Notes under the pieces: model-generated
Database searches by the model: none
Told to the model about the DNA's origin: nothing
Seen by the model: only the letters and a program-made list of their open reading frames with translations
In this document: positions 1 to 64,000 of the stretch, one piece after another
Position numbering within the stretch: position 1 is the stretch's first letter
Layout: each line of letters opens with the position of its first letter
Position numbers and translations under genes: made by a program
Virus record (IMG/VR): IMGVR_UViG_3300032293_001294
Location: 11,710 to 75,709 of that record
Length of the DNA stretch: 64,000 nucleotides
Strand: one strand, 5' to 3'
DNA from: a virus

Positions 1-54
1 TTTATTACCTGCAGCTTGACTTAACACGTCATTTAAACTAATTTTGTCTGCCAT
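1..54 (-). CDS. N-terminus of a hypothetical protein running off the left edge (MADKISLNDVLSQAAGNK...)
   Basis: ATG at 54-52 preceded by AAGGAGGT (61-70 on minus); start overlaps the stop of the upstream ORF. Confidence 0.7.
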   Translation of the reverse strand, partial: MADKISLNDVLSQAAGNK

Positions 55-209
55 TATTGTTTACCTCCTTCAGGTTTTTTTGGCTCTTGAGCATTGAGGG
101 TTTCCACAATGTTTTCAATAAACTTAGCGACTTGATCATATGGTAGTCTGGCTAGTGAGTTTAAAATGACTTTAACTTCTTCGACTGTGAATTCAAATTT
201 GTACTTCAT
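54..209 (-). CDS. Hypothetical 51-aa protein (MKYKFEFTVEEVKVILNSLARLPYDQV...)
   Basis: Hand-translated and not in the ORF track; AAAGGAG RBS upstream; tightly coupled to both neighbours. Confidence 0.75.
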   Translation of the reverse strand: MKYKFEFTVEEVKVILNSLARLPYDQVAKFIENIVETLNAQEPKKPEGGKQ

Positions 210-211
210 GT

Positions 212-565
212 TTATTTTTCTCCTTTAAACATTTTTAATAAATCGATGTATATTTTGGCTTCAATAATAGACTTGTCTATTTTATCTTGCATAAACTTTT
301 CAACTTCTTTGTCAGATGCTAGTACTTGGTTATCTTTGATAATGTTTTGAATATCTCGAATAGTTGCAAGGTTTACATCAAGACTTTGATCAACTATAGC
401 AGTGGGTTTTGGAATGTGTATATCAGGGACTTTTTTACCTAAAGATACTTTTGAAACATACGACGCTGATACACCATACTTTTTAGCAACATCTTTGTTT
501 AGCATTCCTAATCCTACGTCGGCTAGAATTTGCATATCAATTTCTGCACTAATTCGTTTTGGCAT
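212..565 (-). CDS. Helix-turn-helix DNA-binding protein
   Basis: N-terminal NKDVAKKYGVSASYVSKV HTH pattern; GGAGG RBS. Confidence 0.7.
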   Translation of the reverse strand: MPKRISAEIDMQILADVGLGMLNKDVAKKYGVSASYVSKVSLGKKVPDIHIPKPTAIVDQSLDVNLATIRDIQNIIKDNQVLASDKEVEKFMQDKIDKSIIEAKIYIDLLKMFKGEK

Positions 566-1787
566 TTTGCACCTCCTTTAACTCTTTAGGTATATCTTTC
601 TTTAAGTCCGCTAAGTAAAGGAGTCCAATTGCACGTCGACTAATCAAGTTATTAACAAGTTGCGTATCCATAAATACATTACTGTAATCAATTGACAATG
701 GTATTTGTAAGATAAGCGGTGCAATCTTAGATATCGCATTGACAACAATCCAGAAGGGATCTTGTTGATAAGAAGATACGGCAGTTACTGTAAATAAAAC
801 TGCGAATAAGAATGTATTAATAAGTGCCCATAAAACTTTACTACCTGCATCTTTAGCAATACGTTTTTCGTTACTATTAATTAATGAGTAACTGTCAACA
901 CTTAATCCAGAATTATCACTGCCATTGTAAACAAACATTGGACTAATGTACTTAAAGTGTTTAACGTGTCCATCCACAACATATTCTTTAATGTATGAAT
1001 CATCTAACAATTGTAGTAGACGTTCTTTCTTTTTAATATAACGACGTTCTTTCCAGGAAAGTTTACCGATTATTTTAAGTGATGATGCAGCGTCTTCAGG
1101 TTTATTACGTAATGTTTCAAAGTATGTTTTAAGTTTTTTACGAACTTCATAAGTTGTTTTTTGTTCTAACTTATCAATATTATACTTAACATTAGTTTTA
1201 TGTTGTTGGATTTTACGATGGTAGTTAAACACATCATGTATCCATGGTTCAAATGTAACAGGGTCTAAATGTTTTTCAGTCATATCTTCGACTTGGTTTG
1301 ACAAATCAACATAACGTTTGTATTTATCTTTAGCTAAAACAATTAAGTAGTTGAATAAACTATAAAACAAAATAATAGCAGAACCAATTGAAATAGTCGT
1401 AGACACGTACCAAAATGGATATTCAAAAAAGAATTGTGTATACACTTGTACTTTAAAATTGTCTGGTATTTCTACTTCAAACGGGTTTGTACCCGGATTA
1501 TCAATAACGTACGTCGTTATATATAGATTTATATTTTGTTGAGAGAACCATGTTAAACGATAGTTTACGTTTTCTGCTTTCATGATTTCATACTCACCAT
1601 ACGTACGATCAACAGCGCTAACTGTGTATTGCGCTTGTCCTTCGATAACCGGCAACACACCGTTAATACCAAGTACAATCAACAAAGACAAAAGTAAAAA
1701 TATAACACTTCGTGACTTTTTGTTTGTCACAATCTGCGATGCTTTTTCCACCGCTTGTTCTACTTTTGATTGTCTTACTTCTGCCAT
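549..1787 (-). CDS. Multi-pass membrane protein of unknown function
   Basis: About 4 hydrophobic segments (VIFLLLSLLIVLGI; TISIGSAIILFYSLFNYLIVLA; VLWALINTFLFAVLFTVTAV; FWIVVNAISKIAPLILQI) around a basic soluble region. Confidence 0.75.
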   Translation of the reverse strand: MAEVRQSKVEQAVEKASQIVTNKKSRSVIFLLLSLLIVLGINGVLPVIEGQAQYTVSAVDRTYGEYEIMKAENVNYRLTWFSQQNINLYITTYVIDNPGTNPFEVEIPDNFKVQVYTQFFFEYPFWYVSTTISIGSAIILFYSLFNYLIVLAKDKYKRYVDLSNQVEDMTEKHLDPVTFEPWIHDVFNYHRKIQQHKTNVKYNIDKLEQKTTYEVRKKLKTYFETLRNKPEDAASSLKIIGKLSWKERRYIKKKERLLQLLDDSYIKEYVVDGHVKHFKYISPMFVYNGSDNSGLSVDSYSLINSNEKRIAKDAGSKVLWALINTFLFAVLFTVTAVSSYQQDPFWIVVNAISKIAPLILQIPLSIDYSNVFMDTQLVNNLISRRAIGLLYLADLKKDIPKELKEVQNAKTN

Positions 1788-1788
1788 A

Positions 1789-2022
1789 TTAAATATCCGT
1801 TAATGTAAAAGTTGCTTTTTTAACAAGATCGTATTGATCATCACGTTCTTTAACTTCTGTATAAGTAGCAGTGATTGGCTCACGTACATCCGCTAACCAA
1901 ACTGTTAAAGCAAAAGCTTCAGGTGTTTGTAGAGTAGCAGGAATGGTAAGTTTGCCAAATGCAACAACTGAACGAACATCAACAGCTACATCTTTTAATT
2001 CTACGAATCTAATCTGTTCCAT
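1789..2022 (-). CDS. Hypothetical protein
   Basis: AGGAGG RBS; operon-coupled. Confidence 0.75.
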   Translation of the reverse strand: MEQIRFVELKDVAVDVRSVVAFGKLTIPATLQTPEAFALTVWLADVREPITATYTEVKERDDQYDLVKKATFTLTDI

Positions 2023-2036
2023 ATTTATTTTCCTCC

Positions 2037-2471
2037 TTAAATGTGGATGACGTATTCTATTTGTGTATCTTTACTTTTAAGTACTTTAGCTTTAATAAAT
2101 TTAGCTAATGTTTGCATGCGTTTATTTTCTAAATGTACAATAAAGTGTATTGGTCTTATATACATTTTTAACTGGATAATCATTTCAAGTAACACAGGTA
2201 ATGATCCTAAACGATGCTTTGGATCTACATACATTTCTGTAATAAATAATTCATTATCATTATTTAAATCGAAGCTAGTAAATCCAATTGTTTTTCCTTC
2301 GTCATTAAGAAGCATCACGCACTCACCTTTAATAACTTTATAATGTAAGTTAGTTAGTTTTACAAAAAAGTGTTGATTATCAAAGAATAATAATTTTTTA
2401 TCTTCTTCAGACATTTGACCAAACATTTCAATAACTTTATATAAGTCAGGGTGGCTGCTGTAATGTATCAT
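2037..2471 (-). CDS. GNAT-family acetyltransferase-like protein
   Basis: GKTIGF...LFITEMYVDPKHRLG (motif A-like) and VHLENKRMQTL (motif B-like). Confidence 0.65.
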   Translation of the reverse strand: MIHYSSHPDLYKVIEMFGQMSEEDKKLLFFDNQHFFVKLTNLHYKVIKGECVMLLNDEGKTIGFTSFDLNNDNELFITEMYVDPKHRLGSLPVLLEMIIQLKMYIRPIHFIVHLENKRMQTLAKFIKAKVLKSKDTQIEYVIHI

Positions 2472-2752
2472 CCGATGTTAGGATCCCATCCACCGTCATC
2501 ATCCTCATAAGGATTTTCAGGTTCTTGTGTTACTTCTTCATAATCAACGTCTCCATCAAAATCAACGTAGTTGTCTGTATTAGTAGGCGTATCAACAACT
2601 ATATTTTTTTCTTTAGAAGTTACTACAATTTTGTTGGCTTTACAATTTGTACATAAGAAGATATCAATAATTTTATTTAAACCTTCTATTTTACTTAACA
2701 ACAAACTAAATCTAGTACCTTCGCATTTATCACATCTTAGCGGTTTTGACAT
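2468..2752 (-). CDS. Small zinc-ribbon protein with acidic tail
   Basis: CDKC...CTNC; D/E-rich C-terminus. Confidence 0.65.
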   Translation of the reverse strand: MSKPLRCDKCEGTRFSLLLSKIEGLNKIIDIFLCTNCKANKIVVTSKEKNIVVDTPTNTDNYVDFDGDVDYEEVTQEPENPYEDDDGGWDPNIG

Positions 2753-3218
2753 CTTTACCTGGGTCCTCCTCTTTGACTTCTTTGGCTAAGTCTTCAATAA
2801 AGCGCTTGTGATCAGCAGCTTCATCAGGTTTCATTTCAGTAACAAGCGTTTGTTGATGTTTAATAGCCTCGCTAATAAATTCAATATCAGGAAATAAATC
2901 TTTTAAAGTGTTATTAAACACATCTGAGATTGCTTGATAAATGGCTTTACGGGTAACATATAATGCGTTATCGTTTTTTTCATCTTTAAAAATATAAGCT
3001 TTGGCCTCGACTTCAGCTTTAGTTGCTGGACGTAATACAGGTAAGTCTGCTAGAATTGCAGTCAAACCAACTTTGACACTACTAAGCATAACGTTTAAAT
3101 ATGGTTTAATATCAGTCATCACACCACGTTTTTGTTTAGGAACAATACGTGCTTCTAGCTCACCTTTAATCATATCTGCAGCGAATGAGATTTTAATTAC
3201 GTCAGTCTTTTTTGGCAT
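2730..3218 (-). CDS. Hypothetical protein
   Basis: AAGGAGG RBS; promoter-like element upstream. Confidence 0.75.
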   Translation of the reverse strand: MPKKTDVIKISFAADMIKGELEARIVPKQKRGVMTDIKPYLNVMLSSVKVGLTAILADLPVLRPATKAEVEAKAYIFKDEKNDNALYVTRKAIYQAISDVFNNTLKDLFPDIEFISEAIKHQQTLVTEMKPDEAADHKRFIEDLAKEVKEEDPGKDVKTAKM

Positions 3219-3244
3219 AAAGCCTCCTTGGTTTTCTTAAGTAT

Positions 3245-3253
3245 ATCATACCA
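3245..3253 (-). promoter_or_regulatory. Sigma-A-type extended -10 promoter (TGGTATGAT)
   Basis: TGnTAnnAT located between the portal terminator and the RBS of the 162-aa gene. Confidence 0.5.
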
Positions 3254-3256
3254 TAT

Positions 3257-3286
3257 AAAAAACACAAGATGTGTATATCTTGTGTT
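3257..3286 (-). terminator. Intrinsic terminator after portal gene
   Basis: AACACAAGAT/ATCTTGTGTT 10-bp stem followed by a T-run on the minus strand. Confidence 0.65.
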
Positions 3287-3310
3287 CTTTGTGTAAACTT
3301 TTACAATTGT

Positions 3311-5110
3311 CTACTTAAACCCTTGTCCCATACCAGGATCTTGTTGAATCGCATTCTTTTCTTCGATTAAGATAGTAATTGCTTGTTGGGCTGCTTGTTC
3401 TTCAGATAATCCTTGTGATAGTAATCGGCTGAATATAGAAGCAAAGTTGGTAAGATCAGCTACTAAAGTTTCTGCTGTACTATCTTGTTGTTCTTTTTCA
3501 AGACGTTGTAAGAATAAGTCTTTTTGTGGGAAGTCTGAGTACTTGACTAAATCTTGTGGAGTAATGATTTGTGGTTTAATTTGATACTGTGCTTGCATCT
3601 CATAGAGTGCTTTAGCTGAATCAAACAAGTTGGCTTGGTTCATTGGAAGCAGTGTCGATGCTGCAATATTGTAGTCAAATTTCATACCTCGTGCTCTTAA
3701 CTCATTAAATTTAATTGTACTTTGATCAATAACACGGTTAGTGCCTGTAGCTGATAGTTTAGGTACAATATAAGATTTTTCACCACCATAAGCAAAGTAA
3801 TATTCAAGTACTAATTTAGTTAAGTCTTCACAAAATTCTTCAAGTAATGTAATACGGCTGTTATCGGTTAACATGGTTACACGTGCTTGAAATGCTTGAG
3901 TTGCGCCAGTTGTTTGAATACTATTTGTCATACGACCTTTATAGTATGGGTCAACACCTGTAACTTGAAAGATTGAATTTTCTAAACGTTGTTTAATATT
4001 ACCTAAGTCAGGAATGACTGGAACGTCAACATAGTAAACTAAGTTACGTGGATCGCCTTTGGTTTCAAAAGAAGCTCCAGGAGTGCCACCGTAGTCAGCA
4101 AAGGAACGCATATTAATACGTCCATCTGTATTAACAAATCGTACCCGATTAAGTACACGATAAGGTTGGGTTGCTTCCATAGAGTCTAGCATGTTAAGAG
4201 CAATAACAGTGTTAAGAACTTTATTTAATTTTGAATTTCCGTAAGGATTTGCATCTGGGCGTTGAGGACTATAACAAACAATAGGAAAACGTTTAAGTGG
4301 AATGTTTAAGTTTTCGTAGATAATCGTATCTTCGTTAAGTATAAAGATTTGATCGATTGTTCCTTTTTCATTACGAATAAAACATTCAATAAGAGAAACT
4401 ACTTTATTGTCAGTAACTACTTGATTTGCATCTACATTAGCATTAGGAATTTTTTGATTAAGAGGATCTTTCGGAATACCATAAGATCCATAACCACCTA
4501 ATTTGTTTTGAGCAGTTTTGTCTGTAATCGCACCTTTATTTCTTTTAATAAACTCTTCAACAGGTTCTTTAAAATTAGGATTAGTTACAAGGGTATAAAC
4601 ATTAACAGCTCTTTCAATAAAAATAGCTTCACCATTTTTATATGAATCCACACTTGGGTCAAAATAAAGTTCATCAGGAGACAATGCTTTAAGTTTAATA
4701 TGATTATCAGTGGCATCCCAATCTACACGCATTGCTCCTAAATTATATAACTCTGCGTTTTCACCAACATGTAAAAATTTATTTTTCATTCCCCAACGAT
4801 TCCAGTTGTACGAAATGAATGCATTAAGATCTTGTACAGTTTTTTCATCCTTAGCAAACCGTGGAGTAATAGTGCCGATAAAAGCACCACTATAAATAGA
4901 GTTCATATACCCTTGAACAACATATTCTAAATAATTCCAGTCAGGTGTAATAGAATATTCTTTTAAATTCTTTTTAAATAAAGTCCAAAATTCACCTTTA
5001 TATAAAGAACGAATAAGCCGCCACTCGCTTAAAATGCCTTGTTTATAAGCACGATACTCATCAAACATTTGTTTAATACGAAAAACATCATAAGTAAAAT
5101 TTTTTGTCAT
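3311..5110 (-). CDS. Portal protein
   Basis: 599 aa, close downstream of TerL; LSPDELYFDP, FPIV...PYGNS, TGATQA pattern and Q-rich C-terminus resemble P22/T7-type portals. Confidence 0.8.
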   Translation of the reverse strand: MTKNFTYDVFRIKQMFDEYRAYKQGILSEWRLIRSLYKGEFWTLFKKNLKEYSITPDWNYLEYVVQGYMNSIYSGAFIGTITPRFAKDEKTVQDLNAFISYNWNRWGMKNKFLHVGENAELYNLGAMRVDWDATDNHIKLKALSPDELYFDPSVDSYKNGEAIFIERAVNVYTLVTNPNFKEPVEEFIKRNKGAITDKTAQNKLGGYGSYGIPKDPLNQKIPNANVDANQVVTDNKVVSLIECFIRNEKGTIDQIFILNEDTIIYENLNIPLKRFPIVCYSPQRPDANPYGNSKLNKVLNTVIALNMLDSMEATQPYRVLNRVRFVNTDGRINMRSFADYGGTPGASFETKGDPRNLVYYVDVPVIPDLGNIKQRLENSIFQVTGVDPYYKGRMTNSIQTTGATQAFQARVTMLTDNSRITLLEEFCEDLTKLVLEYYFAYGGEKSYIVPKLSATGTNRVIDQSTIKFNELRARGMKFDYNIAASTLLPMNQANLFDSAKALYEMQAQYQIKPQIITPQDLVKYSDFPQKDLFLQRLEKEQQDSTAETLVADLTNFASIFSRLLSQGLSEEQAAQQAITILIEEKNAIQQDPGMGQGFK

Positions 5111-5520
5111 TAATTCTTACCGTCCTTTACTTCAACACCTGTCATAATTTCCTGAAGTGTTTTGTCTAAAGCATCTTTTGTTTTTTGTGTACTAGCAATA
5201 ATTGCGTCTTCAATTTGTTTTAAACGAATACGTTCTTTTTTCTCTAATTCTTTTTTTTGTTGTTCACTTAATTCTTCTTGTGCTTCTTCTGGATTATCAG
5301 CTAATGTATTGTGTTGAGCAGCTTCAATAATAGCTTGAACAGGTCCGCTGATGTCTCCAACGTTATCTGCTTCTTTATTTCGGGATCCACGCACTGAGCG
5401 GTTTGTGGAAATCTTCTTCGTCGGTTTTTTCAGAATCTTCATCAAAAACACTGCTTGCAGTGATAACGCTGCTGCTACCAGTATAAGTGATATTGCTATT
5501 AAAGCCATCAGAATTTCCAT
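5110..5520 (-). CDS. Membrane-anchored hypothetical protein overlapping the TerL 3' end
   Basis: N-terminal TM helix; own AAAGGAG RBS (5530-5536); stop overlaps the portal ATG (TAATG). Confidence 0.75.
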   Translation of the reverse strand: MEILMALIAISLILVAAALSLQAVFLMKILKKPTKKISTNRSVRGSRNKEADNVGDISGPVQAIIEAAQHNTLADNPEEAQEELSEQQKKELEKKERIRLKQIEDAIIASTQKTKDALDKTLQEIMTGVEVKDGKN

Positions 5521-7240
5521 TGTTTGTGTTCTCCTTTAATGGGTCGTAATAAGTCGAGGTCTTTTTAATTATAGCATTCTTTTGTTTATCATGGATGAAA
5601 CTTTTGCCACTTGGTAAAAATACATTAAGCCTTAGTTCTTGTAAATTATGTGGAAGTTCTACTACAATAAACTCTAAAGCTGTGATCCCGTGGTCTCGTC
5701 CGTCTTCTGGTTTACCTGTAGGTGCTCCACTTTTATCTAATAAGAACTTATAGTTTAAAGCTTCGTCAATTAAAAACTCACAAGTAGAATACACTTCAAC
5801 TTGATTGTGATTAAGTAATGAGTTCATTTTAATAATACGCGCATCGTGGCTTGCAAAGGATGGTTCAAAGTATAAACCTTCATCTTCAAACATACTGCCA
5901 ATAGTAACCAAGTTACTTTCACGTTTACTATAACTGCGTCCGTCAAACTTAGGCATCATAAGCAGTCCATCTAAATCTGTACCATTAAGCTTTGTTTCTT
6001 TACGATACTCTTTAGCAATGGTTTTAATGTCAGAGTTATTAATACGTAACTCATCATAAACGTATAACTTCTTTGTTTCAGTAGAAAATGCTCCATAAAC
6101 AATGTGTGTTGGATCATTAATCCCATAGTCTACACCAATAAGATAGTACAAAACTCTACGACCAGATTCATCAAAAGCTCTTGGTAATGGGTGTGGTGGT
6201 ACAATGCAAACACCAAAGTTTGGAAATACTAAGTTACTTGAGAAGTTAAACGAACCTTTATAGAACTGTTGAATATATGCTTGCGACTTACCACGTGTTT
6301 GTTCTTCTTCGTATGTTGCTGGTAGAAATGGGTTAGCACTTGTAGAAATAATCTGTGTATACTTTTGTGGATCACGTTCTTTATTAAACTTATAACCCTC
6401 GTTATACGCGTCTCCATAAAACTCTACTGTCGCAGAATCTAAAAGAAACTTTGATTTAACCCAACCAGAATCTGGGTTTGTTTCTAGATTAATGTGACGT
6501 GCGTCAACGCGATACTTGGGTTTATATACTTGTTGATTAGGATCCCATTGCATTTTAGGTTGTCCATTTTCGTCAACTTCAGGAATCATTGCGGCTGTAT
6601 TACGAATACGAGATTGCAACATCGTAAACCCTGCGAACTGTACATCCGATGATTCAACAATCACAGCCATTGTTAAGTTAATCGATTTAAGTTTTGTTTC
6701 GTCATCAAATGAGCGGAATAAAATTTCTGAACCGTTGGTTAATTGAAGTTCATGTTTCTGATCGTTTTTACGTCTCACCAATTTTTCAGGAAATATACTG
6801 TAGAATTCTTTAACAAAGGTTGCTTCAAGAGCTGGGTATGTACGTGCTGTTACAGCAACACGTGCGTTTTGAATTAACATAATATGTTTGATGACATCTT
6901 CAATGTTAGCTCTAGATTTACCCGAACCGTAACCACCTGCTGTCATTTTATAACGCTCACGTCTACGCAAGAACATTGCTTGGTATGCTGTAGGTTTAAA
7001 TGTATTAATTAATGTTCCACACTGAGGGCATTCCTTAAACGTTAAACTTTCACTGCCGTTAATTGCTTTAGCTGGCACTAAAGGTTTATTACAGCGTGGG
7101 CAGTGATGTAAACTATCCACACGAATAACTTGTGGCTTTGCTTCTTCAAGAGAAGGTACAAGTGCAGGCTGAACAATATCAAACACTTCTCCAGTATCTT
7201 GATCAACAAATCGTTGCGTATCAATGATTGACTTTGGCAT
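5375..7240 (-). CDS. terL: Terminase large subunit with N-terminal zinc ribbon
   Basis: Walker A GGYGSGKS, coupling motif LETNP, RNase H-like IGVDYG and C-terminal DGRDH; CPRC/CPQC at the N-terminus. Confidence 0.9.
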   Translation of the reverse strand: MPKSIIDTQRFVDQDTGEVFDIVQPALVPSLEEAKPQVIRVDSLHHCPRCNKPLVPAKAINGSESLTFKECPQCGTLINTFKPTAYQAMFLRRRERYKMTAGGYGSGKSRANIEDVIKHIMLIQNARVAVTARTYPALEATFVKEFYSIFPEKLVRRKNDQKHELQLTNGSEILFRSFDDETKLKSINLTMAVIVESSDVQFAGFTMLQSRIRNTAAMIPEVDENGQPKMQWDPNQQVYKPKYRVDARHINLETNPDSGWVKSKFLLDSATVEFYGDAYNEGYKFNKERDPQKYTQIISTSANPFLPATYEEEQTRGKSQAYIQQFYKGSFNFSSNLVFPNFGVCIVPPHPLPRAFDESGRRVLYYLIGVDYGINDPTHIVYGAFSTETKKLYVYDELRINNSDIKTIAKEYRKETKLNGTDLDGLLMMPKFDGRSYSKRESNLVTIGSMFEDEGLYFEPSFASHDARIIKMNSLLNHNQVEVYSTCEFLIDEALNYKFLLDKSGAPTGKPEDGRDHGITALEFIVVELPHNLQELRLNVFLPSGKSFIHDKQKNAIIKKTSTYYDPLKENTNNGNSDGFNSNITYTGSSSVITASSVFDEDSEKTDEEDFHKPLSAWIPK

Positions 7241-7241
7241 A

Positions 7242-7676
7242 TTATAATCCTGGCTTTTTATTTTCTGGTACGTTAGGTAAAAACTCAGCTTCTTCTGCAG
7301 TTAACGGAGTTTGAATATAAATATATTGGACAGGAGTTGCAAAACTAGGACGATGATCATCACGATACTTAATCGCTGCGTTTAGTTTAGTTGCATCAGC
7401 CATCCCAACATGTACACCATCTTTCATGTACTTGTTGACGATAATACCAGCTTGGGTATAAATAACACGATCAATATAATCTTGAACACGACTGTCAGCT
7501 AAAAACATTTGCCAGTCATGATACGTTGTGTTTTGTCCAATAACCCCAGCAAGTTCGTGTGGATTAGAAACAAAAAGTTTGTCATACGCCATCGGTACGC
7601 TTTCTGCAAAGTTCCATAAATTAACTAGATGTAATAACTTAACTTCTGTTTTTGTAAATTGTTCTAATGCAATCAT
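7242..7676 (-). CDS. Putative terminase small subunit
   Basis: Size and position immediately upstream of terL; no diagnostic motif. Confidence 0.4.
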   Translation of the reverse strand: MIALEQFTKTEVKLLHLVNLWNFAESVPMAYDKLFVSNPHELAGVIGQNTTYHDWQMFLADSRVQDYIDRVIYTQAGIIVNKYMKDGVHVGMADATKLNAAIKYRDDHRPSFATPVQYIYIQTPLTAEEAEFLPNVPENKKPGL

Positions 7677-8284
7677 AACTTACCTTTCAAGTGGGGCAGG
7701 TTCACAGGTACTCCCCTACGATTTGATTCCAAAATTAAAGGAACCTTTTGTTTATAGTATACACCTTTTGATTCTCCAGTTCGATAGAGTGTAAATTGTT
7801 CGATAGGATAAAATCTTGTAAGATTAATAACTTCTTTACGTGCTTCTGCTAATGTTTGGAAAGACCATTCGTATTTTTTAACACCATGTTCTCTAATTAA
7901 AACAGCACCACTTAAAGTGCCGGCTTTGTAGTTTTCTCCAACAATGCCTTTGAAATTATTAAGACCTTTGTATGTTTCAAGTTCTTCTATGTTTTTTAAA
8001 TTTGAAAACACATGTCTAAATGTAGAGCGTAAATAAACAAGTGTATATTTTTTAAATTCATTTATAAGCCAGTTATATCCTAAGGTTGTTAAATACATAT
8101 TTTTATCTTTATAGTCTTCAATGTTTGTAATATCAAAAACAAAAGGCAACTTAGCGTATAGTGAATATAGTTTTAACACTACGCCTAAATTGCCTGGTCG
8201 TAAAGGATAATTTCTAAATTTATCAACAGTTAAGATACCAACGGTCATACATTGGTACAAATATTGATATACTAAATAATTCAT
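7673..8284 (-). CDS. Hypothetical protein
   Basis: 203-aa ORF with start/stop overlaps on both sides. Confidence 0.7.
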   Translation of the reverse strand: MNYLVYQYLYQCMTVGILTVDKFRNYPLRPGNLGVVLKLYSLYAKLPFVFDITNIEDYKDKNMYLTTLGYNWLINEFKKYTLVYLRSTFRHVFSNLKNIEELETYKGLNNFKGIVGENYKAGTLSGAVLIREHGVKKYEWSFQTLAEARKEVINLTRFYPIEQFTLYRTGESKGVYYKQKVPLILESNRRGVPVNLPHLKGKL

Positions 8285-8574
8285 TACATGTTTAACATTG
8301 CTTCGTCTAACGCAGTTTCTTGTGCATCTTCTTCAGCATTGTCTTCTGCAATAGGTTCAATCATTGGTTCTTCTGTTGGCGTTCCACCAGAAATAGTCAT
8401 TGTAGTATCATTTAATTGATCTACGGTCATGCCCATAGAATAAACCATATTTAAGACTTCAATAAGTTGCATCTTATCTAACTGGCCTACTTCTACAGAT
8501 AACATACCTTGGTCAGCCATTTCTTCATAGCCAACGTTCATACCTTGTAGAGCATTAATAATTTCTTCAAACAT
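8284..8574 (-). CDS. Very acidic, Met-rich small protein (start likely MFEE at 8574)
   Basis: GGAGG RBS ahead of ATG 8574; one Lys and no Arg in 96 aa. Confidence 0.75.
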   Translation of the reverse strand: MFEEIINALQGMNVGYEEMADQGMLSVEVGQLDKMQLIEVLNMVYSMGMTVDQLNDTTMTISGGTPTEEPMIEPIAEDNAEEDAQETALDEAMLNM

Positions 8575-8575
8575 T

Positions 8576-9061
8576 TTATTTACCTCCTTTTTCAATCATG
8601 TTATGTAGGATTGTACGATAGGGTTCTGCCACCATTTCCATATCCTGCATATGGATATCATAGTGACCATTTTTAATTAACTCAGCGTGATACATAAACT
8701 TACCGAACGCATCGTCATACTCAGGGATATACTTACGTGCAAACAATTCAATTTCTAATCCTAAGGTTTCATTTGGTTTTGAGTTAGTAGTTTCTTGTTC
8801 AGGATATGGTAGTTCCATTTCCATTTCGATTTCAATCGGAGCTTCCATTTCTACGCCCATCGTTTCAGGATAGACATACAAATATTGTTCATCGACAGAG
8901 TATTGAACTTGTTTATCTTCAAGGTGATCCATCATTGATAACATTAACATTTGATCAACGTCAGATAAATCAACCACAATTTTTTCTGGCCATTGTTCAT
9001 ACATGACGTTCATATCATCTAACATCATCATGAATTCGTTACAGTTACTATCATAGTGCAT
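8576..9061 (-). CDS. Acidic, Met-rich protein, apparently paralogous to the downstream gene
   Basis: GAGGAGG RBS; N-terminal half aligns by eye with 8284-8574. Confidence 0.75.
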   Translation of the reverse strand: MHYDSNCNEFMMMLDDMNVMYEQWPEKIVVDLSDVDQMLMLSMMDHLEDKQVQYSVDEQYLYVYPETMGVEMEAPIEIEMEMELPYPEQETTNSKPNETLGLEIELFARKYIPEYDDAFGKFMYHAELIKNGHYDIHMQDMEMVAEPYRTILHNMIEKGGK

Positions 9062-9083
9062 AGATCATCCTCCTCACTTTTTT

Positions 9084-9092
9084 AGTATATCA
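9084..9092 (-). promoter_or_regulatory. Extended -10 promoter (TGATATACT)
   Basis: TGTGATATACTAAA, identical to the element at 14636-14649, just upstream of an RBS. Confidence 0.55.
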
Positions 9093-9443
9093 CAACTTTT
9101 CTTTAAGCAAATTAAATTCTACATCTACAAGTATACTACCAATACGAATAAACTTTTCACACATATCTTTAACATGTTGTAAATCTTCATCATTGTTAAC
9201 TAAGAAGTAGCGATGTGGATTAGATGCTCGCAGATATTCTTCCCACCATCTTTGAAGTGGTGTAAGGTCGTAATAACTTGTACCTTTAAACTCAACGTAG
9301 ATTGTACCGCCACCTTTAGGTAATTGTAAAAACCTGTCAGGAAAACCTTTAGAAGTCATGACAGGTCCTTTGATAGCGACAATCTGTTTAGACTGACACC
9401 ACTTTACAAAATCAGTTTCAAGTCGTTTCTCTACTGTGCTCAC
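9090..9443 (-). CDS. VRR-NUC domain nuclease (possible Holliday junction resolvase)
   Basis: E..LE...GFPDR...YVEFK...LTPLQ..W, the VRR-NUC PD-(D/E)XK pattern. Confidence 0.85.
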   Translation of the reverse strand: MSTVEKRLETDFVKWCQSKQIVAIKGPVMTSKGFPDRFLQLPKGGGTIYVEFKGTSYYDLTPLQRWWEEYLRASNPHRYFLVNNDEDLQHVKDMCEKFIRIGSILVDVEFNLLKEKL

Positions 9444-9904
9444 TACTCAATGATACCATTTTTTCGAAGTGTATCAATAGTACTTTTGTACAAATCACGT
9501 TGTTCTTCTAAATGCAAGTTGTCTGTTTTAAGATCTCGGATTTGTTTACTAGCGTTGTTTAGTACAGCAAACATCATCAGGAATAAGTCACGTGTGATGA
9601 CATGTGCGCGTTCACCTGCGCTATTAATAAATTGATTTCCGTAGTTTGCACGAGTACCTTTTTCTACAATACAGTACCGACGCTTGTTACTGTTGGCGAC
9701 TGAAGTCTCACACTCCATTAGTTGGAATGTCGTCGCATCAAGGGTAACTTTTTCAGAACCAGGCTTAGAAACTACCATCCCTACGATGGCGGTTCCAATT
9801 GGAGTCTTCGCTTGTTCAGGATTAATTGCAGCGTTATCTAAAGTTGCATTACGCTTTTCTTCAGTTACTTGTTTGATCCTTGCGTTAATATCATTAAACG
9901 GCAT
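9443..9904 (-). CDS. Hypothetical protein with C-terminal coiled coil
   Basis: AAGGAG RBS; coupled ORF. Confidence 0.7.
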   Translation of the reverse strand: MPFNDINARIKQVTEEKRNATLDNAAINPEQAKTPIGTAIVGMVVSKPGSEKVTLDATTFQLMECETSVANSNKRRYCIVEKGTRANYGNQFINSAGERAHVITRDLFLMMFAVLNNASKQIRDLKTDNLHLEEQRDLYKSTIDTLRKNGIIE

Positions 9905-9905
9905 A

Positions 9906-10061
9906 TTAGTTTTTCTCCTTGTTCTTTACATCTTCGATTGATTTTTTAATTTCATACTTTTCGTACTTATCTTGTGTGTCATCAACAAGCTCTCTTACAT
10001 AAACTGCTCCAACTACAATGAGCACTAGGAACACACTAAATAAAATTAACGGCCATTGCAT
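9906..10061 (-). CDS. Small single-TM protein, 51 aa (MQWPLILFSVFLVLIVVGAVYV...)
   Basis: Hand-translated; fills the gap exactly, with TAATG coupling. Confidence 0.65.
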   Translation of the reverse strand: MQWPLILFSVFLVLIVVGAVYVRELVDDTQDKYEKYEIKKSIEDVKNKEKN

Positions 10062-10387
10062 TACAATTTCTTCCCGTGTTTATATGGACGCTTGATGTTG
10101 TAGTTATGTTTTTCGATGACAGCTTTTTCCATATCGATACCAAAGTATTCGCAAAGATCTAAGACACGGATGATAACATCAGCAAGTTCTGCAGGGACAC
10201 CTTCAGGCTTACCATCTTCTTGGTAGTAGGCGTAAGTCGGCGCATAACCTTTACGAATTTCTTCTAAAGCTTCTGACAGTTCGCTGTGTACAAGCGCGAT
10301 TAATTCGGGCATCTCTCTACGTTTTTCCCACCAGCCATGTTCTTTCGCATTGTGGTGAATCATTTCTTGTAATTGTTTAAGGTTCAT
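10061..10387 (-). CDS. MazG-like nucleotide pyrophosphohydrolase
   Basis: LVHSELSEALEE...ELADVIIRVLD...K..YN..RPYKHGK, typical of phage MazG-like proteins. Confidence 0.85.
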   Translation of the reverse strand: MNLKQLQEMIHHNAKEHGWWEKRREMPELIALVHSELSEALEEIRKGYAPTYAYYQEDGKPEGVPAELADVIIRVLDLCEYFGIDMEKAVIEKHNYNIKRPYKHGKKL

Positions 10388-10389
10388 AT

Positions 10390-10599
10390 TTAGTCCTCTT
10401 TCTTTTCTACGTAACAGACTTCATAGCCCATTAACGTGTTTTTAGTTTTTACAAACTTGTTGTTAAGCGCAAGTGAGACCATTGGTCTTGACACTGCTAT
10501 GTAAACGGCAACTTCTTCTTGTGTATGGAAGATTTTCCACATATCATCATCTAGCTTACGTACACCGATTAAACCACGACGATGTTGACGCTTACTCAT
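10390..10599 (-). CDS. Small HTH (NUMOD1-like) protein, likely start MSKRQ
   Basis: IFHTQEEVAVYIAVSRPMVSLAL; GGAGG upstream of ATG 10599. Confidence 0.55.
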   Translation of the reverse strand: MSKRQHRRGLIGVRKLDDDMWKIFHTQEEVAVYIAVSRPMVSLALNNKFVKTKNTLMGYEVCYVEKKED

Positions 10600-10786
10600 T
10601 ATCAACCTCCACAAGTTGATGTTCTTCGAATGTCCAACCTTCAGGTACAACAGGTAAGCTAACTAAGTAAATGTTGCCATCCAATACTTGCACAACTTTA
10701 CCGATCATACCCATCCCGATATTTTTATGAATATCTTTAAGGTAGATTCTTTTGACTGCGACTTTAGTATTAACTTTAAATGCCAT
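10592..10786 (-). CDS. Small SH3/KOW-like beta protein, likely start MAFKV
   Basis: FKVNTKV...GMIGKVVQV...YLV...F.E.QL pattern; AAGGAG RBS. Confidence 0.55.
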   Translation of the reverse strand: MAFKVNTKVAVKRIYLKDIHKNIGMGMIGKVVQVLDGNIYLVSLPVVPEGWTFEEHQLVEVDNE

Positions 10787-10787
10787 G

Positions 10788-11099
10788 TTACTTCTCCTTG
10801 TATTTAGCTTGTAGCTCAATATCATTTGGGTAGTCTCGTTGAAGCTCGCTAAGAATAAACAATAGGTTCTCAATTAAGAGTTCACCTAACTTAGTGTGTG
10901 TCATAACCACTAATTCAAAGTCTCCGCGTTTGAGATTGAAACGTACGCTTTCCTGTACGCTTAGTTTTTCAAACGCATTAACTGTCATGGTTACCGCAGT
11001 CGATACTGCAGCACACACTAAGTTTTGGTTAAACGCGTGATCATTAATAACCACACGTGTGTAACCTTGCTTATTCTTTTCGACGACGCTTTTGATCAA
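10788..11099 (-). CDS. prp: Ribosomal-processing cysteine protease Prp (YsxB/DUF464)-like
   Basis: DHA...LVCAAVST His/Cys motif; C-terminal LSELQRDYPNDI; about 100 aa, as for Prp. Confidence 0.85.
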   Translation of the reverse strand: MIKSVVEKNKQGYTRVVINDHAFNQNLVCAAVSTAVTMTVNAFEKLSVQESVRFNLKRGDFELVVMTHTKLGELLIENLLFILSELQRDYPNDIELQAKYKEK

Positions 11100-11259
11100 G
11101 GTCTTTCTCCTTCTTTAATTGTAACTCAACTTCTAGGTACCCAAGTTTATGTTCGAGCTGTTGACGAATCTTTGGGTTTGATTCCATCTTGATGGTGATT
11201 TTTAAAAACCGAATTGCTGCTTCTGGTGTTTCGAATGTTCTGCCTAATACTTTGATCAT
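11071..11259 (-). CDS. Hypothetical protein
   Basis: AAGGAG RBS; ATGA overlap. Confidence 0.65.
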   Translation of the reverse strand: MIKVLGRTFETPEAAIRFLKITIKMESNPKIRQQLEHKLGYLEVELQLKKEKDLDQKRRRKE

Positions 11260-11642
11260 AAGTCTCCTTTTGTTACCGCTGGATACACTCGGATTAAATC
11301 CTTAAGGGTTCCAGGTCGGTTTGCGTAGATACGTTTATGTAACAACTCTTTTGTCAATAGATATGTCGGATTGGTTTCATTGAAGATCACATAGTAGTAG
11401 AACTCTGTACCATGTCGACATATATACTTATCATAATACAAATATTGACCTGCGATTTGGAAGAATTCTTTTATTGGTAATCGGCCATCGGTTTCGAACA
11501 CATTATGTTTGTAGATCTGATAGAGTGTTGTTGCTTTGATTAACACGGCTTTGTCTCGCATCTTGTTTAGCTCTTCGACGTTGTGCTCGATCTTGTGGCA
11601 ATCTGGATTGATGAACTTAATGAAGAAGTCTAAGGTTTTCAT
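11256..11642 (-). CDS. Hypothetical protein
   Basis: Coupled ORF with ATGA overlaps. Confidence 0.7.
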   Translation of the reverse strand: MKTLDFFIKFINPDCHKIEHNVEELNKMRDKAVLIKATTLYQIYKHNVFETDGRLPIKEFFQIAGQYLYYDKYICRHGTEFYYYVIFNETNPTYLLTKELLHKRIYANRPGTLKDLIRVYPAVTKGDL

Positions 11643-11815
11643 AAGTTACCCCCTATGATTTCTTCAAGGTCTTTCGGGGATACAATTTTTTCGCCTTGCT
11701 TTGTCATTATCACAATTTGATTGTCGACTATCTTAATCTTAAGTCCTATCTCTTGATTGATGTAGGTTCCGTCTGGTCCTTTGACGAAACCTAAGTTAAG
11801 TAATTGAACATGCAT
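11639..11815 (-). CDS. Hypothetical 58-aa protein (MHVQLLNLGFVKGPDGTY...)
   Basis: Hand-translated; TAATG overlap upstream and ATGA overlap downstream. Confidence 0.7.
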   Translation of the reverse strand: MHVQLLNLGFVKGPDGTYINQEIGLKIKIVDNQIVIMTKQGEKIVSPKDLEEIIGGNL

Positions 11816-13401
11816 TATAGATTAAACTTACTGATTTCATTATCGAAGAAGATCGTACGCTTAACGCCTTGTACATAATAGGACCCGTTCTTATGTACCA
11901 CTGTGGCTTTCGCGAGATATGCATCGATGAGATTTTGAAATCCATTCGTTCCTTTATTTCGTATCGGCTTACGTCCATTTGCTTTGCAATATTGTTCATA
12001 CATGCGATACAGTTCACTGCGTAGCATTTCATCTTTGTTATTACCTGTAACCTGTAAGCATTCGCTCCAGTACATCCCGATGATATCAGAGTCTGCTCGG
12101 TATTGATTAAACTTTTGTTCGATGCCTGCTGGTTTCGGTACTTGTTTAAGTTTGATCCCTTTGTGCTTGAAGTAATTTAGATATAACCAAGCTTGGATTT
12201 TAGGATACTCTTGTGCCAGCTTATTAAGAAGGTGGGGGTCTTCTTGCGTAATCTTGAAATCAAATGGAACTAAGATGAGACGTTTGAAAATTGGATCTAA
12301 CGCTGACCAGTCACCGAAGTTAACGAGCGAGTTTGCGATCACAACTGGTGTACCACAAACGTTGACTTCATAGTTACGGCTATACGCTGGTCTCACGACA
12401 GTCATAATTTTATTTCCGAACTCATCACGTCCACCTTCAGTTAAGTCTTTAATATTTTGTGTGGATGCGATCATGCGTTCGTCGACTTCGTTAAACAGTA
12501 ATAAGCTTCTACCTTCAGTCGCTGCGAGTGCGTCGTCTTTCTTGAACGAGGATTGTGGTTGTGAGTTTAACAACTCAGAGTTCATACGGATCGCATGTGG
12601 TCCAAGAATATCTTGTAACACTTTTATGACTGTACTCTTACCGTTACGTCCTGACTCACCAAGAAAATAAATCATCACTTGGTTGTAGTTGTAAGGACTC
12701 ATTAAGTATGCTAGCACTTTGTGAAAGTATTCAACTTTGTCTTTATCATTTAGCATGTATTCGCTGATTAGTTTTAACCACAAGGTTGGTTCTTCGTCTG
12801 TCGTGTTGATCGGCACTGGACTGATGTGCATCAAGTGTAAGTCCTGGGTGTCTTTGAAACTAACAGTCTTGAGATTAAAATCTGGTTGGCTCATGTCAAG
12901 TAAGGCTCGCTTTCCATCTACGGTGTTGAAGTATCTGAGTTGCTCCGTCGCATTGATGATGTCTGCGCTCTTATGTATGGTGAATACAATGGCAGTCTTG
13001 ATCCGTGCGGCTAAGTTATTCAGTCTACCTGGAACAAAGAACGACTTTGCGTATCGGTAGAAGATACTGTCTTTCGCTGCTTCAGCTTCTTCGGCTACGA
13101 CACTAAAGAAATCGGTGAGCATATTTCTTAGTTTCGTTTCATCTTGTTCGAAGCTCCATAGTCCACTCGTGTTGTCATAGAATAACATTTGTTCTTTGTC
13201 TTCGACATACTTGAAGTAAGAACCTAACCATTGGAACGTCTCTTGCGGAATCGGGATCGCACTGTCGCTGGTTAGTTCTGCGACAAACGCTTTGATCTCT
13301 GGCTCCGTCACACCTGTTCTGTCTTGGAACTGAAAAACTTCCTTAACATGTTTTCGCAAGTGCGCTTTGTAACTCGTCAAATAGTTATTAAAACCGGCCA
13401 T
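11815..13401 (-). CDS. D5/P4-family superfamily 3 helicase lacking a primase domain
   Basis: Walker A GESGRNGKST, Walker B LLLFNE, motif C IAN, KRL..VPF; C-terminal winged helix LY..Y..YC. Confidence 0.88.
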   Translation of the reverse strand: MAGFNNYLTSYKAHLRKHVKEVFQFQDRTGVTEPEIKAFVAELTSDSAIPIPQETFQWLGSYFKYVEDKEQMLFYDNTSGLWSFEQDETKLRNMLTDFFSVVAEEAEAAKDSIFYRYAKSFFVPGRLNNLAARIKTAIVFTIHKSADIINATEQLRYFNTVDGKRALLDMSQPDFNLKTVSFKDTQDLHLMHISPVPINTTDEEPTLWLKLISEYMLNDKDKVEYFHKVLAYLMSPYNYNQVMIYFLGESGRNGKSTVIKVLQDILGPHAIRMNSELLNSQPQSSFKKDDALAATEGRSLLLFNEVDERMIASTQNIKDLTEGGRDEFGNKIMTVVRPAYSRNYEVNVCGTPVVIANSLVNFGDWSALDPIFKRLILVPFDFKITQEDPHLLNKLAQEYPKIQAWLYLNYFKHKGIKLKQVPKPAGIEQKFNQYRADSDIIGMYWSECLQVTGNNKDEMLRSELYRMYEQYCKANGRKPIRNKGTNGFQNLIDAYLAKATVVHKNGSYYVQGVKRTIFFDNEISKFNL

Positions 13402-13462
13402 GTCTTTCTCTCCTATCTTGGAATTTCTCCGTCACCATCGGAGTTTTTCCTGCTATGATATT

Positions 13463-13491
13463 ATTTTATCATAACGATTTTCATTTGTCAA
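13463..13491 (-). promoter_or_regulatory. Sigma-A promoter TTGACA-N17-TAAAAT (TG-extended) for the SF3 helicase operon
   Basis: Consensus -35, 17-nt spacer; a 10-bp perfect inverted repeat (13491-13527) abuts the -35. Confidence 0.75.
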
Positions 13492-13537
13492 TACACACGC
13501 TGTAAATATTTTGTGTTGCGTGTGTATCTCTAAATAC

Positions 13538-13546
13538 TATTATACC
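13538..13546 (-). promoter_or_regulatory. Extended -10 promoter TGGTATAAT
   Basis: Perfect TGnTATAAT in intergenic DNA. Confidence 0.55.
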
Positions 13547-13736
13547 ACAGGATCGTATTCGTAGAACCAATTATTTAAATAAGCCGCTACGGCTTTCATC
13601 AGCTTCTTGGTCGAGTAACGTCCAACGAATCTGCATTTGCCAAATTGGTCTTGTTCATACAGGATATACATCTGAGTCCACCTCCTACGTAGGAATGGTA
13701 ACACGCGATGAATACCCTATGTTGATGAAAGCGGTT

Positions 13737-14402
13737 TTATTTTTTAATGATGTCGGCTTCGTATAGGAAGTCGTCTGTATCTTCCGTCACCCACGCATGT
13801 TCTTGTTCGCAGCTATATTCTTGCGTGTTGATCTTCCATGGTTTACCTTCGTACTTTTTCGTCACGAAGCTCGGCTCATACCATCTTAAGATCCGGTTGT
13901 TCGGCTGTAGTGCAAACTGTCCTGTCGACAACATGATGAAGTGATGCGACTTATGTTCCTGCGGATCTTCTGACAGTGTCATGTCCATCCCGTTGTTTTC
14001 GTTCGCACCCCACTGGACTGTGTACAAGTAAGTCCCTTCGAGTGTCGTTCGGTTCTTCATCCTGACATCGACACTGGCGTTATACACGTAGTTGAGTGTG
14101 ACTAAGGAGAAGACTTTAGAGAAGCAGTCCCATAGTTGTAGCGCATGGAACGGATACGTATCCCAGACAGACTCATCTTCTGGTATCTTCCAAGCCAGCG
14201 CCGAGATCGGCAACTTGTCTCGCATCATCCCATACTCAGTCAAGACTTGGAACAAAGCAGCAGACCCTTCGTTGCATCGGATCGAGATCAAGATCGCCTT
14301 GGTGTACTTACCGCGGTGGATTGGATTCTCAGGATCGTCAAAGAAGAACCCGTCGCGTACGAACACTTTCATCGGTGGCAGACTAGTTTCAATGTATGGC
14401 AT
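13737..14402 (-). CDS. Conserved phage protein of unknown function
   Basis: LPISAL...LQLWDCFS...EHKSHH...GQFALQPNNRI, a pattern I recognise from other phage hypothetical proteins; AGGAG RBS. Confidence 0.8.
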   Translation of the reverse strand: MPYIETSLPPMKVFVRDGFFFDDPENPIHRGKYTKAILISIRCNEGSAALFQVLTEYGMMRDKLPISALAWKIPEDESVWDTYPFHALQLWDCFSKVFSLVTLNYVYNASVDVRMKNRTTLEGTYLYTVQWGANENNGMDMTLSEDPQEHKSHHFIMLSTGQFALQPNNRILRWYEPSFVTKKYEGKPWKINTQEYSCEQEHAWVTEDTDDFLYEADIIKK

Positions 14403-14493
14403 GTTTAACTCCTACAGGTATTGTAACACAGGCAACACAGAAATACACAAGAACCTGCACTGTTCGTGCACCTGCTTCTGTTAGCCCAAGCGG

Positions 14494-14619
14494 TTATTTC
14501 TGCTTGATCTCACACACGCCGTCTTGGCAACCCTCTTCGGCCAGCTTATCCCAGTAGGTCTTATCGAACTTGATCGTGACTTTAGGTTGACGCTTTTTAG
14601 TCTTTGGTTTCTTAATCAT
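14494..14619 (-). CDS. 41-aa basic peptide ending in GCQDGVCEIKQK
   Basis: Hand-translated; GGAGG RBS at 7-nt spacing and its own extended -10 promoter. Confidence 0.65.
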   Translation of the reverse strand: MIKKPKTKKRQPKVTIKFDKTYWDKLAEEGCQDGVCEIKQK

Positions 14620-14637
14620 AGGTTTACCTCCAGGTTT

Positions 14638-14646
14638 AGTATATCA
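14638..14646 (-). promoter_or_regulatory. Extended -10 promoter (TGATATACT)
   Basis: Same 14-mer as at 9081-9094. Confidence 0.55.
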
Positions 14647-14844
14647 CAGCTGATGTCTTTACAGGATCGGCTGTGTTTGGGACTTCACGTCCTACGAAGT
14701 GCTAGCTTTAAGGAGCCATCTTTAAAAACAAGGCGCTTGGTAGTGTAGGTAGTATATGTGGGCTCCCCCCTTAGAGTATCCTATGGATAGCTATATGATA
14801 TATATATATATAAGGAGATAAGGTACTGGTGGTAAATATTTTAT

Positions 14845-14871
14845 ATATACTACATATACTACATATACTAC
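14845..14871. repeat. Three tandem ATATACTAC 9-mers, plus an inverted copy at 14749-14757; iteron-like
   Basis: Read directly; flanked by (TA)n tracts at about 14798-14812 and 14948-14966. Confidence 0.7.
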
Positions 14872-15388
14872 TTCTTACGTCTGGGACGGTTGGATTCGGT
14901 TTGTGGTTATGCTACATGTGTACTACCAATTGGAGAATGGGTCACTAATATATATTTATATATATACCCCCAAATTCAGAAACATCCATTTAAGAACCAC
15001 CCCCACCCCCCTACCCCCTATGTAGGCACCGAAACAATAGGTACAACGTAAAAACGTCATACCGCAAGGTATCACCTCCTCTGCGCGCCAGAGCATAAAC
15101 AACCCGTAGGGCACAGTAAACTTTCAGTTTACGATCAGTGCATCACAGATGTTGTTGGCTCTATACGCGTTCTCTCTACCTTGATTCATAAGTTTCTTCG
15201 AGTACCTCTATTTGTAAATGCCACATTCTTTAATATTTTCTTCTTAGATCACATGATTATGCTTATCCCACATACAACAGTAACCTCACCGGCCCCCTCG
15301 TCCCCTCGGGACCCGCTACCTCAACGCTTTGAGGCTCACTGCGTTCGCCCACATTGTTAAATCTAGTACAAAAGAAAGGAGATTGTGT

Positions 15389-15718
15389 ATGGAAAAACCA
15401 ACCAATTCTCAAGTAAAGGAATACCTTTACACCGAAATCCCCGGAACAAAACGGGTTGTTGCCGCGTCCGAAGTATTCTACCAAAACGGGTGGGATAGAG
15501 AAGCCGGTGCACCTACCGGACTTTTCGACCGCCAAACTACCTTACTTGGTGAAGTGTTAACCCCCGTGGTTGCCGCTTTTATCAAGGACGCTAATGGTAA
15601 TTTAGTGGCGAACCCAAAAGTGGGACAACCCGTTAATTCTACCACCCCCGACGCTTACTTGGGCGTCCAACTCAAACGCGAGTTGAACCCTAAGTTTGTG
15701 AAAGCAAGCGACCGGTAG
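15389..15718 (+). CDS. First early gene, 109-aa hypothetical (start MEKPTN)
   Basis: AAAGGAG RBS before ATG 15389; followed by a terminator. Confidence 0.8.
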   Translation: MEKPTNSQVKEYLYTEIPGTKRVVAASEVFYQNGWDREAGAPTGLFDRQTTLLGEVLTPVVAAFIKDANGNLVANPKVGQPVNSTTPDAYLGVQLKRELNPKFVKASDR

Positions 15719-15732
15719 TTAGTTTGTGAATT

Positions 15733-15760
15733 GAAAGCACCTAATCAGTGCTTTCTTTTT
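15733..15760 (+). terminator. Intrinsic terminator
   Basis: GAAAGCAC/GTGCTTTC stem followed by TTTTT. Confidence 0.75.
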
Positions 15761-15777
15761 CACTTAAAAACCCAAGA

Positions 15778-16007
15778 CGTAGCATCATACAATCTACGAC
15801 CAGTGTTATAAATTAACACTCAATCAAACATGTGTGGGATGTCCCCACCAATAATCATGGGCGCACCACCCGATACACAACATGTGTATTTTGGTGCATT
15901 AGAGGCAACCAGCGGTAATCAATCCGACTGGTATTCATAAGTCCTCTACCAATGAACTAATAGGGTAACTCCCTTAACAGTTCACCACAATATAGGGTTG
16001 TGACCTA
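15778..16007 (+). ncRNA. Candidate structured RNA/leader with at least 7 consecutive hairpins
   Basis: Adjacent inverted repeats separated by C/A-rich linkers; no credible ORF. Confidence 0.5.
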
Positions 16008-16038
16008 CCACAATGCTTTTCCATAGGAGGGAAAAACA

Positions 16039-16293
16039 ATGCAAACTTATATTATTGTCGTACATGTCGGAGATGACAAACGTTATGTTCAATTAATCGA
16101 AGATCGTGAAGATGGAATTGTTCTAAAATTTACAACGAAAATGAACGCAAGTTTATTTTCTGGAGAACAAATTGAAGAATATGTTCCTATGATTAAATCA
16201 CAACAACATGTATTCTTAAATAGTAATACAATGTATATTAATCATAACTTACGTATCTATGCAGAACCATATGCGGAGGTTACATTACAATGA
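16039..16293 (+). CDS. Hypothetical protein
   Basis: AGGAGG RBS. Confidence 0.75.
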   Translation: MQTYIIVVHVGDDKRYVQLIEDREDGIVLKFTTKMNASLFSGEQIEEYVPMIKSQQHVFLNSNTMYINHNLRIYAEPYAEVTLQ

Positions 16294-16475
16294 CATTTGA
16301 AACATTCGTTATTAAAGCCGAAAGGTCTCCCTTTGTATGGGAGATCTTTGGGCACGCTAATGATCTTATGTTCGATGGAGTTCCAGATAATATTGCCTAC
16401 ACCATGGCATTAGAATATGGTGAAAATTTAGAGTATGAAGCTCTAAAATGGAAAGAAGCAAATGAAACTAAATAA
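16290..16475 (+). CDS. Hypothetical protein
   Basis: GGAGG RBS; ATGA overlap. Confidence 0.7.
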   Translation: MTFETFVIKAERSPFVWEIFGHANDLMFDGVPDNIAYTMALEYGENLEYEALKWKEANETK

Positions 16476-16554
16476 AATAGCCGGCGCTTCTGCCGGTGCA
16501 TTCCGTATCATTGATAAAACTTGGCATCCTAAAAGAAAGAAAGGTAAAAAGTAA
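16462..16554 (+). CDS. 30-aa basic peptide (MKLNKIAGASAGAFRIIDKTWHPKRKKGKK)
   Basis: Hand-translated; bridges neighbouring ORFs with TAATG coupling. Confidence 0.45.
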   Translation: MKLNKIAGASAGAFRIIDKTWHPKRKKGKK

Positions 16555-16730
16555 TGAAAAAAATGCAAACCAAGTATGCACAACGTCGTGAACCAGACTA
16601 TGTGTTATACGAAATACTATCTATTCTAATCGAAACTCGTACTAAATTAAGAAACAAAGACGTAAAACGATTTGAAGATCAACTTCAAACAATCATTGAT
16701 GGTCTTTATGCAGAATTGAAGGGCATGTAA
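16554..16730 (+). CDS. Hypothetical 58-aa protein
   Basis: Hand-translated; AAAGGT RBS; ends 1 nt before dprA. Confidence 0.6.
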   Translation: MKKMQTKYAQRREPDYVLYEILSILIETRTKLRNKDVKRFEDQLQTIIDGLYAELKGM

Positions 16731-16731
16731 T

Positions 16732-17508
16732 ATGGCACTTAAAGGTAAAGACATTCTAGTCTTCTTGTCAATTAAATACCAAGGAGACTGGAATAAAATC
16801 TATCAAGCAATTAAAAATAAAGAACTTGTCGATGAGCCACAAGTTCAAGAAACTGTTTCTAAAATAGAAAGTAAGATTGTCACCATCATCGATGAAGAAT
16901 ACCCTGAATCCTTAAAGAAAATATACAAACCACCGTTTGTTGTTTACTATAAAGGTGATCTAAAGTTGTTGAATAAAAACAATGTAGGTATTATCGGTAC
17001 TAGTAATTTCAGTCATGAAACTGCTAAAAGACTAAATACTTTATTAAGAGAAACCAAACTAAAGTATCCAGGTATTACATATGCCACCATTAATAATTCT
17101 GGTTACGAAGGATTTATTAATAATACATACAGTAACGAATCTGTCTTAGTATTAGATAGAGAAGTTAGATCGTATGATAAAGAAAAATTAATCATCTCTG
17201 AATACCCAGAAGGTAGTCCAGGTAACAACGAACATCGTCCATGGGCAATGAGAATATTAGCAGGCGTTACAAACGCTTTGCTAATTCCAGAAGTGAAACG
17301 CAAAGAAGACGCACTCATTGGTGCAGGATACGCATTGTATCTAAACAAATCGATTGGTGTATTTTCACAACCAAAAGATAAAGATGATGCAACCCATCAG
17401 TTAGAAGAAGACGGCGCTAAAATTATTCTTAGTGCAGCAAATGTGTTTGAACTAACACAACTGCTTGCATATAAAAAAGAAGATAGTGTTCCAAAAGAAA
17501 TGCAATAA
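16732..17508 (+). CDS. dprA: DprA/Smf-like DNA-processing protein, short Mollicutes-type
   Basis: LSIKYQGDWNKIYQAI N-terminus; ITIID..YP.SLK.IYKPPFV.YYKGD; LIISEYP; RILAG. Confidence 0.85.
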   Translation: MALKGKDILVFLSIKYQGDWNKIYQAIKNKELVDEPQVQETVSKIESKIVTIIDEEYPESLKKIYKPPFVVYYKGDLKLLNKNNVGIIGTSNFSHETAKRLNTLLRETKLKYPGITYATINNSGYEGFINNTYSNESVLVLDREVRSYDKEKLIISEYPEGSPGNNEHRPWAMRILAGVTNALLIPEVKRKEDALIGAGYALYLNKSIGVFSQPKDKDDATHQLEEDGAKIILSAANVFELTQLLAYKKEDSVPKEMQ

Positions 17509-17618
17509 ATAATATGTGGTTGGAATTAAGCACTCTGTAAAACCCTAAACACTTTCCCCCTAGATTGTCCAAGGGTTCTCCACATTTATTTCCATTTAAT
17601 CCATAGGAGGATATAAAC

Positions 17619-17885
17619 ATGGGAAGAAAAATTACAACTAAAACATTTGACGTTCTTGTTCGTATGGACATGACCGTTAGAGTTAAAGGCGCAGACAAAG
17701 ATGAAGCAGCTGCTTGGATCAACGAAAGATTTATCGAAGGATTAACGATCGAAGATACAAGCTCAGAATTTATTCCATTAGAAATGATGCCAAAAATTAT
17801 TCATGTTGCGATCAAGAAAGTTAAACGTCCACGTCGTATTAAGTTAAACGAAACGACACCTGCTCAAGAACCTACTGGAGAATAA
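17619..17885 (+). CDS. Hypothetical protein
   Basis: AGGAGG RBS. Confidence 0.75.
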   Translation: MGRKITTKTFDVLVRMDMTVRVKGADKDEAAAWINERFIEGLTIEDTSSEFIPLEMMPKIIHVAIKKVKRPRRIKLNETTPAQEPTGE

Positions 17886-17887
17886 CC

Positions 17888-18346
17888 ATGGGTTTAGACA
17901 TGTACATTGAAAGCAATAAACGTAGTCAAGTCATGGCTTGGCGTAAAGCTAACCATATTCACGGTTGGTTTCAACGTAAACTAGGTGAAGTAGTCAACTG
18001 TAAAAAACATCCAATTAAATCAAGTGACATCGAAGATCTACTTGATGTATGCATCAAGGTTAAAGATTCACTTATTGCAGGTGGTATGTATCTTAAAGAT
18101 ACAGTTGTCGAACGAACTTATAACATGGCTAAAGGACAATGGGATGACAAAGTCGAACCACGTCCACATTTTAAAAATACTAAACTCGCATTAGAATTAT
18201 TACCAGCAGTCGATGGTCCATTCTTTGGCGATAATAGTATTGATGAATGGTATCTAAAAGATATTGAAGATACGATCGAAACACTAACTGAAGTACTCAG
18301 TACAAAACAAACAAATGAAAGGTTTTACTACCTAGCCTGGTGGTAA
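17888..18346 (+). CDS. Conserved phage early protein of unknown function
   Basis: MGLDMY...WRKANHIHGWF...FFG...YY.AWW, a family pattern I recognise from other phages. Confidence 0.8.
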   Translation: MGLDMYIESNKRSQVMAWRKANHIHGWFQRKLGEVVNCKKHPIKSSDIEDLLDVCIKVKDSLIAGGMYLKDTVVERTYNMAKGQWDDKVEPRPHFKNTKLALELLPAVDGPFFGDNSIDEWYLKDIEDTIETLTEVLSTKQTNERFYYLAWW

Positions 18347-18392
18347 ATTAATTCCAGACTGGTTTGACCTACCTATTCGGCACGAGCAACCT

Positions 18393-18615
18393 TATGGTTC
18401 AAACGGCCATTCATGGCGTACGCATCTACGTTCGATTCGTAGACTGGGAAATTTTATTTATGGAAAAGAAATTACAATACGAATACTTAAAAAGATTTGT
18501 CGATAACTATCGGACACGTAAAACATACAACCCCATCATGTTACGCGTGTTCGATATTCTCTTAGCAGATCTAGAAGCTGACGTTATAACTCAAATAAAG
18601 AAAGGAAAATTATGA
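18393..18615 (+). CDS. Hypothetical protein (start uncertain)
   Basis: Open frame ending in an ATGA overlap; no clear RBS. Confidence 0.45.
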
Positions 18616-18818
18616 AACAACATCACGTTATTCTTACATATGCACTTGTCAATATTGCAATTGCAGCTATCTTATTTTACTTATGGGAATCATCTTCCTA
18701 TACAGTCTCACTAAGCGAAGCCATTAGTGGTACAGCTACCTTAAGATTCTGGTTGTTTGTATCTGGAGTTGTAGGCATATTTGTATTCGCCCACTTCTCA
18801 AGTAAAGAAACAAAATGA
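18612..18818 (+). CDS. Small two-TM membrane protein
   Basis: Two hydrophobic helices; AAAGGA RBS. Confidence 0.7.
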   Translation: MKQHHVILTYALVNIAIAAILFYLWESSSYTVSLSEAISGTATLRFWLFVSGVVGIFVFAHFSSKETK

Positions 18819-19105
18819 AAAAATCAAAGTATGTTAAACAAGGATATTGTCCGTCTTGTGGATCTAATCAATTAAAATACAATGAAGATATTATTGATGG
18901 TGAATATTTAACATATCTTTATCAATGTAACTCTTGTTATTTTGAAGGTGAAGAAAACTACACCATCGAATTTAATTCACATCAATATTACGTCAGTCCT
19001 CAAGAAGGTTATGACGTAATGTATCCAGGTGAAAGTTTATTACAAGATCGATTATCCTTTGCAGAATTCCAAGCCAAACATAAGAAAGGTAAAAAGAAAA
19101 AATGA
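18815..19105 (+). CDS. Zinc-ribbon protein
   Basis: CPSC...CNSC. Confidence 0.7.
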   Translation: MKKSKYVKQGYCPSCGSNQLKYNEDIIDGEYLTYLYQCNSCYFEGEENYTIEFNSHQYYVSPQEGYDVMYPGESLLQDRLSFAEFQAKHKKGKKKK

Positions 19106-19305
19106 AACACCATCTTATTGGTAAACTTATTGTCATCGTTTATATGGACGGTGAACCACACTACAATGGACGACAAGGTATTGTCAATCACATCGATGAC
19201 TGGGGTCAACTACATGGTACATGGGGTGGACTCGCAGTCAATCCAGAAGTAGATAAGTATCTTGTTATTGCAGAACAACAAGAAAGAGGACCAGCTTATG
19301 ACTAA
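19102..19305 (+). CDS. DUF4314-like protein
   Basis: G.V.HIDD.GQLHGTWGGLAV..E.D. Confidence 0.7.
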   Translation: MKHHLIGKLIVIVYMDGEPHYNGRQGIVNHIDDWGQLHGTWGGLAVNPEVDKYLVIAEQQERGPAYD

Positions 19306-19465
19306 GAAAAAAGAAGCAAACTTACATGGCTTAATCGCTAACCTTATTCAAGAACTTATTGATATGGGTTACAACGAAAAAGATTTAGTCTGGATGTTAA
19401 ATCAATATGGCATTACAGAAGAAGAAACCAAAGAATGGTATGGTATTCCATATGACGAAAAATAA
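19298..19465 (+). CDS. Hypothetical protein (start MTKKK)
   Basis: GAGGA RBS before ATG 19298. Confidence 0.65.
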   Translation: MTKKKEANLHGLIANLIQELIDMGYNEKDLVWMLNQYGITEEETKEWYGIPYDEK

Positions 19466-19685
19466 AAATCCAATTAAAAATTTAGAAAAATTAGCTAACG
19501 ATGTTATTAAAGTAATACATTTGTTTAATGACTTAAAAATAAAAGATTTAAATTTAGGTCAAAAAAGATTTGCTTTATTAAATCAATTATCAAATGTCTT
19601 ACCTGTTATTAATGAATTGATTAATCACATAGAACTTGAAGATACAACAGACGTACCTAATATAGGTATGACAACGGAGGACTAA
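19452..19685 (+). CDS. Hypothetical protein (start likely MTKNK)
   Basis: Overlap-coupled ORF. Confidence 0.6.
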   Translation: MTKNKNPIKNLEKLANDVIKVIHLFNDLKIKDLNLGQKRFALLNQLSNVLPVINELINHIELEDTTDVPNIGMTTED

Positions 19686-19686
19686 C

Positions 19687-20586
19687 ATGACAACCCAAGA
19701 AATTATCGTCCGCATGCGAGATGATCTTGCTAAAGGTATTGTTAAAGTTGTATCAAGTGATGGGTATAGATACTATACAGACACACTTACAGAACAACTC
19801 ATTGTTCCTATTACAACGCCAGATGAAACGGCAAACTTATATGAACGTGTAATTATAAACGCAAACCAAGCAAGAGCAGAAGCAACTAAAGATTTATTCT
19901 CAACGCTGCCAAGAGTAAGTATGTTTGTAGGTCAACCAGATACTGGTAAAACTTTCAAAGCATTTGAAATTGCTAAGCAATGTGGTGTCACTCCATTGTT
20001 TATTATGTGCAGAGATAATCTAAACTTAGAAACATTACTTGAAAACTTTACGTTAGTGGATGGTAAACCACACTTCTTACCATCACTTGCAATTCAAATG
20101 ATGTCCGATAAGGAAAAGAAAAAATATATTATTATTCTTGACGAATATAATACCTTGCTAACAGGTGTTATGAAAACTACTCAACCAATCTTTGATGACA
20201 CTTCAACGACATTCGAATATCGTGGCGTTATCTATGAGAAGAATATGAACTGTAAGTTTATTGTTACACTCAATGATAAAGACAAAGGTATTAGCATTGT
20301 CCCTGACGCGATTTTATCACGTGTTGAGATGACATTCTTTGATCCAGTTCCAACCAGTACCATTGCAAAATGGACGAACGTAAACATTGAATGGATTAAT
20401 AATCTATTTAATATTTATAAAGTGTTAGGTCTTACTAACATTTTTGGTACAAGACAAATCAAAATTCTCAGTGGTAAATCCATTGATAGAATTAAAAACC
20501 ATCTCTATGGTTTATGCAAGATGACAAAGACAGACGATAAGTTACTCGATACATTACAAGTCCAACAACTTATTAACAAATTATAA
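19687..20586 (+). CDS. MoxR/CbbQ-like AAA+ ATPase
   Basis: Walker A GQPDTGKT, Walker B IIILDEYN, sensor TLN, AILSR; vWA partner downstream. Confidence 0.8.
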   Translation: MTTQEIIVRMRDDLAKGIVKVVSSDGYRYYTDTLTEQLIVPITTPDETANLYERVIINANQARAEATKDLFSTLPRVSMFVGQPDTGKTFKAFEIAKQCGVTPLFIMCRDNLNLETLLENFTLVDGKPHFLPSLAIQMMSDKEKKKYIIILDEYNTLLTGVMKTTQPIFDDTSTTFEYRGVIYEKNMNCKFIVTLNDKDKGISIVPDAILSRVEMTFFDPVPTSTIAKWTNVNIEWINNLFNIYKVLGLTNIFGTRQIKILSGKSIDRIKNHLYGLCKMTKTDDKLLDTLQVQQLINKL

Positions 20587-20598
20587 AGGAGGTTAATC

Positions 20599-20853
20599 AT
20601 GGACTACGAAGATTTCTTTCCCATCACAGAAGAACAACTTGTTCGTATACAACAAGATGGAATTAAAGGTATAACTAGATATGAAAATAGTAGACCTATG
20701 CAACGACAAGAATTAAATAATCTAAAATTAATTTACATTGTCGGTGGTATAGATGAAACCATTTACTATCGTGGCTATGTAGATAAGTATGATATCTGGG
20801 AATCAGATAACAACTTATACCTACGTCATCGTGTCCATGATTCAACGGACTAA
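20599..20853 (+). CDS. Hypothetical protein between the AAA and vWA genes
   Basis: AGGAGG RBS. Confidence 0.7.
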   Translation: MDYEDFFPITEEQLVRIQQDGIKGITRYENSRPMQRQELNNLKLIYIVGGIDETIYYRGYVDKYDIWESDNNLYLRHRVHDSTD

Positions 20854-20854
20854 C

Positions 20855-22483
20855 ATGGAACAAGAAAAAAAGAAAAAGCTTGATCCAGTCAAGCAAGCAT
20901 ACGCAAACGTCTTGCAATTTATTACAAACAATTTTTATACACAACCAGGAGAAGAAATATTTGTTGAGATAGATGATCAATCTAAGGAAAATAATTTCTA
21001 TGATGGTAAACGAATTGTTCTTAGTGGTGAATTGCTAGACGCATTCGGTAAATTAAATCTTCCAAGATTCTTGATTTATTATCACGAACTCGGACATCAC
21101 TTGTATAGCAGAGGTATGTTTCAACTTATTGACACATGGCAAAAGCAAACAAGTGGTCCGTTGGAATGGAATACAAACTATCATCACTTAGTAAACTGGC
21201 TTGAAGATTTTTATATCGAAGCTAGATTGAAACGTGAGCATAGTTATCTTACCGATGTAATCAACTGCATCCGTAAGATGCCTCCAGAATATGACATCAG
21301 TCAAATACAATATGCATTTAATTATTATTATGTGCATGAAGCCCCATCTCCATCGCTAGTATACCTAGATCAAATCGTCTTTAAAAAGTATATCGATAAA
21401 CTGTTACAGTTAAGAGATAGTAACAAGACAAGATTTGGATATGGTATTCTGACAACGCTTTCTATTAAGAAGAGTAACGAAACTCTATTTGCTGAAACCA
21501 TTATTGAATTTTATAATTGGTGTGTAAGCAAAAATATATTTAATGATCAACAAAGAATGCCACCATTACGAAACCCTAATCAACATCTTGAACCAGGTAA
21601 AGGTCAAACAACTAGTAAACTTTTACAAGATGTAGCAGGTTTATTCGATGACAAGAAACATCTTGATACAGGTAAATCCGTATCATCTGGTGGTAGTGTC
21701 AGTGATCATGCTAAAGAATTAGGTAAAGTTATTATAAGTCAATACAAAGAAGCACCGCATATTAAACAATCAACTGACATGTTGCAAGAACATTTAATTC
21801 AAGAAAAAACATTAATCAATAAAGAAATGTTAGACATGTCAATGCGTGCACAAACACAACGTCATACATTGGATGGGTTGTTTACTCCTAATTATATTGA
21901 GTCAACAATCATACAACCAAGAATAAGTGTTGTGAATTTCTTTAATCCTAATCGACTTGTCGACCAACGTTTGTTCCTTGAAAGAGGACATACGTATATG
22001 AACGTCGCAATCTACCGAGATATATCAGGTAGTACATCAGGTACAACGCATACACTGATGAGTAAAGTAGTTGAAAAATTACTGGAACAAATACCTGTTG
22101 ATGTCACGTACTATCTGTATGCAAGTGGTAAAATTAGTATCCTTGAAGTCCCTTATATTAAATGGGATCACGATGCAGTTAAACCTAAAGAGTATACAAA
22201 CAATCCTTTGTTTGAACAACTCGGAGGTGGTACAAACAGTGACGCAATTGCTGACGTAATGACACAACAACTTAGTGATAAGTGGTTAAACATCATCGTT
22301 ACAGATGGTGACTTAAATAGTTTAATGGCAAGAGATAACATCAACGCCTTACTAAAGAACGTGTTTGCTATTGCAGTCAATGGTAATTTAACAGACAAAG
22401 TAAATGGCATTGAGATCAAAGATGAAACTAAAATCAATGACATAACTGCTGCGATGCAAACGCTTAATTTGTCTGGAACTTAG
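20855..22483 (+). CDS. HEXXH + von Willebrand A domain protein (CobT-like MoxR partner)
   Basis: YYHELGH...NWLED..IE; MIDAS DISGS, GGGT, IIVTDG; likely start MEQ at 20855. Confidence 0.82.
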   Translation: MEQEKKKKLDPVKQAYANVLQFITNNFYTQPGEEIFVEIDDQSKENNFYDGKRIVLSGELLDAFGKLNLPRFLIYYHELGHHLYSRGMFQLIDTWQKQTSGPLEWNTNYHHLVNWLEDFYIEARLKREHSYLTDVINCIRKMPPEYDISQIQYAFNYYYVHEAPSPSLVYLDQIVFKKYIDKLLQLRDSNKTRFGYGILTTLSIKKSNETLFAETIIEFYNWCVSKNIFNDQQRMPPLRNPNQHLEPGKGQTTSKLLQDVAGLFDDKKHLDTGKSVSSGGSVSDHAKELGKVIISQYKEAPHIKQSTDMLQEHLIQEKTLINKEMLDMSMRAQTQRHTLDGLFTPNYIESTIIQPRISVVNFFNPNRLVDQRLFLERGHTYMNVAIYRDISGSTSGTTHTLMSKVVEKLLEQIPVDVTYYLYASGKISILEVPYIKWDHDAVKPKEYTNNPLFEQLGGGTNSDAIADVMTQQLSDKWLNIIVTDGDLNSLMARDNINALLKNVFAIAVNGNLTDKVNGIEIKDETKINDITAAMQTLNLSGT

Positions 22484-22509
22484 ACTCAGAAAGGAGTATA
22501 ATTATATAG

Positions 22510-23445
22510 ATGAATATCTACCAACTCGTCTTTGGTGTTGACTCTGGACAAGTCAACTGTGCCTTTCATGATGATACTAAACCAAGTGCTGGTATCAGCT
22601 TCGAAGGGCAATACAACTGCTTTATGTGTGGTGCAAAAGCACACAATGAAATTGGATTTATTAGTAAATACTTTGGCGTCAGTCAACGGTATGCACAACG
22701 GATTAAAGACTCATTAGAAAAAGCAGAGCAATATAAATACAATAAACAACCATTAACAATGGACCAAGATAAATACCTTAAAGGTATTGGATTGTCTGAT
22801 CAAATTATTAAAGACAATTTCTTTTGTAGTAGTACAGGCGGTAAACTTATGTACGAACACAAATGGAATGGCATTCGTATAGGTACAACCTGGTTTAACA
22901 ATCCAAGTCTACCTAACTATAATGCTGCAGCAGATAAATATAAGTATGGACCAGGTGTATTCGCAGGAATGCTAACACCATATGATGTAGTCCAAGCAAA
23001 TAGTACACTTATTATTTGTGAAGGTGAGAAAGATATGTTGACTGCACGATCCCAAGGTATCACCAACGCAGTCGCTAAGTTAGGTGGTGCAAAATCCTAC
23101 ATTGTAGGTGGTCGTAATCTAGAAAACAAAAACGTTGTCTTGATTTATGACTGTGATGAAGCAGGTAGAAACGGTGCTCAACAAGATGCACAAATCTTAA
23201 CGGAAAGATTTAAATGTAAAGTTAAAGTCATTGACCTTGGTCTTGAAGACAAAGGAGATCTTAATGACTACTTTATTAAACACAATAAAACTCCACAAGA
23301 TTTATATGCATTGTTTAAAGCAACGCCTATCTTCGTAGCCCAACCGGAAACGGTCCAAACTAAATTACAAAAGCTAGTGTCCAAGCTCACAGATGATGAG
23401 ATCGACCAGCTAGTAATAATGCTTAATGAACGGAAAGGAGAATAA
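22510..23445 (+). CDS. DnaG-type primase (zinc finger + TOPRIM)
   Basis: CAFHDD...CFMC zinc-binding domain; ICEGEKD, YDCDEAG, DLNDY. Confidence 0.88.
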   Translation: MNIYQLVFGVDSGQVNCAFHDDTKPSAGISFEGQYNCFMCGAKAHNEIGFISKYFGVSQRYAQRIKDSLEKAEQYKYNKQPLTMDQDKYLKGIGLSDQIIKDNFFCSSTGGKLMYEHKWNGIRIGTTWFNNPSLPNYNAAADKYKYGPGVFAGMLTPYDVVQANSTLIICEGEKDMLTARSQGITNAVAKLGGAKSYIVGGRNLENKNVVLIYDCDEAGRNGAQQDAQILTERFKCKVKVIDLGLEDKGDLNDYFIKHNKTPQDLYALFKATPIFVAQPETVQTKLQKLVSKLTDDEIDQLVIMLNERKGE

Positions 23446-23446
23446 C

Positions 23447-23899
23447 ATGAACAAACCGTCATTAAAAGACATCCTTATTAAGGATGCAAATACTGCCAAA
23501 ACCCAAGGTGGTATCGTCAACGAAGTCTTAGCTCCAGGAAACTACGTCGCTAAAGTACTAGGCTTTACTGAAGAAGAAGCGTATCAATTCGTATCGTTGG
23601 AAATCAACAAGAAGAAATTTAATTTCTTTTACAACTATTACTTACGTAATACGACTGACTTAGATGCAAGCTTAATCAACTGGATTAAAGCGTTAGCTAC
23701 TATCCCAGTTAAAGAATCTACTTCGTTATTAGAAATTGCTAACAGTGCAATTGGTTCTAGTTTTAAGATTACAATCTATAACTATGTATCCAAGACTGGT
23801 AAGAACGCTGGTAAAACTCAACACGCTATCTCATTCAAAGATAAGCCAGTGTTAGAAACAACCACGATCGAAACAGAACAAGTCGAACTACCATTCTAA
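23447..23899 (+). CDS. Putative single-stranded DNA-binding protein
   Basis: LAPGNY OB-fold-like start, acidic tail ending ELPF, position in the replication module. Confidence 0.6.
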   Translation: MNKPSLKDILIKDANTAKTQGGIVNEVLAPGNYVAKVLGFTEEEAYQFVSLEINKKKFNFFYNYYLRNTTDLDASLINWIKALATIPVKESTSLLEIANSAIGSSFKITIYNYVSKTGKNAGKTQHAISFKDKPVLETTTIETEQVELPF

Positions 23900-23954
23900 T
23901 TAAACACCTGGCAGTGTATAGGTTAACTGCCACTTCTAAAGAAAGGGAAGCTAT

Positions 23955-25277
23955 ATGAAACACGCCTATCTGTTATACACAGGTTACGGTAAAACTAAAA
24001 TGTGTTTAGATAAAATTATGGCTGCTCCTACCAAACCAAGAACGTTACTTATTAGTACTAAGAACGTAATTGAATCTTCATGGTCAAGTGAAATAGATAA
24101 GTGGTATAAAGATAAAATTAGTTATGGTTACATAACAGGTAAGATCAAAGAAGAAGATAGACTTAACATTGCTACACAGCAATTCGATATCTTCGGAATG
24201 AATACTGAAATGATCGACTGGTACATCAGTCATACTACAAACGTTAAACGTAAAACTTATAACAAACATGGTGTTAAACTACACTATGACGAACAAGATC
24301 TATTAGATCGATTCGACTTGCTCATCATTGATGAAGTAAGTTTGTTTAAGAACTACCGTTCACAACGCTTTAAACTTATTAAGAAGTGGGCACATCAAAT
24401 CAAAAACGTTATGATTCTGTCTGCCACACCAACACCTAAGAACATCGAAGATATATGGGCACCTATATTTTTACTAGACGGCGGACAAAGATTGGGTCAC
24501 ACCATCACTGAGTTCAGAACGAACTATGCTATACCTGTACCATTAATGAATGGGCAGAATCGTTATCAATATTCTATTGAAGCAACGAATCATATTCTTA
24601 ATCTTATTAAGGATATTTCTACTAGCGTACCTGAACCAGCACAAGCTTTGTTTCCTGAACCGATTGTCAAGAAGCTATTGATTAAACCAGATCCTAATAC
24701 AGAACAATTGCTTAAGCAATTTAAACAAGACTTTATTGTTAAGTTAAATAACGGATCAAATCTTATTGCATTTAGTAAGACACAATTAATTAATAAAGTT
24801 AATCAGATTGCAAGTGGTAATGTATATAACCAAGATCAAACAGTACATGTTAATGATCTTAAGTTACGTGTATTACAACAAAGAATTTCTACAATACAAA
24901 CACCAGTATTAGTAACGTATACATACGTGTTTGACAAAGAACAATTACTTAAACTACCTGGTGCAAGAATGTTATCAACTAAAGAAGACTTCGAAGATTG
25001 GAATGCTAACAAAATTAAAGTAGGTATTCTTAGTCCATTCAGTGCAGCGCATGGTCTCAATCTACAGTACAGTGATTGCCAAGATATCTTTTGGTTCAGC
25101 CCAATATGGGATACTGAAAAGTGGATACAAACCAACGCACGCATCTGTCGACGTGGACAAACAAGACAAGTCACAATCAATGTCTTGCTACTTAAGGAAA
25201 GCTACGATGATTACGCATTCGATTTATGCCAAGAAAAATTTAAAGCACAATATACAAATCTAGTAAAACTAAAATAA
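23955..25277 (+). CDS. SNF2-family (SF2) helicase
   Basis: TGYGKT, IIDEVS, LSATP, AHGLNLQ, QTNARICRRGQ. Confidence 0.9.
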   Translation: MKHAYLLYTGYGKTKMCLDKIMAAPTKPRTLLISTKNVIESSWSSEIDKWYKDKISYGYITGKIKEEDRLNIATQQFDIFGMNTEMIDWYISHTTNVKRKTYNKHGVKLHYDEQDLLDRFDLLIIDEVSLFKNYRSQRFKLIKKWAHQIKNVMILSATPTPKNIEDIWAPIFLLDGGQRLGHTITEFRTNYAIPVPLMNGQNRYQYSIEATNHILNLIKDISTSVPEPAQALFPEPIVKKLLIKPDPNTEQLLKQFKQDFIVKLNNGSNLIAFSKTQLINKVNQIASGNVYNQDQTVHVNDLKLRVLQQRISTIQTPVLVTYTYVFDKEQLLKLPGARMLSTKEDFEDWNANKIKVGILSPFSAAHGLNLQYSDCQDIFWFSPIWDTEKWIQTNARICRRGQTRQVTINVLLLKESYDDYAFDLCQEKFKAQYTNLVKLK

Positions 25278-25290
25278 AGGAAGGACTTGT

Positions 25291-27276
25291 ATGATTAAAT
25301 ATCTGATCTATGATACTGAGACTACAGGTCTCAATATTATTTCAGACAAACCATTTATGTTTCAATATGGATTAGTCGATCACAATCTACAGCTTGTATC
25401 AAGCGATTGGTTTCACGTGAAAGACAAAGCCAAGATGGATGTGTTTAAACAACACTTACTGTCCATCAATACAATCGTCGGTCATAACATTAAGTTTGAC
25501 CTACACATGGCAATCAATGCTGGGTTCGATAAAGAAATCTTTATGAATAAAAACTTTATTGATACATCAGTACTATCACGATTAGTGATAGACCATGATA
25601 CACAAACTGATAAAACATTTTCTGCCGGTCTTAAAACACTTGGTGTTAGATACTTAGGTATCGATTCCAATACAGAAGAACGTGCATTGAAAATGGAACT
25701 AAGCCGACTTGTATCAGAACATAAACAAAAGATGAAAGACTATTTCGTAGCGCAAGGTGTGTGGGATAATAAGCTAACACAAACAAATCAAACCAAGTTA
25801 ATTAATGACATTTATCTTAACTGGAATAAAGTGTTTCACTTACACTCACAATTCACACAACCACGTAAAGCATTCTTACAATCAAATCCTGAACCTACCT
25901 ATGAACAATGTTCAAACGTTGTCACATATGGTATGACAGATATTAAATTGACCCATGGTTTACTTAAACTATGGTATCCAAAAGCAGTCACACTACAACA
26001 AGTTGATACGCTTAAACGGATTAGTAATGCGACCTATCCATTAGTCATTATGGAACGTCAAGGTCTAGCCGTCGATGTCCAACAAGTTCTTAAAGATAGA
26101 GCCAAGATTGTCGACGAACTTAGTAAGACAACCATCGTTGATCCAAGAACCAATACAACATTATCGATTGGTCAACATGCTAAACTTAAAGAACTATACG
26201 AATATGAATCAGGTGAATCGTTAGAAAGTTCAGATAAAGAAACACGCTCTGAGATCGAAGACGTATCTCCAGCGGCTAAAGCAGCAAACTATATTGCTAA
26301 ATTAGATAAGTATCTTAATACTTATGTAAGATCTATACTGGATAAACTAACCTTAGTTGGTAAAGAATACCGTGTCTTTACTCAATATAACCTAGCAGGT
26401 ACAATTACAGGACGCTTATCATCAGACTTCCAACAGTTCCCTAAGGATGCAATTAAACTAGCAGATGGAACTGAAGTCAATATACGTAGCTGGTTCGTTG
26501 TACCAAAGCAAGATAAGTACATGTTCTACTTTGACTATAGTCAAATGGAACTACGTCTTCAATGCGAATGGACTAACATTGTCAATGGTCAACCAGACAT
26601 CAACATGGCACGAGCATTCACGCCATACAAATGTATACAAAAAGATGGTAAGTATTTCTTAGAAGAAGATCCAACTAAAGAGTGGAAGCCAACAGACTTG
26701 CATGCACTCACAGCTAAAAACGCTTTCCCAAACATAGATGAAACACACCCAGATTGGAAACAATATAGAAACCTTGGTAAACGTACCAACTTTGCAGTTA
26801 ACTATGGTGCAGCCGCACCTAAAATACAACAAGCTTTAAAGGTAGATTTTCCTACCGCACAAGCTTTAGTACAAGGTTACCGTAAAGCATTTGCAGGTGT
26901 CGTCGCGTTTGGTAAGTGGATTAGCAACCGAGTGTATGTCACAGACAATATACCTAACCTATTACTGCGTAGATATTATTCACGTAATAAACATCAGTTA
27001 CAAAACTGGTTAGTACAAGGTAGTGGTGCTGACATTCTATTACTAAAGCTTAGAGAAATATTTGAGTATATTAAAAACAAACCACACTGGAAGTTCATGA
27101 TCACAGTTCACGACGAACTAGGATTTGTATGCTCAGACATACCACAAGAACAGCTTAAGCGTGAAGTTAAAGATATACAAAACCTAATGACACATAGCAT
27201 GTCTGCTGTGGATATCATTAGTGATGTAGAATATACAACGACCAAGTGGTCAGAAAAGGATGAATGGACAGAATGA
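25291..27276 (+). CDS. polA: Family A DNA polymerase with 3'-5' exonuclease
   Basis: DTETTG, GHNIKFD, TGRLSS, DYSQMELR, R..GK.TNFAVNYG, TVHDE. Confidence 0.95.
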   Translation: MIKYLIYDTETTGLNIISDKPFMFQYGLVDHNLQLVSSDWFHVKDKAKMDVFKQHLLSINTIVGHNIKFDLHMAINAGFDKEIFMNKNFIDTSVLSRLVIDHDTQTDKTFSAGLKTLGVRYLGIDSNTEERALKMELSRLVSEHKQKMKDYFVAQGVWDNKLTQTNQTKLINDIYLNWNKVFHLHSQFTQPRKAFLQSNPEPTYEQCSNVVTYGMTDIKLTHGLLKLWYPKAVTLQQVDTLKRISNATYPLVIMERQGLAVDVQQVLKDRAKIVDELSKTTIVDPRTNTTLSIGQHAKLKELYEYESGESLESSDKETRSEIEDVSPAAKAANYIAKLDKYLNTYVRSILDKLTLVGKEYRVFTQYNLAGTITGRLSSDFQQFPKDAIKLADGTEVNIRSWFVVPKQDKYMFYFDYSQMELRLQCEWTNIVNGQPDINMARAFTPYKCIQKDGKYFLEEDPTKEWKPTDLHALTAKNAFPNIDETHPDWKQYRNLGKRTNFAVNYGAAAPKIQQALKVDFPTAQALVQGYRKAFAGVVAFGKWISNRVYVTDNIPNLLLRRYYSRNKHQLQNWLVQGSGADILLLKLREIFEYIKNKPHWKFMITVHDELGFVCSDIPQEQLKREVKDIQNLMTHSMSAVDIISDVEYTTTKWSEKDEWTE

Positions 27277-28187
27277 ACTTTGACGAACAGAAACATGAGT
27301 ATGTCCACAATGGTGACCAATACACTAGCGTAACCCAGCTTCTTAAGAAGTATGGGTTATCCGCTAACTATGAAGGTATACCACAAGACGTACTAACTAA
27401 AGCCGCCAATAAAGGTAAAAACATTCACAAGCAATTGGAATTATATATCAATGGCGACAAGTCTATGTTAGGCACAGTCAATGAAGTTGACTTGTTTGAC
27501 AACTACGTAAAGACTAGAGGCATTGATTTAGCAATGACAAAGTCTGAACAAATCGTATTCGATACAACCTACAAGATTGCTGGCACCGTTGACGTACAGT
27601 ACGCCGACGGAGCCGACAGTATTATTGCTGACTTTAAAACGACATCTAGTCTACACGTTGATGCAGTTGCATGGCAGCTTAGTATCTATAACTTCCTGCT
27701 TTCTAAAGGCGATGTGATGACTTATTACTTTAATAAACTTAAAGTATTCCATTACACAGGAACTAAACTATACGTTAAAGATGTGTATCTTGTAGACTTT
27801 GATGCAGTCAAACAATTGTTAGAAGCTAACCAACGTGGTGATGCTACGTTCAATTACGTTAAACCAACAGAAGTTGTTGGTGGATCTGATGAACAATTGA
27901 TTGGACAAATACTAAACGAACTTGAATCACATCAAGCAGTCGTTGATAAACTACAAGGAGAACTTGAAGTCTTGTTAACTAAAGTAAAAGAAAAGATGGT
28001 CACCACTAAAGACTATCAATTTAGTAATGATGATTACATGATTAATTATGTACATCCACAAACAAGACAATCTTTAGATCAAACTAAAGTTAAGCAATAC
28101 CTCGAAAGTAAAGGCGAAAAAGTAGAAGATTACATGAAGACAACCACAACTAAAGATGGTGTCAAAGCTGTAACTAGACGACGTTAA
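27273..28187 (+). CDS. PD-(D/E)XK (Cas4/RecB-like) exonuclease
   Basis: YTSVTQLL, G..IH..LE, IAGTVD, IADFKT, WQLSIY. Confidence 0.85.
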   Translation: MNFDEQKHEYVHNGDQYTSVTQLLKKYGLSANYEGIPQDVLTKAANKGKNIHKQLELYINGDKSMLGTVNEVDLFDNYVKTRGIDLAMTKSEQIVFDTTYKIAGTVDVQYADGADSIIADFKTTSSLHVDAVAWQLSIYNFLLSKGDVMTYYFNKLKVFHYTGTKLYVKDVYLVDFDAVKQLLEANQRGDATFNYVKPTEVVGGSDEQLIGQILNELESHQAVVDKLQGELEVLLTKVKEKMVTTKDYQFSNDDYMINYVHPQTRQSLDQTKVKQYLESKGEKVEDYMKTTTTKDGVKAVTRRR

Positions 28188-28242
28188 AATCAAACGGGAG
28201 AGCTAACCCCTCTCCCTTGATTAGGCATAAGGAGGAAAACAA

Positions 28243-29154
28243 ATGCCAATCATATTACAAGCAGCCGTTAAGACGCTTAAGCCGTTGAAGGTATTGTCCT
28301 ATGGACCTACCTATAGTGGCAAAACGCTTAGCTCATTGTACCTTGCAGTCGGTCTTGTTATGAAGATCCGTAAGTGTACTGAAGAACAAGCGTACAAACA
28401 CATAGTCATGATCGACACTGAGTTCGGTCGTGGCGCACTCTACAATAAGATCGGATTGTATAACTACATCCGTATCGATCCACCGTACTATACCGAAAAG
28501 TTAGTTGATCTTATCAACGAACTCAATGGTATGGAACAAGTCGACGTGATTATCACGGACTCACTTACACACTTCTGGGTTAAAGAAGGCGGCATCCTAG
28601 ATCAAAAAGCTGCTAAAGATAAGCTAGGTGGTAACTCATATACCAACTGGCAAGACTTTACCACTAAGTTTAATAAGATGGTTGACGCTATCTTAGCATC
28701 ACCGAAGCATATCTTTTCCACAGCACGTGCGAAAACGGATACCGCTTTAGTCACAGGTGACAATGGTAAAGCCACACCTAAGTCCTATGGTCTCAAGCCT
28801 GAGCTACGTGATAACGTTGAGTATGACTTCGATATTGTTTTCAATATTGATAAGTTATCCCACAACTTAATCGTAGACAAAGGTGTCCCTGGTCTTAAGC
28901 CAGTCTATGATATCGCTACTGTTAAAGTAGGCCAAGAAATCTATGACTTGTTTAGTGCTGACGCAGTGGTACCTGTACGTAGTAAAGCTGACATTGCAGA
29001 CAGCATTCGTAAAGTTGCCAAAGATAATGGCATGATTCCATTTGTTCAATTAGAATTACGTGGACGTAAGATTGAAGATCTTACAGAACAAGAACTTAAA
29101 GCAATGGAAACCATGTTACTTAACAATCTTAAGAAAGCACAAATCAAAAACTAA
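28243..29154 (+). CDS. sak4: Sak4-like (AAA_24) single-strand annealing ATPase
   Basis: GPTYSGKT, IDTE.G, IITDSLTH.W...GG, EYDFD. Confidence 0.8.
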   Translation: MPIILQAAVKTLKPLKVLSYGPTYSGKTLSSLYLAVGLVMKIRKCTEEQAYKHIVMIDTEFGRGALYNKIGLYNYIRIDPPYYTEKLVDLINELNGMEQVDVIITDSLTHFWVKEGGILDQKAAKDKLGGNSYTNWQDFTTKFNKMVDAILASPKHIFSTARAKTDTALVTGDNGKATPKSYGLKPELRDNVEYDFDIVFNIDKLSHNLIVDKGVPGLKPVYDIATVKVGQEIYDLFSADAVVPVRSKADIADSIRKVAKDNGMIPFVQLELRGRKIEDLTEQELKAMETMLLNNLKKAQIKN

Positions 29155-29206
29155 CCTGACACAGCGCTGGCATACCGCAATATAGTATGCCTTAGGAGGT
29201 GAACAC

Positions 29207-30001
29207 ATGGCTAACATTAGTGAAGCCACAGGTTATTTACAGCTTATAGGAGATTGGACTAGAGAACAAGCAACTAATTTTGCTTACATGTTATACACAG
29301 TAGAGCATGCAGCAACTGACTATACAACAAATACGCATTTATCTTTTGATAAACTTGTAGATGAATTGTCTTTTACACAACAACAAGGACACCATATTAC
29401 AAGAAACAAAATACCTTTCGAAGGATTTGGAAGATGGGCGTTCAGTGCTAACTTAGAAAACTTTCAGCATTGGACAGAGGTTACTAAAGAACGCTGGAAA
29501 TCACAAATACTTCCAAGCATTACGCCTTCTTTTAAAATTACTTTTGAAGAATATAAACAGCGTAGATTAGAAATGATACGTGACTTTGCTAAACATAAAC
29601 TAAAAGTGTTTTGGCAATACGTAGATATGGAACCTGGTGTTAATTACTTAGGAAAGATAGAAGGCTATATGTCTTGTGCCTTTGAGTATTCTACAGTCGA
29701 TCATACCAATGAATACATATTAAAATTTATTATAAAAAATTCAGAAGATTATGAATGTACGCTTAGAAACCAATGCATGTTAATTGAAAATGATACTCAA
29801 CGTTTATTTGAAATCGCGGAAGGACTACGAAAAGTTTATAAGTTAAGCAAGGATATTTCTGTCGTCACTAAGATCTTTAATACGATCTATGAACATCCAA
29901 CCTGGTACGATTTACCAGCGTACGCTAACATTGAAACTCTAGAAGATGTACCAGATGCGTTACATAAAGCTATCTTTAAGATGGCAAAAGGAGATAAATG
30001 A
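29207..30001 (+). CDS. Hypothetical protein
   Basis: AGGAGGTG RBS; 264 aa. Confidence 0.8.
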   Translation: MANISEATGYLQLIGDWTREQATNFAYMLYTVEHAATDYTTNTHLSFDKLVDELSFTQQQGHHITRNKIPFEGFGRWAFSANLENFQHWTEVTKERWKSQILPSITPSFKITFEEYKQRRLEMIRDFAKHKLKVFWQYVDMEPGVNYLGKIEGYMSCAFEYSTVDHTNEYILKFIIKNSEDYECTLRNQCMLIENDTQRLFEIAEGLRKVYKLSKDISVVTKIFNTIYEHPTWYDLPAYANIETLEDVPDALHKAIFKMAKGDK

Positions 30002-30276
30002 ATGTAAAAGATTTATTGTCTCTTGTTAAATATGATTCTAGTTCACCTGTTTTATTTAATATTAATGGTAAAGATTATCATTACTATGATGTACTTAAAG
30101 ATGAAAAGTTATTAAGTATATCAATAGATAAAATAAAAATACAAGGTAAAGTTCTAGAATTAAATGAAGAAGATGTTATCAAAATAATTAATAAACCTAC
30201 TATTAAATCAACAGATGTTAATCTTATGATACCTAATAGTAGCTATTATTACTTGATTACTATTAAAATAAATTGA
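29998..30276 (+). CDS. Hypothetical protein
   Basis: AAGGAG RBS; ATGA overlap. Confidence 0.7.
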   Translation: MNVKDLLSLVKYDSSSPVLFNINGKDYHYYDVLKDEKLLSISIDKIKIQGKVLELNEEDVIKIINKPTIKSTDVNLMIPNSSYYYLITIKIN

Positions 30277-30292
30277 GAAAGGAGAACATTAT

Positions 30293-30628
30293 ATGTTCAA
30301 ATATTTATTTAATGGAGTTATTTATAGTGCAGATACAATCGAAAACTTGCAAAGTATACTTACTAAAGCAGGTTATAAAGGAGATGTTATCGCTGAGTTC
30401 GAAGCAATTAATAAAGAGAACGAAGAACAAGATAATGCTGCTAAAGAATATTTAAAAGAAGAAGCAGAAGATTTTTCATTAAAAGAAGAAGCAGTACAAG
30501 AATCTGCAAATGATCTTAGTCAAAAAGAAATAGATCAAATGTTTAATGAATCAGCTGTTGATGTAGAAGAAAATTCTGATGGTTCATTTTCTGTTGTAAC
30601 AGAAAAATCTTTTAATGATTTAAATTAA
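30293..30628 (+). CDS. Acidic hypothetical protein
   Basis: AAAGGAG RBS; E/D-rich. Confidence 0.75.
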   Translation: MFKYLFNGVIYSADTIENLQSILTKAGYKGDVIAEFEAINKENEEQDNAAKEYLKEEAEDFSLKEEAVQESANDLSQKEIDQMFNESAVDVEENSDGSFSVVTEKSFNDLN

Positions 30629-30676
30629 ACTACACGTTTAGCCCACGTTACGGGCTCTCTAACTAAACTCTTTAAT

Positions 30677-30761
30677 GGGGTAGTCGGGTAAGACATATCA
30701 CTTTAGCAGATGCTCCTGCTTAACATATGTAACGTGGGTTCAACTCCCACCTACTCCACCA
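30677..30761 (+). ncRNA. tRNA-like RNA resembling an isolated tmRNA tRNA-like domain (Ala identity)
   Basis: Acceptor GGGGTAG/CTACTCC with G3:U70, ACCA end, T-arm GTGGG-TTCAACT-CCCAC, stemless D-loop TCGGGTAAGA. Confidence 0.75.
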
Positions 30762-30844
30762 AAGAGTTTAGTTAGGTTAACTTATTACGGCACCCAATAA
30801 GTTGATACATCACTCCTTCCTTTCATGTACGGGTGCCAAGTATG

Positions 30845-30878
30845 TCTAGGATAGCAAGCTGATTACTTGCTACCTAGA
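30845..30878. terminator. Hairpin between convergent units, probably a bidirectional terminator
   Basis: TCTAGG-A-TAGCAAG / CTTGCTA-CCTAGA followed by TTACTTTT on plus. Confidence 0.65.
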
Positions 30879-30884
30879 TTACTT

Positions 30885-33800
30885 TTATTTCAATATTGTA
30901 GCTTGTGATTGTCTGTACCGAACGTATTGTCTCCATTGAATATTCTTAACTAAACGATATGGATTAGTAGTAGGTCTACGCATTTTACCATACTTAGTAA
31001 ACCAATCCTTGTATATATTTTCATACTTAGCCCAACGTCCATTACGTCCATAACGATAACGACGTGGTGTATATTTTTTAAACTGACTTATATCATACCC
31101 AATACCAGATATAGTTCTAAATAAAGTTGCTTGTCTTGTATCTAATATACGTGCTAATGATGGATCATTGCGTGCAATATCTTCTCTAAGATTTGTACCC
31201 AACACCATGTCAGATAAACCAGTAGCAGTATTTACAAATCTTGTACCAAACCCAACAACAGCTAATTGAGCAAACCCTTTTAAAGCATCACCATCTTTAA
31301 ATAAACTTTGTATACCACGTAATAAAGGAGATGCTCTTCTAGTAAGTTCTATGTCAGTATTATAAATAAGATTCATGACATCAAATGCCCCGTTACCTAT
31401 TCTTAATCCCCAATCTTTAGCAAATGGAATCCATCCTTGACGGATTTGATATTTAGTAAAGTCATCATATTCTTTAGTTTCTTCATCTCTATATTGTGCA
31501 TACCAACCATCAATAAAGTCAGATAAAAATCTCCAATACTTAGGACTCATTAATCTATCAATCCAGTTATTAATAGAACGTACAGGGAAAGATAAGAATG
31601 GAATATCAGCAAGCAATCTAGTTTCTAACGGAGAACGCATACCATAATTAAACCAGTGATTTAAAGAATCTATTGTAGCTTGATCAAATGTTTTGTTATA
31701 CAACATTAAGTTATAAAAGAAGTTAGTAATACGTGCAGCGTTTTCTATCTTAGTATTAGAATCAGTATACCAAGCAACAGGATTAAACTTATTTAACCAA
31801 CCACCTTTAACTTTATCTAATTGTTTTACAATTTGTTTATAAGTCATATTAGATTTATATGAATCTTTATAACCTCTATATTGTTCAAAGAATTTAGGAA
31901 GTAATTCAAAACGGTCTTTACGTAAGTAGTCACTAAGTGCTTCTGTATTCATGAACGCACTTAATTGTTTTAATAAAGGTTTTTTAAATTCATACTCATC
32001 AACTTTTTCTGCAATAGTTTTATGTCTTACAATTTGTCCCTGATTATTTTTAGCATCAGTTCTTAAACCAGCAACCCAAGTATTATTAATAATTCGGTTA
32101 TCATACATTTCAATGTATTCACCGAACTCTGTTTTAGATGCAAAAATAACAGATTGTTTTAACAAGTCTAAATACTTATCAATATTATCAGCGTTAGCTT
32201 CTTTTAATTTTCTAAATAAATTGATAGCTACTTTACGTCTTGTTTCAATATGTCTATTATTATTTTTAAGTGTGTCAGATATTTTAATATAGTTGAGTAA
32301 GAATTCTTTAATTAAATCTAATTTATTATTAATTACATTAGAATCTTTAACTGGTAATTTACTTGCTTTTAAAACATCTTCATAATGTAAACCAATATTA
32401 ATGATACTAATACTTAATTCATCGCTATATTTTTCATACAACTTCATAAGTTCTAATGAGTTTAATGTACTATTAACATATCTATTAGACTCAATTAACT
32501 TAGGAATGATAATAGAGTTACTAAACATTTGATTAACACTATCAAAAATATTACGTGCTATGAAAGCGGCGTTTAATTTAGAAAGATTTTTTGACATGAT
32601 TTGTAATGAGAAGAAAAACTTATCTACTTTATTAGGCAATTGATAAGGAGAGTACACATCATTCATCGTGTCCATCCAGTCATTTAAATCTACAAAACCA
32701 ATGATATCACCTTTTAAATTTTGATCATAGATTTCTTGGAAGTCTTCAAAGTTATCTACAATGACTTCTTTTAAAGTAAAGTTAATATTTTTATTTGTAG
32801 CTAAAATTAATTTAGGATCAATACGGTTATACACTTTATTATCAAATACAACTTTACCACCAGCTCGTTGCCATGCTTCAAGGTTTTCTAAAGCAGAAAT
32901 CTTTTTACCATTTACAACTGTATCTTTAAATAATAAGTCATTATAAATAGAGTTATCAATTAAACCAAACTTTTGACCTACTTTTTCTATAATGTTTAAA
33001 TCTTTTTTCTTATTAGTTGGGAATAAAACATCATCATAACGTGGATCATATTTTCTAATGCGTTCTGTAACAAGTTTAAATCTACCTTCATCAGGATCAG
33101 CGTGTCTAATCTGCACAAGTTTAAACTGTTGTTGCTTTGTTGTGTATAGTTCGTAAGCATTTTTTAAACTTCTAATTCTATTATTAGAACTACTGTTATC
33201 AACCATGTTCTTTAATAAAGTAATGCGATTATACATACTAAGTAATGAACGTTCTTTATATGCTTTTAAATCTTGCTCAGTTAAAACTTTAGGTTTCTTA
33301 ACGGTAGTATCACCCATACCTTGACCACCTAAACCATCATCATCAGGAGTTCTTAATAAAAGAATTAAACCACCGATGTTATCAACCACAGCTTTCTTTA
33401 AAAGTTTGCTTCTAATATCTGCTTCTTTAGTATTAAGTTGAGTTATTTCTTCCTTAATAGTTTCTACTGGAGACTTACTTTGCTCAAGTAATTTAACGTA
33501 GTTGTCTAATGGATCAATGCTTTCTTCAATTTCTTTAATTTCATCTTGGAATAATGAAATTAATTCTTGAATCTTATCAGATTTTAACTTGTTATTTGTA
33601 GCTTTGTTGTTTAATTCAGACAATCTACTTATGTTATTTCTTGTTAATGTTTCTTCTAATTTAGATTTAATTTCTTTAGATTCAATAATCGTTTCAGCAT
33701 CTGTTTTATATTTTCTATTTTTAGTATCAGAATTTATTTTTTTAATAGTTGCTTCATATTCTTTTTTAGTTTCTAAAAGAACTTCGATTTGTGTTCTAAA

Positions 33801-36800
33801 ACTGTTAATTAAATCTTTATATTGTTTAACTGCACCATTAAATGTAGCGTAGTTTAAATTATCTTGCAGCTCTTCACTTACTTTATTCATAGCTTCTCTA
33901 CTAATTTCTTCAATAGGTGCTTGTAAATGTTCCATTGTAGGATCATCGTTTATAGCAAGTTTTAATTGAAGATTATTTTCATCAACAGATTTATTGATTT
34001 CATCTTTAGTTGGGAAATCTTCTCTGGTTAATAATTTTTTATTACCAAATTCATCTGTTCTATAATACCCTTCTTCAAAGTTATTAATGTTACTGAAGAA
34101 ATTAAATATAATCTTTTCTTCATTTTCATATTTACTATTAAAGGTTTTTTGGAAATCAGCATCAGCATATCTAAAGTTAAATATTTTAATGTTAACAATG
34201 TTATTAATAACATTATCTTTTGATGTGGTAAATTTTTCTTCCCCAATATAATTTCTTCTTACAACTGCTGTAACAGAGTCAATGTAATCAACAAAGTCTA
34301 CAAGTTTATAGAATGGAATATCATGTGTATCAAAGAATTGAATAGCTTTTTCTAAATCTTTTAACTTTAAATTCTTTGGATTATCTAAACCTTTGTTTAA
34401 TTCTTTTACATTGTTTATTAATTCTACAATAAGTGTGTCAGGGACAAACATATTAAATAAGAATACTTTTGCTTTTTGTTTTATTACTTTATCTAAATCT
34501 GATTTAGCATCTGCAACTTTTGTATAAGAATCTGAAATTAAAACTTGTCTTCCTGGATTTTCTTCAAACCATTTTTTATTAACTTCACTCTTAGATGTAC
34601 GTTTTAATGTATTATCAAAACGTTCATTCATTTCTCTGTCTAGATTAATAGCCATACCAAACAAACTATCATTGTCATTACTACCAATAATAACTTTTCT
34701 TCTTGCAGATTTTTCAATTAGTTTTTTCGTCTTATCTAATATACGTTTGGAAGCATCTGCTGCTTTTACTTCTTGACCATAGTGTTTAGGCAAGTCAATA
34801 GGTTCTTGAATTAAGAATGACATTCTATTTTGTGCAAGTCTTTCAATAATTTGTTGATTAAAGTATTCATTTAATAATGTTTCTGGGAGTACTTCAGATT
34901 TAGAACTTAAGTAATTTTTCATAACATTAACATCTACGAAGTAACGCATAGCAATTTCTTTTATAAAGTTTAAGTTTAATTTTTTCTTTGTTAAATCAGA
35001 TAGATCTTTAGAATTAAAAATACTTAAATACTCTTCAATAACAGGGTCGTTTTGTTTTGATGTTGATTTAAGCCAATCTTTAACTTCTTGCACTTCTAAA
35101 GTTTTATCAGTGTCTACTAAACTTAATGCTTTTAAATAAAAGTCTTTTAATTTTTTAAGTTCTTCTGCACCAGTTTTAACTTTATTTTTAACAATTAATA
35201 TATCATCTATGATTTCATTAATATCATCTTTGTAAATATCATAGAATTCTTTTTCAAAATTAGTAGCTATTCTAGATCTTAATACATCCGAAAACCAGTA
35301 AGCATTTATAAAGTAATTATAAAATTTATATTTAGAATCAAAATTTTCTTGAACAGCATCTTTTAATACAACTTCTCCTTCTACTTCTCTTGTGTTCTCT
35401 TCGTTTTGTAAAAGCTTTTGATACTCTTGATTGGATTCATTAACCCATGAGTCGTATTCATTTTTACTTAATGAATTAGATTTTAAAGCCAAAGCTTGTA
35501 ATAAAGAGTCAAATGTAATTGCGCCATCTGTATCAATAGCACCTATTTGTTCCCAGAAATAACCATACTTTAACTTGTTAATTGTTTTATACGTTGATAA
35601 GTGCGAAGAACTAAATTGACTCTTACGTTCAGAACCTACTCCTGGAATCGTTGTTTTACCTGCACGAACACGTTCAGTTGTTGTAATGTGTGTTTCATAA
35701 TAAGAAAGGATATTAACTAAATATTCGTATACTTTAGAATATTCAGTTGTGCCAATTAATTCTTTGTTATTTAAAATATCACGTTCTTCTTTATCTAAAA
35801 CCTTACTGTATATTTTAATTAAAGTATCAGGAATTTCAATGTTAGGAACTTGTTTAACAATCTTAGTTTCAACTTTTTCTTTTGTTTTAAATAAATCTCC
35901 AATAGTTTTTTCAATCAAAGGAAGATACTTAACATCTTCAAGACTACTAAATCTAGAACCAATACCAGCAATCTTGCCTTGTAATAAAGGAGCATTATTA
36001 ATCTTAGACCAAGTAAGTTTACCAGTAGATACAAACCATTGGTTTTGTTTAGGATCAAAAACATACACAGGTTTACCTAACTCTTGTGACATAGCTACGC
36101 CCCAACCAGTACCACCATCTACTGTGCCATCATTTTTTAAATACCCGGCAGCAACAATTGTGTCTGCATCATTAATAATAAAGTGATTTCTTATTTGTAA
36201 TAACTTTGTTATAGGATTAGTTGGAACATTTTTGTTTAATAATGCAGCAGCTTTAACTACAGCTTTTTCTGCTGTTTTAACTTCAACATCGCTCATATCA
36301 TTAACAGACATACTAAGAACAAAATTAGGTTGATCTTTAGGTTTGTCAACATCTCTGGCTACGTATACATTTGTCTTAATATTATTTTCACGTGCAAACT
36401 TTTGGAACAAACTATCAGAACCTGGAGCATTGCCACTACTTAATTGTACAAATGGTTGACCTTTAACTTTAACGTCAACTTTTTTAATGTCATTTTCAGG
36501 TTTAACTTTCCCGTATATAACCTTTTTATTTTTAATTAAATCTTCAATACTATATAGTTTATCTATAAAGTCTTTGTTATTATTATAATATTTTAATAGC
36601 AGATCTTGATTTTCATAATCTTTAAGACTTGTAATAACACCACCAAAGTTTTCACCTTTGTTTTTTAATTTAATATGAGCATTAACAAATGTTTTTAATA
36701 AGCTTGCAAAATTTGGATTGTTCTTTTCTTGATCTAAAGATTTAATTTCTTTACGATTAGTTTCAAAATAATCCATCAATTGATTTAATAGATTGGCTTC

Positions 36801-39800
36801 TTGAATAAAGTCATATCTTTCAATAGTCAAATACTCTTGATTGCTTCTGATAACTTTAGGAATAGCATACTTACCTACAATATTTCTTTCAAATTTATAG
36901 GTTATTCTTTGTGGATATTTTAAATCATGGACAATATTGTAGTCTACAAAACCAGGCATAATACTTTGTACCAGTTTTTCAATACTATCTTTAGGACTAA
37001 TAGTGTAATCTGGAATGTCGTTTTCTAAACTTCCAAAAAACTCTGTATCTGATTTTTCTAAATAACTTACAAGATTAACTACCTTACCTTGATCCTTAAT
37101 TTGTTTTTCATCAAGCGTATAGTAGTTATAATCTGTAGCTAAAAGCGGACGTAAAGGTGCGTCTTTACCTTCAATAGCATCTAAACCTACTATAGCCATA
37201 CCAAAAGCGTCACCGTCAGTATCAGCACCCATCATTGGATAACCGAATCCATTAACATAAGTTGCTGCTGACTTACTAAAACCAATAACTTTATACACAG
37301 GAACAGCGTTATAGTCTTGTTGTGGCGAACGGCTGCTTAATAAGTAAGCATATGTTTGATAGAACTTGTAATTAGTTCTTAATAACTTCTTAAGTTTTTC
37401 TTTATAATTAATGACAGGTCCTACAGCGTCCCAAAGTTTTTTGTTATCAGCTTCTAATAACCCGCGAGAATTTAAGAAATCTTCACGATCTTTACTATCT
37501 GTTAAGGTTAGTAAATGTTCTACATAATAGTTTATCTTTTCACTATCTGTAAGTTCTTCTACACCTATAATATTCTTTTGTTCTTTATTTCTATTTTGTA
37601 AAACACTCCAACCACTTGCAGGTATTACAATTTCACCGACATCTAGTGTTCTATCCAAAGCAAACTGCGCACGTATACCGCTTAATGTTTTAAACGACGC
37701 TTTATAGAATGCACTTTCCTTACCACTATAAAGTTTATCTGGAATATTAGCATCGGTATTCTTAACTAAAATATCTATTTCACTTTCGTAATACTTCTTC
37801 ATAGCAGGATCAACACTATTATTTAACATGCTTAAAAGTCTTACATACTTAATACCATTGGTATAAATAAGATTGTGGATAAGTTTATCCGCATATAACT
37901 TTTCTAAGTTATCTATTAATCCTTGTTCTTTTTTCTTAGTTATATTATCTTTAGTAACATTTAAAGTATTTAAAATATAATCTGAAAATCCTAGTATTCT
38001 TGGACGTGCTAGATTCTTAGCATTTGTTTGATCAAATGCAAATACTCTATTAAAATCATTTAAACCAATTTTGTTAAGTATTAATTGTAATGCAGCAGGA
38101 CCTATGGTTTGTCCAGTATCAACGTTGCTGTTATCATCTAATATATTAAATACAAACTTACCAATTGTCTTTGTATTAGATTCAGTATATTGAGCTTGTG
38201 GGTTATTCTCATGGTCAGCCATAACGTAGACGTTTCCTCTGACAAAAGAACCAGTCTTTAAATTAATGGTAGCGTAACGTCGTTCTAATAATTTATATGC
38301 GTCTAATTTTGCAGTATTAATATCTTGATAGGTTAATGGTTTATTTTGTAGACGAGACTTAGCAATAACAATAGGAACTTTAATTGGTGGTAGTTTATCA
38401 ATATCAGGATTGTTTTTAACATCATCAATTAAAACCCATTGATAGATATCATTTAAATCAAAACGAGCGTTTCCTTTTGCGTCATAAAAACTAGTTAAAG
38501 ATTTAATTTGATCTTTATATTTAAATAAAAGATTACTTAATCCTTCTAATTCATCTTGTGTTTTATAATATTTATTAATTAAAATACCATCTTCATTAAT
38601 GTTCTTTTTAAACGTTGCGTTTAAATACTCTTTGATTTCAGGAATATCAAATACTTCTTTTATTCTAGACGGTACAACTGCTTTACCATCTTGGTATGTT
38701 TCATTGTTTAAATAACTTGTTATATAGTTATATAACATTTCTACATACATACCTGATGTTCCACGTTTTGTTACAGACTCTGCGTTTGATAAGAAGAAAG
38801 CACCATATGTTTTATGTAGATCTTGTATAGGATAGATAGTACCTTTAAAACCGTGGTGTGTACCTAACCAAATTTTAGCTGACAATTCATAGCCAAATTC
38901 TTTTAAGAAATCAGCATCAACACCAATTGTATCAAGACCAACACGTGGATCATTAACCATTACAATAGGTAAAACTGTACCAAATTGATGTAGTTCAGCA
39001 TCTGCTTTATAGTTTTGGTACATTTCAGCACTCATAACGTTAGGCATAAATAATTGTGAATATTTATTACCAAACTTTCTAATAAATTTATTTCTTAAAT
39101 CAGGACTTAATGGATTTTTATTTATAAACGTTTCCATTAATTTTTTACCTGGGGCAACTTTATCAGGTATTTCTTTATACATACGATTAAGTAAACCAAT
39201 AGTAGTATACGTAGCCATTAAATGCTTAGCATGTAATTGTGTACGAATAGGGTTATCATTCATCGCAAATGGGAAGTTAAATGGAAGTCTTGGTTTTAGT
39301 TTATACACAACAGCTGTACTTGCTTCTGAGTTTAATTCTAAAGAAATATTATTTTCATCCAACCATTTATGATCAATATGTTCTAAATTATAGTCATAAC
39401 TATACTCATCACTAATTTGGTTGACTAAAGAACCACGTTCAAGGGCATTGTATTTAGAAGTAATTCTATTATAAATACCATTATAAACTTCTTTTAAATT
39501 AATATTCTTAATACCTTTATCATTAAGTAAGTTAATTTGATTAATAACAGCTTTTCTAATTATCTTGCTGATATTAGTAATCTTTAAATATCTATCACTT
39601 GCACCAAACTGTTCGTACGGGAATACTTCGCCTTCATTCTTTATTAAATAATTTAATAAAATATCAATTGCGTTTTTACTAGAATCAATTACTTCACCTT
39701 TTTCATTTATATCAGGTATTAAATATTCTTTAGGTATATTATCTGGTCCTAATACGTACTCAGGTTTTCCACCTTTAGGTTGGAAGTAAAACTGACTTTG

Positions 39801-42800
39801 CATATTTTTTAAAGTGTCAATTGCTTGGCTATCTAAGTTACCTTCGTCATCTAATTTAAAAACTTTAGTCATTAATTTTTCATCAGGTCTATTCATGTAT
39901 TCATTATCTTTTGTAGTATAAACATACTTTAATTCTAGTTTTAAAGTCTTATTTATGTTATCAAATGTAGCTGTATTAATTCTGTTATAAACTTCATCGT
40001 ATACAAAATACTTTGTAATAGGACCAAAAGGCCTTGAAAAGATTCTATTTGGTACTTGTCTTAATACACTAATGTCGTCACCTTTTCTAGGTTCTTCATA
40101 TTCTATTTCAATATTTAAATTCTTTTTACGTGGAGATTTGTCGATTTCTTTTTTATCAATACGAGTAGAAGCCAACGTTTGGTATTGTTCAAGAGACATT
40201 CTATCGCTAGAAGGAACTCCTTTTATAATTTCTGTAATGGTTCTTTCCATTGCATTATCTACGTTTGTTTCTTGTACACCAACTTCTTTTAGAATATTTG
40301 TATAGTACACACTTAAAACATTTTCGTTTATTTTTCCAATGTCATTAGCTTTATAATTAGTTAAAAAATTAATACTGTTTTGTAAGGATTCTAATTTTTG
40401 ATTAATAATACTGACAAAGATATCTTTATCATAGAAGAAAGTTCTACTGTCGTATAAATCGTCTAAGGTATACTTAGAGAAGTTTTCAATAGATCTAATA
40501 TCATTTATGTTTTTAAATAATCTAAACAACGTTGTTTGATTACGATCAAAGAAGTTTTTATTATTAGAATCATTCGTTAACGATAACAAATATTTATTAA
40601 TATCTTGTAAGTTTACTTTAATTTCTTGTTTGTTACTATCTAGATAATACCAATAAGACTGTTCTTTATTATATTTATATTCAAATATTTCTATGTTTTT
40701 TCCAAGACCTAGCGCTTTATACTTAACAAGGTTATCATTTACAATCTTAAAGTTATTTTCTAATTCTTTTAAATAAATATCTAAATCAGATTTTTGTTGG
40801 TTTTTAAGTACAGTTAATTCTTTATTTAAGATATCACGTACAGCTTCATCATCGATAGAAGTTCTGCCTTTAAAGATTAAATCAATTTGATTTTGTAGTG
40901 CAGCTATTGCAGACTTTTGCTTAGTCGGATCTTTAATAACATCGATAACTGATTCATCAAATACTTTTAACATTAGACTTTCTTGTTTGCTTAGATCTTT
41001 TTCTTGTCTTATAAAACCAAGTAAGTTATTTAAATTACTTATCAAATCATTTAATTTCTTATTGGTTTGGTCTATTCTATTTTCCATAACCCCTAGATTA
41101 GATAACCCAATAACATTATTTAAAACAACTTTTGGATTATTCAAAGCAATCTTAATACTAGATAAACTAGTGCTATTATCTTCTGCAATTTTTCTTGCAG
41201 CTGAAAGCATTTCTTCTAAGATAACATTTCTTTCTTTAGTTAATCCTACTTGGCTAATTACTTGTGTATCATTTGAAGGATCACCATTTAATAAAGTTTC
41301 AATTTCAGATTTTAGTTCGTTTATACGTTTAACTTTTTCTGCTTTTCTTTCTTTAGTAGCTTGAATAATTTCATCTTTGGTTTTACCTTTTTCAAGCATA
41401 GCAATTAAATCATTTTTAGCAGCTTTAGCTAATTCAATTGTTTTTAATTTTTTACCGTAGTCTATTTCAATATCTTTTAACTCTAGGTCTTTACCATACG
41501 TAGCGTATACATGCTTAGTAATTTCTTTCTTAAGCGTGGTATTAGCATCATCTTTATTAAAAGTAACAAGGTTATTTGGACCTCCAACAATTAAACGATC
41601 AAAAGTATTTGGTGCGTTTTCTACAAATTTAGTAACAGCATCTAAAATTATCTTATGAATTTGTACTGTTTGTTGATCTGTACTATAACTGTTTAAAAAC
41701 TTTATAGCCAAAGTATTAATAACTTTTTCTTTTATTTTTGGGTCTCTGTTGATAACGTATTTTTCTAATTCATTTGAAACATTACCCAATTCACCATCAT
41801 TAAAGTCTAAAAGTTTCTTTTTTAATTCATCATTAAAAATATAATCAGTATCATACAGTGCTTCTTTAGTAAATTCATTTAGTTCAAGCTTCCACTTAGC
41901 TCTAATAGCCTGCTCAATAAGTTCACCAACTGCATCCAGCTCTTGTGGTTTAGCTTCTAAAGAATTTTTATTAGCAAGAATTTTGTTTTCTAATCTACTA
42001 ATAATTAATTCAAGTTGTTTTTTGTATTCTTTATTACGTTCAATATCATTGAGTTTAGGATCAATGTTTTTTAATACATTATTAATAGAGTTATCTTCTT
42101 TAATACTACGATAGTATTCGTTAACAACAAGCTTCTTACCAACTTGACTAATAAAGTTTTGTATAATACCAAAGTCAAACTTATTACCGTTGTGTGCGAC
42201 AATCTTAAAGTTATTTTCTACACCAATAATTTGGATAAATGCACGTATAAAGTTGTCGTTGTTTTGTTTAGTACTAACAGTTTCAATTAATTTATTAAGT
42301 TTTTCTCTAGCTTTTAATTCAAGTTGTTCGTCGTTTAAAATTAAACCATCATTTTCCCATTGTTTTTTCCAAACTTCATTCTTTTGGAAACGATAAAATT
42401 CTTCAATTTCTTTTGTATAACTACCGTCTTCATTAATAGCGTTATAAAATAACGAGCTGTTAATGTATGCGTTATGAATTTGCAACTCACCATTCTTATC
42501 GATATATAACATACTCATTTGATATGGAAATTCTTGTCCATTTTGTTTGTATGTTTCAATATCAATAACAGCAAACTCATCGGTAAGTCCTTTTTCTTTA
42601 AGAACATTCTTTTGATGAATATAGTTTAAAGCAGTAGGCATAATATCAACTAAAGAATCGTGTAAAGCAAATTCACCTTCTGTATTAACCTTATTAATTA
42701 AAGATTCTTTGGTGTATCCTTTTGTTTTACTAGTAATAATTTCGGCAACTTTTTCTAATACTTCTTGGTTATTTTTTGTATCTTTTAATTGATCTTTATA

Positions 42801-45800
42801 GTACTGCTTAAACAATTCAAGGTTACTTAATTTTTTACCTACAAACTCTAGTTCAGATTTATAAGAAGTTTCGCTAGCTTTCTCGGCTTTTAAAACATCT
42901 TCTTGTTTAATTGGTAGAGTGTCTTCAACAGTCTTAATAACACCAAGATTACTTTTATAACGATTAATAAGGTTTAAGTATTCATTAGCATCTTTTAATT
43001 TATTATTTATATCTTGTTTTTTATTATTTAGTTCAACAATCTTTGTAGTTTCATTGTTTTCTACAACAAACGATACAAGTTCAGATAGACTAACATTGCT
43101 AGTATCGATCGTATTATCAAATACTTTTTTGTTTAAATTACTATATAAAGCTTTAGTATTAGAAACGTTTAAGTTTATTCTATCTTCAACTTTTTTAACA
43201 CGTTCTTTAGGATCAACAGAAAATATAATACTAGATTTAATGCTTTCATCAATGCTTAGTCTATTCATAAGGCTAACAGATTTGTTTAATATATCTTTAA
43301 TATCTACAACAGTTTTAGAAAGAACCTTATTATACTTATTCTTTAGTTTATTGTTAATGTTATTTTTTAAAGTAGTTGCATAAGATAAATGTTCTGGATT
43401 TTTAAATACAGATAAATCTACTTCAACATCATTAGATCCAAACCCATGCTTAAATACATCTACATTTTTACCGGATGAAGCTTCATCTTCTATATAGTTT
43501 AATATATCTTGGTTGGTTTTTCTTCCTATAGTAGTGTTAATAAAAGATTCTAAACTTCTATATTCAGTTTCAGTTATTTTACCACCTTTAGTAGTAGCTA
43601 ATTCTTGTACTTTATAATCTAATAAAACACTTAATAAGATTTGTTTTTCTGCGTTTTTATCGCTCAAACTAATTAATGCTTTATACGAAGGAATGTTATC
43701 AACTAATTTATTATCTAACGACGTGATCGATGTAATAGCATAACTATCTAAGATATTGATATAATCTTTTAAAGTTAATTTTTTATCTTCTTTATAATTA
43801 GAATCAATTCTATACACATAATCTCTGATTTGTATTCCGAATCCACGTAAAAGCGCTTTGTTTTTTTCAATAGCTTTACTATGATATTTATCGATTTTTG
43901 ATAAAGTACTATCATCAATTGCAATAGACTTAGCATTCGAAACAACGTTTGTTTTTATAAGCTTATTGTATTCTTCAGAACTCTTTAATAATGCAGGCAA
44001 CATGTTTTCAACATTTTCTAAATCATTAAATTCTAGACGTAAACGATTTAGTTCTTCTCTATCTAAACGTTTATTGAATAAAGAAATACTATTAAAGTAG
44101 TTAGTATAGTTGCTTCTTTCTTTTCCTTTAAACTTTTTAAATGTATTTTCTGCAATATCTCTTGCTTTTTTTAAACGTTCTTCTAGATTTGTTTGCTTGC
44201 TCATGTCGTATACAGCTTTTAAATCTTCTAGCGTAGTAATAAACTTGTCTGTACCTGGTACTTTGTAAGCAGCATAAGCATCTTTAAACATGGCAAAGTT
44301 ACTTGCTATATTTTTTCCTTTTGAAATTCTAGTAATTTGGTAAACATTAGAACTTTCAATTTCTTTTATAGTAGCAATACTTTCTAAATACGCTTTGTAC
44401 TCATCTTTAATTCTTTGACTTGTTTTTTTGTTTAACTCAATAACATCGTTATTGATCTTTAATTTTTCTTCTTCAATAGATTTAAAGTATTGTTCATCAA
44501 ATAATTGTTTTAAACCAGGATAAACAATAAACATATTATTAATTAATTCTAGTTTTTCTTTATTAAAAGCTTTTTGTTCAACACTAATAGATTGTTCAAC
44601 AGTATCTAATTCTTTATTAGTATCAAGAATTAAATCCATAGTATTTTGAGTTAACAAAGGAATACTATTAGTATATTTGCCAAACAATTCTTGTTGTGTG
44701 TTTTCACCTAATGTCTTATTTAATATATTAACGTTTTCATTTTTAGTGTTTAAAAGTTTTTTATTGAGTAGATCTAATTCAAGTTTTAAAACTTCTTCTT
44801 TCTTTTCTTCTAAAGTTGTAAAAGATTGCATGGTACGTTTAGGTCCTACTGCAGCTTTGTAAGTGTCAAACCAACGATCCTTACCAAAGAAGTCTTTAGA
44901 ACCTTTAATAAAGTTCATTAAATAAACGTTTTGTAATATTGTGTTTTGTTTTTCTTTAGTTAACTCATTGAAAGTTTTTCCTTGAAGTTTTGCAATAGCT
45001 TCAGCTTTAGTAAGATCGTTTTCATTACTTTCAATAATACGTTCAATTTTAGTATCAACTTGTTTATAACGATATTGTTTATATTTAACATCGTTCTTAA
45101 TTTGTTTATCTATAAACGAAGATAAATCCATCGTAAGTTTTTCAGAGTTACTATAACGGGCTGTATATATAAACCCTAAAATTGCTTTAATATTGTTGTC
45201 ATTAAAGATAATAAAACTTTGATTCTTTTCTGAGAATAATTTAATTTGATCAATTGCGTTTTTAATAACATCATCAAACTCTTTAATTAATACTTCGTCA
45301 GTCTTTACTTTTCCAGATACATCTAAATCTTTACCATGATTTTTTAAGTAGTTTGTTTTCGCATCAAAAATTAACTTATTATAAGTATTAATAAAAAAGT
45401 TAACAGATGCTTTGCTCACACTTAAAGACTTTAAAGCTGTATCAATTTCTGAAGGCTTTATAAATTCTTTATCTTTGTAGTCTGGTTTTAATTCCTTAAA
45501 TAAATCATGCCAAGATTTTCTTAAATCATTATAAACAACCTTACCAGAAGCAACTTGCCAGCTCGGAGAATTATGTTCTGCACTAATATCAGCAATTGCA
45601 TCCTTAGTTAATTGCATTAATTCATAGGTTTTTTCACCAACAAACCCTGCTTCATAGTCTCTATATAAATGCTTATATGCATTGCGTTGATGTCTTCTGA
45701 CAAGTGTTTCTACGTTGTTGTCTTTAAAATAGATACCTTTATAACTAGAATCATATTCATCAAAAGTCTTTAAGTTTTCTTCATCTAATATAATGTTTCC

Positions 45801-48800
45801 TAATCTATCATTTAAGAATGAATTTGTACTTCTAATGTATCGAATGTTTTCAAATCCTTTATTTAACTGGAACTTAACACCAGTTTTTAAAGAACTTCCA
45901 TAGCCAAGAAGATCGTTAATACTGATTGTTTGTAGTTTAATGTTATTAGATTTTGCTTTTATTGATTCTAATTCAAAAGCTTTCTTTATATCATCGTTTG
46001 ATATTTCAGCTTTGCCATCTGTTTTTAACTTTTCTCTAATAAACTTTTCTTTTTGATAGTTAATAAACAACATGAGTAAACTAGCTTTATAAAAGTCTTC
46101 TGTTGTTTCTTTGGTTTTAATATTTGCGTGGGTATTAATAAAATGTTCAATGTCATTGTATCCATCTTTTTGTATTAAAGTAATGACTTCGTCTTGATCT
46201 AAACCAAAAACACTCCAGTTATTAATTGCTTTTTTAAAGTCACTATTATTAGGACGTATTACTTTTCTAAAGTAATTAAAGAATTCTTCGCTATTTTCTA
46301 ATAGATTAATTCTATTAATTTCAAAAATGCGTCTATAAGAAAGCTTCTTTTCTAATTTAGGTTTATCAGCTTTTGCTGCTTCTTTTATTTGATCTCTATA
46401 AAAGTCTTTCTTTTGTAAGTCTTTATCTTCAAAAACTTTTTTAAACTCTTCTATATCAACAGGACTTATTATAGTTTCTCCAAAACCTTTAGAACCTATT
46501 TCAATAACAGTGTCTATTTGACTTTTTGTAAAACCTTTATTTCTTAATTCTTCTTTAATAAGCTCCAGTTTATTTGTTTCGCTAAATACTAAAGGAGTTT
46601 TTGGCGTGTATATTTTTTCATCTTTAGATGAATATAAATAATTGTTAGCACTATCAAGCACACTACCAGCAGCTTGTATTAAGTTTATTTTTTCTTTATC
46701 GTCTAAATCGTAGCCAAACTCACCTTTAATATAATCAACAATATAAGTATCTATAGTTATATCTTCTATATTGTCTACTATATTTTGTCGGTTATTCACT
46801 AAATCTACAACTTCACCTGCATCTTTAAATTTTGTGTAGGTTAAAAAATCTGTTTTATTGCTTATAAACTTTAAATGTTTCTTATTGAATTTATATTTTT
46901 GAGATTTATTAGGCGTGCTTTCAACTTCTTTTTTAAGACTTAAAGCTTGTTTATAAAGATTTAAATTGTATCCAGTTAACTTATCTACACCGATTTGTTG
47001 CCCGTTGCTAACTAATCTATTTAAAACATCGTAATAATTTAAATAAGCTTGGATATCAAAACGATCACCAGGATAACGTTCCATATATTGTCTGATAGAT
47101 ACTAAGTAAGACTTAATAACATAGGCGTAAATTAAGTGATCAGTTATACGATCAGCATTTTTATATCCATTTGGATTGTTTTTAAATATTCTTTGTGCAA
47201 TCGTCTTAAATATTTTTCTTACACTAGGTTCAACACCTACATATTCTTTTAACTTTTCATACAGCTCTTGTGCGTTAATTTTTTGAGTTTGAAAATCATT
47301 AAATACATTCTTTAAAGAAACCATCTTAGCAATACTAATACTCTTATTTTTAACTTTGTCTTTAATCTTCTTATGATTTTTTACACCTTCTTGTATTACA
47401 GTTTGTAAATTGTCTAGATAATATTGTTGTTTTTCTAAGTGTTTCTTTGCATTTATTTCAAAAGTATCTAATACAGTATTTCTCTTTTTTACATCAAACA
47501 TATTACCGAAAGCATCTGAAAGTTTTTCAGTTAACGGCTTGCTTAAAAGTTCGTGTGCAGTTAGTTGGTTTCTAACATTACTAATTGTAACAATCTTAGG
47601 TTGTGCATTTTCAATATGTTCTTTAATAATAGGTACAAGTTCTGTATATGCTTTGTTTTGTGTGCTTTCAACATGAGTAAGTAAATCATTTACAATGTTA
47701 TAAAATCTTTCTAATTTGTTTAAATGCTTTTCATCCATGATATTGTAGTAGCTTAAATCTTTAATATTAATATTGTTTTCATATCTGGATTTAACTGCTT
47801 CTAAACTTTTTACAATCTTATCCCAAACATTTTTGTCTTTAAGATCAGCAACAGTCATAGGATTAACATCTTTTTCTAAGTTATTAATATTATATTCTTT
47901 TGTTAAATACTTACCATTTAAAAAGGTAGATCCGATATATTCTATTTCTAAACCACTATAATCAAACCCTTCAAAGAACTCAAAAAATACAATATTAAAT
48001 AAAGCTTCTTTTTCAGTTTCTTTAAATTGTTCTGTATTGTATAAATCTATTCCTTCGTTATAAAATTTATAGATAGGTACAAATCCTTTTAAATTGTCAT
48101 TAGAGTATAGATTTTTATAGAATGTATTTAAGTTTTTTACAAGTGAACTTGGGTTGCCAAGCTTAGTAATAAGATTTAAATCATTTAACCAACCTTTAAC
48201 TACGCTGCCAATTGTTCTATTAATACTACTTTGAACGTTTATAAACCGTGGTAAAAATTTTACAGTGTCATCGACTTTATATAAATCAATATCAGCATAA
48301 TCTTTTTTATTATTCTTAATATTTTCAATTTCTTTATATTTAGATTCACTTAAAATATATACTTCGAAAACATCGTAAGTATCTTTGTTGCCATTCATGA
48401 GTTGTTTAAATGTTGCACGATCTTCTTCCATGGTTTTTAAAGACCACTTGTTATCTGGAACAATAACAATAGCTCTACCATTATCAGTAATAATAGGTAC
48501 TATATTTTCTTTATAGTCTACTACATATTGATTAAAGTCTTTATCATTTAAAGGTACTTTGTTTTTAATAAGTTCTTCACCAGTCATGGTATTACGCATG
48601 TTTTCCACTCTAGTCTTTAGTTCTTGTTCCCATAAAGATTTGTAAATAACATCAAAAGATTGATTAACTTTTAATCTATTAATAACTTTATTGCGAACGG
48701 CAGTACTATTGTTTCCGTATACGTAGTTAATTAAAAGGTTGTTTAAAGAAGGTATACCTTCTCCAGCATTTTGGATAGTTTTTACTTCAGCTCTTCTAAC

Positions 48801-51800
48801 TAATCCTGTTTCATTTTTGTTGTTAACAGCTAATACATAGTTATCTGCGTCGGTATTAATAATGTTATTAAAGTATGATTCAGCAGTTACACCGTCATCA
48901 TTTTTAATAAGATCCTTATATAATTCTTCAAAACCAGCATCTGTTTGAGGATTAACACCAAGACGTTCGTTAATGTTTTTATATTGTTCTTGAAGCTTTT
49001 TATATACTTCAACTCTGTTTTCAAACGCGCTTAAAACAAACTTATAGTTATTACGTTTAATATTAGTTACGTCATTTTTATAAAGTTCTAATTCAGCTTT
49101 TGCTTTTTCTTCTAATTCTTTATAACCTTTTAAACGTGTAGTTTGTGCTAAACCTTTAACATCTTTTACATCTTTAAAGAAAATATTTCTAATAATTAGT
49201 TTAGCATCTGATGCTTTTATGTTTGGATCAATGCCTTTACTTAATTCAATTAATGCTAATAAGTTTAAAGTTTCTAAACTTCTTAGTTGACCATTCACAT
49301 TATTAACATTAATCTTAAATAAATCATTGTTATTATCATCTTTAAATACAATAAAGTCGTTTGGTTTAGACCCTGCACTAATTAAATCTAAAGCTTCTTT
49401 ATAAGTATCTTCTATTTTCTTTCTATATTTAGTAGCATAGTTTACATTTAAAAAGGTTTCAAACGGTATATTGTTTTTATTATCAACGGTATAAATAGAG
49501 TTAGTAAGTGTTAATAATTTTCTAGCCGAGTTTATAACTGGATCAGAAAAGATTTTATACAACTCCGGTGTAGCATCTTTTTGTGACAGAAATAATTCTT
49601 TATCAATTGCTAAAGTATTATAGGATAAAACTGTATCCCATGTTTGTACAATCCGAGTATACTCAGCAATTGCTAATGCTCTTATTTCAGCTAAGTCCCC
49701 TAATTTTTTAGCATCATATGTCTTAGCCATTTCACTTACAACATTGTTTAATAGATCTATATAATCGTTATAGCTAATGCTATGGACAAATATTAAATCA
49801 AATAAACTAACGTTTGTTTCTTTTTCATTTTGTTTAAGTGTAAAAATAACGCTATTATTTTTACCTTGGTTTTCAACCACTTTTAAATCAGTAAAGTTTT
49901 TAAAATCTTCAATTAAATATTTATCAGCATAGTCTTCTGTTAAATTCTTTTGGATAGTATCTAATACTTTAAATATTAGATGGTCTCTGTCTTCTGGTTT
50001 CTTTAAGAAATCTTCTTCAATTCCTCTAATACTAGCATCTTGTAAGTATGCAAGTTTTGTTGTTGATGGATTTGTTTCTGCAATTTTAGGACTAATACTA
50101 GCTACAATATTTTGTTCTTCTTCTCTTAAATTATTGATAAGTCTTTTTAAAGTACTAATAAACGGTATACTTTCTTTAGAACGACTTACTTGATTATTTA
50201 ATATATTATTAGCATTATCAAATATTTCTAATAAAGTATCTTTGTTTGATTCATTTTTATTGTATTCATTTATTAAATCTTTTAGATATGCTCTAGCAGA
50301 TTTATTAGTTACATCTTCAGTTCCGGTTCTAACAAGTACAGTTTTCGCAGCACTGACTAAATAATTTTTAAATAAATCTGTAAAGTTTTCTTTAGCAAAT
50401 TTATTATCTTTGATAGAAATATCAACATCTATTTTTTGTTTAGTTAAATATTCATCATATATAATCTTAGCAATTTCATCTGCACTCATTGTAATTTTAA
50501 TATTTTTTACACTAATAATATCTCCATACTCTTTTAATAACTCTGCTAATTCATACGAAAATATCATGACTTTTTCTTTGTATTCAAGATCACTTCTATT
50601 TTTTGAATTTAAAAAGTTAATAAAAGAAATACTAGATTTACCTTTTTCTAATGAAAGTTGGCGCATTTTTAAACTGGCGGTGTACTTATTATTTTCAATA
50701 ACGTAGTTAGGTTCGTTTAGTATATCGTCAATAACCTTTATTTTTTCTACAGTAGCATCTAAAGATTTTGATGTTACTAAATCCAAAACATTTTCTTTTA
50801 GTTGATTTGTTACAAGTAACGGTGAATATATATCATCAGAGCCTGGACCTAGTACAGAGTTGACTACAGTTTTATCTGTAAACTTACTGCTATCATTCTT
50901 TACATTATTAAATACTGCTTTTGCTGCGTCTTTATATTTTAATTCATCAAGACGTTCTTCTGCTGCATCGTTTTTCATTGCATCAAATTGCTTGCTTAGT
51001 TCTTCAATTTCGTCATCTCTTAATGTTTCTAAAGCTAAAAGATCTTTTCCTTGTGAGAATTTTCTAATCTCATCAAGATCAAAGTCAGTTAAAAATGCTT
51101 TAGTAACTTCTGATTTAAGTTGGTTATCTATGATGTTATTAGGTATATTAATGTTCTTTAAAGACTTTTCAATATCAATATTTTTTATTTCTTTAGGTAG
51201 TTGCTTTGTTAATGCACTCTTTTTAAAGATGCTTAAAGAAGTAGCGTCTGTATTAAAATTATCATAGATATATGATTTAACATACTTATATACAGGCGAT
51301 CCTTTGAATAACTTTTCAAAGTTATCTTGCAAGTTTAAACTTAAGAATTTATTTAATTCTTTTTCATCTGTAATATTCTTTGTTTCATTTTTATAAATGT
51401 CATCAAACTCTTTTATTTTTTGAGCAACAGCTTCTAATGATTTACTTAGTGGGTTATTGCCGGATACTTGTTTAATGTTTTCTTGTATAGCATATCTGTA
51501 CAAATCTTTTAAATCTAATTTATTGGTATAAATAAATCTTGTTTTAGACCCACCTGAAAATCTATAGGCAATATCAATTTGTTTTGCGACTTCTCGTACT
51601 TTGTCTCCAGAAAGTAAAAATGTTTTATCTTTTAAATCTATGTCACTTGTAGCAATAAATTCTACAATTAATTTATACTTATCTTCTGTTTCAAGCTTTA
51701 ACCAAGCTTCTGGATCAACATTAAACAAAGGTTGATTAATATGTAATAAGTCATCATAAATGTCTTTAGTATTTTTAAAGTAGTTGTTTAAGATTCTTGA

Positions 51801-54800
51801 AACTCTAGTTTCAAATGTTTCTTTTATAGATATACCTACGTCAAAAATAACTTTATTACTTTGTTGTACACCAATAAAGAATTGATCTACATCTGTAACA
51901 CTTTCATTAAAGTAATGTGTTGTCTTTTTCTTTGTAATAGGATCTTCAACAATAATACTTAAGGTCAAACCGTTGTAAAAACTAACTAGGTTAATTGCTT
52001 TATCTTTTAAAATAGCAACCGCTTGTTTGTGTTTTTCAGCATCAAAACCACCAACAAGATCAGCAGGTCCTTTTTTACCAGCACTTATATTAGCAAGCAA
52101 GGTGCTTAATTCTTTTTCTTTAATAGCTAACTCGTCGTTTGTTTTATTAAGTTCGTCTCCGATATTGTTTTTTGTTGTAGTTAAAATCGTGATGTCTTTA
52201 ATTAACTTATCTTTAGCTTCTTTTTCAGCAGTACTATTTAATACGTTTGTTTTAATATCAATTTCTTTTTGTTTTTCAGCTTGTTGTTGTAGTAAAGTAA
52301 TTTTCTTTTTATTTAAAAAATTAACAGTATTTCTTAATAATGGTTCAGCTTGACCCTCAACATAAATATTAAAGTATTGTTTAAATAAATAAAGACTTTC
52401 AATCGTATCAAGAACAAAATTATCTAACTTTGTTACTTGTAAGTTTAAAAGAATTAATGCCTCTTCATATGTTTTTAAAGCTTGTTGAAGGATTTTTTTA
52501 TCAGTGATATACGTTTCGTACGTTTGTAATGCTTCATTTAAACCTACTAATTCAGGTTGTTCGTCCTTAGATATAGTGTTATTAGCTTCTTTTTGACGAA
52601 GCTCTACTAAACGATCATAATGTTTTGATAGATTTTTTTCTTCAATAATATATGTGTTTGCTTTTGTAGTAATTTCATACGGTTTATATTTAAAACGGTT
52701 TGCTTCGTCTTCTAATGTTTGTTGTTCAGATTTTAAATCAGCCAACATTTTTTGAATCATTTCAATCTTTTTAGTATTTGTATTATTAAGATCAGTAAGG
52801 TCTTTATTGTTAGCTAGTTGAGTTTTAATATCATTAAAGATAACTTCATCGCTGGCTGACAAAGGTCTATTATTTTTTAACGGATCTAAAATATTTTTTA
52901 AACGTTCTTCTTCAGTACTTCTTTGTTTTAATAAATCTTCTACCTCTTTAATTTTAGGTGTATTATTAAAACTATTTAGTATTGCTTTTTTTCTAACTTG
53001 TACACGCATTCTATCTTTTTCTTCTACTGTTTCTGCACGTGACAAATCGTTTAACCAACGGAATACTCTTTGAACTGGAGTTCTAATTAAAAATCCAATG
53101 GGGTTTAAAATGTTTACTAAAGAAGCATTCATGTCTTCTGTAAAGTCCATGTATGCTGAAAATGAATCTGTCTCTTTTAAATATTTAAAAGCATATTCGC
53201 TATCAAATTCTATAGAAAAACTTTGTAGTAATTTTCTTGCGACGACATCTACTTTTTCTTTACCAAACTTACCTGCTACATATTTTAAAAAACTTTGAAT
53301 ATTTTCTAATTCTGTTTCGTTTACATTCTTAGGAAACTTCTTATACTTATTGTAGTACTCATCAATGCTTTTAAACTTGTTAATTTTTTCGGCAAGTTTG
53401 ATAGCATCCGTATTGTTAACTAATAAAGGGGTAACATATGTACCTTCTTTTATTTCTGTTAACATTTTATTAAAAGTTTCAATCTGTTTAAATAATGAGT
53501 CTTTAGTACCTTGAGTAACTGTAACGCCTTTTTTTACTAAATTAAACTGTTCATTAAGATATTTTCTCAAAGCATCAGGACTTTTTAAACCTTCACTAAT
53601 GGCTCCTAATATAATACCCTTAGTAACATTATTATCTAAATTATAAAAAATACTTAAATCTTTATTAGAGAATAATTCTGTAATATCTTTTTTTATTATT
53701 TGAATTTCAGGGTCATTTAACTTTAAACCAACATCTAATCTTTTTAGTTCTTTATAAATTAATGCGTTAAAAGTATTAGCTTTATTAACGTCTAGTTTTG
53801 TTTTAACTACTTCATCTAAGTTTCTAGGATCAGTTAATATTTCACCTACAACACCTAATACGGATTTAATTGTAGGATGTGCGTTTTTTAAAAAATCAAC
53901 TTCTTCAATAATATCGCCAGCATAAATAACATATGGTGATTCAGTGCCTTTACCCCACGCACGTGCCATTGCATCAACTTGTGCTTTAGGATCATTTTTA
54001 GCAAGACCTAATAGTATAGATTTAGTTCTTGTAGCACCGTATAAGTTATCTTGTATATCACCAAATAAAGATATAGCTGATACAAAATCAGATTCTTCTG
54101 GTGCATTTGGATTTAATGCTTTATCTATTTGTGTTGTAATAGGCATGATTGCTTGAGTACCAATCATAGTTAACCCTGAACGAATTTGGTTTCCTAATAC
54201 ACTAGTAGTTAAAATTTTTGGTAAACCTAACATTAATTTATTTAAAACAGGCATACCAAATCTTGTACTTGTACCAATAAAACTTAAAGCAGCAGGTATA
54301 GCAATTTGACTTACAAGTGAAGCAACGGTTGATACAGGTCTAAATCGCATATTAGCTGTAACGTTTTCTGCAAATAATTGTTGAGATTTTAAACCAGATG
54401 GTGTTACTGATCTTCCAAAAACTTCTCCAACATAAGCACCTAATCTAGTTAATAAGCTAGCCCCAGATATAGCACCACCAGTTTTTATTAAACCACCAGC
54501 AACTACACGCGCACCTGGAATAGGTAGAAATGCTGTAATAGCACCAAGAAGAATTAAAGCAGAACCTGCAACATCAGCACTACTTAAACCAATATCTAAA
54601 GCAGATGCGCCACCTTGTATATCTTGTTGTAAACCATACAAAGATAATCCAAAGCCTAAACCTGCAACAGCAGTAGTTCCAATAGCTTTTAAACCAGATT
54701 TAGCAACAATAGCAGTGCCTTTAGCAATTTGATCAGGTCTTAATGTATTCACGCCTAATCGTGCTAGATCATCTACATACTCTGTTGATTTAATAAGTGC

Positions 54801-55571
54801 TTTACTTTGTGCGTTGCTAGCAAGTGCTAATGCTTTTGTTTTAGCTTCTAATGCTTTTTCCGCAGCTTCTACCGCTGCCTTTGCAGTTTGTTTAATAGCT
54901 GAAGTATTTTTTAAGTACTTAACTTTATCAAGTGCTGATACTGCAGCTTTATACGCATCATCTAAATTACCAACTTCTTTACTTAATGATGTTACTCTTT
55001 TTACTCTTGAAGCTAACGTTAAAGCATTTTTATTATACTGAGCAATTTTTTTAATTTGATTAGGATTGTAAGGAACTAGTCCTGCCTTTTGAAAAGCGGC
55101 AACCCTGCTAGATCCAACGGGTTTAAATGCAGTCTTAAGAGGATTTAAAAACGGATTTTGAACTGCAGGTAATTGATAGTTTTTAGGGTTAAGTAAACCT
55201 GTTAACTTTGTTCCTTGTTTAATAAACCCGCGTGTAAAAAGTCTACGTGTATAACCTAATCCTGCAAAAAGCCCGACACCTCCACCTATCACACTACCTA
55301 CTGTGCCTAAAGCTTTTTGTAGTTCTTCGTCATCATATCCATATTTAGATCTTATTTGATCCATGTAGTTTTCGCTGTTGACAGCAAAAGGACTACTTGC
55401 AAAACTTCTTAATGAATTTTCAAAAACGTTAGCTAAGTTTTTATTTGCTAAACCAAAGCTGTTATTTAACCCTCTATAAAAAGGAGATAAAGCAGGTGTA
55501 CTATATATGTTACCTACATAGATCCTGTTAAGAGCTGGTGTTAACGGTTTTCTTGGGAATAATAGTGCCAT
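30885..55571 (-). CDS. Giant polyvalent protein / putative virion RNA polymerase (about 8,230 aa)
   Basis: Two-barrel RNAP motifs KIWLGTHHGFKG, SRSP and GADTDGD; DnaQ-like IDIET and AHNGNKFD; SLOG-like SGNAPGSD...RN...GGTGW; hydrophobic Gly-rich N-terminus; likely start ATG 55571. Confidence 0.85.
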   Translation of the reverse strand: MALLFPRKPLTPALNRIYVGNIYSTPALSPFYRGLNNSFGLANKNLANVFENSLRSFASSPFAVNSENYMDQIRSKYGYDDEELQKALGTVGSVIGGGVGLFAGLGYTRRLFTRGFIKQGTKLTGLLNPKNYQLPAVQNPFLNPLKTAFKPVGSSRVAAFQKAGLVPYNPNQIKKIAQYNKNALTLASRVKRVTSLSKEVGNLDDAYKAAVSALDKVKYLKNTSAIKQTAKAAVEAAEKALEAKTKALALASNAQSKALIKSTEYVDDLARLGVNTLRPDQIAKGTAIVAKSGLKAIGTTAVAGLGFGLSLYGLQQDIQGGASALDIGLSSADVAGSALILLGAITAFLPIPGARVVAGGLIKTGGAISGASLLTRLGAYVGEVFGRSVTPSGLKSQQLFAENVTANMRFRPVSTVASLVSQIAIPAALSFIGTSTRFGMPVLNKLMLGLPKILTTSVLGNQIRSGLTMIGTQAIMPITTQIDKALNPNAPEESDFVSAISLFGDIQDNLYGATRTKSILLGLAKNDPKAQVDAMARAWGKGTESPYVIYAGDIIEEVDFLKNAHPTIKSVLGVVGEILTDPRNLDEVVKTKLDVNKANTFNALIYKELKRLDVGLKLNDPEIQIIKKDITELFSNKDLSIFYNLDNNVTKGIILGAISEGLKSPDALRKYLNEQFNLVKKGVTVTQGTKDSLFKQIETFNKMLTEIKEGTYVTPLLVNNTDAIKLAEKINKFKSIDEYYNKYKKFPKNVNETELENIQSFLKYVAGKFGKEKVDVVARKLLQSFSIEFDSEYAFKYLKETDSFSAYMDFTEDMNASLVNILNPIGFLIRTPVQRVFRWLNDLSRAETVEEKDRMRVQVRKKAILNSFNNTPKIKEVEDLLKQRSTEEERLKNILDPLKNNRPLSASDEVIFNDIKTQLANNKDLTDLNNTNTKKIEMIQKMLADLKSEQQTLEDEANRFKYKPYEITTKANTYIIEEKNLSKHYDRLVELRQKEANNTISKDEQPELVGLNEALQTYETYITDKKILQQALKTYEEALILLNLQVTKLDNFVLDTIESLYLFKQYFNIYVEGQAEPLLRNTVNFLNKKKITLLQQQAEKQKEIDIKTNVLNSTAEKEAKDKLIKDITILTTTKNNIGDELNKTNDELAIKEKELSTLLANISAGKKGPADLVGGFDAEKHKQAVAILKDKAINLVSFYNGLTLSIIVEDPITKKKTTHYFNESVTDVDQFFIGVQQSNKVIFDVGISIKETFETRVSRILNNYFKNTKDIYDDLLHINQPLFNVDPEAWLKLETEDKYKLIVEFIATSDIDLKDKTFLLSGDKVREVAKQIDIAYRFSGGSKTRFIYTNKLDLKDLYRYAIQENIKQVSGNNPLSKSLEAVAQKIKEFDDIYKNETKNITDEKELNKFLSLNLQDNFEKLFKGSPVYKYVKSYIYDNFNTDATSLSIFKKSALTKQLPKEIKNIDIEKSLKNINIPNNIIDNQLKSEVTKAFLTDFDLDEIRKFSQGKDLLALETLRDDEIEELSKQFDAMKNDAAEERLDELKYKDAAKAVFNNVKNDSSKFTDKTVVNSVLGPGSDDIYSPLLVTNQLKENVLDLVTSKSLDATVEKIKVIDDILNEPNYVIENNKYTASLKMRQLSLEKGKSSISFINFLNSKNRSDLEYKEKVMIFSYELAELLKEYGDIISVKNIKITMSADEIAKIIYDEYLTKQKIDVDISIKDNKFAKENFTDLFKNYLVSAAKTVLVRTGTEDVTNKSARAYLKDLINEYNKNESNKDTLLEIFDNANNILNNQVSRSKESIPFISTLKRLINNLREEEQNIVASISPKIAETNPSTTKLAYLQDASIRGIEEDFLKKPEDRDHLIFKVLDTIQKNLTEDYADKYLIEDFKNFTDLKVVENQGKNNSVIFTLKQNEKETNVSLFDLIFVHSISYNDYIDLLNNVVSEMAKTYDAKKLGDLAEIRALAIAEYTRIVQTWDTVLSYNTLAIDKELFLSQKDATPELYKIFSDPVINSARKLLTLTNSIYTVDNKNNIPFETFLNVNYATKYRKKIEDTYKEALDLISAGSKPNDFIVFKDDNNNDLFKINVNNVNGQLRSLETLNLLALIELSKGIDPNIKASDAKLIIRNIFFKDVKDVKGLAQTTRLKGYKELEEKAKAELELYKNDVTNIKRNNYKFVLSAFENRVEVYKKLQEQYKNINERLGVNPQTDAGFEELYKDLIKNDDGVTAESYFNNIINTDADNYVLAVNNKNETGLVRRAEVKTIQNAGEGIPSLNNLLINYVYGNNSTAVRNKVINRLKVNQSFDVIYKSLWEQELKTRVENMRNTMTGEELIKNKVPLNDKDFNQYVVDYKENIVPIITDNGRAIVIVPDNKWSLKTMEEDRATFKQLMNGNKDTYDVFEVYILSESKYKEIENIKNNKKDYADIDLYKVDDTVKFLPRFINVQSSINRTIGSVVKGWLNDLNLITKLGNPSSLVKNLNTFYKNLYSNDNLKGFVPIYKFYNEGIDLYNTEQFKETEKEALFNIVFFEFFEGFDYSGLEIEYIGSTFLNGKYLTKEYNINNLEKDVNPMTVADLKDKNVWDKIVKSLEAVKSRYENNINIKDLSYYNIMDEKHLNKLERFYNIVNDLLTHVESTQNKAYTELVPIIKEHIENAQPKIVTISNVRNQLTAHELLSKPLTEKLSDAFGNMFDVKKRNTVLDTFEINAKKHLEKQQYYLDNLQTVIQEGVKNHKKIKDKVKNKSISIAKMVSLKNVFNDFQTQKINAQELYEKLKEYVGVEPSVRKIFKTIAQRIFKNNPNGYKNADRITDHLIYAYVIKSYLVSIRQYMERYPGDRFDIQAYLNYYDVLNRLVSNGQQIGVDKLTGYNLNLYKQALSLKKEVESTPNKSQKYKFNKKHLKFISNKTDFLTYTKFKDAGEVVDLVNNRQNIVDNIEDITIDTYIVDYIKGEFGYDLDDKEKINLIQAAGSVLDSANNYLYSSKDEKIYTPKTPLVFSETNKLELIKEELRNKGFTKSQIDTVIEIGSKGFGETIISPVDIEEFKKVFEDKDLQKKDFYRDQIKEAAKADKPKLEKKLSYRRIFEINRINLLENSEEFFNYFRKVIRPNNSDFKKAINNWSVFGLDQDEVITLIQKDGYNDIEHFINTHANIKTKETTEDFYKASLLMLFINYQKEKFIREKLKTDGKAEISNDDIKKAFELESIKAKSNNIKLQTISINDLLGYGSSLKTGVKFQLNKGFENIRYIRSTNSFLNDRLGNIILDEENLKTFDEYDSSYKGIYFKDNNVETLVRRHQRNAYKHLYRDYEAGFVGEKTYELMQLTKDAIADISAEHNSPSWQVASGKVVYNDLRKSWHDLFKELKPDYKDKEFIKPSEIDTALKSLSVSKASVNFFINTYNKLIFDAKTNYLKNHGKDLDVSGKVKTDEVLIKEFDDVIKNAIDQIKLFSEKNQSFIIFNDNNIKAILGFIYTARYSNSEKLTMDLSSFIDKQIKNDVKYKQYRYKQVDTKIERIIESNENDLTKAEAIAKLQGKTFNELTKEKQNTILQNVYLMNFIKGSKDFFGKDRWFDTYKAAVGPKRTMQSFTTLEEKKEEVLKLELDLLNKKLLNTKNENVNILNKTLGENTQQELFGKYTNSIPLLTQNTMDLILDTNKELDTVEQSISVEQKAFNKEKLELINNMFIVYPGLKQLFDEQYFKSIEEEKLKINNDVIELNKKTSQRIKDEYKAYLESIATIKEIESSNVYQITRISKGKNIASNFAMFKDAYAAYKVPGTDKFITTLEDLKAVYDMSKQTNLEERLKKARDIAENTFKKFKGKERSNYTNYFNSISLFNKRLDREELNRLRLEFNDLENVENMLPALLKSSEEYNKLIKTNVVSNAKSIAIDDSTLSKIDKYHSKAIEKNKALLRGFGIQIRDYVYRIDSNYKEDKKLTLKDYINILDSYAITSITSLDNKLVDNIPSYKALISLSDKNAEKQILLSVLLDYKVQELATTKGGKITETEYRSLESFINTTIGRKTNQDILNYIEDEASSGKNVDVFKHGFGSNDVEVDLSVFKNPEHLSYATTLKNNINNKLKNKYNKVLSKTVVDIKDILNKSVSLMNRLSIDESIKSSIIFSVDPKERVKKVEDRINLNVSNTKALYSNLNKKVFDNTIDTSNVSLSELVSFVVENNETTKIVELNNKKQDINNKLKDANEYLNLINRYKSNLGVIKTVEDTLPIKQEDVLKAEKASETSYKSELEFVGKKLSNLELFKQYYKDQLKDTKNNQEVLEKVAEIITSKTKGYTKESLINKVNTEGEFALHDSLVDIMPTALNYIHQKNVLKEKGLTDEFAVIDIETYKQNGQEFPYQMSMLYIDKNGELQIHNAYINSSLFYNAINEDGSYTKEIEEFYRFQKNEVWKKQWENDGLILNDEQLELKAREKLNKLIETVSTKQNNDNFIRAFIQIIGVENNFKIVAHNGNKFDFGIIQNFISQVGKKLVVNEYYRSIKEDNSINNVLKNIDPKLNDIERNKEYKKQLELIISRLENKILANKNSLEAKPQELDAVGELIEQAIRAKWKLELNEFTKEALYDTDYIFNDELKKKLLDFNDGELGNVSNELEKYVINRDPKIKEKVINTLAIKFLNSYSTDQQTVQIHKIILDAVTKFVENAPNTFDRLIVGGPNNLVTFNKDDANTTLKKEITKHVYATYGKDLELKDIEIDYGKKLKTIELAKAAKNDLIAMLEKGKTKDEIIQATKERKAEKVKRINELKSEIETLLNGDPSNDTQVISQVGLTKERNVILEEMLSAARKIAEDNSTSLSSIKIALNNPKVVLNNVIGLSNLGVMENRIDQTNKKLNDLISNLNNLLGFIRQEKDLSKQESLMLKVFDESVIDVIKDPTKQKSAIAALQNQIDLIFKGRTSIDDEAVRDILNKELTVLKNQQKSDLDIYLKELENNFKIVNDNLVKYKALGLGKNIEIFEYKYNKEQSYWYYLDSNKQEIKVNLQDINKYLLSLTNDSNNKNFFDRNQTTLFRLFKNINDIRSIENFSKYTLDDLYDSRTFFYDKDIFVSIINQKLESLQNSINFLTNYKANDIGKINENVLSVYYTNILKEVGVQETNVDNAMERTITEIIKGVPSSDRMSLEQYQTLASTRIDKKEIDKSPRKKNLNIEIEYEEPRKGDDISVLRQVPNRIFSRPFGPITKYFVYDEVYNRINTATFDNINKTLKLELKYVYTTKDNEYMNRPDEKLMTKVFKLDDEGNLDSQAIDTLKNMQSQFYFQPKGGKPEYVLGPDNIPKEYLIPDINEKGEVIDSSKNAIDILLNYLIKNEGEVFPYEQFGASDRYLKITNISKIIRKAVINQINLLNDKGIKNINLKEVYNGIYNRITSKYNALERGSLVNQISDEYSYDYNLEHIDHKWLDENNISLELNSEASTAVVYKLKPRLPFNFPFAMNDNPIRTQLHAKHLMATYTTIGLLNRMYKEIPDKVAPGKKLMETFINKNPLSPDLRNKFIRKFGNKYSQLFMPNVMSAEMYQNYKADAELHQFGTVLPIVMVNDPRVGLDTIGVDADFLKEFGYELSAKIWLGTHHGFKGTIYPIQDLHKTYGAFFLSNAESVTKRGTSGMYVEMLYNYITSYLNNETYQDGKAVVPSRIKEVFDIPEIKEYLNATFKKNINEDGILINKYYKTQDELEGLSNLLFKYKDQIKSLTSFYDAKGNARFDLNDIYQWVLIDDVKNNPDIDKLPPIKVPIVIAKSRLQNKPLTYQDINTAKLDAYKLLERRYATINLKTGSFVRGNVYVMADHENNPQAQYTESNTKTIGKFVFNILDDNSNVDTGQTIGPAALQLILNKIGLNDFNRVFAFDQTNAKNLARPRILGFSDYILNTLNVTKDNITKKKEQGLIDNLEKLYADKLIHNLIYTNGIKYVRLLSMLNNSVDPAMKKYYESEIDILVKNTDANIPDKLYSGKESAFYKASFKTLSGIRAQFALDRTLDVGEIVIPASGWSVLQNRNKEQKNIIGVEELTDSEKINYYVEHLLTLTDSKDREDFLNSRGLLEADNKKLWDAVGPVINYKEKLKKLLRTNYKFYQTYAYLLSSRSPQQDYNAVPVYKVIGFSKSAATYVNGFGYPMMGADTDGDAFGMAIVGLDAIEGKDAPLRPLLATDYNYYTLDEKQIKDQGKVVNLVSYLEKSDTEFFGSLENDIPDYTISPKDSIEKLVQSIMPGFVDYNIVHDLKYPQRITYKFERNIVGKYAIPKVIRSNQEYLTIERYDFIQEANLLNQLMDYFETNRKEIKSLDQEKNNPNFASLLKTFVNAHIKLKNKGENFGGVITSLKDYENQDLLLKYYNNNKDFIDKLYSIEDLIKNKKVIYGKVKPENDIKKVDVKVKGQPFVQLSSGNAPGSDSLFQKFARENNIKTNVYVARDVDKPKDQPNFVLSMSVNDMSDVEVKTAEKAVVKAAALLNKNVPTNPITKLLQIRNHFIINDADTIVAAGYLKNDGTVDGGTGWGVAMSQELGKPVYVFDPKQNQWFVSTGKLTWSKINNAPLLQGKIAGIGSRFSSLEDVKYLPLIEKTIGDLFKTKEKVETKIVKQVPNIEIPDTLIKIYSKVLDKEERDILNNKELIGTTEYSKVYEYLVNILSYYETHITTTERVRAGKTTIPGVGSERKSQFSSSHLSTYKTINKLKYGYFWEQIGAIDTDGAITFDSLLQALALKSNSLSKNEYDSWVNESNQEYQKLLQNEENTREVEGEVVLKDAVQENFDSKYKFYNYFINAYWFSDVLRSRIATNFEKEFYDIYKDDINEIIDDILIVKNKVKTGAEELKKLKDFYLKALSLVDTDKTLEVQEVKDWLKSTSKQNDPVIEEYLSIFNSKDLSDLTKKKLNLNFIKEIAMRYFVDVNVMKNYLSSKSEVLPETLLNEYFNQQIIERLAQNRMSFLIQEPIDLPKHYGQEVKAADASKRILDKTKKLIEKSARRKVIIGSNDNDSLFGMAINLDREMNERFDNTLKRTSKSEVNKKWFEENPGRQVLISDSYTKVADAKSDLDKVIKQKAKVFLFNMFVPDTLIVELINNVKELNKGLDNPKNLKLKDLEKAIQFFDTHDIPFYKLVDFVDYIDSVTAVVRRNYIGEEKFTTSKDNVINNIVNIKIFNFRYADADFQKTFNSKYENEEKIIFNFFSNINNFEEGYYRTDEFGNKKLLTREDFPTKDEINKSVDENNLQLKLAINDDPTMEHLQAPIEEISREAMNKVSEELQDNLNYATFNGAVKQYKDLINSFRTQIEVLLETKKEYEATIKKINSDTKNRKYKTDAETIIESKEIKSKLEETLTRNNISRLSELNNKATNNKLKSDKIQELISLFQDEIKEIEESIDPLDNYVKLLEQSKSPVETIKEEITQLNTKEADIRSKLLKKAVVDNIGGLILLLRTPDDDGLGGQGMGDTTVKKPKVLTEQDLKAYKERSLLSMYNRITLLKNMVDNSSSNNRIRSLKNAYELYTTKQQQFKLVQIRHADPDEGRFKLVTERIRKYDPRYDDVLFPTNKKKDLNIIEKVGQKFGLIDNSIYNDLLFKDTVVNGKKISALENLEAWQRAGGKVVFDNKVYNRIDPKLILATNKNINFTLKEVIVDNFEDFQEIYDQNLKGDIIGFVDLNDWMDTMNDVYSPYQLPNKVDKFFFSLQIMSKNLSKLNAAFIARNIFDSVNQMFSNSIIIPKLIESNRYVNSTLNSLELMKLYEKYSDELSISIINIGLHYEDVLKASKLPVKDSNVINNKLDLIKEFLLNYIKISDTLKNNNRHIETRRKVAINLFRKLKEANADNIDKYLDLLKQSVIFASKTEFGEYIEMYDNRIINNTWVAGLRTDAKNNQGQIVRHKTIAEKVDEYEFKKPLLKQLSAFMNTEALSDYLRKDRFELLPKFFEQYRGYKDSYKSNMTYKQIVKQLDKVKGGWLNKFNPVAWYTDSNTKIENAARITNFFYNLMLYNKTFDQATIDSLNHWFNYGMRSPLETRLLADIPFLSFPVRSINNWIDRLMSPKYWRFLSDFIDGWYAQYRDEETKEYDDFTKYQIRQGWIPFAKDWGLRIGNGAFDVMNLIYNTDIELTRRASPLLRGIQSLFKDGDALKGFAQLAVVGFGTRFVNTATGLSDMVLGTNLREDIARNDPSLARILDTRQATLFRTISGIGYDISQFKKYTPRRYRYGRNGRWAKYENIYKDWFTKYGKMRRPTTNPYRLVKNIQWRQYVRYRQSQATILK

Positions 55572-55582
55572 GTTCAAAAACT

Positions 55583-55591
55583 ATTATAGCA
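55583..55591 (-). promoter_or_regulatory. Extended -10 promoter TGCTATAAT for the giant gene
   Basis: Perfect TGnTATAAT 11 nt before the ATG; no Shine-Dalgarno. Confidence 0.65.
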
Positions 55592-55592
55592 T

Positions 55593-55628
55593 AAAAAAAC
55601 CACCGCAATAACTGCAGTGGTCTTTTTT
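55593..55628 (-). terminator. Intrinsic terminator of the capsid operon
   Basis: GACCACTGCAG / TTGCGGTGGTT stem followed by a T-run on minus. Confidence 0.75.
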
Positions 55629-55644
55629 ACTATTTGTATAGGAA

Positions 55645-55983
55645 CTACATCTTCTTAAAGTCGCCAGATGCTTGGGTGTCCATAAACTTAGCGGTCGTTT
55701 TTGAAACGCGAATTTGACGATCGATGTGGTGCAAATACTTTAATAACGAATTGTAATGTCCACGTGATAATACAAATTCAGTGCCATCAACTGGGAACTT
55801 TTTAAAGTTGCCATTAAACGCTACGGTTACAGTGTCTCCAATATAACGGGCGTACAAAGGGGAGATTGAATAACGAACGTTAGATTCTTGATAAACCTTT
55901 AGATCGTTTTGACGAGCTTTAGTTTCTCGGTCTTCAATACCTTTGATAAGACTGGATGTTAGTTCAAATGTGTCTTTTGCCAT
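55645..55983 (-). CDS. Hypothetical protein downstream of MCP (possible head accessory)
   Basis: AAGGAGG RBS; codon usage similar to MCP. Confidence 0.75.
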   Translation of the reverse strand: MAKDTFELTSSLIKGIEDRETKARQNDLKVYQESNVRYSISPLYARYIGDTVTVAFNGNFKKFPVDGTEFVLSRGHYNSLLKYLHHIDRQIRVSKTTAKFMDTQASGDFKKM

Positions 55984-56050
55984 TTGAGTGCTGCCTCCTT
56001 TCTTTAAGAGTACGGTTTAACCTGTCCCACCGCTAAAGGTTAGTAATCAA

Positions 56051-58051
56051 CTATTCGACGTTAGAACCTTCGTCGTTACCTTGAGCAGTTCCACCGAGAA
56101 CATCGGCTTCAACTGTGTCAACAAACTTCTTCAGGTATTCAGCGCGGATACCGGCAAACGTAGTTGCAGTATCAGTTACTAACACGTTTTGTTGTGCAGT
56201 AATGTCTTTTTTAAAGACAAACGCTTGAAGCTTAGTAGAGTATTGAGCTGGACTAAATACAGCACCAGATGCTTGTTTTAATTGAACTGTAATTGGGTGT
56301 AAAACAACATCACCTTTTTTATATTCAACGCCAGTAGCATAGAACTTGTATTGGTTAAACCCAGCAATATTTGGCGAACCAACAACACCACCTAAGTTAA
56401 CACCATCGACACGGAGGGCTTGTGAGCCATCAGCAAGGATTTTGTTTGGGGTAGCAGCGCCAGATGCCATTTCGGCTTCCGTAAGATATGCTTTATCGTA
56501 GTTCTTGAACACCACTTTTTCAGTAAGTGCAGCAAGTTCTGCGTAGCGTGGGATTCCGAAGGTTACAACAACAGCTTCAGGACGCTTAATTGCTAATCCG
56601 AAACCATCAACTTTGAAACCAATAGATTGACGTTGGTCGATTGGGTCAGCGACACCAGATGAACCTAACGCTTTGACGATGATTTTAGGTGAGTCAGACA
56701 CACCTTCCATCGTTAATTTGACTAAGGCTTCCGCACCGAATAAAACACCACGGTGAATTGGAAGTTGCATAAATGCACCAGCATCTAATAAAGCATTAAC
56801 GCCAGTTGGACCGCCTTCTTGAGTACTTGCAAAACCAACGTCGCCAGCGACACCTGCTTGAATTGGTTCATAAGCAACCATATTCGTAGCTTTATTGATG
56901 TAACGGAATTGTTTGCGTAATAACGCAGATGCAGTCGTAGGAGCGCCTGATCCAATAATGTTTAATGCGTTATATGCGCCAGTTGGTGAAGCATTAGCAA
57001 ATGACGTAAATTGAACACTCGGTGGGACTTCCCAACGGATTGCTTCTTCAATTGCTGAACCATCTTTAAGATAGGTAGTTCCAGCAAGATTAGACTTTGC
57101 AGTCACGCCAGCTTTAACTAACATACCTTCGTGGATGTCTAGATAGAAAATGAAGTTTCCTGGAGTAGCGGTGCTAACACCATTAATAACTACGTTTGCA
57201 GTAGTAGCAGGACCCATAGCATACAAACGAATAACTTCGTGTCCAGCTGCAGCTTCATAAACACCTGGGAATTCAATGTCAGGATACGCAAATTCATCTA
57301 ACATTGTTGGGACAAAGGACAATTCAAACATGTCGAATTGTTGACCAGTCGTCCAAAGTTTGCCAGTAGTTTGTTCGATTTCCATGTATTGTTTAACACG
57401 TGGGTCATCGATTAATCCATTAATAAATTCTGGTGAGCACACGTACATAAATTTACCGCCGACAGGTTTAACCATCATGCGTTTCATACGTGCCACTAAG
57501 AAGCGGAGATCGTCTAAACGGATTTCATCACCAAACGCTAAGTCTTGAACGCCTTCTTTAAAGTTGGCAAAGAATTCGTTTGGAGTAGATAACCAGGTTT
57601 TACGTGCGTAAAGTTCCTTGGTTTGGTTTGCAACTTCACCGTATTGAACGGAGCGTTCTGCAAGGACTTCATTAATAATGCTTAAGTCAAGCTTGTCAGT
57701 ATATTCTGACCAGCGACCGAACGAGAACACGTTACCAACTTCAATAGTTTCGTAAGCATGTTTGTCTGGAGCAGGTGGAATACCTTCTCTTAATGGAGTC
57801 AAGGTTGGAGTTAATCCAGCCCATCGACGGAAACGAGCGACAGTGTCGCCTCTGCGAATCGTTAAGGATTCAGCAGACTTTAAGTGTACATAGTTTTCCT
57901 CACCGTACTTGAGGGAGTCGATTAAAATGGTGTTGTAAAAAACGTTGGGATCAAACCCAGCGCGATACACGCCATTCGCATCGTAGAGCATACTGATTAC
58001 CGTATTCACGTTTTGTAAACTGTGAAGCGATAATAGCTTTTCATTGGCCAT
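56051..58051 (-). CDS. Major capsid protein (N4-gp56-like) with insertions
   Basis: FRRW..L...LTPL.EG..P; G..SEYTD; LGSSGVADPIDQRQSIGFK; strong AAGGAGG RBS. Confidence 0.85.
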   Translation of the reverse strand: MANEKLLSLHSLQNVNTVISMLYDANGVYRAGFDPNVFYNTILIDSLKYGEENYVHLKSAESLTIRRGDTVARFRRWAGLTPTLTPLREGIPPAPDKHAYETIEVGNVFSFGRWSEYTDKLDLSIINEVLAERSVQYGEVANQTKELYARKTWLSTPNEFFANFKEGVQDLAFGDEIRLDDLRFLVARMKRMMVKPVGGKFMYVCSPEFINGLIDDPRVKQYMEIEQTTGKLWTTGQQFDMFELSFVPTMLDEFAYPDIEFPGVYEAAAGHEVIRLYAMGPATTANVVINGVSTATPGNFIFYLDIHEGMLVKAGVTAKSNLAGTTYLKDGSAIEEAIRWEVPPSVQFTSFANASPTGAYNALNIIGSGAPTTASALLRKQFRYINKATNMVAYEPIQAGVAGDVGFASTQEGGPTGVNALLDAGAFMQLPIHRGVLFGAEALVKLTMEGVSDSPKIIVKALGSSGVADPIDQRQSIGFKVDGFGLAIKRPEAVVVTFGIPRYAELAALTEKVVFKNYDKAYLTEAEMASGAATPNKILADGSQALRVDGVNLGGVVGSPNIAGFNQYKFYATGVEYKKGDVVLHPITVQLKQASGAVFSPAQYSTKLQAFVFKKDITAQQNVLVTDTATTFAGIRAEYLKKFVDTVEADVLGGTAQGNDEGSNVE

Positions 58052-58081
58052 AGGGGCCTCCTTTTCTTTGAGAGTTCACGT

Positions 58082-58250
58082 GGCTACTTTAGAATTCAGA
58101 TCTATACCTTTAATAAAAAACGCCAGAAGGATAGCATTAAATAACATAACTTAAAATGGTTATATTACTTCACTACTCATTCTGGCGTAGGCATCCATGC
58201 ATAAACTGCCGATTTTTACACACTTCGATCTGGACACTAAAGTAGTCCGC
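58082..58250 (-). ncRNA. Structured 5' leader of the capsid gene (three-way junction)
   Basis: Long-range CTACTTTAG..CAGATC / GATCTG..CTAAAGTAG pairing enclosing two hairpins. Confidence 0.55.
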
Positions 58251-58266
58251 TACTATCTACACGTAT

Positions 58267-58275
58267 AATATAACA
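58267..58275 (-). promoter_or_regulatory. Extended -10 promoter (TGTTATATT) of the capsid operon
   Basis: TGnTATAnT just upstream of the structured leader; overlapped by the ACACAT/ATGTGT inverted repeat. Confidence 0.5.
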
Positions 58276-58379
58276 CATGCATATGTGTGTATTTAAAGAA
58301 AACAACCGTTTCTTTACAATTCACTCATAATGAATTGCGTTAGAATCGGTTGTTTATGAACAGATAATTTTACAATTAT

Positions 58380-58559
58380 CTACTTCATTTTCTTTAAGGT
58401 TTGCGCTAAACGTGCGCGTTGACCGAGCTTACCAGGCTTTTTAGCTGCGGCTTCAAGTTTACCAGCAGGAATTGGTTTACCTGTTTTAGCGCCTAATTGC
58501 TTACGCAATGCGCCTGGTTTTTTAATTGCATCTTGAATCCATTTTTTCTTACTTGCCAT
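58380..58559 (-). CDS. 59-aa very basic protein (MASKKKWIQDAIKKPGALRKQLG...)
   Basis: Hand-translated; GAGGAGG RBS; WI..AIKKPGAL...RA.LA.TL pattern I recognise from aquatic phages. Confidence 0.8.
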   Translation of the reverse strand: MASKKKWIQDAIKKPGALRKQLGAKTGKPIPAGKLEAAAKKPGKLGQRARLAQTLKKMK

Positions 58560-58797
58560 TTGTTCTATACCTCCTCACTTTATTAATAATCGATCTAGGT
58601 TGAGAAACAAATTGTTTACCAGCTCGGTTACCTGTTGCTTTTGCACGGTTCGTTGCTGCCTTTTCTGCTGAGCTTAATGCTGCCCAGGCTCTATCAGGTA
58701 AGTATCGTAGTTTGCCTTCAGATGGTTTACCACTTGCGGTACGCCACTTTTGATCTGTCCAACGATCTAATGAACGTTGACTAGCTTTTTTAGGCAT
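58549..58797 (-). CDS. Basic protein, DUF5872-like
   Basis: QRSL..WT.QKW.T..GK....RYLP..AW..LS. Confidence 0.75.
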   Translation of the reverse strand: MPKKASQRSLDRWTDQKWRTASGKPSEGKLRYLPDRAWAALSSAEKAATNRAKATGNRAGKQFVSQPRSIINKVRRYRTNGK

Positions 58798-58798
58798 A

Positions 58799-58915
58799 CT
58801 AATACATTCCTTTAGACTTCATCATTTTGCCTTTACCCATTTTCTTTGGGGTCCAGCTACCAGATAAGGCTGTTCCTTTAGATTTGAACATTTTGCCTTT
58901 GCCTGCTTTCATCAT
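58799..58915 (-). CDS. 38-aa K/M/G-rich peptide with duplicated GKGKM.KSKG
   Basis: Hand-translated; GGAGGAGG RBS; ATGA overlap. Confidence 0.65.
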   Translation of the reverse strand: MMKAGKGKMFKSKGTALSGSWTPKKMGKGKMMKSKGMY

Positions 58916-59088
58916 AACTTGTATCCTCCTCCACGCTTTTTATATTCACGCGCTAATAATTGCGCTTTGCGTGCTGACCATTCGCCTGGATCTCCGCCCT
59001 TCGTACCACGTTTAATTTTATTAAATAAATTTTTACGCATCGTTGGCTTGGTATAATTACCAGCCGCATTCACTTTTGATTTTACCAT
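58912..59088 (-). CDS. Basic protein (start MVKSK)
   Basis: NYTKP..R...GG.PG.WSARKAQ....YK..GGGY family pattern. Confidence 0.75.
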   Translation of the reverse strand: MVKSKVNAAGNYTKPTMRKNLFNKIKRGTKGGDPGEWSARKAQLLAREYKKRGGGYKL

Positions 59089-59360
59089 TTGACTTTGTCT
59101 GCCCAATACGCTGCAGACATTTTTCCTTTCGCAATATTTTTTGCGTGACGCGCTTTAAACGCTTCACGTCTTGCACGATAGCTTGCAGACTCGCCTTCTT
59201 TCTTGGGCGATCCACTTACACCTTGTTGACCAAAGCGAATAGTTTTTACATCATCACCTGACTTCGCTACAACAACGTGCGACTTCGTAGGATGATTAGG
59301 CGTGCGTTTAGGTTGATTATAACCAGACACACCTACACGATTAAGAATTGATTTTGACAT
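59082..59360 (-). CDS. Basic conserved phage protein
   Basis: NQPKRTP.HPTKSHVV.AK.G...KTIRFGQQG...F.ARH...SAAYWA...W. Confidence 0.8.
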   Translation of the reverse strand: MSKSILNRVGVSGYNQPKRTPNHPTKSHVVVAKSGDDVKTIRFGQQGVSGSPKKEGESASYRARREAFKARHAKNIAKGKMSAAYWADKVKW

Positions 59361-59652
59361 TTTGTACTCCTTTATTTACTATACCACGTTTATTTTTTAA
59401 TAGTAAAGATTTTATTGGCACTGCAATCGCTACGTTTACTGCCCAAGCAGGTGTAAAAGGCAACATTAAAAATGTCCAGATTGATCCAGCGATTACGTAT
59501 CCATTATTATCTTTAAAAACAAATCCGTATACTAAAGGTATTGCCCACGGCAATGATGTGATGATGTTTGCTATGATCCAACCAATCCAACCTTGTGGAG
59601 TAAGAAACATTTCTTTAAGTTCTTTTTTTAAACGATCAAATAACTTACTCAT
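59341..59652 (-). CDS. Small membrane protein (possible holin)
   Basis: Two to three TM segments with a basic C-terminus. Confidence 0.55.
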   Translation of the reverse strand: MSKLFDRLKKELKEMFLTPQGWIGWIIANIITSLPWAIPLVYGFVFKDNNGYVIAGSIWTFLMLPFTPAWAVNVAIAVPIKSLLLKNKRGIVNKGVQNVKINS

Positions 59653-60022
59653 TTTCTAACTCGTTAATTTCATCACGCCAGGCTTGTCTTTCTGCGTGTA
59701 GTTCTGGATACTTAAGATTTAATCCAGCTTGAATTAGTTCAGCATTAACAATAACTTTCCAATCTGTTGAAGCTAAAAGTTGTTTTAGTTCTTGAATTCT
59801 ATTAAGAGCAATAATTTTAGATTGAAATTTGCTTTTAAAAGTTTCGTCAATTACAGGTTTACCATATTTTATAAAAACAAAGTCTAAATTATCCATAATG
59901 TTTTTATATTCAGATTCATTTAATTCTAATTGAATTGAATGTTCGGAATTTTTAACAATTCCTATAAATGTTGCTTGCTTAGTTTCTTTATTATAATCAA
60001 GGTAATATATTGATTTTTCCAT
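59645..60022 (-). CDS. Tail-fibre assembly/chaperone-like protein
   Basis: Directly after the tail fibre; LLASTDW...RQAWRD motif. Confidence 0.6.
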   Translation of the reverse strand: MEKSIYYLDYNKETKQATFIGIVKNSEHSIQLELNESEYKNIMDNLDFVFIKYGKPVIDETFKSKFQSKIIALNRIQELKQLLASTDWKVIVNAELIQAGLNLKYPELHAERQAWRDEINELENE

Positions 60023-60032
60023 AAGTTACTCC

Positions 60033-63000
60033 TTAATAACCATATAATCTAAAGGCTGCGTTAAAGTTAAAGTTGTGTGAGACAGTAATTGTTGTTCCAG
60101 AATATGAAATACTTACGTTCATAATTTGAGATGCAGATCCATTAGACCAAGCTACACGATGTGTAACTGTTGTTGTATCTAAACTATAAAATTGTCCGTC
60201 AGTAGAAGTTCCTGCATCATTTGTAATAGTAAGTGGTAATCTAGCAATTACGGCACCGGTTGTAGTATCTTGGTGCAATTGTAAAATAAAATTTTTCATA
60301 CCTGTTGTAAAAGAAATTGTTCTTGATACGTTTTGACCTGCTACAGTTGTAACTCCAAGATGAATAAATCTAGTACCCCAGTAAATATTTCGTTCTGTAG
60401 TTAAGTCGGTAGATGATGAACTCAAAACACCTCTTGTAGCATCATCATTTAAAGTTCTAGTAGTTAGTACACCACTTGTAGTTGTAACAACTCCAAGGTT
60501 TGCTGTTGATCCAATTGCACCTGCATTAGTAATATTACCTAATGTTGGTATACGTGCAGTAGCAAAAGTACCGCTGGTAACATCAGATGCTGCATGACTG
60601 TGAGAGGTTGCAGCTTTACCATCTAACGAAGTTTGTAGGTTTGTTACATCGGAAATTGCGTGTGTGTGCGAGGCCGCTGCAGTTCCAGTAGAAGTTCTAA
60701 ATGTTGCAGCATCTTCTAGAGTAATAGTATGATCAGGATTCTTTTTAAAGAATAATGTAGATGCAGTAGCAGAGCTGGTCGTTAATAAGTTGCGACCTAC
60801 GTTACCGCTATCACTAATTTGTGAAGCTGTATGTGTGTGTGATGGTAAGTCACCTGAAGACAAAGTAGTTCCAGCCGTAACTAAACCTTTAGCATCATAA
60901 GTAATCTTTGTTGCCGTACCAGCAGTGATTGCTGCATTTTCATCAACCTTGCTATCTAATGCAGTTTGTAATCCACTTACTTCAGAAATTAAAGGTAAAT
61001 GATTTTCAGTAAACACTTCATACCAAGATTCCCATGTTCCGTTTTCTTTATTTCGAATCCACATACGACCATTACGCCAGGATGTAGCTAATTGTGTAGC
61101 CCAACTTGAACTACCCCCATATTGGTTATGCCAAATAGATTTATCTGATTCTCCATCAGTTGTAGGTACGTTTGTATCACCGTGATAAAATCCACTAATT
61201 ATAATATTGTTAGCATTTTGTGTAGTTAAGTTTGCTTTTATATCACTTAATGCAGACGTTGAAGTAGATAACGTACCACCTAGTGTTAAGTTTCCAGAGC
61301 CAGTTACTGTACCTGTTAATGTTAAACCAGAAACAGTTCCTGTACCACCTACTGAAGTTACCGTTCCTGTATTAGATGTATACCCAGATGGGTTAGTTGC
61401 TAAGTAAAAAGCTGAAGCATGATTACCATCTAGTAAATCTGCATCTAATGTAGATCCAGTACCGTCATTACCTTCATCCCATATTTTATATTGTGAAGTA
61501 TAATAACCACGATATAAATCTTGAACTTGTCCTCTTAAATATGGCCCTGTAAAAGTTTGTGCTGTATTAAAAGTAATAGAATTACTTGTTGTACCGGTTA
61601 GGTTTGTTATTGTACCACCCGCTAAAGGAAGCTTGGTAGCAATAGAGTTTGTAACTGTTGTAGCAAAACTAGCATCATCACCTAACGCAGCAGCAAGTTC
61701 ATCTAATGTATCTAATGCACCTGGTGCAGAGTTGATTAAGTTAGCAACAGCAGTTGAAACAAATGCAGTTGTTGCGATCTGTGTAGTATTAGTTCCCGCT
61801 GTAGCGGTTGGTGCAGTAGGAGTACCAGTAAATGTTGGTGAAGCTAATAGCGCATAGTTAATCATTGATGAACCAAGAACAAATGAAGAAGCATGGTATC
61901 CGTCTAATAAATCTGCATCTAAACCTGATGAAGCACCATCATTACCTTCATTCCAAATTTTACGCCAGGTAGATAAAGTTCCACCTACGTTTCTTCTAAG
62001 ATATAAATCATCTGTATGAAATGCTGCAGCAATATCTACATAATAACCAGCAGCGTTTCCGTGGTTCATGACTAAATGATGCCACCACTCGTTAGTAGGA
62101 TTGTTGATAACTGCACCATTTAACCCAGTACCACCTGTACCACTAATATCAGCCCACTGTAAAGCACTTAATCCATATGTAATTGAATCACGTCTTGATA
62201 ATTCGTTATGTGAATGAACTGCTGTTGCAAAAGCACTAGAGTGGTTACCATCTAAAAGATCAGCGTTTAGATTAGTAACAGCTGTAGTTGATGTAACAGT
62301 TAATGGAGATGTACCTGTAGCAACTGTCGAAGTAAATCTTGTACCTTGAACTATTGCAGGAAACAAAGCATTTTGTGACATATCATACGAATAAAGTTCA
62401 TTTGTATTTGCTAATGTGGAAGGTGTAAACCAATTATTCTCACCAAATATTCTAAGTTTATTAACTTGTGCTGTTGTTGGATAGTCGTTATTTTTTGAAG
62501 TCATTATAAAAGTCAACCGTAATTGCCAGTTATTTCCTGTCTGAGTTGTGCCACCACCAAGTGTGCCTAAGACTAAAGGAATATCATTCCAACCAGACCA
62601 ACCACTTATTGAATATGTTCCAAATGTTGACCAAGCTCCAGAGCTTTGATAATTAGCACCAGTTCTAGTTTCAACAAGAACTTGCATACCACCACTACTT
62701 GATACTTCTAAAAGCATTTTTCTTGGGTTTGTATAAACATAAGTATTTGTGCCATCTTGTGCAGTTAAGGTAATTCTTGTTCTACTTGATGTAGTATATT
62801 CACCACTGGTCCTACCAATAGGAACACCTACAGATGTAGTGCAAAATTGTGATTTTGTTGAAGCACTATAACCATAGTCAGTCCACGTTGAACCACCATC
62901 AGATGAATATTCAAAATATAAAGAGTTACCATTTATGAACGCTAGTCGATTAGCACTGTGTTCGTTAGATAAAGACATACCGATTGGTGTAACATAACCA

Positions 63001-63998
63001 TTTGTATTTTGACCACCCCACGATAAATAGGATTCACTCACTGAGTTAATTGGAATTGTTATATTAGCTGAACCATTAAATGATGTAGCTGTTCCAGCAG
63101 CACCTGTCCCCACGTTTATAGTTCTTGCGTTTTGTAAAGTAGTAGCTGTCGTAGCATTACCACTTAAAGCACCGGTAAATGTTGCAGCTCTTATAGTTCC
63201 ACCAGCATCAGGTACACCAGAAGAGTTATACGCTCCGTAATTTAAGACACCATTTGATCCAAGCCAAAGTGAGTTAGATACTCTACTACCCCAGTGAAAG
63301 TTTAAGTTAGGTGCATCTCTATCTTCACCATCACCTAATCCGCCTAACGCTCTTTCTCTTATAGAAATAGGCGAGTTTGCGTAGTCCCAAGTTAAACCTA
63401 ATGAAGAATAAAAAATTTGCATACCAGATGACGTATCACCTGAAGTATTCATGTAGTTATCTACACCAGCAGGTACAGCCCATTGACCATCTCCGCGAAG
63501 AAAAGTAGAACTAGATGCAGTTCCGCTTGCTACAATGTCTTCAATTTCTGTTCCAACAAAACTAACACGAACAAACAAAATACCTTCTGTTGCGTTTACT
63601 TTATTGACCGAAGCAACTTGAATTCTTGCATTTGAGTTTGTAGGTTCAGTTGGAGTTAATGCTCCAGCTGTAGATCCTGCAGATGCAAACCACAAAATTG
63701 CACCTTCCGTATAAGCGTTTGTATTTAAACCAGTTAATTCACCTTGCGTTAAGACATAACCAAAATCATTTGTAGCAAGTGTTGTTTCTGCAATACCCAT
63801 AAAGTAATCTGGGTTAGCATTAATTTCGCTTGGAACTGCTGGCTTCATTAAGATATGATCACCTTGAACACCAGCAAATTGAACGGCTTGTCCTTTGGTA
63901 ATCGCAGATTGTGCTTTACCATACATGTATAAGTATTTTAAATCAGCTTTATTAACGGCAGATACAGACCAAGTTCCGTCACCACGAAGAAAAGTAGT
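60033..63998 (-). CDS. Tail fibre / receptor-binding protein, 5'-truncated by the window edge
   Basis: T/S/G-rich; three L(D/N)ADLLDG repeats, SPTFTGTPTAPT..GTN.TQIATTAFV, ALDTL.ELAAAL, H.H repeats; frame stays open from 63926 to the window end. Confidence 0.9.
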   Translation of the reverse strand, partial: TTFLRGDGTWSVSAVNKADLKYLYMYGKAQSAITKGQAVQFAGVQGDHILMKPAVPSEINANPDYFMGIAETTLATNDFGYVLTQGELTGLNTNAYTEGAILWFASAGSTAGALTPTEPTNSNARIQVASVNKVNATEGILFVRVSFVGTEIEDIVASGTASSSTFLRGDGQWAVPAGVDNYMNTSGDTSSGMQIFYSSLGLTWDYANSPISIRERALGGLGDGEDRDAPNLNFHWGSRVSNSLWLGSNGVLNYGAYNSSGVPDAGGTIRAATFTGALSGNATTATTLQNARTINVGTGAAGTATSFNGSANITIPINSVSESYLSWGGQNTNGYVTPIGMSLSNEHSANRLAFINGNSLYFEYSSDGGSTWTDYGYSASTKSQFCTTSVGVPIGRTSGEYTTSSRTRITLTAQDGTNTYVYTNPRKMLLEVSSSGGMQVLVETRTGANYQSSGAWSTFGTYSISGWSGWNDIPLVLGTLGGGTTQTGNNWQLRLTFIMTSKNNDYPTTAQVNKLRIFGENNWFTPSTLANTNELYSYDMSQNALFPAIVQGTRFTSTVATGTSPLTVTSTTAVTNLNADLLDGNHSSAFATAVHSHNELSRRDSITYGLSALQWADISGTGGTGLNGAVINNPTNEWWHHLVMNHGNAAGYYVDIAAAFHTDDLYLRRNVGGTLSTWRKIWNEGNDGASSGLDADLLDGYHASSFVLGSSMINYALLASPTFTGTPTAPTATAGTNTTQIATTAFVSTAVANLINSAPGALDTLDELAAALGDDASFATTVTNSIATKLPLAGGTITNLTGTTSNSITFNTAQTFTGPYLRGQVQDLYRGYYTSQYKIWDEGNDGTGSTLDADLLDGNHASAFYLATNPSGYTSNTGTVTSVGGTGTVSGLTLTGTVTGSGNLTLGGTLSTSTSALSDIKANLTTQNANNIIISGFYHGDTNVPTTDGESDKSIWHNQYGGSSSWATQLATSWRNGRMWIRNKENGTWESWYEVFTENHLPLISEVSGLQTALDSKVDENAAITAGTATKITYDAKGLVTAGTTLSSGDLPSHTHTASQISDSGNVGRNLLTTSSATASTLFFKKNPDHTITLEDAATFRTSTGTAAASHTHAISDVTNLQTSLDGKAATSHSHAASDVTSGTFATARIPTLGNITNAGAIGSTANLGVVTTTSGVLTTRTLNDDATRGVLSSSSTDLTTERNIYWGTRFIHLGVTTVAGQNVSRTISFTTGMKNFILQLHQDTTTGAVIARLPLTITNDAGTSTDGQFYSLDTTTVTHRVAWSNGSASQIMNVSISYSGTTITVSHNFNFNAAFRLYGY

Positions 63999-64000
63999 AC

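Follow-up and report, generated by a model that had tools for sequence, protein, structure and literature searches.

The stretch of DNA that we analyzed (64 kb; hereafter, the window) covers positions 11710-75709 of a 75.7-kb IMG/VR virus record that was estimated to be 69% complete. A replication module encoding a primase, a helicase, PolA, an exonuclease, and a Sak4-like protein lies on the plus strand, and an ORF of 8230 codons converges from the minus strand on the RNA cassette described here. The gene for an 85-nt RNA, a putative homologue of the tRNA-like domain (TLD) of tmRNA, sits in the 256-nt gap between these convergent genes and starts 48 nt past the final gene of the long co-directional operon. 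The features assigned at the locus are as follows:

30293-30628, plus strand: last ORF of the replication module, upstream of the RNA gene
30640-30656, plus strand: upstream hairpin from folding, 5 bp (AGCCC/GGGCU), 7-nt loop (ACGUUAC)
30659-30673, plus strand: 5' strand of a 15-bp clamp, pairing with 30761-30775
30677-30761, plus strand: putative TLD-only tmRNA homologue, 85 nt
30677-83/30751-57, plus strand: acceptor stem, 7 bp, with G3:U70
30684-92, plus strand: stemless D-loop, 9 nt
30693-98/30725-30, plus strand: helix 2, 6 bp, directly after the stemless D-loop
30699-704 and 30721-24, plus strand: internal loops above helix 2
30705-09/30716-20, plus strand: cap hairpin, 5 bp, with a 6-nt loop
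30731-33, plus strand: AAC linker
30734-50, plus strand: T arm, standard
30758-61, plus strand: discriminator A (A73) and encoded CCA
30761-30775, plus strand: 3' strand of the clamp, beginning at the terminal A of CCA
30779-30837, plus strand: H-type pseudoknot, with stem 1 at 30779-86/30796-803 and stem 2 at 30789-95/30831-37
30845-30878, plus strand: long hairpin from folding, with a conserved loop (CUGAUUA), then a U-rich run
30885-55577, minus strand: ORF of 8230 codons, converging on the RNA cassette

Scans for sigma-70-like promoter and terminator consensus sequences gave no match near the RNA gene. No RNA sequencing run was listed as containing the stretch, two metatranscriptome contig sets from a study whose DNA contains it included no matching contig, and no match to the RNA locus was found by blastn among 50,697 isolated phage genomes. 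With regard to the neighboring sequences, the GC content of the 8230-codon ORF is ∼26-28%, compared with 33-45% in the rest of the phage, and the C-terminal 1000 residues of its product are 29-49% identical between phages whose PolA proteins are 91-96% identical. At 14400-16000 of the window, an ORF-poor, divergent region of ∼45% GC between minus-strand and plus-strand gene blocks contains AT-dinucleotide runs, direct repeats (TACATATAC, three copies), and C-tracts; this region, which had no Rfam match, may be an origin or a promoter region.

The letters and the layout that an initial annotation of this DNA had given for 30677-30761 on the plus strand matched the sequence, and the minimum-free-energy fold of the 85-nt RNA (-25.9 kcal/mol, z = -2.24) consisted of exactly the parts described there. 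For the D-loop, the stemless reading held and the boundaries were adjusted: alignment to the class model described below gave UCGGGUAAGAC as the best reading, which is the usual xUGGUUUCGAC minus one or two bases, with the conserved GG and GAC retained. The identity set of alanyl-tRNA synthetase (AlaRS) comprises G1:C72, G2:C71, G3:U70, G4:C69, and A73, and all of these elements were found in the window RNA. Helix 2 encloses only 26 nt; the layout is tRNA-like, and the mRNA-like domain, in which a tag frame would run from a resume codon to a stop codon, is absent. One candidate tag frame in the cap (GCA GAU GCU CCU GCU UAA) was rejected because it is restricted to the 85-nt form and absent from other family members. 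In addition, the UAAA...CC/GG motif above helix 2, which is carried by most class members including the nearest relatives, was lost in the window variant.

Neither a tRNA nor a tmRNA was called by ARAGORN in the window or in the whole 75.7-kb record, and Rfam searches of the 64-kb window at gathering thresholds returned nothing. The tmRNA model RF00023 matched the 85-nt RNA with 37 bits (gathering cut-off, 47 bits), with an E-value of 3e-13 in a local search and 3e-11 across the whole window, and this was the sole Rfam match in the 64 kb at E ≤ 1. The alignment spans model positions 1-374, with 45 bases standing in for the 326 internal positions that it skips, and none of the pseudoknots PK1-PK4 was found between the two strands of helix 2 in the fold. 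The mt-tmRNA model RF02544 gave no match at the 85-nt RNA; its sole weak match (27.7 bits against a cut-off of 65 bits) fell elsewhere, inside the 8230-codon ORF. The initial annotation had named an aberrant tRNA-Ala as the alternative, that is, a tRNA that still decodes using the UGC of the cap loop (AUGCUC). The RNA shares with tRNA-Ala the G3:U70 acceptor stem, A73, CCA, and the T arm, and its score with the tRNA model RF00005 (28.1 bits) is little below the cut-off of 29 bits; however, no strong canonical tRNA score was obtained, the D stem is absent, the cap loop has 6 nt instead of the 7 nt of an anticodon loop, and no anticodon is conserved. We concluded from these comparisons that the 85-nt RNA is neither a tRNA nor a full tmRNA, and that it is the two halves of the tmRNA TLD joined by a short cap.

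We addressed the conservation of this RNA by analyzing its close relatives. An exact search of IMG/VR with the 3' half of the RNA returned seven contigs, and searches keyed on the unusual D-loop returned one further viral contig and 14 metagenome contigs. The resulting subfamily consists of nine distinct sequences of 79-87 nt from freshwater phage contigs, and eight metagenome contigs carry the 85-nt form of the window, either unaltered or with a single difference. The first 16 bases (the 5' strand of the acceptor stem and the D-loop, UCGGGUAAG) were unchanged in all nine sequences, with independent support coming only from acceptor positions 5-7, since the search patterns fixed the D-loop and G1-G4. 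In contrast to this near-invariant core, the cap above helix 2 is hypervariable, differing in both length and sequence between all forms; thus, there is neither a conserved anticodon nor a conserved tag frame. Covariation among the homologues, which the initial annotation had suggested as a check, was observed in both helix 2 and the T stem. In particular, helix 2 is formed by five unrelated pairing sequences (ACAUAU/AUAUGU, ACAAUCU/AGAUUGU, UUAACCUA/UAGGUUAA, UAUUAC/GUAGUA, and a fifth in contig L152), the T stem changes by compensatory substitution from GUGGG/CCCAC to AUGGG/CCCAU or AGGGG/CCCCU, and one acceptor pair becomes U:G within the subfamily. This pattern points to selection acting on the TLD core alone. 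It also bears on the tRNA-Ala alternative: relatives with the same core have caps such as UUAU, UUAACU, CUAUAA, and GCAC, so that a decoding tRNA appears very improbable. One of these caps, that of the mini-tmRNA at L149:9032-9114 (plus strand), is a 7-bp hairpin (GUUUCGA-CUAUAA-UCGAAAC) whose TATAAT-containing palindrome is the same as that of repeated intergenic hairpins found shortly 3' of the element in L005 and L155; the L149 cap thus seems to have received a mobile or regulatory hairpin by insertion.

The carriers of the subfamily fall into two groups. The PolA proteins of L004, L006, L007, and L008 are 91-96% identical to that of the window, and a second phage group comprises L002, L005, L128, and L151, in which the PolA of L128 is 31% identical to that of the window. 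A near-identical core at this level of PolA identity is, on these comparisons, strong conservation. Strain variants from two other metagenomes fell in the flanks, with none inside 30658-30764. Whole records were available for five relatives (one of them 92% complete), and each contained exactly one mini form and no full tmRNA; likewise, none of the homologues, all of 79-87 nt, had the full mRNA domain that would have marked the window copy as a deletion remnant. We concluded that the 85-nt RNA is a real, conserved phage gene, as far as sequence can establish it.

A looser scan of IMG/VR, in which we searched for GGGG, a tRNA-type T arm, and UCCACCA at a spacing exceeding that of a normal tRNA, yielded tRNA-Ala genes together with ∼30 sequences of 78-88 nt without an ARAGORN call. 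These ∼30 sequences have a common plan, in which a G3:U70 acceptor stem and the D-loop AUUGGUUUCGAC precede a 6-7-bp helix 2 that leads into a (G)UAAA(G) internal loop and a small CC/GG hairpin; GGAC and the T arm come next, and the 3' strand of the acceptor stem and the discriminator complete the RNA. A covariance model (R1) was trained on 10 phage TLD-only sequences, none of the subfamily of the window; it was built on a cleaner subset because MAFFT alone misaligned the 5' ends of the class. R1 matched the relatives of the window over their full length with 49-57 bits, and it recovered an 83-nt RNA of mycobacteriophage DS6A (JN698994, 28478-28560) with 60.2 bits. The window RNA itself was matched over its full length with 41 bits (E = 5e-7), barely above the scores of up to ∼39 bits that R1 gave on ordinary tRNA-Ala genes; thus, its class membership leans on the closer-scoring relatives and on the failed tRNA detectors. 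In a structural alignment of 33 sequences, including those of the window and DS6A, 97.8% of the cells pair, compared with 68% in shuffles and ∼52% when the partners were slid; this alignment was fitted to the model, and the candidate filter demanded acceptor pairing and not helix 2. Compensatory changes were observed in 14 of the 18 pairs, including all six pairs of helix 2, and G3:U70 was present in 33/33 class members. Together with the end-to-end RF00023 match and the failed tRNA detectors, the class model and this covariation bear out the proposal of the initial annotation that the RNA is a tmRNA TLD without a tag frame and pseudoknots.

A second, class-specific pattern matched at least 120 contigs in IMG/VR. 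Among the matches listed, 73 of the 74 loci checked had a full-length R1 match (49-84 bits), and these 73 loci comprised 59 distinct sequences of 78-84 nt, many without an encoded CCA; a tRNA gene was located within 500 nt in only 13 of them. Several further sequences were noted. A 69-nt gene of the T4-like Pantoea phage Phynn (MN038175, 13462-13530; L162:1468-1536, plus strand), labelled 'tRNA-Ser', has G3:U70, GGAC preceding the T arm, and ACCA, and it scored 43.4 bits with the TLD-only model; this gene may be a mis-annotated mini-tmRNA. A 49-nt sequence at L038:13140-13188 and L041:11233-11281 is reduced to an acceptor stem and a T arm, with a few loop bases and GGAC between them, and has G3:U70, ACCA, and an R1 score of 40.9 bits, and it may be a still smaller TLD minihelix or a fragment. 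The looser scan also returned a recurrent tRNA-Ala of 78-80 nt with an enlarged D arm (GGGACUGCUUGGGGUGGUC), a longer variable region, and the anticodon UGC, GGC, or CGC, which ARAGORN called as tRNA-Ala; it was found mostly on large phage contigs (L012, L018, L019, L023, L033, L051, L052, L068, L083, L093, L108, L118, and L123).

The DS6A RNA has been described previously. Hudson, Lau and Williams 2014 (PMC4131195) entered this RNA (tmRNA Website tmID 11587) as 'TLD only' and, citing Mao et al. 2009, state that a similar molecule strongly inhibits tmRNA, chargeable or not, perhaps via SmpB titration. A 2025 database paper (PMC11915505) reports inhibition of the endogenous tmRNA of E. coli by the DS6A form, a result obtained in that species with an RNA different from that of the window, and places DS6A alongside mitochondria and two plastids as a source of CDS-less tmRNAs. 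Besides DS6A, no other phage TLD-only tmRNA was named in the literature that we searched. Both the DS6A RNA and the window RNA are phage-encoded, ∼80 nt in length, and recovered by one covariance model, and both combine a G3:U70 acceptor stem, a stemless D-loop, a short helix 2 with a small hairpin, and a T arm with the absence of a tag frame and pseudoknots. However, DS6A is a GC-rich temperate actinophage with an integrase, whereas the window RNA belongs to AT-rich, apparently virulent freshwater phages. The DS6A RNA has no encoded CCA and ends in ACUA, whereas the window RNA encodes CCA; compared with that of DS6A, the D-loop of the window RNA is also one or two bases shorter, AAC takes the place of G(G/C)AC ahead of the T arm, the cap is different, and the surroundings include a 15-bp clamp and a neighboring pseudoknot. 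On sequence and structure, we concluded that the window RNA is of the same kind as the published DS6A RNA, not a new class, and is a somewhat reduced member of this known but very sparsely documented kind. The genes of this kind are far more common in uncultured phages than the literature searched reports.

Similar relationships were observed with cellular and organellar RNAs. The halves of the TLD align end to end with those of bacterial tmRNA (SsrA, RF00023), with which the window RNA shares its alanine identity elements and T loop; however, in the window RNA ∼45 nt replace the ∼325-nt body, and the resume codon, the tag frame, helix 5, and PK1-PK4 are absent. The CDS-less organellar tmRNAs (RF02544 in jakobid and other mitochondria; ∼65 bp in Mallomonadaceae plastids) are likewise reduced to the tRNA-like domain and presumably act together with SmpB but add no tag (PMC11915505). 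These RNAs differ from the window RNA in lineage and sequence, and each is the rescue RNA of the organelle itself, whereas the window RNA is a viral addition beside a full cellular tmRNA.

The RNA gene of the window is embedded in a conserved cassette. The upstream hairpin, which begins 12 nt past the stop codon of the ORF at 30293-30628 and occurs once in the window, was 100% paired in nine relatives, with an invariant loop and one compensatory change from A:U to G:C; it is possibly a weak terminator or a protector of the 3' end of the upstream mRNA. All 15 clamp pairs were retained in nine relatives, one of them changing on both sides from C:G to U:A, and the strain variant A30765G keeps the pairing as G:U. 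Only three unpaired bases (AAU) separate the 5' strand of the clamp from G1, and the clamp and the acceptor stem form a near-continuous 22-bp helix. Because the 3' strand of the clamp starts at the last A of CCA, the mature 3' end would be buried in the precursor duplex. We infer that this helix may be a processing site for a double-strand RNase, which would free the ends for RNase P and 3' trimming.

Adjoining the mini-tmRNA, the H-type pseudoknot is conserved in the phage group of the window, and both of its stems covary (GGCACCC/GGGUGCC compared with GGCAUUA/UAAUGCC, GGCAUCC/GGAUGCC, and GUACCA/UGGUAC). Its 27-nt loop contains an anti-Shine-Dalgarno-like, C/U-rich tract ending in CUUUC (e.g., CACUCCUUCCUUUC), which resembles the 3' end of 16S rRNA and is complementary to the AGGAG-type ribosome-binding sites of the phage. 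A minus-strand mini-ORF behind AGGAG in this loop was considered and rejected, as its AUG is not conserved (e.g., in L148). The long hairpin lies 7 nt beyond the stop codon of the minus-strand 8230-codon ORF, and both partners are replaced in six of its 13 pairs among the relatives; although it was not called by the consensus terminator scan, it is probably the terminator of the RNA cassette, and perhaps a bidirectional one.

Two explanations start from this cassette. According to the first, the TLD-only RNA is half of a larger unit and acts jointly with the pseudoknot RNA (30779-30880), either as the head of a split tmRNA with an unlinked template part, or as a tmRNA head and an anti-Shine-Dalgarno decoy that derive from one precursor and are held together by the clamp. 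The conservation and covariation of the clamp, pseudoknot, and hairpin beside the TLD in the phage group of the window fit such a unit, as do the complementarity of the pseudoknot loop to the ribosome-binding sites and the fact that the leader and trailer would remain paired over 15 bp once the TLD was excised. However, the second phage group (L002, L005, L128, and L151) has the same TLD core with neither the clamp nor such a pseudoknot, and thus the flanks are not needed for the role of the TLD. Moreover, no conserved tag-like frame was found 3' of the pseudoknot, where the short frames differ and lack an Ala-Ala end, and Rfam detected no other tmRNA-like piece in the window at E ≤ 1. We consider joint action of this kind unlikely. 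According to the second explanation, the element is an RNA-processing mark, that is, mainly a substrate of RNase P and RNase III that fixes where the replication-operon mRNA ends on its 3' side, and the RNA that is cut out has no role. Its site, shortly after a long operon, within a 15-bp duplex, and following a conserved hairpin able to cap the mRNA, would suit this purpose; yet an acceptor/T-arm minihelix would suffice for processing, many class members are located in other contexts, and the invariant G3:U70, the D-loop GG...GAC, ACCA, and the homology to the tmRNA TLD would be left unexplained. A mere processing mark is similarly unlikely in our view.

With respect to the host, the strong AGGAG-type ribosome-binding sites of the phage argue against Bacteroidota. 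Metagenome runs from 15 studies contained the stretch or parts of it, most of them only a minority of its sampled words; wherever these runs carried a habitat label, it was freshwater or lake water. Among 185,579 genomes (one per species), the exact 3' half of the TLD was found only in two uncultured Bacilli tmRNAs and three tRNA-Ala genes. Both Bacilli are from rabbit gut (26% GC, 1.2 Mb), and the 351-nt tmRNA of one of them has acceptor and T stems identical to those of the phage RNA. However, the acceptor stems of their order relatives differ, and their habitat is not the freshwater of the phage. A bin with a matching tRNA-Ala gene carries an unrelated tmRNA. Contig L134 (CAIQHW010000454.1) is AT-rich and contains a tRNA array (Val, Pro, Leu, and Ala), and the tmRNA of its bin (2.6 Mb, 41% GC) is unrelated to the acceptor stem of the tRNA-Ala on the contig; this contig may be a mis-binned phage fragment.

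The identity of the acceptor and T stems to those of the two low-GC Bacilli tmRNAs also bears on whether the element is an attachment site or a decayed fragment of a host ssrA gene. Phages commonly integrate at tmRNA genes, and the 3' ends of these genes are copied in attP. However, both halves of the TLD are present and paired in the phage RNA, covariation is seen in helix 2, phages at 31% PolA identity still have the form, and no integrase (tyrosine type) was found among the six records. An attachment site or an ssrA remnant is therefore the least credible of the explanations that we weighed.

We proposed, with a probability of about one half and by analogy with the DS6A RNA, that the best explanation for the 85-nt RNA is an alanylatable SmpB decoy without a tag template, which blocks ssrA tagging by the host. 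The RNA would be transcribed at the end of the replication-gene operon, within the 15-bp clamp helix, and excised by host RNases, with RNase III cutting in the clamp, RNase P cutting at G1, and trimming of the 3' end to CCA. Host alanyl-tRNA synthetase would then charge it via G3:U70 and A73, and the RNA would bind SmpB and, once charged, also EF-Tu. No SmpB gene was found in the phage record; thus, any SmpB partner must come from the host. In excess during infection, the template-less RNA would compete with host tmRNA for SmpB and stalled ribosomes, so that tagging and degradation by the ssrA system would be switched off for the proteins made in the infected cell. In this scheme, SmpB binding by the window RNA is an assumption, given its shortened D-loop and a linker of AAC instead of GGAC.

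A second functional explanation, tag-free ribosome rescue, is possible, and we hold it more tentatively than the decoy. Here the Ala-charged mini-tmRNA and host SmpB would accept the stalled nascent chain, and the protein would be freed with one extra Ala and remain undegraded. Either drop-off together with peptidyl-tRNA hydrolase or an ArfB-like factor would bring about this release, and the phage would regain its ribosomes and keep its proteins. To our knowledge, no mechanism is known for the release of a peptidyl-TLD that lacks a stop codon, which counts against this explanation, and the decoy model fits the present sequence data equally well. In its favor, the alanine identity elements and the encoded CCA are strictly conserved, as expected if charging is needed. 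A pure SmpB sponge needs no charging, and thus this conservation favors a role for charging; inhibition occurs 'whether or not chargeable' according to Hudson 2014. Furthermore, in jakobid mitochondria and some plastids, CDS-less tmRNAs are found together with SmpB and presumably still help with incomplete mRNAs (PMC11915505). The proposals of the initial annotation, namely sequestration of SmpB or EF-Tu or the addition of Ala without tagging, would both agree with the published DS6A TLD-only RNA.

A broader reading, which we regard as doubtful, is that the locus is a processed non-coding cassette whose two RNAs jointly act on host translation, the TLD disabling or redirecting SmpB-dependent rescue and the pseudoknot either binding ribosome-binding sites or the 30S subunit or serving as an unlinked template. 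On the same reading, TLD-only mimics would be present in hundreds of phage lineages, as a common and largely unreported counter-measure and not that of one mycobacteriophage.

Trans-translation is the main ribosome-rescue and protein-tagging system of bacteria and an antibiotic target. In the literature that we searched, a natural RNA that switches it off was known from a single phage. The same TLD-only device is, by our comparisons, also carried by unrelated, apparently virulent, AT-rich freshwater phages, in which its core is under strong selection, and at least 120 IMG/VR contigs bear such genes, which suggests that phages commonly interfere with SmpB-tmRNA. The value of the finding lies in the breadth of the class, in the natural variation that it offers for a minimal TLD, and in the conserved cassette that surrounds the gene. 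In particular, with its shortened D-loop and freely variable cap, the family constitutes a natural series of minimal TLDs, from which the true requirements of AlaRS, SmpB, and EF-Tu could be worked out.

Follow-up and report, generated by a model that had tools for sequence, protein, structure and literature searches.

A predicted single-chain two-barrel RNA polymerase core within a giant protein of a freshwater podovirus-like phage

Introduction

The N4 virion RNA polymerase (RNAP; 3,500 aa) and the polyvalent proteins of phages are giant and multidomain, join a polymerase with other modules, and are packaged and injected with the DNA, as may be the case for the protein described here. The terminal domains of the N4 enzyme serve injection and encapsidation. 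Its fold is the T7-like right hand, whereas two barrels are predicted in the present case. The polyvalent proteins of phages were described by Iyer et al (2017; PMC5512222).

Virion-borne RNAPs of the two-barrel type are already known from crAss-like phages (10.1101/2020.03.07.982082; PMC7886860) and from phage P23-45 (PMC10770324). The crAss-like enzyme (phi14:2 gp66, PDB 6VR4) is packaged and transcribes the early genes (10.1101/2020.03.07.982082; PMC7886860), and some crAss-like phages carry fused 'huge polyproteins' (10.1101/2020.03.07.982082). In P23-45, gp96 is a virion RNAP fused to a 5,002-aa tape measure protein (PDB 8H2N; PMC10770324). The known two-barrel families are mutually undetectable by sequence outside the DxDxD region (PMC10770324), and the crAss-like and P23-45 enzymes were recognised only by structure, because their sequences had diverged beyond detection. 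In the present study, we analysed a window of 64,000 nucleotides (positions 11,710 to 75,709 of IMG/VR virus record IMGVR_UViG_3300032293_001294), in which an initial annotation had proposed a two-barrel RNAP inside one very large protein. The coordinates of the features are collected in Table 1.

Table 1. Features of the giant gene and its neighbours, with positions in the window
Feature	Residues (aa)	Positions	Strand	Description
Giant gene		30885..55571	-	8,228 codons from ATG 55571 plus stop 30885-30887; in-frame TTG 55577 adds 2 residues
Upstream neighbours, same operon		55645..58051	-	Major-capsid-like gene 56051-58051 (666 aa) and a 112-aa ORF
N-terminal Gly/Ala-rich region	89-436	54270..55313	-	Membrane-helix-like segments aa 89-107, 329-364 and 418-436 (Kyte-Doolittle scan); conserved in homologues
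DnaQ/DEDD-exonuclease-like motifs		42153..42590	-	ExoI VIDIETY 42546-42569; ExoII IVAHNGxxFDF ~42171-42203; both invariant in relatives
Beta-like module	~5508-5797	38187..39056	-	Predicted double-psi beta-barrel with flanking elements of the second-largest RNAP subunit; model m95cc3ef42e70
KIWLGTHHGFKG	5568-5579	38841..38876	-	By motif, beta GDKMAGRHGNKG; K, G, F, K, G invariant in 12 sequences
Beta'-like module	~5896-6181	37035..37892	-	Predicted double-psi beta-barrel with catalytic loop; model m4594962048f2
SRSP	6082-6085	37323..37334	-	Family R-S-P motif, beta' N-R-A-P; 35 residues ahead of the first catalytic Asp
GADTDGD	6117-6123	37209..37229	-	Predicted Mg-binding D-x-D-G-D loop; three Asp invariant in 13 sequences
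DprA/SLOG-like domain	6366-6560	35898..36482	-	phrog_768 E 7.7e-9; PF10686 E 0.058
C-terminal module	~6904-8230	30888..34868	-	Best-conserved part of the giant protein; Arg/Tyr/Trp-rich tail at its end

Results and Discussion

Judged by its sequence and its variation, the giant gene is a single genuine, selected open reading frame of a tailed phage. The program-made list gives it as 30885..55577 on the minus strand, 8,230 aa from a TTG. The frame that the initial annotation had reported, with the same residue count and about 39% of the window, is real; measured, it takes up 38.6% of the window, which corresponds to 32.6% of the whole contig (75,709 bp). The ATG, at residue 3 of the listed frame, is the likelier start, because the homologues begin MALL..., and the protein would then have 8,228 aa and 946 kDa. 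Seven collinear homologues of 6,661-7,998 aa were found. In addition, contigs from an independent study showed about 98.6% identity to the giant-gene region with no indels over 14 kb, and 35 of the 40 listed variants fell at codon position 3 of its frame (p = 2e-12). A chance ORF or an assembly artefact is ruled out by these three results. The family is very rare, with 13 matches among 1.8 billion representatives. No relative was found in prokaryote genome contigs, a viral-contig search with a single protein query gave no related loci, and the metagenome-contig search returned the source IMG contig alone. The N-terminal 620 aa used as a query gave no informative shorter relatives.

The giant gene closes an operon that also carries tail-fibre and capsid genes, and it lies in convergent orientation to the replication module. 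The relatives share this layout; in one of them, G001, the place of the giant gene was calculated manually from locus offsets. CheckV puts the completeness of relatives at 66-79%. By its TerL, portal and major capsid protein (MCP), the phage is not crAss-like: all three match Paenibacillus podophage API480, which is the best TerL match (32% identity), and no Crassvirales record stood among the listed TerL matches or organism tallies. The phage encodes its own family-A DNA polymerase and primases, and no second RNAP was recognised among the scanned ORFs of the contig. Sigma-70-like promoters were as frequent as expected from shuffling, the early region yielded no repeated motif that could serve as a candidate promoter, ARAGORN found neither tRNA nor tmRNA in the window, and the listed public runs held no RNA dataset with this phage. 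A Bacillota/Mollicutes-like host, as suggested in the initial annotation, was not borne out: the phage DNA comes from lake and freshwater metagenomes and prokaryote genomes hold no relative; the distant API480 similarity and the strong AAGGAGG ribosome sites are the only pointers in that direction. The strong Shine-Dalgarno usage argues against a Bacteroidota host.

The motifs that had drawn attention to the protein lie where they were first reported, KIWLGTHHGFKG and GADTDGD exactly and SRSP one nucleotide away. Aligned by eye to E. coli beta and beta', the protein has counterparts of NFED, GDK..GRHGNKG, PSRMNIGQILE, SGRSVI and NRAP...NADFDGD, which are invariant in the relatives. K5568 and the pair K5578-G5579, the conserved basic pair of the beta-like barrel, are unchanged in 12 sequences, and neither D-x-D-G-D nor K..G.KG has an exception in any relative. 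Furthermore, the three Asp, both Lys, R-x-P and S-R..G...E are kept despite only 30-40% overall identity among the relatives, and the motifs fall within the most conserved blocks of the whole giant protein. The second position of D-x-D-G-D is N in most relatives (GADNDGD) and T here, a T common only to a 68%-identical fragment (P0006). An F-to-T change had been read as the mark of a divergent lineage, and in that form this reading finds no support.

For the fold, we relied on AlphaFold models built on alignments of only 11-15 sequences. The beta-like domain folded alone gave a pLDDT of 75.7 and a pTM of 0.78, and in the wide VIA search each of its top nine matches was a second-largest RNAP subunit (Z 8.8-10.7 with 167-197 aa aligned), followed by the next match at Z 5.1. 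The first model, which holds the beta'-like module, had a pLDDT of 67 overall, 70-90 in the core and below 50 in the active-site loops (residues 885-891 and 921-924). With this module, the matches listed by Foldseek against the PDB (about 50) were all largest-subunit chains of RNAP; VIA gave Z 12.4 with an rmsd of 2.0-2.5 A over about 110 aa and aligned model residues 765-982 to E. coli beta' 347-507. An unbiased wide VIA search of the same model returned beta' chains for residues 697-982 and beta chains for residues 241-598. Both barrels were spanned by P23-45 gp96 (Z 9.4), QDE-1 (8.2) and P74 gp62 (7.6), and the BFVD structural matches of the core were viral RNAP subunits. About 500 residues separate the K..KG and DxDGD motifs, both of which lie in one chain. 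Residues ~5,500-6,180 are thus predicted to form a single-chain two-barrel RNAP core with the beta-like barrel first and the beta'-like barrel after it. The same order had been claimed at the outset and is supported by the predicted folds together with the invariant catalytic residues; a double-psi barrel around the motifs, whose absence would have spoken against the claim, is present in the models on both sides. Bridge helix, trigger loop, clamp and small subunits were not identified for the core.

Compared with known enzymes, multisubunit beta and beta' chains, including the split subunits of AR9 and PhiKZ, are the best structural match for each barrel (Z 10.7 and 12.4). NFED-like, K..G.KG, SR..G...E, SG.R, R.P and D.DGD motifs occur in matching order and almost equally spaced. 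The present protein differs in that both barrels lie in one chain, embedded in 8,228 aa, and in that similarity by sequence profile is undetectable. Pfam gave no matches on either half of the giant protein, and PHROGs gave the DprA-like match only and no RNAP. No match was obtained by phmmer and profile hmmsearch against PDB sequences for the RNAP, exonuclease-like and C-terminal tiles, or when 50,697 phage records were searched by tblastn with the RNAP region. In hhalign, family tiles were non-significant against E. coli rpoB and rpoC and against phi14:2 gp66, with a probability below 1% for the latter (a single gp66 sequence). Overall, Pfam, PHROGs, PDB profiles and hhalign gave no significant similarity to any known two-barrel RNAP.

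It would be possible to regard the barrels as an inactive structural relic, or the models as over-reading a generic double-psi beta-barrel (DPBB) fold, since generic DPBB proteins reach Z 6-8 as well and significance at the sequence level is lacking. We consider this extremely improbable, as with the beta-like module the RNAP subunits score about 5 Z units above generic DPBBs and the catalytic residues have stayed invariant at such low overall identity. A different synthesis by the core, namely RNA-dependent RNA synthesis of the QDE-1/RDR kind, priming or PolD-like DNA synthesis, is very unlikely. QDE-1, RDR2 (Z 6.7) and PolD DP2 (Z 6.2) are among the structural matches, Atlas leads pointed to the PolD catalytic domain and to PF05183 RdRP (both 0.80), and an exonuclease-like module lies on the same chain. 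The matches to DNA-dependent multisubunit RNAPs are, however, stronger (Z 10-12) and cover more residues, motifs specific to beta and beta' are kept, and the phage already has a DNA polymerase and primases.

Among virion enzymes, P23-45 gp96 is alike in being a single-chain two-barrel RNAP in a giant protein, and its match extends across both barrels over 170 aa, although it is weaker than the matches to cellular-type subunits. The RNAP occupies the N-terminus of gp96, whose remainder serves as the tape measure within the tail module of a siphovirus, whereas in the giant protein it lies about 70% along the chain, in a podovirus-like genome and outside any tail-tube context. This parallel raises the question of a similar tape-measure fusion, that is, a siphovirus with an extremely long tail and an RNAP domain aboard. 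Besides the gp96 match, one BFVD match is annotated as a siphovirus 'minor tail protein', and the first ~5,300 residues, long and rich in Lys, Asn and Glu, could by composition be a long helical region. Against it stand the API480-like TerL, portal and MCP, the position of the RNAP in the chain and the place of the gene at the end of its operon, around which genes for a tail tube, chaperones, Dit or Tal could not be recognised; we judge such a fusion distinctly unlikely. The likeness to the crAss-like phages lies in the concept, namely a very large and fast-evolving protein with a two-barrel RNAP, predicted in the present case, whose gene neighbours structural genes. The differences are that TerL, portal and MCP are not Crassvirales-like, that a zincin protease was not seen and that gp66 is absent among the structural matches listed. 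Accordingly, of the parallel first drawn with crAss-like phages and P23-45, the P23-45 half is matched in structure, while phi14:2 gp66 remains a functional parallel, with neither a sequence match nor a listed structural one.

Other parts of the chain also bear on its role. Strongly hydrophobic segments (Kyte-Doolittle) are confined to the N-terminal region. Not one Cys occurs in about 54,000 residues of seven giants, compared with 0.55% in the other phage proteins. One chain combines the RNAP core with a DprA/SLOG-like insert and exonuclease-like motifs. The exonuclease-like region had sub-threshold family matches only (PF10108, E 0.017; TREX1, E 0.99), and no ExoIII motif was identified in the alignment beside ExoI and ExoII. 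The DprA/SLOG-like domain is an insertion specific to the protein of this phage and is exactly absent from the relatives L003 and L004; it does not stem from duplication of the phage's own DprA gene, of which it is no copy. In a shorter relative of 2,662 aa (P0011), nothing but the RNAP and the C-terminal module is retained. For this module, LPD38 was an Atlas look-alike lead that Pfam did not confirm even at E 10. The hub domains of polyvalent proteins (MuF, MPTase, SNF2, methylases) and a processing peptidase were not found in the giant protein by Pfam, PHROGs and a protease-motif scan. The term 'polyprotein', used in the initial annotation, is therefore not retained, as neither a protease domain nor HExxH nor any further protease signature turned up in the giant protein. 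A protease able to free the RNAP from the ~1 MDa chain was likewise not found, and this counts against the explanation that we favour below.

Packaging and ejection of the giant protein are plausible, as we infer from the late-operon position, the N-terminal hydrophobic helices and the complete lack of Cys, and the modelled core suggests that the phage may deliver a transcription enzyme of its own to the host cell. We think it rather probable that a two-barrel RNAP core within a giant protein is packed late into the virion, ejected and used for transcribing the first genes. The protein would be made late, one or few copies would be packed per particle, and it would be ejected along with the phage DNA. 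The hydrophobic helices and the long N-terminal part may help to cross or span the host envelope, and transcription of the first phage genes by the core would then need no host polymerase, a route known from N4, crAss-like phages and P23-45. Accessory cargo, like that of 'polyvalent' injected proteins, may be the role of the exonuclease-like and DprA/SLOG-like modules, and the C-terminal module, always found alongside the RNAP, could function in packaging or in binding DNA or the portal.

An active RNAP might instead stay in the infected cell as a non-virion polymerase, for middle or late genes or anchored in the membrane. Two-barrel non-virion RNAPs of phages do exist (AR9, PhiKZ, P23-45 gp64) and are among the structural matches. 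Such a role is nevertheless unlikely: the gene ends a capsid and tail-fibre operon outside the replication/early module, total avoidance of Cys together with the hydrophobic helices suits a translocated protein, and an RNAP made late would presumably be of little use unless carried to the next cell.

If the virion reading is true, this would be a further, sequence-unrelated lineage of virion RNAP in a different phage backbone and habitat. Unusually many cellular beta and beta' motifs are kept, and the enzyme therefore bears on the origins of single-chain and multisubunit RNAPs, in either direction. We also considered a bolder version, namely a new single-chain lineage derived straight from a cellular-type beta-beta' pair and not from the QDE-1/crAss/YonO clade, housed within a Cys-free, one-polypeptide 'ejectosome' of ~1 MDa; this we hold to be rather doubtful. 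If it were true, a single protein would insert into the membrane, form a spacer across the envelope, carry cargo for nuclease action and DNA handling and carry out the first round of transcription on the incoming genome, and it would be one of the largest known phage proteins, from a podovirus-like group of fresh water.

At 946 kDa, encoded by a third of the contig, the protein would extend the size range known for probable ejected phage proteins; to our knowledge, a cargo of this mass exceeds any characterised ejected phage protein. A chain of this size poses concrete questions on packaging and translocation. The strict absence of Cys from the homologues would, if the protein is indeed ejected, be a simple and testable signature of that lifestyle.

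Results

The window covers bases 11710-75709 of one viral contig of 75,709 bp, a tailed-phage genome whose main features are collected in the table. The giant gene is the final gene of its minus-strand operon and is convergent with the plus-strand module. Among the sequences compared, the Paenibacillus podophage API480 was closest to the TerL, portal and MCP (32%, 23% and 27-41% identity, respectively), and no Crassvirales record was among the TerL matches listed. The capsid-like protein is longer than that of API480 (313 aa), which matches it in two blocks with about 170 extra residues between them, and the remaining excess is unmatched N- and C-terminal sequence. In the structural block downstream of the portal, a further segment of the same record (L006, genome 1-12300) carries a 1,495-aa ORF without family match (4935-9422, minus strand) and a protein of 436 aa that contains leucine-rich repeats of the BspA type (9415-10725, minus strand). 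ARAGORN found no tRNA or tmRNA across the window, 30659-30837 included.

Features of the window and motifs read in the giant protein
Feature	Window position	Strand	Remarks
Portal	3311-5110	-	
TerL	5375-7240	-	
Plus-strand module	16.0-30.6 kb	+	DprA, clamp-loader-like, primase, SSB, helicase, family-A DNA polymerase, exonuclease, Sak4-like
Giant gene	30885-55577	-	single open frame, 8,230 aa if TTG start
GADTDGD	37209-37229	-	aa 6117-6123
SRSP	37323-37334	-	aa 6082-6085
KIWLGTHHGFKG	38841-38876	-	aa 5568-5579
Capsid-like gene	56051-58051	-	666 aa
Tail-fibre gene	60033-63926+	-	

Two further contigs from IMG/VR (72.8 and 70.0 kb; CheckV completeness 79% and 66%) have the same layout, and in them the convergent downstream replication genes were seen directly; the upstream order MCP, small ORF, giant gene was derived by hand from locus offsets in one relative's contig (G001) only. 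The MCPs of these two relatives are 75-78% identical to that of the window and their giant proteins just 30-42%, therefore the giant protein evolves fast. Phage DNA was detected in lake and freshwater metagenomes of a dozen studies, and no relatives were found among 185,579 prokaryotic species genomes. AAGGAGG-type ribosome sites precede 34 of the 46 genes, which argues against a Bacteroidota host and does not by itself pin the host down.

The start of the giant gene is likely the ATG two codons on (55571), because the homologues open with MALL.P.KP. From this ATG the protein has 8,228 aa (946 kDa, pI 8.4), and its gene occupies 38.6% of the window, close to the 39% of the initial annotation, and 32.6% of the contig. 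Other metagenomes contain seven proteins (6,661-7,998 aa) that aligned with it collinearly from end to end (30-42% identity). Furthermore, 14 kb of the gene was matched by contigs of an independent study at about 98.6% identity with zero indels, and the third codon position of the frame holds 35 of the 40 listed variants (binomial p = 2e-12). The giant ORF is a real gene under selection. Unlike the 34 genes with a ribosome site, it has no Shine-Dalgarno site (55572-55600), and TGCTATAAT lies 11 nt 5' of the ATG; its message may therefore be almost leaderless and weakly translated. In the lake run X4, a variant of the DprA-like insert has two compensating +1/-1 indel pairs, at 36210/36216 and at 36262/36269, and either pair returns to frame a few codons on.

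In sequence searches, the RNAP region drew no match from Pfam or PHROGs, from the complete set of PDB sequences (phmmer and a family profile) or, by tblastn, from 50,697 phage records. Scanned in full with HMMER, 1.84 billion representative proteins yielded only 13 relatives, three of them short fragments whose match is confined to the R-S-P...G-x-D-N-D-G-D block. The three motifs noticed initially (KIWLGTHHGFKG, SRSP and GADTDGD) were all found in the giant protein. In a by-eye alignment to the E. coli beta and beta' sequences from a record, the motifs follow in the same order: beta NFED corresponds to AFED in distant members and PLD in the giants, GDKMAGRHGNKG to GNKTWLGLHYGFKG, and PSRMNIGQILE to SRGTAGVYGE with identical spacing; beta' SGRSVI..GP.L...CGLP corresponds to DGIRQQFLADVTLDxGEI, and NRAPTLH...(35)...NADFDGD to ARSPVQDY...(36)...GADNDGD. 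The family shows no variation in any of the three Asp, in the Lys pair, in R-S-P or in S-R..G...E, and it is extremely unlikely that the two-barrel core is an inactive relic.

An AlphaFold model of aa 5200-6360, built from a 15-sequence alignment, reached pLDDT 67 and pTM 0.56, with 70-90 in the core blocks and low confidence in the active-site loops. The PDB matches listed by Foldseek, about 50, were without exception largest subunits of multisubunit RNAPs, phage AR9 included (best E-value among them 5.7e-4). By VIA-align, model residues 765-982 superposed on Rpb1 357-542 and E. coli beta' 347-507, the NADFDGD barrel (Z 12.4, rmsd 2.0-2.5 A, about 110 residues). A wide search of 48,161 representative chains, independent of Foldseek, assigned model residues 697-982 to largest subunits and 241-598 to second-largest subunits (ASFV RPB2, Z 11.9; Pol I A135, 11.3; NRPD2, 10.9; bacterial beta, 9.7). 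Single-chain two-barrel enzymes matched across both halves (P23-45 gp96, Z 9.4; QDE-1, 8.2; P74 gp62, 7.6; RDR2, 6.7; PolD, 6.2), and generic DPBB proteins ranked below all of these. In addition, a second model of the beta-like part alone (aa 5470-5810; pLDDT 75.7, pTM 0.78) matched nine second-largest subunits, AR9 and PhiKZ among them (Z 8.8-10.7, 167-197 residues aligned), the tenth match having Z 5.1. The BFVD matches were viral RNAP subunits. From these predicted structures we conclude that the giant protein holds a single-chain two-barrel RNAP core, as initially proposed, with largest and second-largest RNAP subunits as top matches for the respective halves. It is very unlikely that this fold serves another polymerase chemistry.

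Conservation is maximal at aa 4300-4500, 5300-5700, 5900-6200, 6600-6700 and 7400-8230, and the last 1,300 residues or so are the best-conserved part. Strongly hydrophobic segments occur only at the N-terminus (aa 89-107, 329-364 and 418-436), and aa 600-5,200, approximately, are rich in Lys, Asn and Glu and poorly conserved. DnaQ-like ExoI and ExoII motifs (aa ~4337-4469) are invariant among relatives; this region scored only below threshold (PF10108, E 0.017; TREX1, E 0.99). A cleanly inserted DprA/SLOG-like domain (phrog_768, 7.7e-9) occupies aa 6366-6560 and is missing from relatives. The phage also has a stand-alone DprA gene in its early module (16732-17508, plus strand; PF02481, E 1e-24); the domain is no copy of it, the two being unrelated. 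No protease was found in the giant protein. In P0011, a shorter relative (2,662 aa, Met start), the C-terminal module directly follows the RNAP core; therefore the minimal unit appears to be these two parts, and the first 5,300 residues or so an addition. The C-terminal module was also matched by proteins of 1,500-3,747 aa on long contigs.

Discussion

Giant virion proteins that contain an RNAP are an already known theme, and 'polyvalent' injected proteins include N4-type polymerases (PMC5512222). The logic proposed here is the same as in N4, crAss-like phi14:2 and P23-45. However, the giant protein belongs to an unrelated and very rare sequence family, the backbone is not Crassvirales, the habitat is freshwater, and the chain of 8,228 aa is completely without Cys; each predicted barrel is also closer to the cellular-type beta or beta' than to QDE-1/crAss-type enzymes. 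We therefore rate the giant protein as a probable addition of an unrelated family, in another phage backbone and habitat, to this theme. In P23-45 the RNAP is fused to a 5,002-aa tape measure (PMC10770324); a tape-measure fusion is quite improbable here, and tail-tube, sheath, chaperone, Dit and Tal genes were not recognised in the ORFs scanned.

Cys is absent from all seven giants, about 54,000 residues (window 30885-55571; homologues P0002-P0008). The other proteins of the phage have 0.55% Cys, which predicts about 45 for the giant chain, and codon-position base composition predicts about 96. The MCP, tail fibre and portal, all virion proteins, are Cys-poor too.

Most likely, we infer, the giant protein is a packaged and ejected RNAP that transcribes the first phage genes, because of its late-operon position, Cys-free composition and N-terminal hydrophobic helices, and because no second RNAP was recognised among the scanned ORFs. 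It would be made late, alongside the structural genes; a few copies would enter the particle and be ejected together with the DNA, the N-terminal helices may engage the membrane, and the core would then transcribe the first genes. That it is an active RNAP which is not packaged is unlikely. No promoter motif was found in the early region, and no RNA data set turned up among the public runs listed. Between the divergent modules, a mostly non-coding and unusually GC-rich stretch of about 1.6 kb (14400-16030) contains C-tracts (cccccacccccctaccccc), TATATA repeats, a 129-aa ORF and a 20-nt inverted repeat (14740-14759 / 14852-14871), and it may serve as an origin or in regulation, or represent a mobile insert.
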